From: Adineta vaga
Taxonomy: Eukaryota > Animalia > Rotifera
DNA length: 64,000 bases
Assembly (NCBI GenBank): GCA_021613535.1
Contig: CP075497.1
Coordinates: 744,001 to 808,000 of the forward strand
Direction: 5' to 3'
The notes below the pieces were generated by a model that saw only the letters and a program-made list of their open reading frames with translations, searched no databases and had not been told where the DNA came from. Each line of letters opens with the position of its first letter. Position 1 is the stretch's first letter. The position numbers and the translations under genes were made by a program. Positions 1 to 64,000 of the stretch are shown piece after piece.

Positions 1-478
1 ATATCATTAAACAACTTGAAACTTTATATCATATACTTCTTCCTACTTTCCTTGTAGGCAAAATGAATATAAGCCAGTCATGATATAGTATGAAATAATT
101 AACACAATTTGTAGCAACAAAAAAAAATCATTTTTCTGTTTCTATAGTTTTTATTTCAACTCTCTTCCCTCTTTTCTGCTATCCTTTCACTGTAAACTAC
201 TTGAGGGTGCGGAATATACAGTAGAAACTATCAACTGCAATACTATAGTAAGATAGTTTTTGTTTGAATTTTTACACATATAGCCATTCATCACCAAAAT
301 TTAACCATGAAATATATTCACTTTTATTGAGATTTAGATAATTGTTAGATATCAATTATTTTTCTACTTTTTTTTAATCATATTTTAAGGTAATTCGTGT
401 TCATATTCAAATCAATTAGTGTTGGAAAGGATACTAAAAGCGCACGAATAAACCCAATTCTTCTTGATAATCATAAAA

Positions 479-3400
479 ATGAGGGTTAAATATTTCCTTC
501 AATGGTTTTCCAATCGAATACACAATTACAATCTATTTCTTACTGATGAAGACGATTATGAAGATGAAAACGATGAACAAATCAATCAAACAGACATTAT
601 CAAGCATCAAAAATATGCCACTCGTTTATATGTACCTCTTCTCATAGGTTAGTAGACTCATATTGACAATACAGACTATTCTAAGTTAATGATCCTTATC
701 ATTATACTTCACGTATTCAAATTCAACAAGAAAAATGAAGAGAGTTTGAAATGCAGTTGTAGATAGTTTTCATTATAGCTGGTTTTGATTAGAATCAGAT
801 TATCAAATTTTCTGGTAGAAAATTTTTTATATTTTGTTTACTTTTCTAGCAATTTTGTATATTCTCTTCTTTATTGCTATGCTGAATCCAGAATCTGAAA
901 CAATCACTATTTCCAGTATTACACCAGATCTTTTCGATGAACTTCAACTCAAATATGGTGAAACACTTTCATGTCCTTGTACAAGAGTTGCCGTACCGTA
1001 TAAAGACTTTGTTTCTATAAAAACGTCATTTCATCCAATATGTTCAAGTATTTTTATTGACAAAAAATGGATTAAAGCACTTTATTTGTCCTACGCAAGT
1101 GCATATTTAGTAATGGATTTTCGAACGACCGCTAGTTCTCAAGTCAGTAAAATTTTCTCTTAATCATTAATATTCTATTATATTAGAGATTTATTGTATA
1201 CTCATTTTTCAATAAACACCTTCATTTACACCCAATTATATTTGCGAACAAATAACGCTCGTTGTGTCAACCCACTCAATCCTTGACTGCGAAGGATATG
1301 TATTTTCTCTTGCCCCAATAGTGAAACGAATTGATCTAGGAACTTTACATACGAGGAAACGGTTGAAATGTTTTTGCTCAAATATTTCTTAACTTTCGAA
1401 AACAAAATACTCAATTTCTCTTATAAAATAAGTTTCACCCACCACCCAGGTCCACATCTCGACCTATAATCCTGTTTACAGTCGAGGGAATATCAAAATC
1501 GTCTTCCTTTCAATTTAGTTTGAACTTCTTGCGGCTCTTTGTTCAATCTGTCGAGATACAATTGTTCAAGTCTTAACAGATCTTGACAATAATCAGATTA
1601 TCACCAAAGAAATTCTTCAAGAAAATGAAATTCAAGCTCATATAAATAGAAGTGTTCAGATGGCTAACACTAGTACATCCGTTCAAATCAACTTACCATT
1701 GCATTTTATTCAAATAATCACTCAAGCCAACGTTTTAATCTCTGCTTTAAATACAAATATAAAAGTTGAATTATGGACGGTTCTGCGCCCACCCCTTCTA
1801 TACTCGAAACCTACATCCTATAATGGAAACACTAATTTTCGGCCCAATTCTGTATCCTGCCATCTTAAATCCTCAATAGCTCCAGCTGGTTTTTATTCAG
1901 GATCACAATATGAAAGCTCAAACTATCATCAGTATTGGCCAAATGGTGAATTTATTTTTCGACCGAATGCTTCTGACATGGCGGTTGGATTCTTTGGAGG
2001 ATGTACTCCACTTGCCGCTCTGCTTGCAAGTACATTTGAGTGTCTTTACAATATTACTTGTCTTCATATTTTTGCTAAATATTTTCCTGGTCTCAATCAA
2101 GTAAGGATCATAATCTCATTCTTCAATAAAAAAAAAGAAACGTTTTATCTTTATCTAGACACGCTTTAATTGGACTGCGCCTCTTTCAATTTCGAAACTA
2201 TCTGGTCTTTCATTAAAGAATAGTCTGACTAATTTATTGATTGAAGAATGGTCCACAACAATTAACTATTCTAAATATTTTCATAAATGTGCACCTTCAT
2301 TTTGTACATATACGAAAATAGAACGTGCTCATCTTTCCTATACAATTACTTTATTACTTAGTTTATATGGTGGTCTAACAATTATACTACGTGTAATCGC
2401 AATTTTTGTATTTAAACTTTTATTGAAACTTAAAAACTATTCATTACGTAACAAGTTTAATAAAAGTATTATCAAATTATAATAAAACTAAATTAATTTA
2501 ATATACTAATTTATTGTTTCATATTTAGTGTATCTAATAATATGTATTCAAAAATTGACTCAATGGATAAAACAATTAAATATGTTTAAATCGATTAAAA
2601 ATCGAACGGCAACCGATATTGTACAACAACGTATTATCACTCGTCTGTATTTAATTTTATTTGGAGGTAAAATTTTTTTCTTTTGAAAACTTATATTTGT
2701 ATTTACATTAGGAATTTGGGTACTTCTAAAAATCCTACAGCAAGTAATGAGAATCTCAAATATCAAAAATAATATTAATACTTATTACTTTTCTCGAAAC
2801 CAATAGTATTTCTCATCTTCATATTACTTTCTATGATATATTATCGAATTTAATTAATATAAAAATATTTTTAGAGATCAGATTCTATATAAATAAATCA
2901 TTGTTAATCTTCGACATAATGCATGACAGCTTATCTTATACTTTTCTACTAAAACACTCTTGTATTTTAATAAGATGAAAAGCTTACTATCCAATGACAA
3001 TGGGATCTAAAAATCATACGTTTCTATAGTGGAATAAGGTTAACCTATAAAAATCAGTTCATGAACGTTCATTGAGTCCTACTTCACTGAGTGACCACCG
3101 TGTGAGATGAAATAATTCACATACATGATACATTCCGATTCCGTTCAGACTTATTTTACCAAAAATCCAGAGATATATTATAATGAGTTATGTCTAATTA
3201 CGACTTTTACATCAAAATATGCTTTAAAATATCATTTTATTTAGTTCACTCAAATTTAATTTAGACTATTTTGTAGTAAAAGAGTTTTATTCACCTATTT
3301 TAAGTTTATTGGACACGTTATAACACTAGCTATTTGCTTTTTTTGGAAACATTGCTTATCACCAGAAGAATCCTTTGGACCCGAGCCATAAAAATGAGGG

Positions 3401-6400
3401 CCGTTTCGATCCCTGGTATGTGACTAGTTCTGCACTCTATAAAGATATTATATTAACATATTTCATTCTTCTCTTTCTCTCTATCAATTTGTTTTGTTCA
3501 AGGTTCGATTGTTATGCTGATTATATATACTTCCCAGAATACTCAAACGATTACAATGATAAAATCAAATCCATCTATAAGTATCTATAAAGATTTACAA
3601 GCTTTATATCCAAATGAACTTAAATGTCCTTGTGAAAAGCTGATGATATCTCATGGTAATTTTATGTCAATATCAGCAACTTTACATCAATTATGCTCAA
3701 GCAATTATACCGGTGAACCATGGATTGCAATGTTATTGTCTGTTCAATTGTCGCTGATGCCCAATGTATTGGCTTGGAAGCAGTTGGGTTTACAATCTGA
3801 ACATTTTCAATTATTGTCATTTCTTTGTGAAATAGCTAATAAAACAATTATTGATGCTATTAATCGTTTTAATATGCAATATATTATAACTTCAAATGTG
3901 CTAACGCAATCTGATTTTTATGCACAATTAAATACAACATTCGAGCAGTTTACTCAATCATTAATTATTGATTATGGACTTCTCATCAACATGATTGACA
4001 TTCTTACTCAAGTTGATCAACCATATACAATGTCAACAAATGCAAAATTGATCTTTATTAATGCAACAAAACGAATTAATTATCAACCACCTTTTCAGGT
4101 AGTTAATTTCATATCTTCACCTAATCTATCGTGATGTTATAGAAATGATAATATAAAGTATAACTAAATTACGAAATCTTTTCTTGAATACGCCTAATTT
4201 ACGAACAAAATTACATCTCTATTTTTCTTTTCAGTTAGTATTCAAGTTAACTGGTATAGAAAATACGAATTCGTTATCCGCAAACTGTATTTGTTCTACT
4301 GATCTGTATTGCCAGAGTTCAACTAGTCTCGTTGAATGGAATCAAACGGCAGGTGAATACATGAATGATAGTATCACATATAAAGTATCTGGTATAACTG
4401 AAGGATGTTTTAAATTTGATACTATCTTACATTCAACGCTGGAATGTTATTATTCATATTCTTGTTTGAAAGCTATCTATGATAATATAAATTATCAGTA
4501 CGAACATTATGATGATTCTATGAACGCAAACTGGTTCCAAAGCTCTCCTCTTGTTTATCAACAAGGATCAGATCATTTTCTTCCAAATACCTCACTTTCA
4601 ACAATAATTAAAGAAATGATGATTGATCAATGGAATTCTTCATTTTCGTTTGATCAATATTATAAAGCATGTGCACCGATTTATTGTGCATATTCTTACA
4701 GAATATATACTGGAAATTTCATTCGAATAATTATAAAAGTAGTGTCTTCAATTGGTGGCCTTACTGTCGTACTAAGATTAATCACACCTCAACTTGTTAA
4801 AATTGTTTTTACTTTGCTAAGACCACAAATGAAAAGACATCATCAAAGTAAGTTATATTTTAATCATTTTTATGATGCTAATAACGGAAAAGAATTGGCA
4901 ATTAGTAGGAGTAAAGTGTTCAATTATTTTTCATATATATATACGTATCCTAAAGAACAATATTTATTTGTCTATAGATCCTCAAACTTGGTTCGATCGA
5001 GTTAAACAATTATTGAGAAAGTTGATTGTACTCTTGTATACTACATTTATCAATTTGAATATATTTCCCATACATACATTTGGAAGTCATATTGATCGAA
5101 CAAAAGCTAAGCAACTTGGTCGATGGACAACTCGTCTTTATATCGTCCTTTTAATCACTAGTTTTGTTATTCTTACTCTATACAATACTATTCGACCACA
5201 AACTTTGACAAAAACGTTTAATAATCCATCTCTCAAACTATATAATAGTTTATTTCTTAGTCATGGTGACACACTTGAATGTCCCTGTTTAACAATTTCA
5301 TCAACATACAATCAATTTATAAACATTGAACCTGTATTTCATCAAGTAAGTAAAGAAAACGATTATTATAAATTTATTTTGCATGATATTGATTCATTAC
5401 AGATCTGTTCAAGTCCATATGTCACAAATGAATGGCGAGTAAATATTACAAGAAATCTTATTCCTGATCTTTTTATTTATGATATCAAAGATTACCGTCG
5501 TTTTATATCAGCACATTTACAATTTCTTTCCGGTTTATGTAATCTTTCTAAACAATCAGTTAATGATTCTGTCAATCAATTTCTTTCTTCACAATTTGTT
5601 ACTGCTAATCTTCTATCAGAACCAATTTTTCGCACACAGACTAATTTATCCGTTGAAGAGAGTAAATCAAATGCTCCTATTAAACTATCTCGTCTTCTCT
5701 ATTTACTTCGAATTATAAACCACGGAAATGCTATCATTACAGCCTATGGTACAAATTTCAAGTATATTACCCCATGGTATGATGAGATGGATTCAGCTGC
5801 AATCACCGAACCATTGACATATGATAACAATTGTTCATGTGCATTCGATTCAAATTGTACAACTCAAGCAAACTTCATTAAAGCAGACTCGACTAAATTT
5901 CTGCCAATTAAGGGTTTGAAAATGGGCTGTACACCAAGTGAATCATTTCTTACTTCGACTCTGGAATGTTTTTATAATTCACCATGTATTAAACTCATTC
6001 TAAAACAAACAAACAGTATAGATAATAATAGTATTATTATGGATATACCTACATTATCCCATACGAATAGCAGTCGATTCTTAATAAACACTACTGTTCG
6101 CAATCTTGTAGAAAATCTTTTTATTGAAAAATGGATAACAACTATTGATTATACAGCATACTTTGATCTATGTTTACCTACACTATGTTCATACACTTAC
6201 ACACAGAAACTCAACTCAATTTATACAATAACCATTTTACTGGGACTCTATGGTGGTCTTACGTTTGTTCTTAAATGGATTTGTCCAAATATAGTTTATC
6301 TTGTAGCTAAAATCTATCAAAATCGAAAAAAACGAGAAAACGTTGTTAAACCTGTGTTCGCTATTGAGATGAGAACAACTGAGACAACTAGTACAACATT

Positions 6401-8191
6401 GACACCCGTTAATGTTAACCAGACTACTGTAATGCAAAAATCAGTATCAAAAACATCTGCAATAACGTAGGTCATTCTCTTTGTACTTTTAATCACACTT
6501 TATAAATTTCTTTTCTAGAACAACATTATTTTCTTCATTAATATGTTATTTCATTCTTGGTATTATTTTATTGATGTTAATGATTGTCGCAATGATTGTC
6601 ACATTTACTCATGTTTATCAACAAGACAAGGATTATGTTGTGACAACAGGTATAGAACCAACAACTAAGTTTGTTTTTTTGACAAGTAGAATGAGGTTAA
6701 CCGATCTCTAGTCATTTTCCTTCTCACTCGAAATATATATAGACATACGGTTTGCATTTTCTCTACACTTTAAAATTCTTTCTTTTCTACTTTAGTGTCA
6801 TCAACAAGCACTGGAATAATTACAACAATGTCGACAATAAGTTTTAATTCAACAGGTTTGAAAGTTTCTATCATTTCTTTTATTATTATCTATGCTTCAA
6901 TTCATACTGAAACATAATATGAAATTGAGCTTTTAGCATATTTTCATATCGATTTTAACGATAACTGATGGAATAAACGCAAATTTTTAATTGTATTTAA
7001 TGTGTATTCGCCTATGACTAAGGTGAATGTACAAGGCATATAGAATATATCCTATGTTATTTAACACATTTTTAATTAATTTGTTTTCTCTTAGTTTCAA
7101 CCTGTCAATTAACATTTCAACAAACACTCTGGTATATTACTAGTTCTCCATCTAATTCAGAATCAGCTGTTGTTGTCGATTTCAATGGTGATGGTCACAT
7201 AGATATTGCTGTTGCCAATTGTGATTCTGATAATATAGGTATTTTACTTGGAATTGGCAATGGAACTTTTAGAAACGAGAGAACTTATTCAAGTAGAGGT
7301 GATTGTCCACGAACAATTGTATTCGGTGATTTTAATAGCGACAGTCATACAGATCTTGCTTTCAATAATGCTTATTCTGACAGTATAGGTCTCTTACTTG
7401 GAAATGGTAATGGAACATTTCAAAGAGCAATAATATTTTCGACTGGATCTGGAAGTTGGCCAGATGTGATTAGTGCTAGTGATTATAATAATGATAACTA
7501 TTTGGATATTGCTGTTGCTAATTATTATGGTCACAATATATTTATCTTATTGGGTAATAATGATGGAACGTTTCAAATACCATTGATACTTTGCAATAAT
7601 ACTTGTGCTTGGTCGACATCAATTATTTCCGTTGATTTTAATAGTGATGGTTACGTAGATCTTGCTGTTAGCGATGATAATGCAGATAGTATATTTGTGT
7701 TATTAAATAAGGGCAATGGAAATTTTAGTGAACCAAAAAGCTTTTCTACTGGATATTCCAGTAATCCAGACTTGATTATTGCACATGATTTCAACAATGA
7801 TAATCAATTAGATCTTGCTATTGCCAATTATTACCAACATAGTATAGGTATAATGCTTGGATATGGTGATGGAAGTTTTGGAGCACAAATATCATTTTCG
7901 ACTGGACCTTTTAGTGGTCCAAAATCGGTTACTGCTGGTGATTTTAATGAGGATGGTAAACTAGATCTTGCTGCCAGCAATACTGATACGGAAAATATAT
8001 GTGTTTTATATGGTATCGGTAATGGATCTTTTGTATCAGGGACCGTGTTCGCGATCGAAGACAATATACAACCTAGATCGATTGTTTCAGCAGATTTCAA
8101 TCACGATGGTAAATTGGATCTGCTTTTTACCAAATTCAGAGATACTGATGTGGGCATCTTATTAAATACATGCCATTTAAATATATCATAA
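479..8191 (+). CDS. Large multi-exon membrane protein: three tandem Cys-rich ectodomain/TM modules followed by a TM segment and C-terminal FG-GAP/VCBS repeats
   Basis: Approximate exons joined at GT-AG sites: 479-647, 850-1142, 1519-2100, 2159-2465, 2529-2666, 3503-4098, 4235-4847, 4978-5345, 5403-6466, 6519-6648, 6797-6855, 7095-8191. The module motifs TRLY, L.CPC, FH..CSS, STLEC.Y, C.P..C.Y and GGLT each recur three times. The last exon has DFNxDG.LDLA repeats. Confidence 0.8.
1271..1463 (-). repeat. Intronic copy of the long variant (subfamily D) of the GGGTGT-armed element
   Basis: The reverse complement aligns by eye with 34436-34597 and 31322-31408 (GTTTC.TCGTAT.TAAAGTT.CT.G.TCAAT...T.TCACTATT...CAGTC). 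The C-rich arm CACCCACCACCC is at 1436-1447. Confidence 0.75.
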
Positions 8192-8966
8192 CTACGAAGA
8201 AAAATAATATACCTAAATTTTTATGTTGCTTAAAAACGAGTGTGAAGATGCGAGGCGCAAGTCGTCTTAAGATTTTCAATATATATTGTTAAAAGATAAG
8301 ATTTGAACGGTTTGAATAATTGAATGTATTCTCTCGTAAATTAAGTAAAACTTCTGAAATAATGCTTTGCTTTTTTTTAAAAATATCATGATCTGTAACC
8401 CTTTTATTGGTTTTCATTTTTTTTCAATTCTCTGGTGATAATTAAAACATTCAATTTTGATTCATACCTATTGATATTACCATGATGAGAGTGTGGACGA
8501 TATCTCTCTTGAACTTGTAAGCTGAGAAAAAACATTAAGTCAAATCTGCATTTTGAGATTTTCCAGTAACTGATATTTGTCGGTCGGCTCTTTAATTTAC
8601 GCTTTTCAATACTTTCAAGCCTAAAATTAACACGAAACTGTATAAAACACCTGTATATATTTATACGGTTTCGGACTTTACTTGTGCATAAGCAACAAAA
8701 TACACTCTTGACATCAATATAAATGACAAAGAAAAGCGTGATCACAAAACAACACTAACAAAAAAGAATTCTTTAGTGGTAAATTTACTACAAATAAATA
8801 AATAACACTCGTCAAGGCTGATTCGCTTGACCCTCGACTGAATGTTCATTAATCAGCCGAAATTATGTTTTCTTCGAGTGCGCTTTAAAAGCTTTCGTTG
8901 TGCACTGGCATAATCCGTGCATACTGCGTGACTTTTCTTTCTTGTTAAAGGCACGGTCTCAAAGGC

Positions 8967-9052
8967 TGAGAGTGGGGGTGGGTGTGAGTGTATACAGATT
9001 GCTCGCAACTACAGCCTTATCCACCCACACCCACACCCACACCCACCCTCAA
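8967..9052. repeat. Telomere-like inverted-repeat hairpin element
   Basis: TGAGAGTGGGGGTGGGTGTGAGTG ... CACCCACACCCACACCCACACCCACCCTCAA. Confidence 0.9.
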
Positions 9053-9581
9053 AATTAGTATTTGTACTTGTACAAACTGTTTGATTTGATGATGATGAAA
9101 TTGTTTGATTACAAAAAATTAAACAACGAATTTGTTCAATAATAATCAATTTAATTACAGCTGAGAGAAGACGTCGTGCTAATCGAATATTACTCCATTG
9201 TTGCCAATAAAGACGTGTACATGTTGCAAAATATTGATCAATTGTTGCTAAACAAATACATGTAAGAGAACTTATGACTGAAATTTGAAAGAAGAATATT
9301 CGAAATTTACAATAAAATTATGAATTACTTGTAAAATCAATGTTAAAACCACTAATTAAAATACGTGATAATAAACCAGTTGATAATTGATCAAGATTTC
9401 ATATTGACATAATAGTTAAATAAAATGTACAAGAATTTTCTCGAAATATTCGAAGACTTAACAATACAAATGTATTGAGAGAACCACCAATAAGATCGAG
9501 TGATAAAATAGGAATACCCGTATAATAGATAAATACTTGTTGATAGGCAATACCCAAAGATGTAACTACTGCTAATGTCAT
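9053..9581 (-). pseudogene. Rhodopsin-like GPCR pseudogene, TM1-TM4/ECL2 only
   Basis: One frame with stops at 9399-9401 (TGA) and 9318-9320 (TAA) reads ..YCKFRIFFFQISVISSLTCICLATIDQYFATC..VCTSTNTNF and then runs into the hairpin element. Confidence 0.85.
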
Positions 9582-10014
9582 GATTTATTTAATCCGTTGA
9601 AATGAACTAGAAGTTTTGTTTCAGTATCTCAAATATTCGATTCTTTCATGAACGTTATCTTGTTCCTTGTTATTATCATTGATACACTATAATAAATAAA
9701 TTATATCGGTCAAGTTTGTATTCTTTTGATCCTTGAAAATCTACGTCATTATAATTCTGCTCTGTTATTATGACAATAAGAAAATAATATAGTGGAAATA
9801 AGTTTTTAATCTTCAGTAAAAGGAATGTTTTAGTCGTTTCTTTTTTTAATACATTCAATTATTTTTCTTAATAAAGAAACAAAAGTATTCGAATGTAAAA
9901 TATCATGTTTGATATTTTCTATTTTCCTATGTCGATCATAAACCAATGAATTTTGTTTTTCTTCGTATATAAAAAGATAAAATTCTTTTTAGATGAAAAA
10001 AAATCGAATTTATT

Positions 10015-10984
10015 ATGTCTTTAACAGTCATCGGTGAAAAATTAACAGCTGTAATTGGTTCCATATTTTTTATCACAGGTTTCATAGGAAATGGAATAAA
10101 TATTCTTATATTTTCAAGTAGAAATTCAGAGCGTCGAAGTAGTTGTGCATTTTATTTATTAATTGCATCAATTATCAATACATTATATCTTTGTATTATT
10201 TTAATACCTCGAATTGAAACAGGAGCAAGTGGAATTGATTTAACTCGTAATTCAAGAATTTGGTGTAAAACTCGAGCATTATTTACTGGTTCACTTCCAC
10301 CAATGTCTTTAACATGTGCATGTTTATCAATAATTGATCAATATTTATCAACATCAAAAAATATTCATATTCGTCAATTGAGTAATAGGAAATTATCTCG
10401 ACGAATTATAGGTATTTTTCTTATCATCTGGACAATTCATGGTATTATTGCTTCAATATTTTATGAAATAACACCAACACGATGTACATCATCGAATGCA
10501 AACTATGCACTTTATGCTACAATATATCTTATTATTATTAATGGTTGTATTCCAATATTTATCATAATTATATTTGGATGTTTAACCAATAGAAATATTC
10601 GTCAAACACAAGTTCTTGCTAATAGACACGTAGATCGTCAATTAACAAAAATGATTTTAATGCAATCAATTATAGTTGTTATTAGTAATATAATATATGG
10701 AATTAATAATATATATCGTTTTATTACGAATGGAATTATTAAAGATATTGATAGACAAATCAAAGAGAATTTTATTACAACAATTCTTACGCTTATTTCT
10801 TATTTTTATTCGACGGTATGTATAGACAATTATTGGTTTAGAAAAATATTAATTTAAAATATTTCTGTTCTTTTAGGGAAGTTTTTACATATTTTTCGTC
10901 TCATCAAGTCGATTTCGTCAAAAAGTTAAACAGCGATTATTATTTTTTCGAAGACACAATCAAATAAATATAACTCAGAATTAA
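10015..10984 (+). CDS. Orphan rhodopsin-like 7TM GPCR
   Basis: GN..N in TM1, WCKTR, IIDQY (DRY-like). Intron 10816-10876; exon 2 GSFYIFFVSSSRFRQ ends at TAA 10982-10984. Confidence 0.88.
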
Positions 10985-11749
10985 CTATAAAAGAAAAATA
11001 AAACAGACTGTGAATATAATAAGTGCACAACACAGCTTCTTATTATTCGAATAGTTAGATTATTCATACGTACGTAGATAGATAGAAAGTAATCCAATAG
11101 GCTATGCCAATTGACCTATTCTCTCTTTGTTGTCAAAATATGATGCACGAACATATTACATGTGATATGAATTCAACGGTTTCTGAACCGATATTATACT
11201 TCTTTTCATCTTATCGAAGATAATGGATTAAAATATCGTGACACAACATATCCATGAATTGTATTGTTGCATTGAAGCTAACAAGACGAATTCTTCACAT
11301 TCTTGATTTGGTTAGTTTCATCTTAAATAAGTAGCCATAATATCGTACGATAACTGAGTGCTCAGCTAGGCCTTTCAAATGATCGTCACGTGAAGCAGCA
11401 TCGTGATTTTTTTTTAGAGGAAAACATCTTCTTATTAATGTCAATGAAATAATACAATGCACGGAGAAGTGTCGGTCAATTAAGATAAGAGATGAAATAC
11501 TAGGGCAGGATTTCAATACAAGAACTTTGTGAGTGCATGTCATTAAAGTGTTCTTCTTCTATAAACGTATTGCATTTTCTAATAAAATATTCTTTTCCTG
11601 TCTTTAATCCAAACTAATAAACACAATCTGATAGCATTAATATAGAGATGAGGAAGATTTTTCTTCTTTTATTAATATAATTATCCAGAAAATGAATAAC
11701 GTTTGATAGAGAAATTCTTTAAAGAAAAACTTGGCATTTGACAAGAATA

Positions 11750-12543
11750 ATGAATAATATTGGTTCCATTTTGAATTTGATTATACTTTGTATTAATATA
11801 GTTTTAAATTGTATTTTAATGATCAATTATTATTTATCATTTCTTTTATACTAATCGTATAGAAAAGAAAGATCGGATAACTATTATTCATTCAATTACT
11901 ATTTATGTGATTTCTTTACAAACACTATTAGGTGATTTGATTGAACAAAATTTCGATTCCATTTGGTGTTCTATCATTGGTTATATAACTCCAGTCGTTT
12001 TTGCTTTATTATATTGGTCTTTTGTCAATCAAGTAATTGAAAAAGTTTAAATAAAATCTTCCTAATATATATATCTTTGAATTTTTAGGAATTTTTTCGT
12101 TTTTGTCGAATTATCTCTCCATCTTATCGATGGGTACAACATTCTTTATTCCATATTATTATTCCTTGTGTACAATTTATATTTATATGTATTCTCATTT
12201 CTCCCATTCTTTTTTGGCATGGTATTACTTATAAACCGAAAGAATATTATTGTATTTTATCACTTACCAATCTACAAGTTGTACTTTGAACTTCAATTAT
12301 TAATTACGGTATTCCACTTTTAATCATATCAATAATATATTTACGAATAACACTATTTCTTCCTCAACAAGCAGAACACAATCAATCATATTTAGTTAAA
12401 CGACATTGAGAACGTGATCTACTTGTTATTCGACGTATTCTCATTCTTGTTAATGTTTTACTGTTTCTTGGAATGCCGACTGTCGTCCTTACATTGATGT
12501 TCTTCATTACAGGTAAACAACATCCTCAATTCTTACATCTCAA
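11750..12543 (+). pseudogene. GPCR pseudogene
   Basis: WCSIIGY..FVNQ, then an intron, then FFRFCRII..YYC..NYGIPLLIISIIYLRI..RDLLVIRRI..GMP. Early frameshift, TGA stops at 12287 and 12407, TM7 absent. Confidence 0.75.
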
Positions 12544-12828
12544 TTAAAAAATCTTATTTTAAAAAATTTTTGACGTAATCGAGTATTACCTTTCCCTATT
12601 AGAAAAATCAGACTTCATCATCATCATGGTCAAACGAAATGAAATGATATCATTGGTTTACTAGAAAATTCATTTTAAGTTAGATTTTTGTATTTAGAAA
12701 TTGTCAACAAACGATTCTTGTTTCTACTGTTATATTGTAATTCACGAGAAGTAGCTATATTTTAGAATGTTTTTAATGACTAATATATATAGAAAATCTT
12801 CTTTAAACTTATAGGAGTAAAATACTTT

Positions 12829-12894
12829 TTGAGAATGAGGATGAAGGTGTGGGTTAAGACTGTAGACTAAAGTATATCCACACCCACATATTCA
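12829..12894. repeat. Hairpin element (loop subfamily A)
   Basis: TTGAGAATGAGGATGAAGGTGTGGGT-TAAGACTGTAGACTAAAGTAT-ATCCACACCCACATATTCA. Confidence 0.85.
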
Positions 12895-13105
12895 CTGATA
12901 TTATTCGAAACTGTTTATTATATAATGATTGATAATTGAGATTGGACACATTGAAATTTAAGTAAATTTAAACAATCTGCATAGTTCAAAGCACATAACA
13001 CACATTTATTGAAAATATTTTTTTCAAAATTTCTAATAAGCAATACATGTACGTATTTATGTCTTAAAAATATGTTAATCGATGTGAAGTGTATTGTCTA
13101 GAATA

Positions 13106-14011
13106 TTATTCTTTTGGCTTGAATAATGTCTTGGAATGTTCGACAAATGCTTTTACTTCAGCTTCGTTGTCACAAACTTGTGGTAGTTTTTTACCATCTT
13201 GGTAGAATGCACCATTTTCTAACTCATTTGTTGGTGTATTAATCACATACAGAACAGAATCAGCACCGAGTGCTGCTGATCGACTGCCAACAGCATGATT
13301 ATTAAGATCGGTGGCACAAAAACCAGGACATACAGCATAAATGGATATATTTTTGTCATTAGAATATTCACGTGCTTGACTTCGAGTAAGAGCAATCAAT
13401 GCAGCTTTGGAAACAGTATATGCTGGAAAAGGTATTTCAGAAGAATATCCAAGACGTTCCAGATTGTGAGATTCGACTGCTGAAAGAAAATCTTGAACAA
13501 TATGATCAAGTTCTTGTGTTGTTAAGGTTGGTGATGTGTATTTTTCTTGAAGTTCTTTTGAAAAAAGATATGATACGAGTGGACCAACCGCACTAGCAAC
13601 ATTAACGACACGACCATTCTTACGTAATAGAGGAATCAAATTTTCATTAAGCATTTTAACACCATAATAATTAGTCGCAAATGCTGATCGTACCGCTTCA
13701 ATTGAATTCTCTTTTGGTGCAATTGCAGCATTATTAATTAATATATCTAAATGTCCATTATATTTCTGTTTAATTTCATTGGTAGCAGCAATAATACTTT
13801 CTTTTGATGATGTATCCAATTGTAATAAATGTACATTTGTTGGAGAACCTAATTGTTGAATTGCATCTTGACCACGTTTAATATCTCGACTACCAAGAAG
13901 AATAATATCAGTGGTTTTTGAAGAAGATTGCTCAAGTAATTTCTTCACAATTTCAAAACCAATACCTTTATTTGCTCCAGTCACTAAAATTACACGTTTT
14001 TGCTCTGTCAT
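13106..14011 (-). CDS. Short-chain dehydrogenase/reductase, carbonyl reductase type
   Basis: TGANKGIG, LINNAA, YTVSK catalytic motif, CPGFCATDL. Intronless; likely start MTEQKR at 14011. Confidence 0.92.
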   Translation of the reverse strand: MTEQKRVILVTGANKGIGFEIVKKLLEQSSSKTTDIILLGSRDIKRGQDAIQQLGSPTNVHLLQLDTSSKESIIAATNEIKQKYNGHLDILINNAAIAPKENSIEAVRSAFATNYYGVKMLNENLIPLLRKNGRVVNVASAVGPLVSYLFSKELQEKYTSPTLTTQELDHIVQDFLSAVESHNLERLGYSSEIPFPAYTVSKAALIALTRSQAREYSNDKNISIYAVCPGFCATDLNNHAVGSRSAALGADSVLYVINTPTNELENGAFYQDGKKLPQVCDNEAEVKAFVEHSKTLFKPKE

Positions 14012-14545
14012 TCTAACGACGTCTTGTTTACCGAAATGGTTGTGCACGATGAAACACACCGTTTTTATATAGAAAGAAAAAAAACCGTAACGAGCGTATG
14101 TAAAAATACTTTTTGTTCGCTCGTGCGTCTTGATTGAATCAATTCAACACGGCTCTTCATGACAGAGGTATGTCGGCATAAGTTATTAATAGATTCATTT
14201 TTCTCTGCTGAAAAGAGATGAAGTTTAGAGATGTATATTGTATTAAAAACTATATTTCTTTGTAGAAAACAATAAAAGAGAAAAGGATCAACGAGAGTAT
14301 CTGAAAAATATGAAGTTTATATACATTTTAAACGGTAGTTTATATTGATGATACAATTATTTATAGCGGAATTATTTTCAGAGTATTGAATAAGAAGGAT
14401 GTGGATCATGTCATTTAAGATAGATAATTGCGGTAAACAAATTTTAAATCTTAAGTCTTGTGCTAAGCTGTCTCCCGATTATCTACGAATGGATCCACTA
14501 TTTTACGATCGACCTGTAGTTCTTCTTGATAATTTTCATAATTCT

Positions 14546-14592
14546 AAGAAACGTGAATATGCGTAAGGACTCTATACTCACACACTCTCAAG
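14546..14592. repeat. Degenerate hairpin element
   Basis: Clear right arm ACTCACACACTCTCAAG; decayed left arm TAAGAAACGTGAATATGCGT. Confidence 0.5.
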
Positions 14593-14705
14593 ATTGAAAT
14601 TAATCATTACTATATCTTCGCCAGTCTAATTGTTCAAGATTAATTTAGCGAAGTAAGTCTTAGTTTGTTCGTTTATTACATCGTATTTCTAATTATATGA
14701 ATAAG

Positions 14706-15126
14706 ACGTAGGAAGAGAAAGAAGAAAGGGAAAAAAACAGTTAATTTCGTCCGCTATAAATATGAAGCAAAATCGTATGGGAACACAAAAACTAAACGCG
14801 TATATTCCAATGTCACTAATTATGTAAGTAGATGTACTTCTTTTACATTAAATGAGCGAACATACAGAACTCATTCACTCCAGCTCATATTTTATAATAT
14901 ATTCTTAATTATTATAGTAATTATGCCCAAAATCAAAAGTGTGAATCAAATGAATAGAGATTTACGTAGTAATCCGGCTTATCCAGAACGGTTTGATCGC
15001 TTCATCCATGCTCATTTCAAAGACGGTAGTGCTCTCTACATAAATGGGAAATGGAAACATGGTTCCAGAAAGTTGACGAACACTGAGAAGGAATGGTTGC
15101 AGAAAAAGAGTTGGGTTCTCCCGTGA
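14706..15126 (+). CDS. Small basic protein resembling a bacterial polymorphic-toxin C-terminal domain (5' end unresolved)
   Basis: An open exon ends at the GTAAGT donor at 14824 and an acceptor lies at 14917. The last exon encodes HAHFKDGSALYINGKWKHGSRKLTNTEKEWLQKKSWVLP. Confidence 0.5.
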
Positions 15127-15319
15127 ATTCTATTGATTTTCGAAACAATTACTTTTGATTTTTAAACTGTACTACATTGAATTGAAATAAAACGCGTGTA
15201 ATTGAGAAAGAATTCGGTAAATTTGAAAGCCATTGTGTTATCACATAGCTTTAACTGTCATTTTTAATGAGAATGTAGATGTATTCACGATAGAATGATT
15301 TTAACGTTCATTCGACAGG

Positions 15320-15393
15320 TTGAGAGTGTGGATGAGGGTGGGTAGATGTTGGTGAGTGTCAGAGACGACGAGATACATCCACACCCACACCCT
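15320..15393. repeat. Hairpin element
   Basis: TTGAGAGTGTGGATGAGGGTGGGT ... ACATCCACACCCACACCCT. Confidence 0.85.
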
Positions 15394-15848
15394 ATATTTA
15401 TAATTTTCTATATTAGAAGATGAAAGTGAAAAGGATTGAGCTTTTCTTTGTTTAATATGTGTATTTCACATAGAATTGCACTTTAAACTTTTTATTTCGC
15501 ATCTGATTGAAGAACACTGTCAAATTTTGAATGCATATATTGAATACAATCCCTCTTATACACAAACTTCGTTTGTCTTAATGAAATAAACTATGTACTT
15601 TCTATGGTAAATATCGTAATATCATGTCTTATTAAACAAATTAACTAACAATCAAATAATTGTGAACGGTAAGAAAGTGTTGGCAAACATTTACATAAAT
15701 ATTCTATTGTTTAAACATCTTAAGAAAAAAAATCCTGGGCTATTTTTCTGTAAAGAAAAACAAACAATGTCTTTCATATCTTCGCATTTCTTTCTCATTA
15801 CGCACTTTTCTGTTTGATTCAGTTAGCAAAGAGTAACAGTGAATATAG

Positions 15849-17014
15849 ATGTATTTTCCATTGATTTATCTTTTTGTCTCTGCAATCGATGCAATTGTAT
15901 TAATTGAAATTCATCGATTTGCACAATATAAACCTAATTCGTCTTGTGCTTTTCTTGGAAATATTACATTACCTCCAAGTGCATCGATTCAATCTTGTAT
16001 TTGGCAATGTGTACAAGAAGTGAACTGTCAAACGGCTGTTTATTCCTACAATGACAAAGTTTGTTGGATGTATGATGAGTCGTGTCAATCGGGCAGTATT
16101 CAACCATCCGAAAGCAATCGATCGAGTGTTATTTGTTATCGAAAAAATCAAAGTAGAATGTGCTTTTATTGTAACATCTGAATAGTTGACAACTTGTAGA
16201 TTTGAATATGCATTGTTCATCTACCGTATTATCAACACAAGCAGAAGCAGAGACAACAATGACGAATACTAATCATAGTATGTATATTCAATCATCTCGA
16301 ACAGTTTGTTAAAATGTTAAACGGTGAATGTGTGTAGTCGAACCGAGGAAAAATTGATTGATAAGTGAATATAACCTTCATAGATCGATAATAAAGCTAG
16401 AACATAAGATCTTGAGGGTGAGCGTTGAGATCAAAATTGACTGAGTACCAGGATAAGATTTCTCGTAAGGAATTTTAACGATTAATAGTTACTCGTTATT
16501 GCATCTAATGCACTCTTGTTTTTTGTGCACAGATATGACAGTAATACCGATTGTGATTCAAGCATCAGGTACCAGTGTAATTGATGCCAGTGCCCAATAT
16601 GGTTGTCCAACATCCGTCAATGTGACAGCAGTCGGTTCAGCAAAGATTCATAATCTTTGTTCCACAGATCAGATAAACATTGATGCAAACGGAGCCGCAT
16701 ATATTTCAATGAATACCTAAATATGCCCACGGTTAGTCGCTGTTAACCTTAAATCAGCTTCGAAGGTTGATATTATATGTGCGACTGGTTCAATTAATGT
16801 GAAAGCTGCTGATAGTACTTCTTTGACAGTGATACGTTCGAATTCGACATCGCTTTGTCCCTTAGTAGCAAACATTCATGCAGAAGCATTAAGTGAGATT
16901 TATGTCTGTGCAACACAAACAATCAATGTCATAGCCAGTAGTGCCGCATTAGTGTACTATTATGGATCACTGAATAGTTCGCAGACACAAGCATTAGCAC
17001 AGGTCTCTCCGTAG
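15849..17014 (+). pseudogene. Secreted PAN/apple + GIN (DUF2807-like) beta-repeat protein with one in-frame TAA
   Basis: Signal peptide, then CIWQC..C.TAVY..CWMY (PAN-like). ORFs 16499-16720 and 16799-17014 share a frame separated only by TAA 16718-16720. Repeats of I.A.G.S.I end in ASSAALVYYYG. Confidence 0.65.
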
Positions 17015-18226
17015 TAGCATCTTTAAATATTATATAGCTCAGCAATAACAGACTTATTGCCTCAGAAAATCGATAATAATTCCTATTTACATTCTTTCTC
17101 TCTTGGCACGTCTCGAAAACTAGATGTTTTTCTTTGTATTGCAAAAATAATACTAAAGAAAAACAAGAAAATGAAGATTTTTATGAAACATTCTACAACA
17201 CAACGTGTTTTATATTTGAGCAATTAAAAGATAAACTTTTTCTTCATCAAATTTAAAAAGGAAAGATCATCCATTGAACCTGTTAATAGTTCATTATATT
17301 AAATGAAGCATATAGAAAACTTACGATACTAGACAAAAATTCTGCAGATTAATAATTTTCAAAATGCATCTTCAAGGAATGTTCAGATCGATCAAATACA
17401 GCATCGATTATGATCTGAGCACGTCATTTCAACGAAGTCTTTTTGTTAGAAAACTTTCATTTTCTTTTATTAATATTGATATGAGTAACTTATGGAGCGC
17501 ATAAATAAGATTTTGAGCAACTATTTATTCTACTGTTACATGTATTAATAGTCAATCTATAAATCATATCAACTGTTGGATTGTTATCACTTCGTTTCAA
17601 TATGAATCCAAGACTTTTGTTAAACTCTTATAGTTTGTTCAATAGAGGTCTGATTAAATAAAATCGAAATATAGGAGTGAAACATTCTTCGCATCCTCAT
17701 ATCCGCACATGTTGCGAATTGATTTCTTACTGCTTCTATTCTCTCTCTTACACATTCGCTTCACTAAAATCAGTTTCGCGTTGTATATTCGAAATAAACA
17801 TACACGTTGGTATCTACAACACTGCGAATAAATATCTTATGTATTGATCTCCGTTACAAACTATTTTTAAAATATCAAATTAGTTTTAAGTGATCGTTGT
17901 GAAATGTTTTTCAAACTTGGAGAACAAGAAAATATTGAACTAACTTGAGATGAATCGAAAAATGCAGAATTTTTCTAAGTACGTAGACGAAAGTATATTT
18001 TATTAATATCGTATTTTGTTATTAGAGTAATTTGATCGCTTTGTGATCATCAGCGACTACTTCGATCAATATATTATTTTTCAGTCAATTTGTCTTTGAT
18101 AAATCCGTAAAATGATAGTTTAAATGCGTATATGTTATTGCACAAAAAGATAGAAATATTTGAATATATAATCGAACAAGACGAAACCCAACAAATAACA
18201 CAACTGATTAATTGAGAATATACAAG

Positions 18227-18697
18227 ATGAAAATATTCCAAGTATTATTTTGTGTGGCTTTGATATGTTTATCGCTGATAATTTCAAGTAAGTCAAAATT
18301 ATTTTCTTAACTCTTCCACTTTAGTAGAACTCGATGAAATTGTATTAGTTCAGTTTTACCGTGAACTTTTCACAATTAAATTCAAGTAATCGAAAGCGAA
18401 ATAGCTGATACATCTGGTTTTCATTCATAAAAGTGTTAAACTGTTATCCAACTGTTTATTATAGGTCACGCAGCGTCACCACCGGCAGGATATACAAGAA
18501 CTAACTTTGTATGTATGGGTAAGGCAGTGTTTTGCAATTCAAAGGCTAGCAGTGCTTTGACATGTATTACTGAAGACCGTACAGGTCATATTGGCGGAGT
18601 TTGGAAAGGAGGCTCTAGAAAGTGGGCCGAAAGTGGTTGTCCATCTGGTAGTCGTTCTGGCACATACAATGCGACTCTTCAACGAGTTGGAAATTAG
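18227..18697 (+). CDS. Secreted Ntox21-like (CdiA-CT/RHS rRNase-type) toxin domain protein; one extra A after the ATG
   Basis: Exon 1 reads (MK)YSKVLFCVALICLSLIIS and needs removal of one A from AAAA at 18230-18233. After a phase-1 intron (about 18288-18464), exon 2 reads SHAASPPAGYTRTNFVCMGKAVFCN..ITEDRTGHIGGVWK..RSGTYNATLQRVGN. Confidence 0.7.
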
Positions 18698-18897
18698 AAG
18701 AAATCAATCCTTCAAACGAACTCATCAGAATCAATTTTTCTTTTCTCATAAAATAAAGTTTTGAAATAAAATACTTGGTATATAATAGATTTTATTTCGC
18801 ATATTTTTCATAAGTTCGAGTTGTTGTAACACATTGAAGTTGTCATCCATTTATAATGATCATTATAAATGAATTTGTATTCTATGTAATTACTTGG

Positions 18898-18967
18898 TCG
18901 AAAATGAGGATGTGGATGTGGATAGGTGCAAGGCAGTGTCTCTATCCACCCACACTCTCATTCTCAA
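18898..18967. repeat. Hairpin element (loop subfamily B)
   Basis: GAAAATGAGGATGTGGATGTGGATA-GGTGCAAGGCAGTGTCTC-TATCCACCCACACTCTCATTCTCAA. Confidence 0.85.
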
Positions 18968-19094
18968 GAAATAAGTTTTGAACAGTTCGAAAAAATGGGA
19001 TAATTTCATTTTATTTCAAGACACAGAGTTAAAAAAGAATATTATAAAATTAATTTTAAGAAAAAAGATTGACAGTACTATAAGTCAACGATTC

Positions 19095-20046
19095 TCATGG
19101 TAAGAGAACCGTATCAATAGCGTGAATGATACCATTGCTGGTGATTACGTCGGCTACAACAACAGTAGCACTGTTGACTTTGACCTTGCCTCCGTCGAGC
19201 GTTATCATTGTCGCCATTCCATTGAACATTTCCAATTTGAAAGGTGGATTCATTGCAATGATATCAGCAGCTGAAAGTGCTCTTTTATTAACAACGTGAT
19301 ATGTGAGAATTTTGATCAACTTTGGTTTATTTTCAGGTTTAAGTAAATCAGTAACGGTGCCCGGTGGTAATTTGGCGAATGCGTCATCGGTAGGTGCAAA
19401 CACTGTGAATGGACCGGGTCCTTTGAGTACTGATACAAGATCAGCCGCTATAAGTGCTGTGACTAATGTTTTGAAGCGACCATCATCAATAGCAGTTTGT
19501 ACAATATCTGGAGGTAAAAGAACTGTGTCCAAAGCATGAATAATACCATTGCTGGCCATCACATTGGCCACGATAACGGTAGCATCATTGACCATGACCT
19601 TACCTGCGTTTAATGTTATTCTTGTGGAAATATTGTTCATCATCTCTAATTTAAAAGGTGGATTCATTGCAATGATATCCGCCGCTGTAAGAGCTTTTCC
19701 TGCCAAAACATGATAGGTCAGAATTTTGATCAATTTTGGTCTGTTTTCGGGTTTGAGTAGATCAGTGATGGTGCCCGGTGGTAACTTGGCAAAAGCAGCA
19801 TCGGTGGGTGCAAATACCGTAAATGGTCCGGTCCCTTCGAGCGCTTCAACAAGATCGGCCACTGTAAGTGCTTTCACTAATATATTGAAGCGTCCATCAT
19901 TGATAGCAGTTTGTACAATATCAACCAGTTGTGCTACATAAACAAAAAATAATTTATTCACTATAGCAATTGAAACACTTACGTCTACCAAAAGCACTTT
20001 GAATCAGCGCTAAAAGAACAATGGCGAGCAGTGTCGTTGATTGCAT
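19095..20046 (-). CDS. Secreted fasciclin with two tandem FAS1 domains, bacterial-like
   Basis: Signal exon MQSTTLLAIVLLALIQSAF and a short intron, then two copies of GPFTVFAPTD.AFAKLP..ILTYHV..NGIIHA.DTVLLP. Confidence 0.92.
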
Positions 20047-21387
20047 AATTATGTTATGTGTTTTTCTCTTTTCAATGCAATAGTGAGTGAATACCTGCAT
20101 ATTTATACATGCAAGGATCTCATACGAAAAATGACCAAATCTTATGTTATCTCATATTTGATATTTCTCAAGTATCTTTTATATAACAAATGGGACAAAA
20201 ATAGCAACAAGAGTCGAAGTTTTATGTAACAAACGAAAATTGTAAGTTTGTAATGATGACAAGAAAAAAAAGTACACAGTTAGGTAACACCATAAACCAA
20301 GGTCATATAAAGTTGAATCTACTACCATCATTTCGTTTGGTTTCGAAGTTATATTTTACGATTAGATTGTACACTAATTAATCAATATCTATCATTCTTA
20401 TTTTACAAAGGAAATTTTTGTCATTTCGATATTCAAAAGAGGATTTGTTTAATTGAAATATCTGAGTACGTTCGAATTAATTTACAAGCCAATTTTTTTA
20501 TCTTTTTCATAGTTCTTTCAAAATCAATGTATTACACAACCTTGCGGGATAAAAACAAGTGCGTCATACCAAGGTAATAACGCTTTGCATGGTTATATAA
20601 CGTCGTATGTTCTCATAGTAGGTTACTTTATTGTGTTGTGTAAGATTTATTTTTAACTGAAGTTATCGAAAACAGAAAGAAAAATGAAGCAGGTATACTG
20701 GTTACACAATCATCATCATCATTCAATATAGAATGCAGTTTACATTTGAAGTTGGTTATTTATTACTATACTGGTCCAAAGACAAACTTCTATTCTATTA
20801 AGAGAAAAACCAAGGAGTTTCAAACAACAGCAAAAGATAATGAGGATGAGAATAAAGGTGTCTTTTCTTTAACCACAATCTTTTCATTCTACAGATCTTT
20901 TAAAAACCTTCACAGGAAATCAAGGGCTATAATAGTGTGGGTTTGGGCATTAGATAAAGAGACAATTCTAATGTATGAAAGATAAATGTGTTATGATGTT
21001 CATTAGAATTATTAAGAAAATCACAACTCATTCAATAATCTTCTGAGAATGACAATGAAATCTTAAGGATCCATTATAGTTATATTACTTTAATTTACGA
21101 TGTACATTCTATATCACAAACAGTTAGATTCCGAAGATGATGAGTATTTTATTAAATCTTTCGAAAGAAAAAAGTGATCATTGCGTATATTTGACTATAG
21201 ATGATAGGCAGAAAAAACGACATTTTTAAATATTCTTATCTATGATGAATAACTAAGCGTAGTTTCTAAGTGCACGTTTTAAATTGTTTTTTTTTTCGAG
21301 TGACGTCGAGCTGTATTAAAAGAATATTCGCACTGTCAGCTATACACTCTCACTTTTGACTTTTATTGATTAAAAAGATACTGTGTC

Positions 21388-24225
21388 TCAAAGTTCGGTT
21401 TGTATAGTTTCGATATTTCTTCGTACATTGTGAATATCGGGATGATCGGCTGGTAGCGATTTTCGAAATATATCCAAAGCTTGTTGCAGACAAGTCACTG
21501 CTTTTGAGAACGATTTTATGTAATAATAAACGAGGCCCATATTGTTATAGGTTCTACCTAAAAAAGGATGATTCTGAGGGAGATGGTTTTTCCCGATTTC
21601 GAGTGCTTTTTCGTAATATGAAAGTGCCTTCAGGTAGTCATTCATGTTTCTATACACCAAACCAGTGTTATTATAAATGTTAACCAATTCCGGATAATTT
21701 GTAGGCACAGTTTTCTTCAGTATCTCAATTGCTTTTTCATGAAACAGGACTGATTCTGAGTAGTTTTTCATTTGCTTAAGTACACCGCCGATGTTAATGT
21801 ACTATTGAGCAAAATCTGGATGATCCAAGGGAAGTATTTGCTGTCGAATTTGCAATGCTTTTTCGTGGTATTCACGTGATTTCGGATAATTTCCTGTGTT
21901 ATAATACACAAGTCCTATATTGTTATAAGAAGTAGCTAACGAAGGATGATTTGAAGGAAGAATTTTCTCTTCGATTTTCAGTGCTTTTTCTTGATAAGAA
22001 AGTGCTTTCGAGTGTTGCCCAATGTTGCCAAGCGTTCCACAAATGTTGTTGTACAGTGTAGTCAAATCTATAGAAGTTGATGGAAGGTTTTGCTCAAAGA
22101 TTACAGCTGCCTTGTCATAATATGAAAGTGCTCTCGAATACTCTCCTTTCTTGTCATATAATCCACCGATATTGCTATAAGATTGACCAACGTCGATGTG
22201 ATTTGGAGGAAATATTTTTTGACGAAGTACCAATGCTTTTTCATAATATGAAAGTGCTTCTGAGTATTGTCCTGCATGGTGATATACTCGGCCAATGTTG
22301 TTGTACGATTGAGCGAAATCAGGATGATTTGAATGAAGAGATTTTCCCACTATTTCCAGTGCTTTCTGATATGACTGTAGTGCTTGGGAATACTTTCCCG
22401 TATTATCGAGCACATGTCCGAGATTGTTATATAATGTTGCCAGATCTGGGTGATTTGCAGGAAGATTTTCCCGGTAAATTTTCAATGCTTTTTTATAAAA
22501 TGGTAATGCTTCTGAGTACTCTCCCTTCTTGTCATGCAATCCGCCGATGTTATTGAAAGATTGGGCGATATCAAGCTGATTTTGTGGTAACACTCTTTGG
22601 CGGGTTTCCAATGCTTTTTTGAAAGCTGAAAGTGCTTCGGAATATTTTTCTATGGCGAAATACACTGCACCAATATTATTATAAGAAGCAGCTAAAATCG
22701 GATGATCAAATGAAAGATTTTGCTCGAAAACTTCGATGATTTTTCTATAAATAGAAAGTGAATAATCCAAATCACCTCGTTTTGTCTTCATATACGCAAG
22801 ATTATTGTAATTAAGTATATTTTTCTCTTGATCAGATGTTTGGTCAATCAATGCTTTACATAATTCTTCAGCTTTGTCGTATCTACCTATTTTAGTTAGT
22901 AGAAGACCAAGTCGATGAAAACCCGTTGCACCAGCAGTCTCCTTTCTTATATGATCAGTTAAAGTGCGAAGTTGCTCATCATTGTCGGCAGTCAATGTGA
23001 GATTCACCTGATATAGTTGGCTGCTCTCTTCAGTTTTCTTTACTTGATTGATACGAAATACGGCATGCATAGAAAATAGAACTTCCTTTTCCTCCTGAAA
23101 ATTGCTTATTCTATCAATAATCGCAAACGGAGTCGATGAAATTAGCGGATCAATAGTCATTTCGAATAATATACCAATTGTTTCAGGTTTTGATGCACTA
23201 CTTTCAGCCATCATGTAAGCAATTTCTCGATCTAAACTAGTAGATATGAAGTTATTGAAAGATATCAGTCCATCCTCTGTTTTCTTAAGTTTCTCAAAAT
23301 CGAAGACTGACAATCCTTGACCGCGATACACTGTAAATGGTTTATCATTATAATGACTGATCTGTGTCTCATGTAGTTGTTTGATTCCATGGTGTAAATC
23401 ACGAATAAAGAATCCCATATTGAGTATCACATCGCTATCCAACATACGAAGTGCTTGGTTCAGACCTGTATATATAAAACATTCACGTGTATACCACCAT
23501 ATGGTCTTTTCAGGACAATAGGCAGTTTCAAATTCACGAATAGTTTTTAGTTGCAACACATTATCGGAATACTGTTTTTGCCAAAATTCCACGAATTTAA
23601 CGATCGCTTGTTGATCATATTCCATTTCAAGTAAGATTTCTTTAAATATTCGAGTATACATAAATGATGGTTCTATTTGATCTAAACTTTCATTCACTGT
23701 GTGTTCATTGCCTTCGATAAAGCTGATTGCAATAGAATCTTGTTGATACTGTCTAACAACTTGACGAAAAGTTTCATAGATTGATATGATCGATGTTTTC
23801 ATATATTTCACCTTTGACCAATTTGAATTCGTTTGCTGATGTTCTAATGTATCATCACAAAGAACATATATCATTTCCAAATGAGAAATATTATGAATAA
23901 CCGTTATTATATGTTGATCAGAAGTATTTGCAATAACCATAAATACTTTTCCACTAGGAATATCAGTAAGAAAGTCAATACATTCATCAGAATCACTATA
24001 AGTGTAAACTTTACTGACGATACTTCGAAGTTGTGCTAAAGTATTTTGATAATCATCGGTCAAGTAATCAGCATTAGAATCCAGCCAGACAATTACAATA
24101 TTTTCAATAGTATACTGTCTCAAAGGTAAAATATTGGACGATAATATTTTCTTTATGAAAGCGTCTTGTGAAAGAATAGATGATCCTTTGGCATCTTCTA
24201 CTCTGTTAGAGTTCTCAGCATCCAT
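21388..24225 (-). CDS. ADP-ribosyltransferase + TPR-repeat protein, with one in-frame TAG inside the TPR array
   Basis: WWYT, VYRGQ, FISTS, EEKEVLF (R-S-E motif), then about 11 42-aa TPRs (SYNNIG). ORFs 21802-24420 and 21388-21771 are in frame across TAG 21802-21804, where other repeats have Ser. Start taken at MDAEN. Confidence 0.88.
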
Positions 24226-24605
24226 TTTGTTGTTCTTGTATGTTAGATTACTCGATATAAAATTGAAGTAGTTAAAAAAGAATATTGCATTCAAGGTTTT
24301 TTTTTCATCGATTTTATAATTTTGTTGTTGCACGAGCACTTCAAACATTGTCCTTGATATATGTTGGAAGAAATACAAGACGTTACTATAAAAACTTGAT
24401 ATCTGTAAATAGAGAAACACAAAGAAATCAAGTTTAATGGTATAAACTAATAAATACAGAGAATCTTGATGGTATGAGGAACCTATATATTATAAAAAAC
24501 CGATATCTTTACCCTCAGCTAATATATTTCTTTTTAATTTCAAGGAATTTTGTAAGAACGCAAATGACATTACAAAACAATATATAAAGAAAAAAAATGT
24601 ATGGT

Positions 24606-25607
24606 TTAGTTTGTCGGATGTGTTGATGTTGGTTCAATACGACGATTTTTAATTGGACAAAAACAAAAAAATGAAGTTTGTAACATAAGATACAATTCAT
24701 TTCGAAACAAACTCGATGTTAATGTATAAAGATAAAATGAAACTGCAGGAAATACATATGATAATCCACCAGATATACTTGTAATAAAATTTTCTATTGC
24801 TATGTGATCAGAACTTTTATTTAGAATATAAGGTGAAATAATATTATTGATACTATAGACCATATAGGGTGATGTAATAACAAAAAATGCGATAATTTGA
24901 CCAAATAGCATTCTTAAAACTTGTTGATCACGTTTGAATTGAATTTCATCATTTTGATCAATTCTTGTTTGTTGAATAAAACCACCTTGACGACGTTCTC
25001 GTTTTGCCACAAGATTTTTTCGAATAAATATTGTAAAAATAATCATTAATATTGTCGGTAAAAATGAATTATTTATTAAAGCAAAAATACTTACTAAAGT
25101 TATTCCAATAGGATCAAGAGAATTATAACATGTATTAGATTTGATATTATAAACAATTAACATATAAATATGTACCAATAAAACAAGAATAATTATTGAA
25201 GCAATGACTCGATATGCAAATTTGACATTTGCTAAATTTCTTAAACGTACATTTGATGATGATAAGGCAAAACGATCAAATGAAGCAGCACTTAATATTA
25301 AACGAAATATCACCGAAGTAATATGATTGAAATAAGAACGAAATTTACAAAAAGGAATGTTATATGTAAGTGGATTAGTATAATAATAACCATAAATAGT
25401 TGGAATTGAATAAATTAATAGATTAAATAACATTCCAATAGATGAGACTAAGAAATATTTACAACATGATGTTGTTCGAAATTGTTTTCGAGAGAAAAGA
25501 AAAATATTTAAAATACATCCACTTACACCAAAAGTAACATATATCCATGATAAACTAAAAAGTGTATTCTTTTGTATAATTTGTAATGTACTACCAAGTG
25601 AAGACAT
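24606..25607 (-). CDS. Orphan rhodopsin-like GPCR, intronless
   Basis: Seven hydrophobic segments, FCKFR, SFDRF, FYLYTLTSSLFR. Confidence 0.9.
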   Translation of the reverse strand: MSSLGSTLQIIQKNTLFSLSWIYVTFGVSGCILNIFLFSRKQFRTTSCCKYFLVSSIGMLFNLLIYSIPTIYGYYYTNPLTYNIPFCKFRSYFNHITSVIFRLILSAASFDRFALSSSNVRLRNLANVKFAYRVIASIIILVLLVHIYMLIVYNIKSNTCYNSLDPIGITLVSIFALINNSFLPTILMIIFTIFIRKNLVAKRERRQGGFIQQTRIDQNDEIQFKRDQQVLRMLFGQIIAFFVITSPYMVYSINNIISPYILNKSSDHIAIENFITSISGGLSYVFPAVSFYLYTLTSSLFRNELYLMLQTSFFCFCPIKNRRIEPTSTHPTN

Positions 25608-26329
25608 CGTCTCTGTTGAGTTGATTTAAATTAACGTTATTTGAAGTAAAATTCTCGGAGGGTTTTTTTTTCTAAAAGAAATTTATTATTTAAAGAATTT
25701 TTATAGACGTTAATGATCAATGCTTTAAAAAGAAAAGATGTTTGATTAAAAGATTAACTAAAGTTTATAATCTTTCGTTCAAGTCGTAAAAATAGAAATT
25801 TAACTTCAGTAAATCATGAAATAAAAGGAAAAACAGAACAATGAGTATTTTCAAAATAATCAAATAACATGAAATTGATATAAACTTAAAATGACTTATT
25901 TCTTGAATAAGAATAGATCCTATTGATGAAATACTAAAATGTTTATTCAAGTTAGAGATTGGAATTGGTGCATTTCTATATAATTATAAAAGACGCAAAA
26001 AAAAAAAATTATTTTTTTCAACTAACTAAAGGGTAATCTGACTTGACGATAAGTATATCGAAAGGAAATAGATTTTCTTTTTTTTGATAACACGAGTGTT
26101 TTAATGATGAAAACAACTTGAGAGTGAACTGTGAAATAATTAATTATCGCTGTTTTGATTTTGAATAGTTTGCTTAAGAAATTAAGAACGAGATGATGTC
26201 AAGAAAAAATCTAATTACTACGTTATAGATATCAGAGCTTGATATTCGGGTTTCTTTTTTTTTACTTAAGTTAGAAATCATGAGAAGAATGTCAATGTTT
26301 AATTAGAAATTAAAAAATTCGACAAAAAT

Positions 26330-27021
26330 TTAACACATAGGATTCTTTTTCGGTTCACCTAGTCCAAAACATATTCGAATTCGTTTGTAGTTTGTAACAC
26401 GTTTCTTTTGATTAGCAGCACCTGATCCACCATTACATTCTAATTTTCCATTGATAATTCGAGTAGTCGCTGCAAAATCACCTTGTTTTGCAGGAATGTC
26501 CATTTTATTTGTCTTATAAAACCAAATAGCTGTCTTTACACCGAGATCTTGTTGTTTTTCGACTAAGTCTGGATCACTCAATAAATCGACACCTAAAGCT
26601 TTACCAGCAGCGTTATAGTTACAAGGCCATGATAATTGAAACCAACCACGACCATAATACAATTTATTGGGTTTGCCATTAATTGAACACCAAGATCCAG
26701 CATAATTTGAACCACAACCTTTAAACAAATAAAAAGTGTAAAAGATAAATCATAATAAAACTAACCTGGTGCACAATATTCTCTTGCGGCTTTTAGTCCG
26801 TCCGTTTCATGAAAGACATGTGCAAGAAACACAGCTGCTTCATCTTTATTTGATGCTTTCCAACCCGATTTTTTAAGACCATCGAAACGATTTTTTCTTA
26901 TTGTAGCATTAATACTGTTGAATACACAGGCAAAATTTTCTTCAGTAATAATCTCTTGTTCACTACTATAACTAATAGTACATACAACAAAAACCAACAA
27001 ATAGATAGGTGTAAGTGACAT
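26330..27021 (-). CDS. Secreted GH19 chitinase
   Basis: Signal peptide; FLAHVFHETDG, YYGRGWFQLSWPCNY, TRIING.LEC. Intron about 26765-26719. Confidence 0.92.
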
Positions 27022-27302
27022 TGTTGTAATCGATCAGATGAATATTAAAATAATCAAGAAAAATAAATGAATATTTATAGTGATTTTATTTCGATACGAA
27101 AGGATTGTTATTGTTTTTTAAATCGTAAAAATATCAGGCCTTTGTAGAAACCACCTACGACGGCAATGATATAAAACAATGATATACATATCAGATATCA
27201 CATCATCGAAATATATTGATCCATCAGAGTCATGTCATATATAGATTTTTTGTGAAAACAATCTTAATTCTAACGAAATAAAAACGAAAATATATGTCAT
27301 TT

Positions 27303-27350
27303 TTGAGGGTGTGGGTGTTGTTATTCTCTTCACCCACACCTATATTCTTA
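27303..27350. repeat. Hairpin element
   Basis: TTGAGGGTGTGGGTG-TTGTTATTCTCTT-CACCCACACCTATATTCTTA. Confidence 0.85.
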
Positions 27351-27438
27351 TTTAAATATATCATATCATGAAGAGTTCTTTTATTAAAATCTATTAATGT
27401 CTCAACAAGACTAATTAGCACGAGCAGTCAAATCGAAA

Positions 27439-27822
27439 TTATTTTTTTCCAATCGGAGTAAAGTAATCTACGATGTGATAGACAGCAATACCAATTTGTC
27501 TATTCAGACCGACTCGAACAGCAGCATTTGCAAATTCTTCCATTGAAACCCAGTAGTTCAGACCAAAAGGTCCTAACGTTTTATCAATATTTTTTAAAAC
27601 TTTTGCCACGGTATTTCCAGCTAGACCTTCGCCCATGGTTGCTGCCGCATACATTTCAGCCTTTTTTATAACCGCTCGAATAACTTTTATTTGAAATGAT
27701 GCATCCTTTATTACGAGAAAATCACATATCATATACAGAATTCATCTAATACTACTTACAATCGTTTCGAAGCACAACATTGATACGAGAAGAACCAGAA
27801 GAAAGGCATGAATCTTGGCCAT
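27439..27822 (-). CDS. Small secreted amphipathic helical protein
   Basis: Exon 1 (27822-27760) MAKIHAFLLVLLVSMLCFETI ends at a GTAAGT donor. Exon 2 (27705-27439) DASFQIKVIRAVIKK...TPIGKK. Confidence 0.7.
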
Positions 27823-27968
27823 GAATGCAAACACACTTCTCAGTTTTTGTAGTTGTTAATAAATGTAATATGCAAATGCTTTGCAGAAATAATTTCTTTC
27901 TGATCTCTTAGAGCAAGTGAAAGAAAAAACCAAGTATATATATACATATATCAATAACAGATTTTTTT

Positions 27969-28024
27969 CGAAGGGTGAGTGTGAGTAAATAAAAGAAAAG
28001 AAAATATTTTTTTCACTCATACTA
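27969..28024. repeat. Degenerate hairpin element
   Basis: CGAAGGGTGAGTGTGAGT ... CACTCATACT. Confidence 0.55.
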
Positions 28025-28491
28025 TATGCAGAATGTATTGACAAAATTATTTTCGGCGATTTATTTCTTGAATACTATGCAATCAATGACGCAGAAATCA
28101 AGGGTGTGGTTGTAGATTTGGGTTAAGATGTCATTCATTTAAAACCATAGATTCTTTGTTGAAGGTTAATCTTCTCCGATCTCGCTTAAGGTTCTTATCG
28201 GACATAGAAGACCATCAAAAGAACGATCGAGTATGTGATGTTGAATACAACAGAATGACCCTACGATTTGTCACTAATATCCTCAATTATTCGACAAAAT
28301 CATAGTCGAACTTCTTTTGATATAGGCTCGAAAAATAGGAGTTTCTGGATCAAGAACTTGATGCTACCGAGACAAACCTTGAAGCCTGTCTTTGTCACAC
28401 GAAATACACTGAAGCACTTGACTTTCTCGTTTGATATATGGCTTCAGTTTATAATAACAAAGAAAAAAAAATATTAAGCACAATAATAAAC

Positions 28492-28548
28492 GAGAGATTG
28501 TGGGTCCAGGTGAGAATTTTCCATTTTTACCCACACCCTCACCTTCAA
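28492..28548. repeat. Hairpin element
   Basis: GAGAGATTGTGGGTCCAGGTG ... ACCCACACCCTCACCTTCAA. Confidence 0.7.
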
Positions 28549-28893
28549 GGTCCGACACTATATAAGAAAACAAGAGGAAAAATCAGACTCTAGATCCTCG
28601 GATTCTATTGATCCTGTTAGATCCTATGTGATACGTCTTTTCTCTTTGTCAACATTGAAGAGAATCCGGGGATTCAGGAAGCGCTTTATCCCTTGACTCC
28701 ACACTTTTGAAAAGAGCAATTCAGCGGTATATTTTTTATTTTTATTTAGAATTCAAAAAAAGCCATTCTCGTGATTATGATTGAAATGTTGTCCTGAAAA
28801 AAGAAAATCATCTCATTCTTGCTTGGGAAATAAATATCTATTATCTAAATAACGATAACCACATTGAAGTAATGCGATAACATAACATAAAAT

Positions 28894-29061
28894 CTTGAGG
28901 GTGTGAGTGGGTGAGGTTATGGATGACGGACTTGACTGTGGTTCCCTGAGGATGTCATTGCGAGTGAAAGTGTAGTGATAATCTCACTCACATCTATACG
29001 CATCCCCACAGGCATAGCCACAGTTTAACAACAACTACGCATATCCACTCACACTCTCAAG
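28894..29061. repeat. Long nested hairpin element (168 bp)
   Basis: Outer arms CTTGAGGGTGTGAGTGG / CCACTCACACTCTCAAG. Inner pairs ACTGTGG/CCACAGT, GGATG/CATCC and GAGTGA/TCACTC. Confidence 0.88.
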
Positions 29062-29997
29062 CTGCACCTGGGCTTTACTGGATCTTGGTCCAAGCAAACT
29101 TTATATATAAAAGCTTATTGAAAGAGAAAATCAAGAACAAGTACTGTTTGTAAATACTCATGGGTCTGATCGCTTGATACGCCTCAAAAATACATAACCC
29201 ATCTTTATTTCATGAGTCGCTATAATTAGAGAATATTCGACTAGAGTAGTTTTTTTCATGTTTGGAATGTTATCTCTACCTTGAATGCTTATTTAGAGCC
29301 AACAGTATAACAACAAGCGTCCATTCAATTTCTATCCACGTATATCTCGCAAAATTGTATCAAATGATCTGATGTATATTAGTCGACGATGCAAAAATAT
29401 TTAATCAAAGCTGATATAAGTCTCGTATCTATCTTGCCGATTAATTGAACTGTAGTTTTTTATGAAGTTATTACTAAATCCTGTACTCAGAACTCGTTTT
29501 CGATTACCTTTCGGTGAATCATTTTCTCGTCATCATTAGTAAGTTTTCATGAGTTTTTATATTTATTGCTGCAATCTGATTGGATTAGACAAACAAACAA
29601 ACAAACTTTTACGTTTTTTAACGTGCCTATAACCCTTTCTTTCAGACAAGGGAATTACATTTTGACTTTCGATCATGTTTCAGTGGGGTTCGTTAACATA
29701 CGAACTTTGTTACTCATAGACTTCGATTTCACCTGTCCGCATTGTTTTGCTATAGAACTTGAGGCATGATCTTAATGTCAAAAACCTGTTCTCTAATCTC
29801 TTTGAGAATACACACGATTTCACGATGCGCTGCCACGTGGAATATTCGCATCGGAGAAACGCGACTCCATCCCTTTCTTCTCATACCAAGATTTTAGTTT
29901 CACACCTGTTAAAGTCACACGTAAGCTGATTTTTTTCTCTGTACATGTGCATAGTCCCTTATCGTAATCGTAATCATTCGTTGTTATTTTTCTCCAA

Positions 29998-31146
29998 ATG
30001 TTGGTTTCTGTAGCTGTCGTATGCTTTCTGGTGCCGATTGTTTGCTCTTACCAAGTACCATTTTCAACTTCGGGCAATGCGATTGTGGATGCTAGTGGTG
30101 CAGTTGTCAAACTAAGATGTGTCAATTGGGCAGGAAGCATGGAAACATTAGTGCCGGAAGGTTTACAACATAATTCGATTGATGCCATTGTCACACTCAT
30201 TCAAGGGATGAACTTCAATTGTGTTCGCCTTACCTATTCGATCGATTTAACTCGTTCATCAAATTTGACTGTTCGTCAGTCGTTCGCTCGACTCAGCTTG
30301 GCATCGGCTTTGATAGGATTTAACACTCACAACCCGACATTGATGGACGTATCAGTTTCGGATGTGTTCGATGCCGTACTCGATGCTCTTGCTCGACAGA
30401 ACCTTCTAGTATTACTAGATAATCATGTCAGCAAGGCTAAGTGGTGCTGTAGTGGTAATGATGGAAATGGATTTTGGGGTGATCGATATTTTGATGCTGA
30501 TCAATGGATCAATGGCCTGAGATTTATGGCAACAAAGACGATCAATCGTCATCATGTCATTGCTATGAGTTTACGAAACGAATTACGCGGCTCAAAGTCG
30601 ACTCAAACAGATTGGTACCATTACATGCTTCGAGGTATTCAAGAAGCGATTGCACATATCAATCCTCAACTTCTCATCGTTGTATCCGGCTTAAACTACG
30701 ATCTCGATCTATCCTTCATTAGATACTTGCCGATTCAAGCTCTTGTACCACAATCGATTCGAGACAAAATTGTTTACGAAGGACATTGGTATTCCTGGTC
30801 GAACTATGGTCACTCAACGGAATGTGCTAAGATGCAGGAAGGTGTACGACAAGCATGGGGTTATCTTCTAGAGGAAAATCAAACTTTTACATCGCCCGTT
30901 TGGCTTACTGAATTCGGTACGAATGTTGACCAATTCTCCGGCCACGATCTTTATATTAATTGCGTCAGTGACTATGTACTTAATGCATCTTCAACAGCAC
31001 ACATCTCGTGGGCTTATTGGGCTTTAGCCGGTAGTTATTATATCCGTGATGGTTCAATCGAATCTCATGAATCATTCGGTTTGCTAACAGACAATTGGCA
31101 GAGTGTGAAATCACAACTATTCATCAATGTTCTCGCGCGAATGTAA
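29998..31146 (+). CDS. Secreted glycoside hydrolase family 5 (fungal/plant-like)
   Basis: CVNWAG, FNCVRLT, LDNHVS..WCC, RNELR (acid/base), YEGHWY, TEFG (nucleophile), WAYW. Intronless and more GC-rich than its flanks. Confidence 0.93.
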   Translation: MLVSVAVVCFLVPIVCSYQVPFSTSGNAIVDASGAVVKLRCVNWAGSMETLVPEGLQHNSIDAIVTLIQGMNFNCVRLTYSIDLTRSSNLTVRQSFARLSLASALIGFNTHNPTLMDVSVSDVFDAVLDALARQNLLVLLDNHVSKAKWCCSGNDGNGFWGDRYFDADQWINGLRFMATKTINRHHVIAMSLRNELRGSKSTQTDWYHYMLRGIQEAIAHINPQLLIVVSGLNYDLDLSFIRYLPIQALVPQSIRDKIVYEGHWYSWSNYGHSTECAKMQEGVRQAWGYLLEENQTFTSPVWLTEFGTNVDQFSGHDLYINCVSDYVLNASSTAHISWAYWALAGSYYIRDGSIESHESFGLLTDNWQSVKSQLFINVLARM

Positions 31147-31283
31147 AGGAATAAATGAGCTTTCTTTAGTAATCTTAACGCTAGGAGTATTTGTGCATTC
31201 CATTACAGCTAACGTGATTCAATGTCACAAGCGATGCAGCTAATCGAATAATATGTGAGATATTAGGGATGAGTCATTATTTT

Positions 31284-31408
31284 CTTGAGGGTGTGGGTGT
31301 GGGTAAGAAAAAATTTGAATAGTTTCCTTGTATATAAAGTTGCTAGTTCAATCTGTCTCACTATTGGCACACGCAGAAAAATCTGTCTTCCACAGTCGAT
31401 GGTGAAGT
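31284..31408 (+). repeat. Left arm plus subfamily-D internal sequence
   Basis: CTTGAGGGTGTGGGTGTGGGT followed by the block shared with 34509-34597 and 1277-1360 (reverse complement). Confidence 0.8.
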
Positions 31409-31549
31409 GTGTATAGGGGTGGCACTTAAACTTTAAAACTTTATTTTAAAAATCAAATTTAAAGTTGATATTCAATAACATCATTTAGTCGCTCAATATG
31501 ATTCTTGCTATGGCACTAAATAGTCTATTTCTGCTAAAATCTTTAAAAA

Positions 31550-31612
31550 TGAGGAGGGTGTGGATGTAGATGTTATCTGTTTAATCACACCGACACTCAC
31601 ACTCACACTCTC
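31550..31612. repeat. Hairpin element
   Basis: TGAGGAGGGTGTGGATGTAGATGT ... CACACCGACACTCACACTCACACTCTC. Confidence 0.8.
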
Positions 31613-31771
31613 TATTCAATACAATCGATAAACCATCGAAGCAACCTCATCCTGCACCATACTGTAAAAATTACAAGTTGATAAAAGATTTCATTATATT
31701 GTTAAATTATCATATAACGTTAACTATTTGATGATGCAAGTACTTCTCAGATTCTTCTACTTTTCATTGCA

Positions 31772-32158
31772 TTATATCACAAAGCTGATTGCTGTTATTA
31801 ATGCGCCCATCAACTCCCACATAGCCACACCTATAAGACCTCTTGGTGCATGACCATTCTTAACGGCTAAAATAAATATTGTAACTGTTATCAATCGAAA
31901 TACAATTGTGAATTGATAAAATGTTGTCCATTGATTCCATGCTGCTACTAAATAATAAACTCCCATATTAAACGAAGCCATCGATGAACAAGTTAAGAAT
32001 ACAATAGTATAATCACCATCTTGTCGTTTTGATCGATCAATTACTCTAAAATTCATTAGATTTAATATTGTTTCAGGACTTGTTAAACCGAGTAAACCTG
32101 CTAAGATAGCCATTAAACCAAAAATAAATATCGTTAAGTCAGATATGTTGTTTAGCAT
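31772..32158 (-). CDS. Small 4-TM membrane protein, actinobacterial-like hypothetical
   Basis: Four hydrophobic helices. The string DGDYT..SSMASFNMGVYYLVAA..FT.VFRL.T..A.WE..GA resembles Streptomyces-type hypothetical proteins as I recall them. Intronless. Confidence 0.7.
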   Translation of the reverse strand: MLNNISDLTIFIFGLMAILAGLLGLTSPETILNLMNFRVIDRSKRQDGDYTIVFLTCSSMASFNMGVYYLVAAWNQWTTFYQFTIVFRLITVTIFILAVKNGHAPRGLIGVAMWELMGALITAISFVI

Positions 32159-32963
32159 TATTTGCAATATTATCAGTTTCTTGTGTAGAATAATTCCCCC
32201 ACAAAAATATTATTTATAAAGAAATGCATACTTATTGATGATAGGCAAAGGTAGAAAGAGAATAGCACGTGCTTTTTTATTTTCTTTCCAACATCGACAG
32301 AAAAGAGAGAAAAAGAAATAACGTATCAAAAATCTATTGAAGACAATATGAGTTTATTGATAGATATCATCCATTACAATACATATATATGTTCAAGAGA
32401 ACTTTGAGACAAACGAATCTATAACGTAGTATCACCTATAACGATTGGTAAGCGAAAAAAACTTTTTAGGAAGTTACCTCAAAATACAATGAATAACACT
32501 TATAGATATTTCTAGTCATAAAAGAATTGATATGATCAATTTCCTATTAAATAATATGAATGTAAATTTAGATGATTATTGACAATGGTATAATGTTTTT
32601 TTAGTTATTTGAATGTATATTTTAGTTGTATCATCTTTGAACATATATATATATATGAAACAAGCGATCAAGATTCATGTAGTGAATATACCTGTTTTAA
32701 AGAAACATTTCAACTTTTATATTCTATTTTCAACCAAACAATAATTCTAAATAAATTCACAAGTGATAGTCAGTCAAAACCACACCTTCAAACACAAGTA
32801 TGGTTTTCATTGTTTTCTTCTCGTCAGATTGATCAAAATTACACTTGTTATTATAAACAAGCACAAGTTACTTTGGTTATTCTAGAATTTTCGAATGAGA
32901 AAACTTCGATAATTAAAATTTCTGCTTATTTTGGAATCATTGGTCCACTTCTTCTGTTTCTTT

Positions 32964-33023
32964 TTGGGTGTGGGTGTTGAATAGATGTAATATCCACATC
33001 CTCATCCTCACTCACACCCTTAA
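32964..33023. repeat. Hairpin element
   Basis: TTGGGTGTGGGTGT ... ATCCACATCCTCATCCTCACTCACACCCTTAA. Confidence 0.8.
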
Positions 33024-33178
33024 TCTCCAATAAAAATCTCAGTATTAAGACAAATCAAGTTGACCTCACATTACTTTTCGTATCAGAGGTTTGTTCACTT
33101 AAAATGCAATGTGATCATGCGGAATCGTTCATAGGAAATGCCATTCGTGCTTTTATTTCTAGATGCAAGACTGAAACG

Positions 33179-33538
33179 ATGGTCTCTATGAATTTGTTAG
33201 TGCTTCATACTGATAATTTATTGATATTTATATTGTCGTTTGCGATTGATATCATTTATTCGATTCCTATGGACAAAATATCGAATTCAATGTATGTTAC
33301 TCCAGATGTTAACAAAATCTTTGTCAATATGATATGTAGTTATAACGAATGTTCATGCACAGCTCTAACACTCAATACTCTTGCAAGGAATTGTAAGACA
33401 TACAATAAAACATGCCAACTAATTATGAATTATACATCCAGTAGTGCTAGTTTGAGAGTAGCAGTTGGTAGTCTCTTCTTATTTCGTAATTTTCCAACCT
33501 ATCTCCTTGCAACAACAACGACAATTGCGATAAGTTAG
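33179..33538 (+). pseudogene. Orphan N-terminal exon of a secreted Cys-containing (apple-like) protein
   Basis: Hydrophobic leader, C...ECSC...NC...KTCQL, and a Thr-rich tail. No downstream exon was identified. Confidence 0.4.
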
Positions 33539-33775
33539 TAAAATGTATACGCTTCTTTTAATTATAGAGATTTCGCTACTTTTCCTATCATACAGTTTAT
33601 TTCATTAACACCCAACTTACTGAAAAGGCAATAAGTTCGATTAGAAAGAGCGAAACTCTTGAAGTTCTCGCCGTTTCAAGAATAGGAAAGGTTGTCGATT
33701 CGTAAAGCTTAATTATAGGAATTTCTAAAAAAATGAGGCATAATAGAAGACTTAGGTTCAATCACTACAGTCTTC

Positions 33776-33834
33776 TGGAGTGTGGGTGTGGGTGATGCGA
33801 AGAGTATTAACCACACTGACATCCACACCCTCAA
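33776..33834. repeat. Hairpin element
   Basis: TGGAGTGTGGGTGTGGGT ... ACCACACTGACATCCACACCCTCAA. Confidence 0.88.
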
Positions 33835-34419
33835 GATGTTTTTTTCTCTCTTCTCTCTACTTAGTCAAGTCAATAAAATACAGGTTGTTACTCATTGAAT
33901 ACCAATACTGTCTCTTTTAATATTAGGCAATGAAATGACTTGTCGACGATTGATATTAATACCCAGTTACGTGTATCAATCATGGTCAATATACCTATAT
34001 CGTTAGTATAACAATTACAATTATTGATGAATTAACAAAAATCTATAAACTCATTATACTAAAAATTGTAAAAGTTTTTGTTTAGGTGATTATTGAACTA
34101 TTCGAAGGAAATTCCACAGAAACAATCAAATTAATCTAATAATACTTTACAGAACAACGTACTACGTATGATTTCTGTAGAGAACCAAACCCTAATAAAT
34201 TCTGCAAGTGTCCTTATGTTATTTTTTCGTCGCTATCGATATCATAAGCCATAGTTTTCTTGTCTTCTTGATATACTTTAGAGACGTTGATGTTTGTTTA
34301 TTCTTCGACTGAGAGAAGGGTATAGAAAAAAAACAGTTACGAAAAAAACATGAAATTCGTTTGTACGTATGCATATCTGTCGCAGGTAAAAGATCAAAGG
34401 ACAGGAATAAATAAATTGA

Positions 34420-34756
34420 AGGCAAGGGTATAGAACTGGTGTTGAGTGAAATTGGTTTTACAAAAAAATTGAGTATTTTATTTCCGAAATTTAATAAATA
34501 TTTGAGTTGTTTCATCGTATATAAAGTTGCTGGATCAATTTGTCTCACTATTAGTACATGCAGAAACTAACTGTTCTTCACAGTCGAGGGTTAAATGAGC
34601 CGGCACGACGAGCGTTACTTATTTTAACTGAAGTCATTAATTTGATTTTAATTTTAATTAAATAATTTTTATGATATTAGCCATCTGATGAGAACTATGA
34701 TAAGTTCGAAACGCGCCTTGGATGCTTACACTCACCCACACCTTTACCCTCGACTT
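34420..34756 (+). repeat. Long variant (subfamily D) element
   Basis: Decayed left arm, an internal block of about 160 bp shared with 1271-1447 (reverse complement), and right arm ACACTCACCCACACCTTTACCCTCGA. Confidence 0.7.
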
Positions 34757-36317
34757 TATTTCTATAAGCTATTTGACGAGACTGTGAAACTCACTCGAAA
34801 CCGGTCATGGCGGTTGTTACTTACACCCATACACCCTAGCAAGGTAACCTTTCTTTTAACTGTCCCACGTGAAAAGAGAAGCCTTCATGAAATATTAACG
34901 TCAACTAGGAAAAAGACTGTCATGAATAAAAACGTTTACAAAAAAATGAAAAAAAAGCCATCGATTAATACAATTCACTGTTAATCATACGGACAGAATT
35001 TTTTCGTTGGTTGTCTTTCAAAAAGGACACTTTTGTTTTAATACTCTATTTTAGTTTTTTCCAACATAAACACTTTCAAAGCATAAAATGCTATTAAAAA
35101 TTACTTTTTTCTGTTAAACCATTCTTCTCTTGATCAACTATATGCACGCTGTTTACAGTATTTTTTTTTAAACAAATTCGGCAATTGTATGTCTTTTTGT
35201 TGGTATATAACAACGAATTGTATTTGTGGCTCTTTGAGATAGCTAAAATGGGAAGGAAATGTCAGGGGTATAGTACTATCCATAATTAAAAAAGTTGTCG
35301 GTTTTTTTTACCAAAAATTAATCGCATTACTATGTCTCGTTTTAAAATTTACATAATTTCTCTGAAAAGTTTACGTCGTGCCTCCTCAAAGTCGAAGTTA
35401 CAATCCCTTTCCAAATTGGTAGCTTTAAGCTGCCAAAACGCGGCTATTTTGTCAAATTTGTCGAGCAACGTCAGAAATCTTTCTTTATATATCCATCTTT
35501 ACTTGAGATTTAATAAAACATTACGTAGATGTTTTCTTCTTCATTGTTTCGTGATAAGATGGAAAATTTAGTCGGCGATTTTCTCTTTTTGCTTCTTATT
35601 TCGTTAACAGTAGTAAGAATTAATAAGATAATAATTCTGAACGACTTTTTTTTCTATCCGTTATTTCATTTGCTTCAAAACAAAAGAGATCAAAACCAAA
35701 ATAAATAGGGAAATCAACATATTACGACAACCAAATAAAAGACAGGTAGCATCTCTGAAACATTTTCCTCAATTGAAACAAAATTCCGAACTGATAAGGA
35801 TGAAAAACTTCAATAAACTGTAAGAATTGATATGTGCGTTCTTGACGCAACCGATTTATGATATTATTAAAACGATAATAGACTGGGATCATCTTACATA
35901 TTATAGTTTGTTTGTTAAGGAATAAAAGTCATCTTGTGAAAAGTACATCATTTCTTTCAATTTACATTCGTTTATGTGTAGTTTTATTTGTGAAAAACGA
36001 ACTGAAAGAAGTGTGTAAGTACATAAGAGCAAATGATTGGTCTCACGTCTTCTTCCATCCCCTCTCGCAAATCATAACAGATTTTTCTAATTAATACTTG
36101 ATTAGAACGTTCGCTTTTAAATAAACATGAATGAAAGTTGTTAGCTTACCAGGAATTATTTACTTATGATCACCTGAAGTTTTATATACAATGATTATCG
36201 AGTGTCTATGACTGCTATCTACATAGTTATTCTGTTCCTATTTCGAAATTTCGATCGGAAATAGTCGGTATACTTTCAGCTAGACAATAAGGTTATCTAT
36301 GAACCAGATATCTAATA

Positions 36318-39197
36318 ATGGTGTTTGTGGATTTATTTTTAAGCATACCTGTACGACTATCCTGTATCCTCAATCTCGATTCTATGCTCTTTAGACGGAT
36401 TCAAATACAGCATACGGCATCTCATAAGTCGCGTAAACCATTTATAGTACCGCGCTTTCCAATTTTTGGCAAGCCGCTAACTCAGTTGGAGTCGATTTCT
36501 TCCGAAAAAATACCGATAACAATATCTAATGTATCTCACAGACAAAACCATGCATATCCTAATCATAAACGCGAGCAGCTGCCTATATCTCGTAAAAAAA
36601 CGTCTATTCCAACATCAACATTAGAAAAAAACAACGCATCACCTGTGAAACCTGCTGATATCACTAAAAACGTTAACGGTGACAGGAGTAGAATTTCGAA
36701 ACAATCACCTGTCGCTTTGATAGATTCGTCGCGTCCGAATTCAAAACCTAGGATAGATGTTTCATTGAACCCAAGACATAGGACACCGTCTAGAAATGAT
36801 ACTGATACAATCCATGAGACACGTAGACTACCCTCAATTATCGGCACAAAGAAAGGCGAAAAGGGTTTATTCGCTGAAACTAATAATATTTCTTCTACGC
36901 CCACTCCTAAAAGCAGTGGTGGAATAAAAAAAATACGTCTTATTCCAGATGGTACACCGACAACGACGCATTGTAGCACAAATTCTCAAGAACACTCAAA
37001 AGTTCCTATTCGTCGATACGTGAGACTTGTTTGTTTGCTTTCCAATTTTAATAAGCCTCCTGTACATTCCAATGACTTTAGTCGTCTATTAGAACTAGGT
37101 ATTGATCCAACTGACACTTTCACGGATCCTAAGAAATGCATTAATTTTTTGAAAGAGAAAACTAATGAAGCATTATTCTTAATTACATCGAATGACCTTG
37201 GTCAATCAATAATACACGATATTCACCCTTTGTGCCAGATCAATACTATATATATATTAGGAGAAACTAAACGTAAAAATAAGCGATGGATTAAAAATTG
37301 GGTTAAAATAAAAGGTGTCTATCCTACCATACAATCGATTTGTGAAATACTTAAACATGATATTCAGCAACATCGTCGAGATTCTATGGCAATTAGTATA
37401 TCAACTGTAGAATTAGAGCATCTTGATGCATCATTTATGTACACAAGATTATTGACAGAAATACTTCTCGAAATGGAATACGATAATCGAGCAACACAAG
37501 CATTTGTTCAGTTCTGTCGACGACATCCCGATACGGCACAACCACATAATCTCAAAGTAATCGATAAATTCGAGAAAGAATATGATCCAGATAAGTCAAT
37601 TTGGTGGTATACTTGCGATTATTTTCTCTTTGATATGATTAATAAAGCACTTCGAAAACAAGATATTGACATTATTATCAAAGCAGGATTCTTTATACGA
37701 GACCTTCAAAAACAAATTGAAGCACTATACGTACCACCGACGGAAAAAATGATTGTTTATCGAGGTCAAGGACTTTCTGAGACAGATTTCGAACAATTAT
37801 GTCTGAGGCAAGGTGGTCTTTATTTCTTTAATACTTTCCTATCGACTAGTATGGATCATGGCTTAGCTTATGGACGCGCTGACAGCTATCAGGAAAATCC
37901 TGAACTAATTGGTATTTTATTTCAAATACAAATAGATTCGAATAAATTTACACCTACTCTGTGGGCTTCGATAGCCAGCAAAAGTCGTTTTCGTGGTGAA
38001 GAAGAGATTTTATTTGCCATGCACACTGTATTTCGAATTGGTGAAATAAAAAGAATTAAAAGTCGATTTTGGCAAGTACAACTTTCATTAACAAGTGACG
38101 ACGACGTAGAGCTAAAACAAATTACTGAGTTTATTCGAGAAACAACACAAGGTTCATCAGGATGGGATAGACTTGGTAAATTCTTATTAAAAATAGGAAA
38201 ATTTAGTAACGCAGAAGAAATTTTTCAAATGCTTCTTGAAAACACAGCTGAAGATGACGCATGTAGTCTTGGTCATCGTTACCACATGCTCGGTTTAATC
38301 TACGAACAAGGTAAATTTGATTATAAGAATGCACTTATCTTCTATAACAAAAGCGTAAACATATATCTAAAATATCCTGATTCAAATTACTTAGATTTAA
38401 TTACGATCTACAATAATATTGGTGAGATGTACAGACACACAGAGGATTACTTAAAAGCATTGGAAAATTTTCAAATGGCTCTAAATATTCAAAAAAACAA
38501 ATGCCATGGATATAATGCCGTATTAGCAGTGACATATAATAATATGGCTGAAACGTATAAATGTTTAGAACAATATTCAGAAGCCTTACAACTCTATCAA
38601 AGAGTATTGAGCATTCAGAAAAAAACTTTACAATTGAATAAGACAGATTTGGGTAAAACTTATTCAAATATTGCTAAGATGCATTACATTATGGAAGAAT
38701 ATTCACAAGCCCTAGTATTGTTTCGCAAAGTATCTAGAATTCAGCAATATAATTACTTATCAAATAATATAGATACAGCTGCTACTGATACTAACATTGG
38801 TCAAGTACATGAAAAGCTCAAAGAATATTCAATAGCACTCGCGTATTATCAAAAAGCATTAGGCGTTCTTTCTCAATTTCGTTCGTCCAATATCGCAGAA
38901 CTCACTAATACCTACGATAATATTGCTCGAGTTTATCAAAATATGAATGAAAACATGAAAGCACTTCAATTTTACAAAAAAGCGCAGTATAACTTGAGAA
39001 AACATTCAGAACTCAAACGACCAAATTTAGGAATGATCCGCTACAGTATGGGTCGAATATACGAGAATATCCAACAAACTGATAAAGCTATTGTGTCATA
39101 CAGACAAGCTATTCTATTTGAACAGAGTAAAACGTTCCAAGACAATTTTAAACTTCAACTATATCGAAAACATCTTGCTAAAGCTAAAACAAAATAA
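36318..39197 (+). CDS. ADP-ribosyltransferase + TPR-repeat protein with a basic low-complexity N-terminus
   Basis: 959-aa ORF; WWYT, VYRGQ, FLSTS, EEEILF; about 8 TPRs. Confidence 0.92.
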   Translation: MVFVDLFLSIPVRLSCILNLDSMLFRRIQIQHTASHKSRKPFIVPRFPIFGKPLTQLESISSEKIPITISNVSHRQNHAYPNHKREQLPISRKKTSIPTSTLEKNNASPVKPADITKNVNGDRSRISKQSPVALIDSSRPNSKPRIDVSLNPRHRTPSRNDTDTIHETRRLPSIIGTKKGEKGLFAETNNISSTPTPKSSGGIKKIRLIPDGTPTTTHCSTNSQEHSKVPIRRYVRLVCLLSNFNKPPVHSNDFSRLLELGIDPTDTFTDPKKCINFLKEKTNEALFLITSNDLGQSIIHDIHPLCQINTIYILGETKRKNKRWIKNWVKIKGVYPTIQSICEILKHDIQQHRRDSMAISISTVELEHLDASFMYTRLLTEILLEMEYDNRATQAFVQFCRRHPDTAQPHNLKVIDKFEKEYDPDKSIWWYTCDYFLFDMINKALRKQDIDIIIKAGFFIRDLQKQIEALYVPPTEKMIVYRGQGLSETDFEQLCLRQGGLYFFNTFLSTSMDHGLAYGRADSYQENPELIGILFQIQIDSNKFTPTLWASIASKSRFRGEEEILFAMHTVFRIGEIKRIKSRFWQVQLSLTSDDDVELKQITEFIRETTQGSSGWDRLGKFLLKIGKFSNAEEIFQMLLENTAEDDACSLGHRYHMLGLIYEQGKFDYKNALIFYNKSVNIYLKYPDSNYLDLITIYNNIGEMYRHTEDYLKALENFQMALNIQKNKCHGYNAVLAVTYNNMAETYKCLEQYSEALQLYQRVLSIQKKTLQLNKTDLGKTYSNIAKMHYIMEEYSQALVLFRKVSRIQQYNYLSNNIDTAATDTNIGQVHEKLKEYSIALAYYQKALGVLSQFRSSNIAELTNTYDNIARVYQNMNENMKALQFYKKAQYNLRKHSELKRPNLGMIRYSMGRIYENIQQTDKAIVSYRQAILFEQSKTFQDNFKLQLYRKHLAKAKTK

Positions 39198-39434
39198 TAT
39201 TGCATCGACTTACAGTACAATGTAAAAGACTTTACCCTTAATATTTCAAATACTCATCATAAAGGAAATGATAAATTAATGAACAAACAATATGTACTTA
39301 TTAATTTTACATCTTCATTGTATTTCATCTTTAATATTTTTGATTTCTTTTCTTGACGCTTTATGATATCAACACATCACTTTCGATATTTTCTAACCTT
39401 TTCTTTACATTTCTTCGTTATTTAAAAGACTAAA

Positions 39435-39495
39435 TGAGAGTGTGGGTGTAAGTGTGGAGAGGGTGTTTTTCTTTTACTGACACCCTCATTCTCAA
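39435..39495. repeat. Hairpin element
   Basis: TGAGAGTGTGGGTGTAAGTGTGGAGAGGGTGT ... ACACCCTCATTCTCAA. Confidence 0.82.
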
Positions 39496-39642
39496 ATTGA
39501 TCGTCTAGTATTTATCTCTATACCTTAATCTTTCAAGCGAGATCGAATATTCTGCTTAAGCAATTGACTTTTGCTATTAAAATACTGTTTTAAAAACACA
39601 ATGGATAAGAGGAAACTTTCTGCGTTTGACTCTCCATATCAC

Positions 39643-39693
39643 TTGAGAGTGTGGTGTGGTAAAAGGCTGTAGGCTAAAATATACCCACATCCA
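39643..39693. repeat. Hairpin element (loop subfamily A)
   Basis: TTGAGAGTGTGGTGTGGT-AAAAGGCTGTAGGCTAAAATAT-ACCCACATCCA. Confidence 0.82.
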
Positions 39694-40305
39694 TGTGCTG
39701 TCATTCTTATTGCGATTATATATCAAGTTTTATTCAAATACGACACAGCTTTTTTTACGGCAGTAATCATACAGATACTCCATTGAATTGTTGTACAACA
39801 ACAGTATCATTTGAGATTCCATCAGATCTATCTTTTGCTTTCATTACTATTCTAATTTCATTGTCATTGATGTTTATCTTTGTACTGATGATTATTTCGA
39901 ATATACGTCAGATACAGACACGTATGCGTCCAACGGCTATACAAATCACCAATGGTAATGAAGTTCACAATCCCATATATGTTGGTCTTAGACGCTTAAA
40001 TCAACAGGAAAAAAAACAGGTCGACAATTATTGCTTGTGCTTTTGATTCAATTTCTCATTATATTTGTATGTACATTTCAATTTGCTTTACCAAAATTTT
40101 ATTCAACATTGACAAGAGACGTCCCAAGACCATAGTATTACAACTTAAAATTGAGAATTTTATCTTTAATCTATTACTTCTTTTTTCTAGTATTCCTTCC
40201 GTAAAACCATTTTATATTTATACATTAACTGGAGAAAAAGTATTTCGAAAAGCTTTGTTTAATATATTCAACATATATGTAATCGATAGAAAAATAATCT
40301 TTTAA
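39694..40305 (+). pseudogene. 5'-truncated GPCR pseudogene (TM4 to C-terminus)
   Basis: Frameshifted pieces CAVILIAIIY, ..LMFIFVLMIISNIRQ, ..LCF*FNFS and FYIYTLTGEKVFRKAL, which is the TM7/helix-8 motif of the local GPCRs. Confidence 0.7.
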
Positions 40306-40536
40306 AGTTTGTTTTCGATTATATGGGTGAGGCTGTTTCTCATCGTATATCCACGCTCACTTTTTTTTATTAAAAGACTAGATATCATTCACAAAAGCAT
40401 GTCAATATAATCACTGTATTGGTTTGATACGAAAATGACATTGAACATATTGAAATATTTTCACAAGATAAGAAACAATGAACCGAATGACAGTAGATGA
40501 ACCAGCAAATACACTCACAAATGTTTCTAACAATTA

Positions 40537-40592
40537 TTGAGGGTGTGGATGGGTGTACATGAGACTAGGCTCTTAACCCACACCAGCACCTA
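40537..40592. repeat. Hairpin element (loop subfamily C)
   Basis: TTGAGGGTGTGGATGGGTGT-ACATGAGACTAGGCTCTTA-ACCCACACC. Confidence 0.88.
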
Positions 40593-40646
40593 TCTAGGCT
40601 TCTAAGTATCTCTGTATAGTTGACATTAAACACGTGGAATCATATT

Positions 40647-41021
40647 TAGGGGTGCAACAAATCTTTATGAAGATTTGGATTTGGGTTTGGGTTTGGATAT
40701 GGGTTTGGATTTGGATCTTAGAATTTGGATTTGGATTTGGGTTTGGGTTTGTTTTATTAGATTTGGTTTTGGGTATGGTTTTGGATCTCAGGATTTGGTT
40801 TGAGATTTGGATTTATATTTCACAGTTGAAGTCTAAAACTGTGATGAAACTATGTAGTTGAGTCGCCAGAAATTTACCTGCCTCTGGAAACACACTGTAA
40901 GTGCTGAAAACTGCTTATGCACACTTGATATGAAACTTTTAACCCAAAGCCGCAGACAAATCCAAACCCAAATCCAAATCTGTTAAAACAAATCCAAGGC
41001 TTTGGGTTTGTTGCACCCCTA
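40647..41021. mobile_element. MITE, hAT-like termini, with inverted (TTTGGR)n subterminal arrays
   Basis: TIR TAGGGGTGCAACAAA / TTTGTTGCACCCCTA. The direct repeat AATCATATT flanks both sides (40638-40646 and 41022-41030). Confidence 0.92.
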
Positions 41022-41498
41022 AATCATATTTGGAACTAGGAGTATATATCGAACTAATCGATCGAAAAAAGGAACTCGGTATATTACAAAACGCGTTGAA
41101 ACTGTTGTAATAAGTCATCAATATATCGCGAGAAAGTACACGATTGTCGTTTGGTAAAAATCAAGATTAATCGGTATTTTTTATCGATTATATGATGGCG
41201 AATATTTATTCTTCTTATCACAACTGACTTTGATCTTGAATTGTATGGATATCTTCTTAAGATGATAAACAATAAGTATATATATACCATATATAATTTA
41301 TTCGAAGTCAAATTCATTCTCTTTCATGATTAATTCGATTAGTAAGAAAAGTATGATAAGTGCCTTTGCTGTTGATTTTATAACTAGATATAATATAATT
41401 AAAAGTAGAAAAGGTGTGTGTAGGCGTTGATAACGTGAAAAAAATATAAAGTCATTTATTGCAGTGATTTTTTATTCATCAGTTTTATTCGTCGTGTA

Positions 41499-41936
41499 AT
41501 GGCCACATTGAATGTACCACCCACTTATCCCGAATCCACAAAACCTGCAGTAGGACAAGCATGGTCTTCGACAACAGCAGTACAGAATGTGCAACAGTCG
41601 CAGACATACCCCATGACACAATCTTACATTGTTCATCATCCTGTTCATTTTGTCGATCCTACTATCGCTCAAATTCGTGATTGGTTACCATGGTCAATTA
41701 TCAATATGTTTATCGGCGGAATTTTGCTTGGACTTTTACCATTAAGCTTTAGCATTATCTGTCGAAATCATAAAAGATCAAATAATGCAAGTGGTGCGAG
41801 AACAATGAGTACATTAGCTCTCGTCTTCAATATCCTTATCACATTGATTGGCCTTGCTTTGTGGATTACACTCATCGTTCTAATTGTTCAAGCCAATCGA
41901 GTTATCACTACGTGCCTTACTTATCCATATTGTTAA
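41499..41936 (+). CDS. CD225/dispanin (IFITM-like) membrane protein
   Basis: N-terminal PPTY motif; DWLPWSIINMF..GLLPL.FS..R..GAR..S..A..; two hydrophobic segments. Confidence 0.82.
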   Translation: MATLNVPPTYPESTKPAVGQAWSSTTAVQNVQQSQTYPMTQSYIVHHPVHFVDPTIAQIRDWLPWSIINMFIGGILLGLLPLSFSIICRNHKRSNNASGARTMSTLALVFNILITLIGLALWITLIVLIVQANRVITTCLTYPYC

Positions 41937-42137
41937 ACATTTCCAAAATCTTTCTTTAAATCTTAGAAAATAAATAATCAACAGTTCTCTATGTTTAACA
42001 CTTCTATCAATATATACGAGCTAAGCTTTTACTTCTTCTGAAATATAACTGAGAGTAAGAGTGAGACAAGCAGGGTGTGGGTGTAACTAGCTGCCATTAT
42101 CCAGATTTCACTTCTGCTAAGAAGATCATCAAATAGC

Positions 42138-42197
42138 TTGAAGGTGTGGGTTAAGTGCATAGTCTCATGTGCACACATACCCACCCACCCACACCCT
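42138..42197. repeat. Hairpin element (loop subfamily C, inverted relative to 40537)
   Basis: TTGAAGGTGTGGGT-TAAGTGCATAGTCTCATGT-GCACACATACCCACCCACCCACACCCT. An extra G-rich arm lies at 42050-42084. Confidence 0.88.
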
Positions 42198-42779
42198 ACA
42201 AACCTTCACCTTATTGACGAAACATCTATAAGACGGATAGTAGAATTGTCATATACTAAAGAAATTGTACATCTTCAATCTTATGATATTCGACTCAAAT
42301 GTTCACATATAACTGACTACCTGATAGAAAAAATATCATGTAAAATATCGTTCATTATATAGGCAAATTTTCAGAAACAGCCTGTAAAAGAAATCTAGAT
42401 TGCATAATTTTTATATATGATTTAGCAATAATCGATATTTTTGACATACGGGCCCACCTTTTAAAGACTTTAAATATAGTGGATTTTGTAGAGCTTTCGA
42501 CGCTCTACAAGATGGCTTATATGAAAATGTGGGTGTAAATTTTGTTAAAAAAATTCTATGTATTATATTATGGGCACATATGCTCTACGAAAGTGTATTT
42601 GCTGTAATGTATGGGGAATATTTGATGACATATAACACGAATGATACTTTATACACATGAATCTTTCACAGGACGATAGCCTAGAGAATTCTGCGTCGAA
42701 ATATCTTCGACTAAGATTAAATCTTTGATATTTTTCTCTAAGGAATTTTCCACGTCTGCATGTACAGATGATTCAAACC

Positions 42780-45769
42780 AGAATTATTTATTTCTTTTTA
42801 AAGAAGCAAAAAAAACATTACAAATTAGAAAGAGCTATTTCAATTTCTAAGGAAATTTCTACGTAATCTGATTTTGATATTCTTCACATAGTTCATTAAA
42901 AGCATTTCATAAATCTAATTCTTTATGGAAATCTCGTAATTGTCCACCAATTTCTTTCAATTCTAATTGTTTTATAAGAGCTGTATGAAGATGTTCTTTG
43001 ACTAAATCATAGTCAGAGAATTTTTCAGCAACATTTGCTACTTTCAGATGACTTTCGATTATTTTCTTTATTCTGTTTTGTTTCGAACGTGTTGTACATA
43101 TTCCTTCTAATGTAAATAATTCTAATATACATCGATGTCGTAATAATTCATATTGTAAAGCTAAATTTCGATCTTTTCTATGATAAATAAAAATCGATGC
43201 AACACGATCATAGATATCCGCAATATAGAATAAATCTATTTCTTTTTCATTTAAACACCATTGAATAGTTTGTTGATAAACATATAATGTATTGTTATAT
43301 CTTTGAATTAATTGATAAATTCGAGCAATTCTTATTAGATAAAAACACGAAGTGCCATATTACGTAAAACATGAGGATATTTGTTTATATTTATCTTCAA
43401 GTTTGATTTTCTTTTCATATATGTCAATTAAATTATTAATATTTTTTATTAATTCATAAATATTTCCAGTTTTTAAAAATTTAATTCCTTGAAGATAAAA
43501 TCGTATTGCACGTTATAAATATTCTTTTGATTTATTTTTATCTTTTAAATAATTACTTTTTCTAACAAATATATCACCAATATGAATTAAACTGTTCAAA
43601 TCTTCATCTTGAAGATAGTTCATCCAAATTTCGTATGTTTAATTATAATTTGGTAAAACCATTGATCTATGTATCTTTATAGAATCACTGTAACACTGAA
43701 GTTTAATAGTAGTTGGCTGGTTAATGCTCCTCCTTTTCCTCCTTTTTTTCAAAATATATCCTCCTGCTCCTATTTCTCCTTTTTTATTTTAATTTCAAAA
43801 TTACTATATTGAATACCATGAAAAAACAAAAACCTCGATGCTGAAAACAATTAAATCATTGGAACAGGAGAGAGAATTTCATGTTGAAATATAGAATCTT
43901 CAATCAGAACAAAAAACAGCTCAAATGTTACTTGAAGGAGAAAATCAACGATTATGAAAGTCATTGAAAAAAGGTGCTTTTACTGATGTCCAAGCTGCCT
44001 AGGCATTACAAAAACTGGAACGGAAAAAAATAAAATCTATTAATGTAGAAGTGAAGAAATCATGGAAAACGTATCCACTATTCAACAAAAACGACTTTGT
44101 GCGAATATCAATAATTAAAACAGAAAAAAATTAGTTTCTCAACAGTAAAAAATGAAGATGATTAGATGTTCTGATAAAGAATTGTCATTATTATAAAACG
44201 ATCAGATCATATTGTTTTTATGAGTCATTAGACGTTTTTATTTTGATTCATTATTGTTTTCCTCAAGCTAATTGATTTTTTGTCTGAAACATAGGAATAA
44301 ACATTGAAATTGTGATAGATTTCTTATTAGAGATCTTCTTAAGCGAATATCCGTATGCGCAAACTTCACACAAGTCATTTTTTATAGTATAAAATAAGTC
44401 CTCCATTTATCCTCCCATTTTGCTGCGTAACCTCCAAAATGTTTTTTCATTAAATCCTTCTTCTTCCTTCTTTTTTTGCAAATCAGCATTAACATGCCAG
44501 AATAGCAGATATCCATTTTGTTTCGATTGGATAAATAGATATTAAGTCATTGAATATAATATTAATATTTTCTAAAGATGAAAGATGAAAATTATTTCTT
44601 AAATCAATAATACATCTTTTCAATGTACTTCTTAATGTTATACATTGAAAATATGGAATATCTTTCATTTCATCATCTTGTATTAATTTTAATTTGATTA
44701 TCCAATAACCATTTGTATCATAGATAATGCTCCAGACATAATTAAAATTTTGTTTTCATTTGTAAAATAACTTAATTTTGATATATCAGCAAACGGAATA
44801 GATTGTTCATTGAAATTAATTTCAATTTCAAAAAGAATACGAATTAATTCATCTGAATTTGTACATGAATCAAGAAATATTAAAGCAATATCTTTATCCA
44901 AAGTAGTTGAAAGTAAACTATGATTAACAAAAGGTTCTCTATCTTCTTCAGATGATATAACTTGTCCACGATATACTTTAATAATTGATTCCGTGTATTT
45001 CGAAAATGTTCATATTCATTATTCAATATATGATATAAATCTTGAATCCAAATAATAATCGAATATTACGCTATCGAAATGCACGATTAAGAGTAAAAAA
45101 AAAGAAATGTAGGTCTTGTATACCACCATACAGCTCGTTGAGGATTATAATTATGTTCAAAATCATCAATAACTTTTAATTCAACTTCTTTTCCGTCATA
45201 ATACGATTTCAATTCATTAATAAGACGAAAACGATAGTTTTCTGGATAGGGTAAGAAAATTAATAAATTTCGAAAGCATGACCACCAACAATTAACTCAA
45301 TCACCTACTGTTTCATCTAATTGATAGAAATCATTGAAAAATTTCATTTTTTCGTGTTGTAGATAATTTTTGACATCTTCTTGGAGAATATTTCATAATG
45401 TTGGTAAATCTGTATATATTTGATGATCTATCTATGACAAAAGTTTTATTTTTTGAAATAAATCTTATATAATTATCTACATACTTGATTAAGAACTTCT
45501 ATATTTTGAGAAATGATATAGATTTTTTGAATTATTGAAAATTTCTTTAACTTTTCTATGATTGTTTGATATATTTGTCCAGAATAAATAAAAAATGTTG
45601 AATATTCTTCACAATCGTCTGAATTATCAAATTGTTTTGTATAATCAATAATTTGACGTTAAGTTTTAATCGTTAAAATTGTTGAATCAATTTGATGAAC
45701 ATTTATGTCTAACCAAATCAACTGATGTGATTCAAAATTAATCTCATTTCGATCGAATATTGAAAACAT
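42780..45769 (-). pseudogene. Decayed ART(+TPR-like) gene interrupted by a transposon
   Basis: MFSIFDRNEINFESHQLIWLD, AVWWY, KVYRGQ, LLSTT, ILFEIEI, ENKILIM. Many stops and frameshifts. Confidence 0.75.
43713..44500. mobile_element. Non-autonomous DNA transposon (788 bp)
   Basis: Imperfect TIR TTGGCTGGTTAATGCT / AGCATTAACATGCCAG. 8-bp TSD AATAGTAG / AATAGCAG with one mismatch. Confidence 0.7.
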
Positions 45770-46009
45770 TATAATCAATAACCAATAAAGAAAATATCAA
45801 TTGTCATTTAAAAATACCTAAATAAATATTTAAAAAACCTTATCTACACGTACTGTTTTTCTTTGATAATGGTCTATATTGATAACAATTCCTATGATGT
45901 TAAAAAGGGTAAGAAATATTGTTATTCAAGGCATATCCTGAGGAATATGATTTTGCGACAAAATGAAAAAATACATATAAAGAATATAAAGCATGATGTT
46001 TCCGTGGTT

Positions 46010-46546
46010 CAGGATGGTTGCAGGTATAACGTTATAAGTGGTAACCGTTCTAACCAATAAACATCTCAGACTGGCTATCATTTCATTTCCAGACTGAATT
46101 AAATCTATATAAGTTTTGAAAACTAAATCTATCGAACGATTTCGAACCGTTTGAGTTGAATGTGTAATAGCTATGAATCTATAGTGTTCTTTTAAGATAG
46201 CGGATTTAGTTTAAAAAAAACATCTATGCTATCGTCCATAGTTCGACAAACCATACACTAGTTTTCAGATCCTTTCTACTGAAAAATCAAAAGAAGAAAT
46301 GAGACAGATTATGATTGTACTCAACACTCTATTTCGTCCGTAAATTCTGGTTTCTAGAATACTTGTGGCTGAGATCGAAAATGAATATATCTACTTAAGT
46401 ATTTTCCCCACTCCTGCTCAGTTTTGCACAAACGAATTGAAGAAATTATTATGATTTTTATGGATTGAATATTCCTAAATGGAAATTAGTATTCCAATGG
46501 AACGGTTACCGATTACTACGGTTATCGTCATACCGTTGCATCCCTA
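46010..46546. mobile_element. Probable old MITE
   Basis: Inverted GGTAACCGTTC / GAACGGTTACC with weaker outer complementarity; right end GCATCCCTA. No TSD seen. Confidence 0.45.
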
Positions 46547-47088
46547 TGCAATATCTACAATGTTTTATAAAACTGAGATCCCTATAATTCATAGTGATAT
46601 GTGATTGCAAAATTCTTAAATTCTGGTATGAGAATTTTGACATCCCTCATTATAGAAGAAAACTAGGTAGACAAATGATAGATGAACTTTTTTGCTGAAA
46701 GTGTTAAATCGAGCAAATACAAAAAAGAAGCTTTTTTTTATATCTAATTTGAATTGAAACTGGCCATGTGGATTAAATTTTTAATGTGGATATTATGTTG
46801 TATTTAAATGTAGATGATATTTTTGTATCTGAACATAATGAATACTATCTCATAAAAAATAGAATATCTCTGCACAACGCTTTTTTTTGTAAATTATTAC
46901 GCACAATTTACATAGAAGAAAAAAGTTGTCTGTTGCATCAATTAAATCGACAAAGAATTTATATATATATATATATAAAATTCACTTTTCTTAACATAAA
47001 TTTTATTAAATGATGAGAAAAGATAGATTCTATTTGATTACTTGTCATATTCATTAAATTTATTATTTTCTTCTTGTATTGATTCAAT

Positions 47089-47649
47089 ATGGTATCATTG
47101 GCAGAATTCACTCCTACTTTCGCTATCTCTGTTTTTTTCTTTATATTCATTGTTGGAACGATTGGAAATCTCCTCAATCTTATGACATTATTATCCAAGG
47201 ATTTTCGAACAAAATCTTGTACCTTTTATATGATTTGTGGTTCTTTGCTTGATCTGGTTCACAATATGTTTACTATTACAGTTCGTCTTTCAACAGAATA
47301 TTTCGGAAATAGTGCGACATCCATTACTCGTGATGTTTGTAAATTGCGTGGTTATCTACCAATTTGTTTATCAACAATGGTAGCAACATGTGTTTCATTA
47401 GCAACGTTCGATCGTTTTATGTCAACATCATTGAGTGTTCACTGGCGAAATCTAAGTTCTATATGGTTTGCTAAGCGTCTTTTCTTTATAAGTATGCTTA
47501 TTGTTATCATATCTGGTATGTTTCAATTAATTATATTTGATATTTATAATGGTATATGTACAGTATCATCTAACTTTGAAAAAATTCTTGTCGCTGTTTA
47601 TGCTGATACTTTTACTCTTTTAATTTCTCATGGAGGCATGTTATATTAA
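47089..47649 (+). pseudogene. 3'-truncated GPCR (TM1 to start of TM5)
   Basis: GTIGNLLN, VCKLR, TFDRF. The ORF stops in TM5, 43 bp before the next gene's ATG. Confidence 0.75.
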
Positions 47650-47692
47650 TGAAGATTTTTTTGTTCTTCTAGTCTAAATAAGTATAGCAACA

Positions 47693-49133
47693 ATGGCTCT
47701 TCGAACAAATTCTCGTTTTCTTGTTAATGAAAATCGTGAATTCAGACAACTATTCACATCAGTATCACAATATATGAATGAACCGTTAGTTTCTCTTGAA
47801 GAAGCATGTCATCCATTGAAATCTTGTCTCGGCGAAGAATTAGAAAAAAATATAATTATTTCAAAATCAAATTCAAAGTTTTCAGCTGATAATTTAACTA
47901 TAGATGAATCAGCATCGATTCGTTTATTTACTATGGAATGGAAAATAAAAGAAAATAGTCTATATACCAAACTTAATCAAACATTACGAGAAGATAATCA
48001 AATGAATTTGCGTCTATAGCATAAATATTTAAAATTATTGTTAACTGCCTTTTTAAAATTACCGTAAGATAATTCTCTTTTTCAAATTCTAATTTTTTAA
48101 AAATATTCATTTATATAGTTCACTTCAAAATCAAACAATATGGCGAGGTGTACGAGCAAATGTATCTAATGATTACAATCGAAATGATGAAATAACTTGG
48201 TCGGGATTTAGTTCTTGTACAAATTCTATTCAAGTTCTTGAATCATCAACATATTTAGGTCGAGCAGGTGCACGAACGTTATTTTCTATTGAATCATCAA
48301 ATGGAAAATCGATTCGTGCACATTCATATTTTTTTGGCGAAGAAGAAATTCTTTTACCACCTGGAACAAAATTTAAAGTTATCGGTAAAATGATTTCAAA
48401 AGATAATTTTTGCATAATTCATTTACGAGAAATATCATCACTCTTTTCAAAACCAGTTCCACCAATGGATATTAATCATTCAAAACATTCGTTGAAAAAA
48501 ATCATTAAACGACCATTTAAATAACTATATGAAAAAGTTCGAATTACAGATGATCATATTCGACAGATGTTCACATTATTATATCGGGGTACGATTTTTC
48601 AGAACAAAATTCGAAATATTTTATTGTTTTTTTTTCTTATAGAACAACAACTGTTTGGTATCGAAGGTTTTCATAATCAAGCAAACTCTGTAAGGTATAA
48701 TCCAAATAATGCTATTATTCTTAGATCTATGAATGATTCAATTAGTGGGACATATGATCTTATTGGGTTATTTTCTGCTAATACTATGTCTGGAGATATA
48801 AATGTTACACTTCGTATTAATGAATCAACACCTTCTTATGTTCAAATTTCAACACGCACTATATCTGGTAAGACTAGAATTTCTATTATTGGATCAATGA
48901 ATTCGATAGTTATGTCTTCGATGCATGAATCGAATTCAGGTGATATTCGCATTCGATATCCAGATAATTGGAATGGATTTATTCAATGGTATACTGTTAA
49001 TGGTAATATGATGATTGATAATACTGTGAATGTAATTGAAAATCAAAGACATTTTTCCAAAGGAATCAGAGGAAAAGGTTATAATGAAATTAATATTAAA
49101 ACACTTAGTGGAAATAGAAAATTGACTTTTTAA
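47693..49133 (+). pseudogene. Arginine-type ADP-ribosyltransferase, probably fused to DUF4097-like adhesin beta-repeats; two nonsense codons
   Basis: LT.DESASIRLFTMEW, then TAG 48017, intron 48064-48118, WRGV, FSSCT, GEEEIL. The frame continues through TAA 48522 into ORF 48567. After a probable intron 48589-48642 come T.SGDI-type repeats. Confidence 0.72.
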
Positions 49134-50406
49134 GAAAAGAATTTTTTGTATTAGTGATTTTCATGTTACTGATCTTATGAATATTTGAAGAAGTGAATTT
49201 TTATTGTAATAACATCGAAGTAGAAAGAATGTCTTTTTGTGTAATAGATTAAAAAACGTTAATTTATAATTTCAATATTGAGAAAAATAGTTTCTTTTCT
49301 TTTGTTTACAAAAAGTATTATAATGAATTGAAATATCTATTATTCGCGATCTGTCAAGTCATATTTATAAAATATCGAAAAGAACAAATGAAAAGAATTT
49401 TTTCCTTTGATTATTCCCTCGACTCTAAGGAGGATCATTTTGCTAAAACTGACGAGGAATGATAACCAACTGACAAATCGTTTTTGAACTCATATTTTGA
49501 CCATAGGTAAGGACCATGAGTCTAGAATAACCCTAAGAGGATTAGTGTTGTTAGACCTTTGACACTGAGTTTTACCCGTTTTACTTGTTTTTTTACTTAT
49601 AGCATTGGAGTTACGTAAAAAAGTAAAATATCGAATTTGGATCTGAAATTTCATCCATGAAGAGATCTAAGGACCACTAGAATACCGTGAACATTTCAGA
49701 CTAATTGGAAAAATTTTGAAACGTTATTTTTGAAAACTGGTAATAATTTGAGATTTGCCACTCCATGAACTTAAGTAAATACACGCACAGCACAACTAAT
49801 CTAATGCGATCACCAAGAATTTTAATTAATAATTTCAATCTTATAAATGCTTTCTGTCAAGATAAGATAAGAGAATAGAATAAGAACATTCTGAAAGTAT
49901 GGATTTTTTTCTCTTTCATCAGTCATTCACACACATACCGGAGGTAGAGAATTTTTCACAAAATCAAAAATTTTCTCGTCCATTAGGAGAGCAAAGGAAA
50001 GATTATTCATTTTTGACACATATGCGCACCATCGAAATATTAAATAATAAATAAAACAATTCTTTTTTTTCTTTTCGTTTAAGTTTAAACCAACAACGCT
50101 ATTTATGAACGCGTTTACAAAATATAGACAAAGTTATGAGACCTAAGAAAAGATCGAAAAAATAATTATTTTTGAGCAACGCTCGAACATTATTACTTGA
50201 GACGATAACGAATAAGCATCATAAGATGATCGAGATAAAATTGTGATTATCGATAAATTTTTAATCTTATTTACATAATTATAGCTTTTAGAAAATGAAA
50301 TAGCTTTTCTTTTGAATAAAAATAGAATGTACTTTCATTTATTTCTTGTTATTTAGTACAGATTTTTTTTTCTTATTTGTATCTTTTATTTAATAACAAG
50401 AAGAAA

Positions 50407-51546
50407 ATGTCTTCATCGAATGCAACTCTTGCTGAGATAAATGCATTAAACTATGGAAATATTATCTTCTATCAATTTTGGTCATATTTATTGATTGGTT
50501 TGGGCACTATTGGTCACTCATTGAATATTTATGTATTTGCACGCCCAATTCTTCGTTCGAATCCCTGTACACGTTACTTTTTAGCAGCAACAATCAGTGG
50601 TATTTTTGTCACTTATACCAATGTATTACTTCGTCTTCTTCAAAAACTGGATCCAAAGTATGATTTATTTGCATATTCAACTGTATCATGTAAAATCCTA
50701 TCGTTTGTTGTATTGCATGCAAGGTTCACTTGTTTTCTTGAACTGTCTTTTATAGTCTGATTCGCATTTTCTCATTTTAGATGTGTTACATCTTGGTTTA
50801 TCGTTCTTGCTTCTGTCGATCGGTACGTATGATTCATATTAATTTAAAGTCGAAAAATAGAGATTGAATGGGTTTGTTTCATTTTCGATAGATTTTTGTG
50901 TAGTTCATCTTCTACTCGAATACGAGGATGGAGTAATCTTCGATTTGCTTCTCGCATTATTGTATTCGTGATTATCATTATTGGTCTGTTTTATCTCTAT
51001 GTACCAATCATTTTTCACAATAATCAAACAACTGTAAAATGTCCTGCAAATCAAACAACATATCCACTATTTAGTGGTATTTGGAATTTATTGATATTTA
51101 GTTTAGGACCATCATTGATGATGCTTATTTTTGGATCACTGACCATTCGACATATTCAACGATCAGCAAAAACGGTCGCTGTTCAAACAACTCAAGTTCA
51201 AAATCAAATGAAACGTCAAAAGACAACTGATCGACAATTAATTCAAATGATGCTCGTTCAATGTCTTTATTTTAGTTTGTTGACAACTCCTTCGTCAGTC
51301 TATTACCTCTATAGTTCAATAACAATGTCTACCGTATCAAGTCCTCTGCAGATGGCTAAAAACAGTTTATTTTCAAATATCACCGGTATATTATCAATTA
51401 CAGGTGCATGTACAAGTTTTTATGTATTTACATTATCAAGTAAACTATTTCGTCGTGAACTTATGAAAATATTCAAACATCACTTACAAACAAATCAAAT
51501 GTCAAATGCAAATGTAATGCAAATGACAAATCGATTTACAAAATGA
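50407..51546 (+). CDS. Orphan rhodopsin-like GPCR, three exons
   Basis: Exons about 50407-50723, 50781-50822 and 50892-51546. SVDRF spans a junction; FYVFTLSSKLFRREL. Confidence 0.88.
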
Positions 51547-51797
51547 CATGAAATTCTCTGGGCGAAAACCAATATATAGAAAAAAAGAATAGTGAAAAAC
51601 AATATCTCAATTCTTTTTTCATATTATATTTTCATCAGTATTCTTAGATTCATTTTTCATTTTCAACAATTTCTTTTTTTCGTTCTTTACACTTGAAACA
51701 TTAAAAATCCATTTGATGAAGACTACGTCAATTTTTTTTCTCTTTTCTTTTTCACTTGAAATGTTTCAAGGTGAATTCTCTCGAGCAAAATACAAAG

Positions 51798-51857
51798 TTG
51801 AGGGTGTCGGTGGGTGCAAGTCAGTGTCTCTATTCACCCACACCCACCCACCCTTAA
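51798..51857. repeat. Hairpin element (loop subfamily B)
   Basis: TTGAGGGTGTCGGTG-GGTGCAAGTCAGTGTCTCTATT-CACCCACACCCACCCACCCTTAA. Confidence 0.9.
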
Positions 51858-51943
51858 AATTAACAAAATTTCCTAAATATTTTCATTTTTTTAAATTCAT
51901 TTCATTTCATTGATTTGTTTATTTTAGAAAAAAATCTTTTAAA

Positions 51944-52852
51944 ATGAATCGTTTTGGTGATATTGATTATTCATTGACAAGACTTCCGGCTGTTTATGAT
52001 TATCGAAGTGCAAAACTTGTTTCACTTGAAGAATCTCTACAAGCAATTCAATCACAAATTAATGATTTACCGTTTTACGTCGAAACAGCAAAACGACGTT
52101 GTCGTTTTCCATCTGAATATGGTTTAACAAAGGATGAATCTGCTTCAGTTTATATTTATACAGTGGAATGGGATGAAACGAGTTTATATCGAATTTTAAA
52201 CAAAGCATTGAGAAATGAAGATCGAAATGCACTGACAATTTGGTTTCCTTATTTAAGATTATTAGATTCAGCTTTAGAAAAATTACCAAATGTTCGAGGA
52301 ATTGTTTGGCGTGGTGTTTCAAATGATATTGGAAAGAATTTCTCTAAAAATCAGAAAATAACATGGTGGAGTGTGAATTCTTGTTCATCATCGATTAATG
52401 TTATCAAATCTTGTCTTGGAAATGAAACAAATTCAACAATGTTTCTCATTGAAATATCAAATGGAAAGAAAATTTCAGGTTATACTGACCGTGAAGAAGA
52501 AGATGAAGTGATTTTAAAATTTGGAACTGATTTACGTGTTCAAGGTGATGTTTTAGAACATCCAAAAGGTTTATTTCATGTTCATTTAACGGAAATTAAT
52601 GAGGAAGAAGAAGAAAAACAAACGAGTAAGTCAAACTTTTTCATTTCAAAATTCAATGAGAATAAATGCGGAAACTTCGAATTTAATTCGAGAGAGAATT
52701 ATGTGTACTGCAAAAAAGTGTATGAGAGAAAGAGAGAGATGAACCATTGTGAAATGTCTGAAAATCAAAATTATCATAAGAAATCTTTTCGATGTGTACG
52801 ATCTATGATGAACGTTTTTTTGAATGAATTTTTATGTTTGTTTCTAGCGTGA
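51944..52852 (+). CDS. Arginine-type (R-S-E) ADP-ribosyltransferase; 3' end uncertain
   Basis: LTKDESASVYIYT, LNKALR, VWRGV, VNSCS, EEDEVIL. A GTAAGT donor near 52626 suggests the ORF tail is intronic. Confidence 0.82.
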   Translation: MNRFGDIDYSLTRLPAVYDYRSAKLVSLEESLQAIQSQINDLPFYVETAKRRCRFPSEYGLTKDESASVYIYTVEWDETSLYRILNKALRNEDRNALTIWFPYLRLLDSALEKLPNVRGIVWRGVSNDIGKNFSKNQKITWWSVNSCSSSINVIKSCLGNETNSTMFLIEISNGKKISGYTDREEEDEVILKFGTDLRVQGDVLEHPKGLFHVHLTEINEEEEEKQTSKSNFFISKFNENKCGNFEFNSRENYVYCKKVYERKREMNHCEMSENQNYHKKSFRCVRSMMNVFLNEFLCLFLA

Positions 52853-54591
52853 TTGCGGTTGTAAACAACCTCATGAATCTGTGAGAGAGATATGATGATA
52901 AATACAGACATCAATATTTTCAGAATAGTTCACTAATATTAATAAATATGGACATCGGAGTATTTACCATAGGCAACTCGGTTTCTGGATGCCATTTCTG
53001 CCTATTTTTAGATTTTTTTCAGGCAAAATTTCAGTAGAAAACAACGATTTGATTCGAAACTAACATCATATTTAGAATTAGCTTTAAAAACTGAATCGAT
53101 TCATGTATGTTTTCAATAATTTTGAGAAGAAAAAGGTTTTTTGTAACAAATCCCTGTATCCACCCTCGGGTAGATGGTCTACTCAATAATAAAACATTTT
53201 CGATAACTCAACTATTTCTGGACGAATGAATCTCATGTTCGAACTCGAACGAGATATTGATGAGACTATGAAATGTGCAGAAAATTTCATCATGATCTGA
53301 TTCTTGTTCTTCTATCGAAAGTTACCGTGTAAACGGTCGGTCGGACACACTGATCGATTCTAGTAATGTACTCACTTTTTGCGTACACTAAAATATACTT
53401 TATCCCATGCAACCCAATACAACAAGATAGGTACTATTTTCGATTAATTCATTTTCATGTGTGTAATCTTAATGAGAAAATAAATCAATTTTCTCAATCC
53501 ATCCATCCATGTAATTAATGTATAGCCATATGAATAATGTATAGAGATATCTTTTCTTTGGTTTAGAAATAAATTTCTCCATTAAATCCAACGGATCCCG
53601 TAATAGAGAGAATAATATATGTAGTTTATTTATTTATCAATAGATTTTGATTGAAAGTTAATAATATATTGTGAAGACAAATTCAATGAGCAACACTAGA
53701 CTAAAAGAAAAAAAAAGTAATTAGTCGAATTTTTCTATATTTTATTAAGATATTCAATCAATTATAATTGAATTGAATTTTCATGAAGTAGTTGAATTTA
53801 TATTTGTAGTATATGTGAAGATTTCTAATAAAGTGTAATAGCCCTGACTGTAGCCTCCAAAATAAAGGAGGCTAAACACTGAGAACGGAATCTGCCCTAA
53901 TGAAAGAGAACTCACGTAAATAAATGAAATATCCTACCGTAAATGATAATGAATGTAAATGTCTTTATTGATTAAAATCAATAATTGGACAAACAATAGT
54001 AAGTGGTAGAGAAAGAGAGAAACGAGATAAGGAGGAAACTGAAACAACGATCTATATAGAGATCACAAAGACAAAATCAACGACGCAATATAATGACGTG
54101 ATAATATACGGACATGATATTGCGTAACAAAAGGTCATCAAAGATGTCCTAAAGAATCACAGAACAGAAACATAAACAACAGGAAAGAAAGAAAAACAAC
54201 TAGGACAAAGAATAGTCCTTGACAAAGAAAGAAAAGAATATGTATATATATAAATATATACTGATATAGGGAGTGGCAACGAGTCAGATCGGTTGACACT
54301 AACAGTATAGTTCGAGAAATTTAGTTTTTCAGATAAGTTTTCTTATCCATACATCTTAAAAGCAAAAAAAAATCGAGAAAAGAAAACAAACCCGTGAAAT
54401 GAATCTATTTATAATAAATATACATATAGTAGAGTGATTATTATTATTGAAATAGACTTACTATAAGGATATACTCAAAAACAGGAAAACAAAATAATTC
54501 GAAGAATTATCAATAATAAAAAATGAATTCATAAATGACATGTAATATGTTAGATAAAACGTATAATAGTCTCTATGTGAGAAAAGAACGG

Positions 54592-55290
54592 TAGTGTCAA
54601 ATTTGAAACCTGAATTCAATTGAAATATCTACTATTGAAGTTTTTTTCAACTAGCTGATTTTCAGTTTTGAATTATGCGTTCAATGCATCTTTGAATTTT
54701 CAATTTCAGAGTATTGACTGATTCAAGCTAGAAGTTAAGTTTTTTTTCAGAGTTAGATTATTGAACTTCTTCACTATCTGGATGAGCTTTTCAGATCTGA
54801 TTTTTTCTGATTTATTGAAAGCGAACTGTCTAATGTGTGTGTGTTAATAGTACTTAAGTGCAATATTAGTCGGACACCGTAGTATTCAGTTTTTTTGTTT
54901 GAATAAGATAAATAGTGCTTCATAACTCTCAGTCAGTGCGAATTTCTAAATATTTTGATATGAATATTCTTGAGATGCATGTATACCCCCACGAGATGAT
55001 GCTGGTGTATCGATTGGTTTAATTCTGTTTTTCTTTTTTTGGTTGTTGATTTTCTGTTGTTACTACTTGCGCAGGTGAAACACTGGCACCTATTTGAATT
55101 TGTTTTTGTTTGTTTTTGCAGTAATTGGAAGCGATGATGGTGGTAGCACGCCAGAACGGGTACTTTGAGGATGCACCAGCGCGCCTCCTGATCAAGATTC
55201 CGTGACATCTTCGCTCAGTTCTAATAGAGTTGAATCGATAATTGAATACTAGATACCTCAATTGAACTCAACTTTCAAGCTTGACATGTA
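54592..55290. mobile_element. Non-autonomous TIR element (about 700 bp)
   Basis: Imperfect TIR of about 45 bp: TGTCAAATTTGAAACCTGAATTCAATTGAAATATCTACTATT on the left versus TGTCAAGCTTGAAAGTTGAGTTCAATTGAGGTATCTAGTATT (reverse complement) on the right. Confidence 0.75.
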
Positions 55291-55856
55291 TGAATTCTTG
55301 AAGTGCTATTATGTTTAGGAATATGACCACCTAGAAACTCTCTGAGAATTCAGGAAATCCTTGAAACTTCTTAAAACGAAATTATTTGTGATAGTCTTTA
55401 AAGAATCAATAATTATTAGAATTCATGATTTTAGACATTTATATTCTTTAATCACACTATAATCCGTCAGTGTCCGAATATCTTTCGTAATCATTTCCGC
55501 TAGATTATTATGCAGCACATGAACATAAATCAAGGATCTATGGATGTATTGTACCACCATATGTCTGAATGCATCAGAATTTGCAATGGTTTTGAAAATC
55601 TCACAAAAATTAGACTGTTTCATTAGAAGCAGATTAAAATAAATTATGAAAATGCGAGAAAGAAACTGTAATCTATGTATATTGTCTTTTAAGAAGACGA
55701 GAAAATATAGACGAAGTGCCTGACGACGACATATGATTATTTTTTGCAGACACCATTCTTAATTTTATCAAGCTTTAGCATGTAGTTTTTTATGTTGTCA
55801 ATTAAAGCACTTCTTTACTTGGTCGTTGTCTATAATTAATGTACAGTGACGCTCAA

Positions 55857-55906
55857 TTGGATGTGAGTGTTATTTTAATATGCTCACACACCCATAACCT
55901 ACCCTC
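55857..55906. repeat. Degenerate hairpin element
   Basis: TTGGATGTGAGTGT ... GCTCACACACCCATAACCTACCCTC. Confidence 0.6.
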
Positions 55907-56189
55907 TTTAGGACAGAACACATATACATATTTTTTTCTTCTTTCTATTCTTCTCCATATTTATAATATAATATATCGAAGGTTATACGCATCAACATAT
56001 CATTCTATATTGAGATACGGAAAAAAACATAGCTGGTGGAGCTAAATTATTGAATGTGGTCATATTCTTGATAAATCTGATAAAAATATCGATCTAAATA
56101 AGAAAAAATATAAAAGAAAAGTTATCAATAGTTTGTTTACAATTATTTCTATTCATTTTATTGTTTTCTGTTAGGTGTTCATTATGTCG

Positions 56190-57045
56190 TGGTTTCAGCA
56201 ATTGAAATTGAATGAGAACCAATACCAGTTGATAACATAATTTGATTTTCAAAGGTACCATTTGAATTTCGAAAAAGAATAACAATGTTATGAGTACCAT
56301 AATTAGTCACAGCAATATCTAAATAATTAACGATATTGGCTGAGAATCATAACCCGTCGAATATGTTATTGCACTTGAAAAATTTGCATTTCCGTATTCA
56401 TAGAAGATACTTATACTATTGGTTCCATAATTGACGGTAATAAGATCAAGTAATGTATCGTTATTAATATCTGTAATAGTCATCCAAATAAGACGAAATA
56501 TATCAATGGATATTTCTATTTGACTTGCAAATGATTCATCTTCAAGTCCAAAAAAGAGTCCAATATTATAAGTACGAAAATTTGCTACTATACTATCTAA
56601 TCGATGATCCTTATTTAAATCATCAATAACGGCTATACAAGGAGCAGAACCTGTACCGATTAAATATTCTCTATGATGTTGAAAAGTAATATTAGTATTT
56701 CCAAGAAATATAGTTATACTATCGACAGCATTATTCACAACTACCATATCCAACTAAGTGTCATTATTAAAATTACCTGTAGCGATAGATCGTGGGCCAT
56801 ATTTATATTCAATTGGATTTGATTGAATTCTTTCGAATTTAACTCGACATTTTGGAACTAAACAAAACACTCAAATATCATTGTCTTTGTCTAAGAAGAT
56901 ATTCCGCGAAGAAATACTATATGTCTATCAAATCAAGAATATTAACAAACCTTATGGTCTTGGTGCTGTATAATAGACTGTTAAGTATACCAATAAGTAT
57001 TGTTATACTTAAGAAAAGAATGGATACACAAACAGAATGAATTAA
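56190..57045 (-). pseudogene. TM + FG-GAP repeat pseudogene
   Basis: Hydrophobic exon near 57040-56953, then PRSIATGNFNNDT*LDMVV, DLNKDHRLD, DINNDTLLD. Stop near 56755 and frameshift near 56320. Confidence 0.7.
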
Positions 57046-57640
57046 TAGATTCAGTATTGAATAAGGACTAGGAAACTATATACATATGTACAAAGTAGTA
57101 TTCAGAAATTCAGAAGCATATGTTTCAATCTCTATTATGTCGCAAAAGCATATTCATCAGACTATAAATCACCTATGTAATAATTCTGAAAGAACATAAA
57201 ATAAATTCTTATCTATTTCTTAGAGCGTTTCAAAATCTCTAACTTTCTTGATTATATTCTGAAGCAAATCACATAATAATAAAATTTGAAATAAAACTTT
57301 CTTTTTACTGAGAAATAAATTTGTATTGAATAAAGATTGATTTTAACGAAATCAATGAGTGTAAATGTTTAGATGAAAGTAAACAAAACTAAATAAAAAT
57401 CATATGATTTGCACCATGTTTTATATTAGGTTTAGTATAATGTTTATCGATGCATATAATCTATCAAGTGAGAGAATGAATCATACAGTAAAATATATCT
57501 CTTCTGATATATATATATATATATGAAGTAGACATTATTTTTAATTAAGTATATATAATAACCATAATAAGACATGACATTTAATTAATGTGCAAGAAGA
57601 AGGTAGAAAATATATGAAGATAGAATCAGCCGATAGTTAA

Positions 57641-57664
57641 CTCTCTCTCTCTCTCTCTCTCTCT
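57641..57664. repeat. (CT)n microsatellite
   Basis: About 12 CT units. Confidence 0.9.
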
Positions 57665-58162
57665 TTTTATATACGTAATACATTTTGCCTCTCGAGAATG
57701 TATCAGATCATAAACAAAAACCATTGACCAATAAATTACAATCTCATTCACCATACTTTTATCAATCTATTGGTTATTCAGAAGCATCATCTTGATGATG
57801 GGTTTAGGAAAAGGCCTTCTATTATCACACACTCATTTCATTGAGCATAAAGACAATAAGCAGCATTTCGTGATAAAGAGTTATTGTATAGTTTTTCTTC
57901 GATATATAAAATGAAACAGAGTCCAATGTCAAAGCTTTATAAAAGTAATAGAAAAATAGGAAAAAAGAATTATAAAACTAAGTTTTAGAGGCTTTATATT
58001 CTTTGAAAATTATTCTCGTTTGAATATATGTGCCCTAGCCTTTTATGAGTAATATTTCACAGAGAATAACGTAAAATAAAATGAATTCGACAAGAAAATA
58101 GTCAAATATAAATGTATACATGACGATTAGAGACAATATGAATGTAAATTATTTTTGTTTGA

Positions 58163-59097
58163 TCATGGATATGTAACAGAGACAACATACGTATCCAAAT
58201 GTGGAGCACAAGTATATAGAAATGGCACAATGCGTGTAGTAAATATCTTTATAAATGTATTAATAACTCCAAATCTCTTCCGCATTCCAATGACAGTAAT
58301 GATAGGATTTTCAATCGTGGCGTTTAAATTGTGTTGCTGAAAGCAAATATGATAAGTACCATGTGGAGGTTCACTGTTTTCAGTCCAAAACACGATTTCA
58401 GGTCCAGTACCAGTCTTATCATCATAATTGATTGATCCATAATCGGTAGCGAAAGTTGCATTATTATTAGCAAGGTGAATATCTTTGTCATTTGGTGTTG
58501 TGACAATAAGATCTCCATCACCAGCTGTTGACCATGTAGCAGAAATAACAAAGTTTTCAGTACTAGCACAAAAACCGTTTACACACATTTGACTATTGAT
58601 ACACGCAGGGTTACAGGCAGTCCCTGAAACTAATAAAAACAAGAGTTTTTTTTATTAATATTAAATTTGAAGTATTGAATTTTGCCTTGAAACTTACTGC
58701 TTTTATTGATAATCGAAGTTCTCGAAGTGAGTGGTGGACATAAATGACTAGAGGTACGTTCAATTGGAAAACAAACTGGAACGTTGCAACGAGTATTATT
58801 AACACAAACGGTATTTGGTGTTGAGCATCTTAAATTGTCATTTTGACATAAATGTAAGTTTCTACAAGAGATGATTGTATCAGCACAAATACTACTTCCA
58901 CTCATTGTCATTGTTAAACATTCACAATCAATATTTGTCGAACATCGTAATGTTTGATTTCGACATTGTGATGATGATGAACAACATTCACAATTCGAAG
59001 ATAAGAATTTATTTGTATTTGTATCTAAATAACTGATATAAATGATGTAAAATATTGTAATAGAAATTACTTTCGAATGTGAAAATACAATTGCCAT
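58163..59097 (-). CDS. Secreted Cys-rich protein with a C-terminal YfaP/DUF2135-like domain
   Basis: Exon 1 has a leader and a Cys-rich block. After an intron at about 58697-58625, exon 2 reads TWSTAGDGDLIVTTP..DDKTGTGPEIVFW..PPHGTYHIC. Confidence 0.72.
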
Positions 59098-59324
59098 CCA
59101 TATAAATATTTTTTGGAATAGTACAACGATAGTTGCCTAAATAAGATATGGAAATTGGACGGATATGAAGAATATTTCCACGTGGATAAAACGGTTGTTG
59201 ATCTTGAATAATCTTGAAGAAAATAAAACAGAAGATATCATATCTTTAGTAATAAATATAAAATGGATTATGTGTTCAAATAACGAAATATTTCATTTGA
59301 GAAAAAAAACATACTTGACTATTA

Positions 59325-60131
59325 TTAAAATACCATTGAATATGTTCATAATCTTCTTGTGCTGCACCTTGACATTGAATTTCGACAAAATCACCATCGA
59401 TCATATGTGTCGTAACAATATGTAAATATGTATGACTATGATTTGCTATAGAACAACTTTTAAATTAGAATTGAAAACTATTTTTCTTTAACTTACACGT
59501 CAATTCAAGATTATCTGTATGAGAATCATCAGTTTGTGAAATATAATCACTTTCTTCATACAATAGAACAATAGCTGATTCATATAAATACATATAATCT
59601 TCTGCTACACATATATATTCTCCAATTTTACTTGGATCATCTAATGTTATACGTGATATTAATGTGATTTGTGATATTGTTATTAATTTAATAGTATCAT
59701 CTATTGAAGCGTTGCGCTAAAAATATTTGTTTTCTTTTAAATGAATAAGAAGAAGATGTGTATTTGAAATATTTTACATATTTAGGTGTTTTTTGAATCC
59801 AATAAACAGATGTTTCTGAATTAGCTCCATAGGCTGTACAAGTTAAATCTACCGTTTGACCATGTCGAACACGAAGAACCATTGGATCAACTTCAATTCG
59901 AATTTCCACTCGATCATCTAACATTGATTGTGTTGATGCAAATATATCAGTATCATTGTTCATAATAGAAATAGTTGATGTTTCAAGATTATCAAAAACA
60001 ATTGTTTCACTTTTGGTCGATGTTTGTTCTGTAGTTTCCATGTGAAAATTATCAACTAAAATTTGGATTAGAATGATTTCTGTGCGTTGACAAAAGTGAG
60101 ATTTTCTTCTTGTTGAGTCACAGTTATTCAT
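59325..60131 (-). pseudogene. Fragment of a multi-Ig-domain protein
   Basis: VRHGQTVDLTCTAY..VYW; next exon GEYICVAED; next exon DGDFVEIQCQG..IQWYFNN. Continuity is broken and the boundaries are approximate. Confidence 0.55.
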
Positions 60132-60894
60132 GATGATTTTAAGACATTACATTTCGAATCAGATCGATTTTCGTGAAGGTCACAAATGAGTTTATGAATT
60201 ATATTAACTTACTTTTATAGTATTCTGGTTGAAATCTTATCCTTTTTTCGACATTCTAATATGAAAAATGTATTATTCTTCTGAAGAATAGAAATATATA
60301 GTTTACTTTCGATATTGATATATTTACAATGGAACAGTAACATAGAAATAAATTTAAAAGGATTTTAGTATTCATTTCTAAAAATAGTTTGTCTGATAGA
60401 AGTTTAATACGAAGAAAAACTGGATATTTTCTTTTCTATTATATGAATATACATTTGTCAATCATTAGTCTATAACTAAGATAAAGAACATATGAAGAAT
60501 TGTTTTCACTGTCGGATTATCTATCTGATAGAATTACTATAATATCTTTTTTACTAGCGATAACTGGCTTATTTTTTATCTTCTATCATCACGTCAATAA
60601 CAAAAAAAAGACAAATATGAATTGTTTTTCGACACAATCTGTCTATGAAAAAAAATACTAAACGTTAACATTGATAATATCAATATTTTACAGATATCTA
60701 ATTCAATTTCTCTTCCTTTTGAGAATGTAAATATAAGTAAGAGAATATCTCAATGGTAAATGCAAAAAGAAGTATTTTGATTCTCTTCATCTATGATCAA
60801 TCTTACGCAATTACTATATACAAGATGAGTCATTCACACATCATTTTCTTTCAAGTAACTTATTAATGATGATGAAATCAGAAAAAAAGTATTT

Positions 60895-60965
60895 CGTCAC
60901 TGCAGGGAATCGAACCCTGGTCTTCGGTCCGACAAACCGTGATACTACCATTGTACTACAGTGAC
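60895..60965 (-). tRNA. tRNA-Asp(GTC), divergent
   Basis: GTCACTG TA GTAC AATGGTA GTAT C ACGGT TTGTCGG ACCGA AGAC CAGGG TTCGATT CCCTG CAGTGAC G. A and B boxes are intact and a T7 run starts 6 nt downstream. Confidence 0.85.
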
Positions 60966-61320
60966 TTATGTATTTCTAAGTTCAATACTTATCAACCTTT
61001 GTCTCACATCGTACCATTCTATTATTGTTATTTTTTGTCGGTATGCATATGTGTGTTGTTTTGATCCTTTCACGGCGACGGGTTATATGTAATTTGCTAT
61101 CTTTGTTATTTTGAAAAGCATTTATTTCATAGTGTGAGGCTTCTCGTTGAACTGTATCTAGATCGACCATTCGATGGAGTGTGGGTGAGTCTCTTGTATT
61201 CGCAAGGCTTTTTTTGTTCCTCGTCGTTTTTCTTTATCTTGGTGATAAAAAAAACAAGGAGAGCAAGTGCTCTCAATCTTTAAATACGTAACTACATTTC
61301 ACTATCGAAACATTATTAGG

Positions 61321-62479
61321 ATGCCTCGTGCTATGCTAGATGAGTTATTGTAAACAAATTTTGATCAGTATCAAGTATTGTGGAATGAACATAAATTTCA
61401 TTCACATACTGTTCATCATCTTGGTGCATTATCATTACTCGGTGCCAATGATGAACAATTAAGAAATATTTATGAAAGCAGTATGCGTCCATATGATGAT
61501 AAGTACGAACCCTCACCACATGAAATTACAAAGGATAATTGGCGTAATTCAATTGATGATAAACGATTCTGTACTGCCTATCGAAATTTCTTTAATGCTG
61601 AACTACCAATAGAAGGCTATTGGAAAGAGAAATTTTTCGAATATATTCTCGATGATACTAATGGATCAGCACTGATCTTTTCATCTCTTGATAGTTTGAT
61701 TCATCCAATTATTCATATTGGTTATGCAATTTTATTAAATAGTCGAATAGTAGCATGTGTTCATTCTTATTATGAAACACCTACCAATTTGAAACCGCCA
61801 ACGAATGGAAAAAAGTCCTCACTTCAAATTATAAAGGATATTCGACGTGACGACCATGTACCGAACTTAGATGAGCCATTTCAGATTTGTTTGGTATTGA
61901 AAGACGATGAATCTGTCCTTCTTGAGCACTATAATGAATGGCAAATGCCAGAAGATTGTGACAAGACGATCGAAGAATTGTTCGACATGGCTGTCTACAT
62001 CTATGGTGCTACACATAAACCTGATCAAATCGATTTTGATTTTGTTCTTTTGCATCTTCTTACAGGAATGAATGCTATTCGAAATCTTCGATCCCATTTG
62101 GATAGGAACATAATGAAAAGACTTCTATGCTCTTTTTTCTATCTATCGATTGCTGTTTATATAGCTCAACGACGACCAAAAATCAACGAACATCTCCTTC
62201 ATGATTATAAGATGAAAGAGAACAAGTGCAATTGGGAATATGTCATTGATCATACATTACACTACAAAATTGGCTACAGAACCTCACGTTGTCAAGGTTA
62301 TTTATAGTTTAAAAGATGCTGAAAAAGATTATGAATCAAAAAATGAACTCTATTTGAAAGCTGCTGTGAAATCAGTAGATCATTTACGTACAGACACACC
62401 ATATAATTATTACAAGTCACATGAGCCTTGGATAGGAATGTCGGATGCAAATCGAGAACTCAATGTCAATAAACATTAA
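61321..62479 (+). pseudogene. Questin oxidase / DUF4243 family oxidoreductase pseudogene
   Basis: HSHTVHHLGAL..LGA, LIHPIIHIGYA, DFVLLHLLT, EPHVVK. TAA at 61351 and a frameshift near 62260. Intronless. Confidence 0.78.
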
Positions 62480-62749
62480 CTCTTTCATATTGTACTATTT
62501 CGAAAATAGATCATTGGGAAAAGATGCAAATCCTAATGTGTGTCGCTTAATTTTTCTTTTTATAATTATATTATTTTGTTGATAGATTAACTATAGCACA
62601 AGAATACAATGTCTTTTGTAGTAGTATGATTATTTATCTTGTCTTATATATGGATACGTGAAAATATGCAAAATGTTAATCAGATATTTTTAACAACACA
62701 TATCAACTACTTCGAATATTAACGTTATGATTTTGATCAAGTTTTATTT

Positions 62750-64000
62750 CTATATGTCAAGGCAAGAATAGAATAAGGCGATAATACCACAACAACATAT
62801 TATAAGACCAATCAGTGAATATTGCGCGATCAATAACCAAAATGTGAACTTATATAGATTTTCATGACAATAGTTTGTTTCATTGTGTTGATTGTATTGA
62901 ACTTTCGTTCTCGTAGGAAATATCCATATACTTCCCTATTAAAATCAAACTAACAATTATAATGATAACATATTTAGTGTATATTACCATTATTAACCAT
63001 CCGAGAAAGAAGAAGAATAATAAACATAAAATAGAACTACTGATATAACGTCCAATTTTAATATTATCAGAGTACTTTTTGAATGTTATAAGCATCTAGA
63101 AAAAAATCGTATGTTTTTGAAATATCGATAGATCAAAGTCTTACTATAATGAATATCAAACTAAAAGTGGCTAGACCTACAGCTCCAAAAATAGTCATCC
63201 ATCGTGGAATCCATGATTGAATCGGACAATCATTTTTGTATATCTGACCAAAGATTAGAGTAGACATTGGGAGAATAATTGCTATGATTGATGTAATTAA
63301 TAATGCTATTCGCTTTTTTGACATTGGTTCTCGATAAATCTCCTCTGTAGTGAATGAAGGCATGAATTCTGAATTCGATATAGTATCAAATGATATTGGC
63401 TCATGAAATACATCTATTGAACAAAGTGTTAAAGAATTTATGATAATATGAATTTCACATACTCTGAGTATTCCATTGATGTTGATATTGAATTGAATTT
63501 GAATCATAATATTCCGCATCACATCGTTTTATTTCAAGTAATACTCCATAAATCATAACAGATGATCGATTTTTTGTTTTCCATTCTAATGCATCATTCG
63601 AGATATAAGGACATATTTGTATACCGTTTTCACGTGCTCTAACAGTTTCAGGTTGAACAATAATAGAATCAGGTTTTTGTTTACATTGTAATGCTACTTT
63701 TATAGTATATAATTGAAAATTATAAGGTGATTGAAATTCGTGTGTAGAAGCATAACAATCAAGTCCAGCATAACTAATTGATGGTGTTGTAAAAGTATAA
63801 TGTTCTCTTGGAATATGACCTTCTCGTATTTCTAACTTTTTCCCATGCATTGTAGTATCATTTGGTAAAAGTAAATTTCGATGTTCAACACATGATATAG
63901 CATTTTCAATAGTTGTTCCATGATAACAATTCAGCCATGTATCCCATACATTATGATGAATAAAGAATGCTTCGTCAACTGATACACCAAAACGAGTCCA
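62750..64000 (-). CDS. NEURL4-C-terminal-like ART (H-Y-E) domain spliced to a TMEM272-like membrane domain; 5' end outside the window
   Basis: CYHGT..FTTPSISYA..LEWKT. A phase-1 intron at about 63461-63413 joins in frame to FGQIYKNDCPIQSWIPRW. Two further introns lead to GSIWIF..NYCHENLYKFTFW..TAG 62750. Confidence 0.75.

What the first reader, a model, noticed from the sequence alone, without database searches (positions are those of the whole stretch)
8967..61190. About 20 telomere-repeat-armed palindromes divide the region into gene-sized cassettes (candidate eukaryotic attC/REP-like system)
Seen: consensus TTGAG(G/A)GTGTGGGTGTGGGT-N10..40-ACCCACACCCACACCCTCAA at 8967, 12829, 14546, 15320, 18898, 27303, 27969, 28492, 28894, 31550, 32964, 33776, 39435, 39643, 40537, 42138, 51798 and 55857. 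Half-sites or decayed copies lie near 201, 17691, 20841, 21343, 26118, 28100, 31284, 40324, 57792 and 61175. The G-rich arm always comes first. No copy interrupts an intact exon, most adjacent unrelated genes are separated by one, and I found no flanking TSD at the copies checked (8967, 28894, 33776, 51798). Known: the reported bdelloid telomere repeats are TGTGGG (Adineta) and TGAGGG (Philodina), and G-arm-then-C-arm is the geometry of a telomere-telomere fusion. Each gene between two elements thus reads (CCCACA)-gene-(TGTGGG). Inference: these are recombination or joining sites that build arrays of defence and horizontally acquired genes. Alternatives are insulators bound by telomere proteins, or a TSD-less mobile hairpin family.
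Basis: partly seen in the sequence, partly recalled or inferred. Interest (0 to 1): 0.95.

Follow-up and report, generated by a model that had tools for sequence, protein, structure and literature searches.

The report
Telomere-repeat-armed joint elements in rotifer subtelomeres
A bdelloid rotifer (Adineta-type) genome carries hundreds to thousands of 45-90 bp inverted repeats with telomere-repeat arms. They sit between genes near chromosome ends, most likely mark places where free DNA ends were capped by telomere-type reverse transcription and rejoined, and so bear on how these animals build arrays of foreign and fast-evolving genes.

Summary
The window (G000:C6:744001-808000, a 100.8 Mb genome in six contigs that fits published Adineta vaga AV20) holds about 18 loci of the form ATCTTGAGGG(TGTGGG)n - spacer - (CCCACA)nCCCTCAAGAT.

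- **Polarity:** genome-wide, G-arm-then-C-arm outnumbers the reverse order about 200 to 1 (793 against 4).
- **Placement:** copies avoid ORFs, lie outside the assembled mRNA contigs, show no target-site duplication, and cluster within 3 Mb of contig ends.
- **Spacers are not unique:** they form dispersed families (133 and 58 copies) with unrelated flanks.
- **No structural selection:** the two arms of a copy do not co-vary.
- **Joints:** blocks of paralogous sequence stop at the elements, and a GPCR reading frame is cut two codons from an arm.
- **Retroelement link:** the same arms flank a decayed Athena/Terminon-type unit (hammerhead motif plus C-rich tail).

Best reading (0.45): minimal, endonuclease-independent Athena-type retro-inserts added to free DNA ends, so each copy marks a healed break or joint. 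An attC/REP-like recombinase system is not supported.

I found no description of the palindromic mini-element in the papers I could search, but three key papers were not held. First-reader notes from this scan report the same arrays in other windows of this genome.

The parts
8966..9054 (.). Full element: G-arm 8966-8992, 27-nt spacer, long C-arm 9020-9052
   Evidence: DNA fold z = -3.8
9055..9317 (-). GPCR (7tm_1) gene fragment. The domain match (HMM positions 56-143 of 260) ends two codons before the arm. No GPCR-like sequence on the other side of the element
12829..12895 (.). Full element, TTGAGAATGAGG arm variant; spacer related to family A. Lies 215 nt downstream of the stop of the short-chain dehydrogenase gene on the minus strand
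14546..14594 (.). Degenerate copy; only the C-arm end ...CACACACTCTCAAG is recognisable
15320..15396 (.). Full element with a 33-nt spacer
   Evidence: fold z = -0.05
18898..18969 (.). Full element, spacer family C (GCAAGGCAGTGTCTCTAT). Lies 130 nt downstream of the fasciclin-domain gene on the minus strand
27303..27344 (.). Short full element with a 5-nt spacer
27969..28025 (.). Degenerate pair (GGGTGAGTGTGAGT ... CACTCATAC)
28098..28125 (+). Lone G-arm followed by TAAGAT
28492..28550 (.). Element with a decayed G-arm and a good C-arm ending CCTTCAAG
28895..29060 (.). Long copy: good G-arm 28895-28922; C-arm-like end CACACTCTCAA at 29049-29060
31285..31412 (+). Perfect G-arm followed by the 5' part of an Athena-like repeat (TATA box, ...CAGTCGA GG...). 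82-87% identical to six copies fetched from elsewhere in the genome; eight matching places are listed
31550..31614 (.). Full element. Lies 105 nt beyond the RNA-like contig of the gene at 31719-32228
32962..33023 (.). Full element, spacer family B (AATAGATGTAAT)
33774..33837 (.). Full element ending CCCTCAAGAT. A 150-nt repeat starts right after it; in locus L038 that repeat occurs without the element
34438..34760 (+). Decayed Athena/Terminon-type unit: TATA-box repeat, hammerhead-like core CTGATGAG..CGAAAC (34685-34712), then C-arm ACACTCACCCACACC..CCCTCGA (34728-34753)
   Evidence: Rfam does not call it a hammerhead
39434..39495 (.). Element 240 nt after the TPR gene stop; the C-arm is decayed
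39643..39700 (.). Element with short arms and a family-A-like spacer. A GPCR 3' fragment lies downstream (TM7 match at 40000-40302, E = 2e-4)
40537..40590 (.). Full element. Its spacer is the reverse complement of the type seen at 42138
42138..42202 (.). Full element. An 87%-identical duplicated block (41179-42202 against C3:19771567-19772625) ends at its outer C-arm end
51798..51857 (.). Full element, spacer family C, between the GPCR gene end (51543) and the ART gene start (51944)
55857..55905 (.). Weak, decayed copy
61175..61210 (+). Lone G-arm plus spacer GAGTCTCTTGTATTCGC, a spacer type also seen in full elements on C1. No C-arm

Best explanation

The C-arm, (CCCACA)nCCCTCAAGAT, matches the C-rich 3' tail that these retroelements use to pair with G-rich 3' DNA ends. 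The G-arm is its inverted copy.

Proposed mechanism (inferred, not shown): a short RNA carrying the tail, or the whole arm-spacer-arm unit, is copied by an Athena-type or telomerase-type reverse transcriptase from a free 3' end at a break or an eroded telomere. The product is then joined to a second end, either by a template jump onto that end's G-rich tail or by end joining.

This gives flank - G-arm - spacer - C-arm - flank, with fixed outer ends, no target-site duplication and only one possible polarity. Each copy would therefore mark a healed break or a joint between two DNA segments. Arrays build up where such joints are tolerated, which is between genes in subtelomeric DNA.

Shown here: the structure, polarity, spacer families, distribution, joint behaviour and the shared ends with an Athena-like unit.
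For: - Strict polarity: 793 against 4 genome-wide.
- Fixed cap ATCT|TGAGGG on both sides and no TSD.
- Spacer families of 133 and 58 copies on all six contigs, against 3 and 0 controls. The 30 fetched family-A copies have unrelated flanks apart from two paralogous pairs and one overlapping pair, so whole units are copied rather than formed independently.
- The same arms and polarity bracket a unit with a hammerhead-like core directly followed by the C-arm. About 25 canonical hammerhead + (CCCACA)n ends occur in the genome. This is the published Athena/Terminon 3' end (PMC6431247, PMC8557442).
- Published property: EN-deficient PLEs prime from exposed 3' ends at telomeres or double-strand breaks (PMC3846280).
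- Joint behaviour: homology blocks end at or in the elements, and a GPCR gene is truncated two codons from an arm with no continuation across it.
- 74% of exact copies on C1-C4 lie within 3 Mb of a contig end, against 34% expected.
- The arms decay independently, so nothing maintains hairpin pairing.
- The same architecture is present in A. steineri and in two metagenome contigs.
Against: - No RNA of the elements was seen. The only RNA-like data were assembled contigs, and they stop short of the elements.
- The mini-elements contain no hammerhead motif.
- The family A spacer never follows a hammerhead core (0 hits) and is not significantly like the post-cleavage tails of Athena ends (p = 0.35).
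- Published terminal Athena additions put telomeric repeats in direct, not inverted, orientation, so a second step (template jump or two-ended capture) has to be assumed.
- No allelic or empty-site comparison could be made. Ectopic recombination between ordinary mobile copies could therefore also produce the block boundaries and the truncated gene.
Confidence: 0.45

Rival explanations
1. Plain 'cap-and-join'. Broken ends or free fragments are healed by telomerase, and two capped ends then fuse head to head. The spacer is junction filler, later homogenised among joints by gene conversion that uses the arms as homology.
For: - Polarity, variable arm length in hexamer steps and absence of TSD.
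- Joint behaviour and the truncated GPCR.
- Neotelomere formation at breakpoints is reported for A. vaga (PMC13564844).
Against: - The fixed non-telomeric cap ATCTTGAG on both sides is not expected from telomerase acting on random ends.
- Spacer families of constant length with 133 and 58 copies need an added conversion process acting through about 20 bp of homology.
- Arm variants such as TTGAGAATGAGG recur at three elements in the window, which suggests copying from templates.
Confidence: 0.2
2. An ordinary DNA-level mobile element: a very short MITE or foldback family whose terminal inverted repeats happen to be telomere-like. It would be moved by a transposase or an HUH/tyrosine enzyme that leaves no target duplication. 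Block boundaries and cut genes would arise later, by ectopic recombination between copies.
For: - Defined inverted termini, subfamilies with unrelated flanks, intergenic location and thousands of likely copies.
- TIR DNA transposons are the dominant TE class in A. vaga (PMC8494291).
Against: - No TSD.
- Arm length varies by whole telomere hexamers.
- No clean empty site in any comparison.
- No transposase-like domain among the 29 ORF translations scanned in the window.
- The ends are shared with a retroelement-type unit.
Confidence: 0.15
3. Host-selected regulatory or chromatin elements. The arms would be paired binding sites for a telomere-repeat-binding protein, acting as insulators, roadblock terminators or heterochromatin/small-RNA boundaries between subtelomeric genes.
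For: - Placement between genes of every relative orientation, within 90-600 nt of ORF ends in many cases.
- Outside the assembled mRNA contigs.
- The arm sequence, not the pairing, is what is conserved.
Against: - Rare in the gene-dense chromosome cores, so not a general gene-boundary device.
- Many copies are strongly decayed, and lone arms are common.
- Not retained next to the orthologous cellulase gene in other Adineta species.
Confidence: 0.08
4. One reading: attC/REP-like recombination sites recognised as folded single strands by a site-specific recombinase or HUH nuclease that excises and inserts gene cassettes.
For: - Gene-sized units bounded by imperfect palindromes.
- One gene (CD225-like) sits between two elements with the same spacer type in inverted orientation, and it is duplicated with its right-hand element on another contig.
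Against: - No compensatory change between arms.
- Fold z-scores are only -0.05 to -3.8.
- Genes lie in both orientations, and the two covered by RNA-like contigs are assembled as separate contigs.
- No recombinase was found in the window.
- The duplicated CD225 block has an element only at one end.
- Cassette content is not conserved with its flanks across species.
Confidence: 0.04

Closest known systems
3' ends of Athena/Terminon endonuclease-deficient Penelope-like retroelements of bdelloid rotifers (Gladyshev & Arkhipova 2007; Arkhipova et al. 2017, as summarised in PMC6431247, PMC8557442 and PMC3846280)
   Same: - A C-rich reverse-complement telomeric tail, (ACACCC)n or (TCACCC)n.
- Attachment to free G-rich ends.
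- Subtelomeric location.
- Host genes caught between neighbouring copies.
- One unit in the window has a hammerhead-like core directly followed by the C-arm.
   Different: - The mini-elements have no RT and no hammerhead motif, and are only 45-90 bp long.
- Their two telomeric tracts are inverted (G then C). Published 5'-capped Athena copies have them in direct orientation.
- Both ends carry a fixed ATCTTGAG cap.
Interstitial telomeric repeats, or 'short stretches of telomeric repeats', known to mark bdelloid subtelomeres (PMC2861651, PMC7943196, PMC8494291, PMC11258130)
   Same: The same hexamer TGTGGG, the same enrichment near chromosome ends, and the same association with TEs and horizontally acquired genes.
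   Different: Those papers count hexamers. None that I could read describes an inverted pair with strict polarity, a fixed cap and spacer families.
MITEs and foldback elements
   Same: Short, non-coding, with terminal inverted repeats, in subfamilies, and intergenic.
   Different: - No target-site duplication.
- Arms made of telomere repeats, with variable repeat number.
- No clean empty sites seen.
- No autonomous partner identified.
Break-and-heal sites of programmed DNA elimination (nematode SFE motif, ciliate Cbs) and telomere-bearing elements of ciliates. Recalled from my own knowledge, not tested here
   Same: A cut in the spacer would leave a G-strand telomere seed at the 3' end on both sides. 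The DNA between two elements has the C...G end orientation of a capped linear molecule.
   Different: No programmed elimination is known in bdelloids. The copies are decayed, and no evidence of breakage at these sites was obtained.
Integron attC sites and bacterial REP/BIME elements
   Same: Imperfect palindromes between gene-sized units; extragenic.
   Different: - The sequence of the arms is conserved, not their pairing.
- No integrase or RAYT-type gene nearby.
- Genes lie in both orientations and show signs of their own transcription.
- This is a eukaryotic chromosome.

Membership tests
Athena/Terminon (EN-deficient PLE) 3' terminus | C-rich reverse-complement telomeric tail, (ACACCC)n or (TCACCC)n, at the 3' end | tested here: met
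   The C-arms are (CCCACA)n with a TCACCC-type last repeat and end in CCCTCAAGAT.
Athena/Terminon (EN-deficient PLE) 3' terminus | Hammerhead ribozyme motif immediately upstream of the tail | tested here: not met
   Met only for the long unit at 34685-34753 and for one in L018. The 45-90 bp elements have no room for the motif, and family A never follows a hammerhead core. Rfam calls no hammerhead in the window.
Athena/Terminon (EN-deficient PLE) 3' terminus | Telomeric repeats capping the 5' side in the same (direct) orientation as the 3' tail | tested here: not met
   There are 56 inverted G->C pairs against 11 direct pairs (7 CC and 4 GG) in 175 kb.
MITE | Terminal inverted repeats | tested here: met
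   ATCTTGAGGG(TGTGGG)n and its reverse complement.
MITE | Target-site duplication flanking the repeats | tested here: not met
   No conserved or duplicated bases beyond position -5 in 74 arms.
MITE | Filled and empty sites with collinear flanks; an autonomous partner with the same ends | tested here: inconclusive
   No clean empty site in five informative paralogue comparisons. Allelic look-ups found nothing. A partner was not searched for genome-wide.
Telomere-telomere fusion scar (head-to-head interstitial telomeric repeat) | G-strand repeats followed by C-strand repeats of the species' own telomere unit | tested here: met
   TGTGGG is the published A. vaga repeat (PMC8494291).
Telomere-telomere fusion scar (head-to-head interstitial telomeric repeat) | Independent events: arbitrary outer boundaries and unrelated junction filler | tested here: not met
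   A fixed ATCTTGAG cap, and spacer families of 133 and 58 copies.
Integron attC | Structure conserved through compensatory change while sequence varies | tested here: not met
   Within-element arm similarity is 0.376 against 0.379 between elements, permutation p = 0.6.
Integron attC | Adjacent tyrosine-recombinase integrase; promoterless cassettes in one orientation | tested here: not met
   No integrase domain among the 29 ORF translations scanned. Genes lie on both strands, and RNA-like contigs cover single genes.
REP/BIME with RAYT | Associated HUH (Y1) transposase gene and a conserved 5' tetranucleotide at the hairpin foot | not tested
   No HUH domain in the window's scanned ORFs. The genome was not searched for one.

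The most novel reading that the evidence does not exclude
The elements are not just scars but working 'break-and-heal' joints. A break in the spacer would leave a telomere seed on both sides. Gene-sized pieces could then survive desiccation-induced fragmentation as capped fragments and be rejoined, reshuffled or joined to captured foreign DNA by an Athena/telomerase-type reverse transcriptase. This would be a eukaryotic cassette-shuffling and gene-capture system for subtelomeric defence genes and horizontally acquired genes.
Probability: 0.1. Interest if true: 0.9.

Novelty: new variant of a known kind. Interest (0 to 1): 0.62.

Why it matters
Bdelloid rotifers hold the highest known load of horizontally acquired genes in animals, concentrated near chromosome ends. 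How foreign or displaced DNA is physically joined into their chromosomes is still open.

If each of these elements marks a joint made on free DNA ends, the subtelomeres carry a readable record of past break-and-join events, at single-gene resolution. The joining mechanism then becomes testable: look for new arm-spacer-arm joints after irradiation or desiccation.

Practical points:
- Counting TGTGGG hexamers, as published surveys do, hides a structured element with strict polarity.
- These short repeats break short-read assemblies exactly at gene boundaries.

Tried and rejected
1. **Spacer as the 3' self-cleavage tail of Athena hammerheads.** This idea was mine, and note s1-482816 makes it too. 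A hammerhead core followed by the family A spacer, in either orientation, gave 0 hits. The family A spacer against 17 post-hammerhead tails scored no better than shuffles (p = 0.35 and 0.96). Rejected for family A; open for other families.
2. **Selection for hairpin pairing.** No covariation between arms.
3. **Known RNA family.** An Rfam gathering scan of the window and six loci found only a tRNA. An E-value scan of 34400-34800 gave no hammerhead call.
4. **The two GPCR fragments (9055-9581 minus strand, 39693-40302 plus strand) as halves of one broken gene.** Both seem to contain an ECL2-like segment, and the match of 39678-40043 is weak (E = 4). Not shown.
5. **Allelic comparison through exact-protein look-up.** Nothing on record for two window proteins. 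Close A. vaga assemblies appear to be left out of the collection.
7. **'Joints' in DNA run X7 that link arms of different elements.** Read as other loci sharing arm words, not as structural variants.
8. **Literature.** No held paper describes the palindromic mini-element. Gladyshev & Arkhipova 2007 and Arkhipova et al. 2017 could not be opened, and I did not try to open Gladyshev et al. 2008. Prior description cannot be excluded.

Full report
**Source and setting.** The window is G000:C6:744001-808000 of a 100.8 Mb genome in six contigs. It lies 0.74-0.81 Mb from the start of a 13.9 Mb contig. G+C is about 30%. The nearest relatives of a window protein are from Adineta steineri, Rotaria and Didymodactylos. 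ORF translations show the usual bdelloid subtelomeric mix: FG-GAP repeats, a short-chain dehydrogenase, a fasciclin protein, a GH5 cellulase, a questin-oxidase-like protein, TPR-ART proteins, GPCRs and a CD225-like protein.

**Observation.** The arm consensus TTGAGGGTGTGGGTGTGGGT with up to 5 mismatches occurs 34 times in the window, against 0-1 in shuffles. All 18 'full' sites have at least one recognisable arm. Twelve have both arms by a strict hexamer-lattice test, and six are decayed. Of the ten 'half-sites', 28100, 31284 and 61175 are clear, 201 is a short start, and the rest are weak.

Polarity is the strongest feature:
- Window: 9 G->C pairs and 0 C->G.
- Whole genome: GGTGTGGGT-N8..38-ACCCACACC matches 793 times per strand, against 4 for the reverse order.

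**Anatomy.** Aligning 74 arms on TGAGGG shows that conservation runs four bases further out: A 57%, T 49%, C 51%, T 74%. It stops at -5. The unit is therefore ATCTTGAGGG(TGTGGG)1-4 - spacer (5-35 nt, rarely longer) - (CCCACA)nCCCTCAAGAT. No direct repeat flanks it. Arm length varies in hexamer steps.

The two arms of one element are no more alike than arms of different elements (0.376 against 0.379, permutation p = 0.6). Nothing therefore maintains pairing, and single-strand fold z-scores are only -0.05 to -3.8.

Spacers are not unique. The spacer GGGTTAAGAGTATAGCCTGAC has 133 copies with up to 3 mismatches on all six contigs, against 3 for the reversed control. Among 30 fetched copies, flanks are unrelated right up to the caps, apart from two paralogous pairs and one overlapping pair. 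A second spacer, ATAGAGACACTGNCTTGCAC, found in the elements at 18898 and 51798, has 58 copies against 0. Arm variants such as TTGAGAATGAGG recur at three elements in the window. Whole units are therefore copied; they are not independent accidents.

**Placement.**
- One of 18 loci falls in an ORF of 120 aa or more, although such ORFs cover 41.5% of the window (p = 0.0009).
- Elements lie between convergent, divergent and tandem genes.
- Contigs from two RNA-like runs cover the cellulase gene (29952-31159), and a contig from one of them covers the next gene (31719-32228). All stop 100-125 nt short of the neighbouring elements. These are assembled contigs from runs only guessed to be RNA, so this is weak evidence that the elements lie outside mature mRNAs.
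- The exact 21-mer TCTTGAGGGTGTGGGTGTGGG has 156 copies against 0 control. On contigs 1-4, 70 of 94 lie within 3 Mb of an end, where 34% is expected (p = 2e-15). This matches published hexamer-density surveys (PMC7943196, PMC8494291, PMC11258130).

**Joint behaviour.**
- A block of 87% identity between 41179-42202 and C3:19771567-19772625 carries the CD225-like gene and the element at 42138. It ends at the outer end of the C-arm.
- Loci L017 and L024 share 1.5 kb up to a point inside the C-arm and then diverge.
- A 150-nt repeat abuts the element at 33837 and at L037. In L038 it occurs without an element, and homology ends at the same point.
- L013 and L016 carry the element inside a 3 kb duplication.
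- No comparison showed a clean empty site.
- On the minus strand, a GPCR reading frame (9317 to 9055) matches Pfam 7tm_1 positions 56-143 of 260 and runs into the arm two codons later. Nothing GPCR-like lies across the element. This confirms note s1-482688.
- A GPCR 3' fragment (TM7 match, E = 2e-4) lies downstream of the element at 39643. I could not show that it is the missing half.

**Link to Athena/Terminon.** The perfect G-arm at 31285 starts a repeat of about 150 nt with a TATA box and a splice-donor-like GAG|GTAAAGT. Six fetched copies are 82-87% identical to it; eight matching places are listed elsewhere in the genome. Two further copies lie in the window, at 1248-1460 on the minus strand and at 34438-34626.

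The copy at 34438 continues into CTGATGAG-(4-bp helix)-CGAAAC at 34685-34712, followed by ACACTCACCCACACC...CCCTCGA. About 25 loci in the genome have the intact form CTGATGAG..CGAAAC-GCGTC-ATGGCTGCT..-(CCCACA)n. This is the published 3' end of Athena/Terminon elements: a hammerhead motif followed by reverse-complement telomeric repeats that pair with G-rich overhangs (PMC6431247, PMC8557442). The window copy is decayed, and Rfam does not call it a hammerhead.

The arms, their polarity and their caps are thus shared between the mini-elements and a retroelement-type unit. Published work also states that these endonuclease-deficient elements prime from free 3' ends at telomeres or breaks (PMC3846280), and that host genes are often caught between neighbouring copies (PMC6431247).

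**Other species.**
- An A. steineri contig carries the same hairpins, one of them ending CCCTCAA.
- Two contigs from one JGI metagenome carry ATCTTGAGGG...CCCTCAAGAT units.
- 30 kb of Rotaria DNA showed only one lone arm-like site. That is too little to conclude absence.
- The cellulase gene has different neighbours in A. vaga, A. steineri and a third Adineta-like contig, and no conserved flanking elements.

**Interpretation.** The data fit a family that is copied as a unit, is added where DNA ends are free, and so marks joints. I favour minimal Athena-type retro-inserts at 0.45. A short RNA ending in the C-rich tail would be copied from a free 3' end, and the product joined to a second end. 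This explains the single polarity, the fixed caps (they would be the RNA ends), the missing TSD, the spacer families, the joints and the subtelomeric bias.

The weak points of this reading are that no such RNA has been seen, that the mini-elements carry no hammerhead motif, that the family A spacer is not hammerhead-tail-like, and that the inverted arrangement needs an assumed second step.

Rivals, with confidence:
- Plain telomerase healing and fusion, with spacers homogenised by conversion: 0.2.
- A DNA MITE without TSD, plus later ectopic recombination: 0.15.
- A host insulator, terminator or protein-binding role: 0.08.
- An attC/REP-like recombinase system: 0.04.

**Novelty.** Telomeric hexamers, Athena ends and gene capture in bdelloid subtelomeres are known. 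I found no description of the inverted, capped mini-element with spacer families and roughly 200:1 polarity in any paper I could search. The 2007 PNAS and 2017 MBE papers could not be opened, and I did not try to open the 2008 Science paper. First-reader notes of this scan report the same arrays in other windows of this genome (s1-498348, s1-482498, s1-498349, s1-494272) and an armed hammerhead cassette elsewhere (s1-482888).

Noticed in passing
window 60895-60965 (-): A tRNA gene (Rfam RF00005, 59.6 bits), about 210 nt from the lone G-arm at 61175.
   Followed up: no
window 40680-40755 and about 40930-40960: Short tracts of a different G-rich repeat, (TTTGGG)n, followed about 200 nt later by its C-rich complement (CCAAAC-like). 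Same G-then-C order as the main family. They lie between the element at 40537 and the CD225-like gene.
   Followed up: no
window 29107-29657: A three-block dispersed repeat, 75-93% identical to more than ten loci on several contigs, with raised word depth in a DNA run. No ORF of 90 aa or more. It lies between the long element at 28895-29060 and the cellulase gene. Possibly a non-coding TE.
   Followed up: partly
window 33838-33963; L037; L038: A 125-150 nt repeat containing AATAAA. It abuts the hairpin in two copies and occurs without it in a third.
   Followed up: partly
L003 (G000:C1:17562203-17565223) and L018 (G000:C3:720910-723930): Family A elements with very long arms (up to about 100 nt of telomere repeats). 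L003 also has a tandem 28-nt unit, CACCCACACCCACACATCAGCACACCGA.
   Followed up: no
window 21805-24489 (-) and 51944-52849 (+): ADP-ribosyltransferase (ART) domains, one fused to long TPR arrays. An A. steineri contig also has an ART gene next to its cellulase orthologue.
   Followed up: no
window 29998-31143 (+): An intronless GH5 cellulase, with plants and fungi as the closest non-rotifer relatives (about 40% identity). Orthologues occur in Adineta, Rotaria and Didymodactylos, so this is an old horizontal acquisition. It is covered by contigs from runs guessed to be RNA.
   Followed up: partly
G000:C6:1-600 and G000:C1:1-600 (L041, L042): The first 600 bases of these two contigs show no telomere repeats, although the AV20 paper reports such repeats at scaffold extremities. 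The repeats may lie further in, or at the other ends.
   Followed up: no
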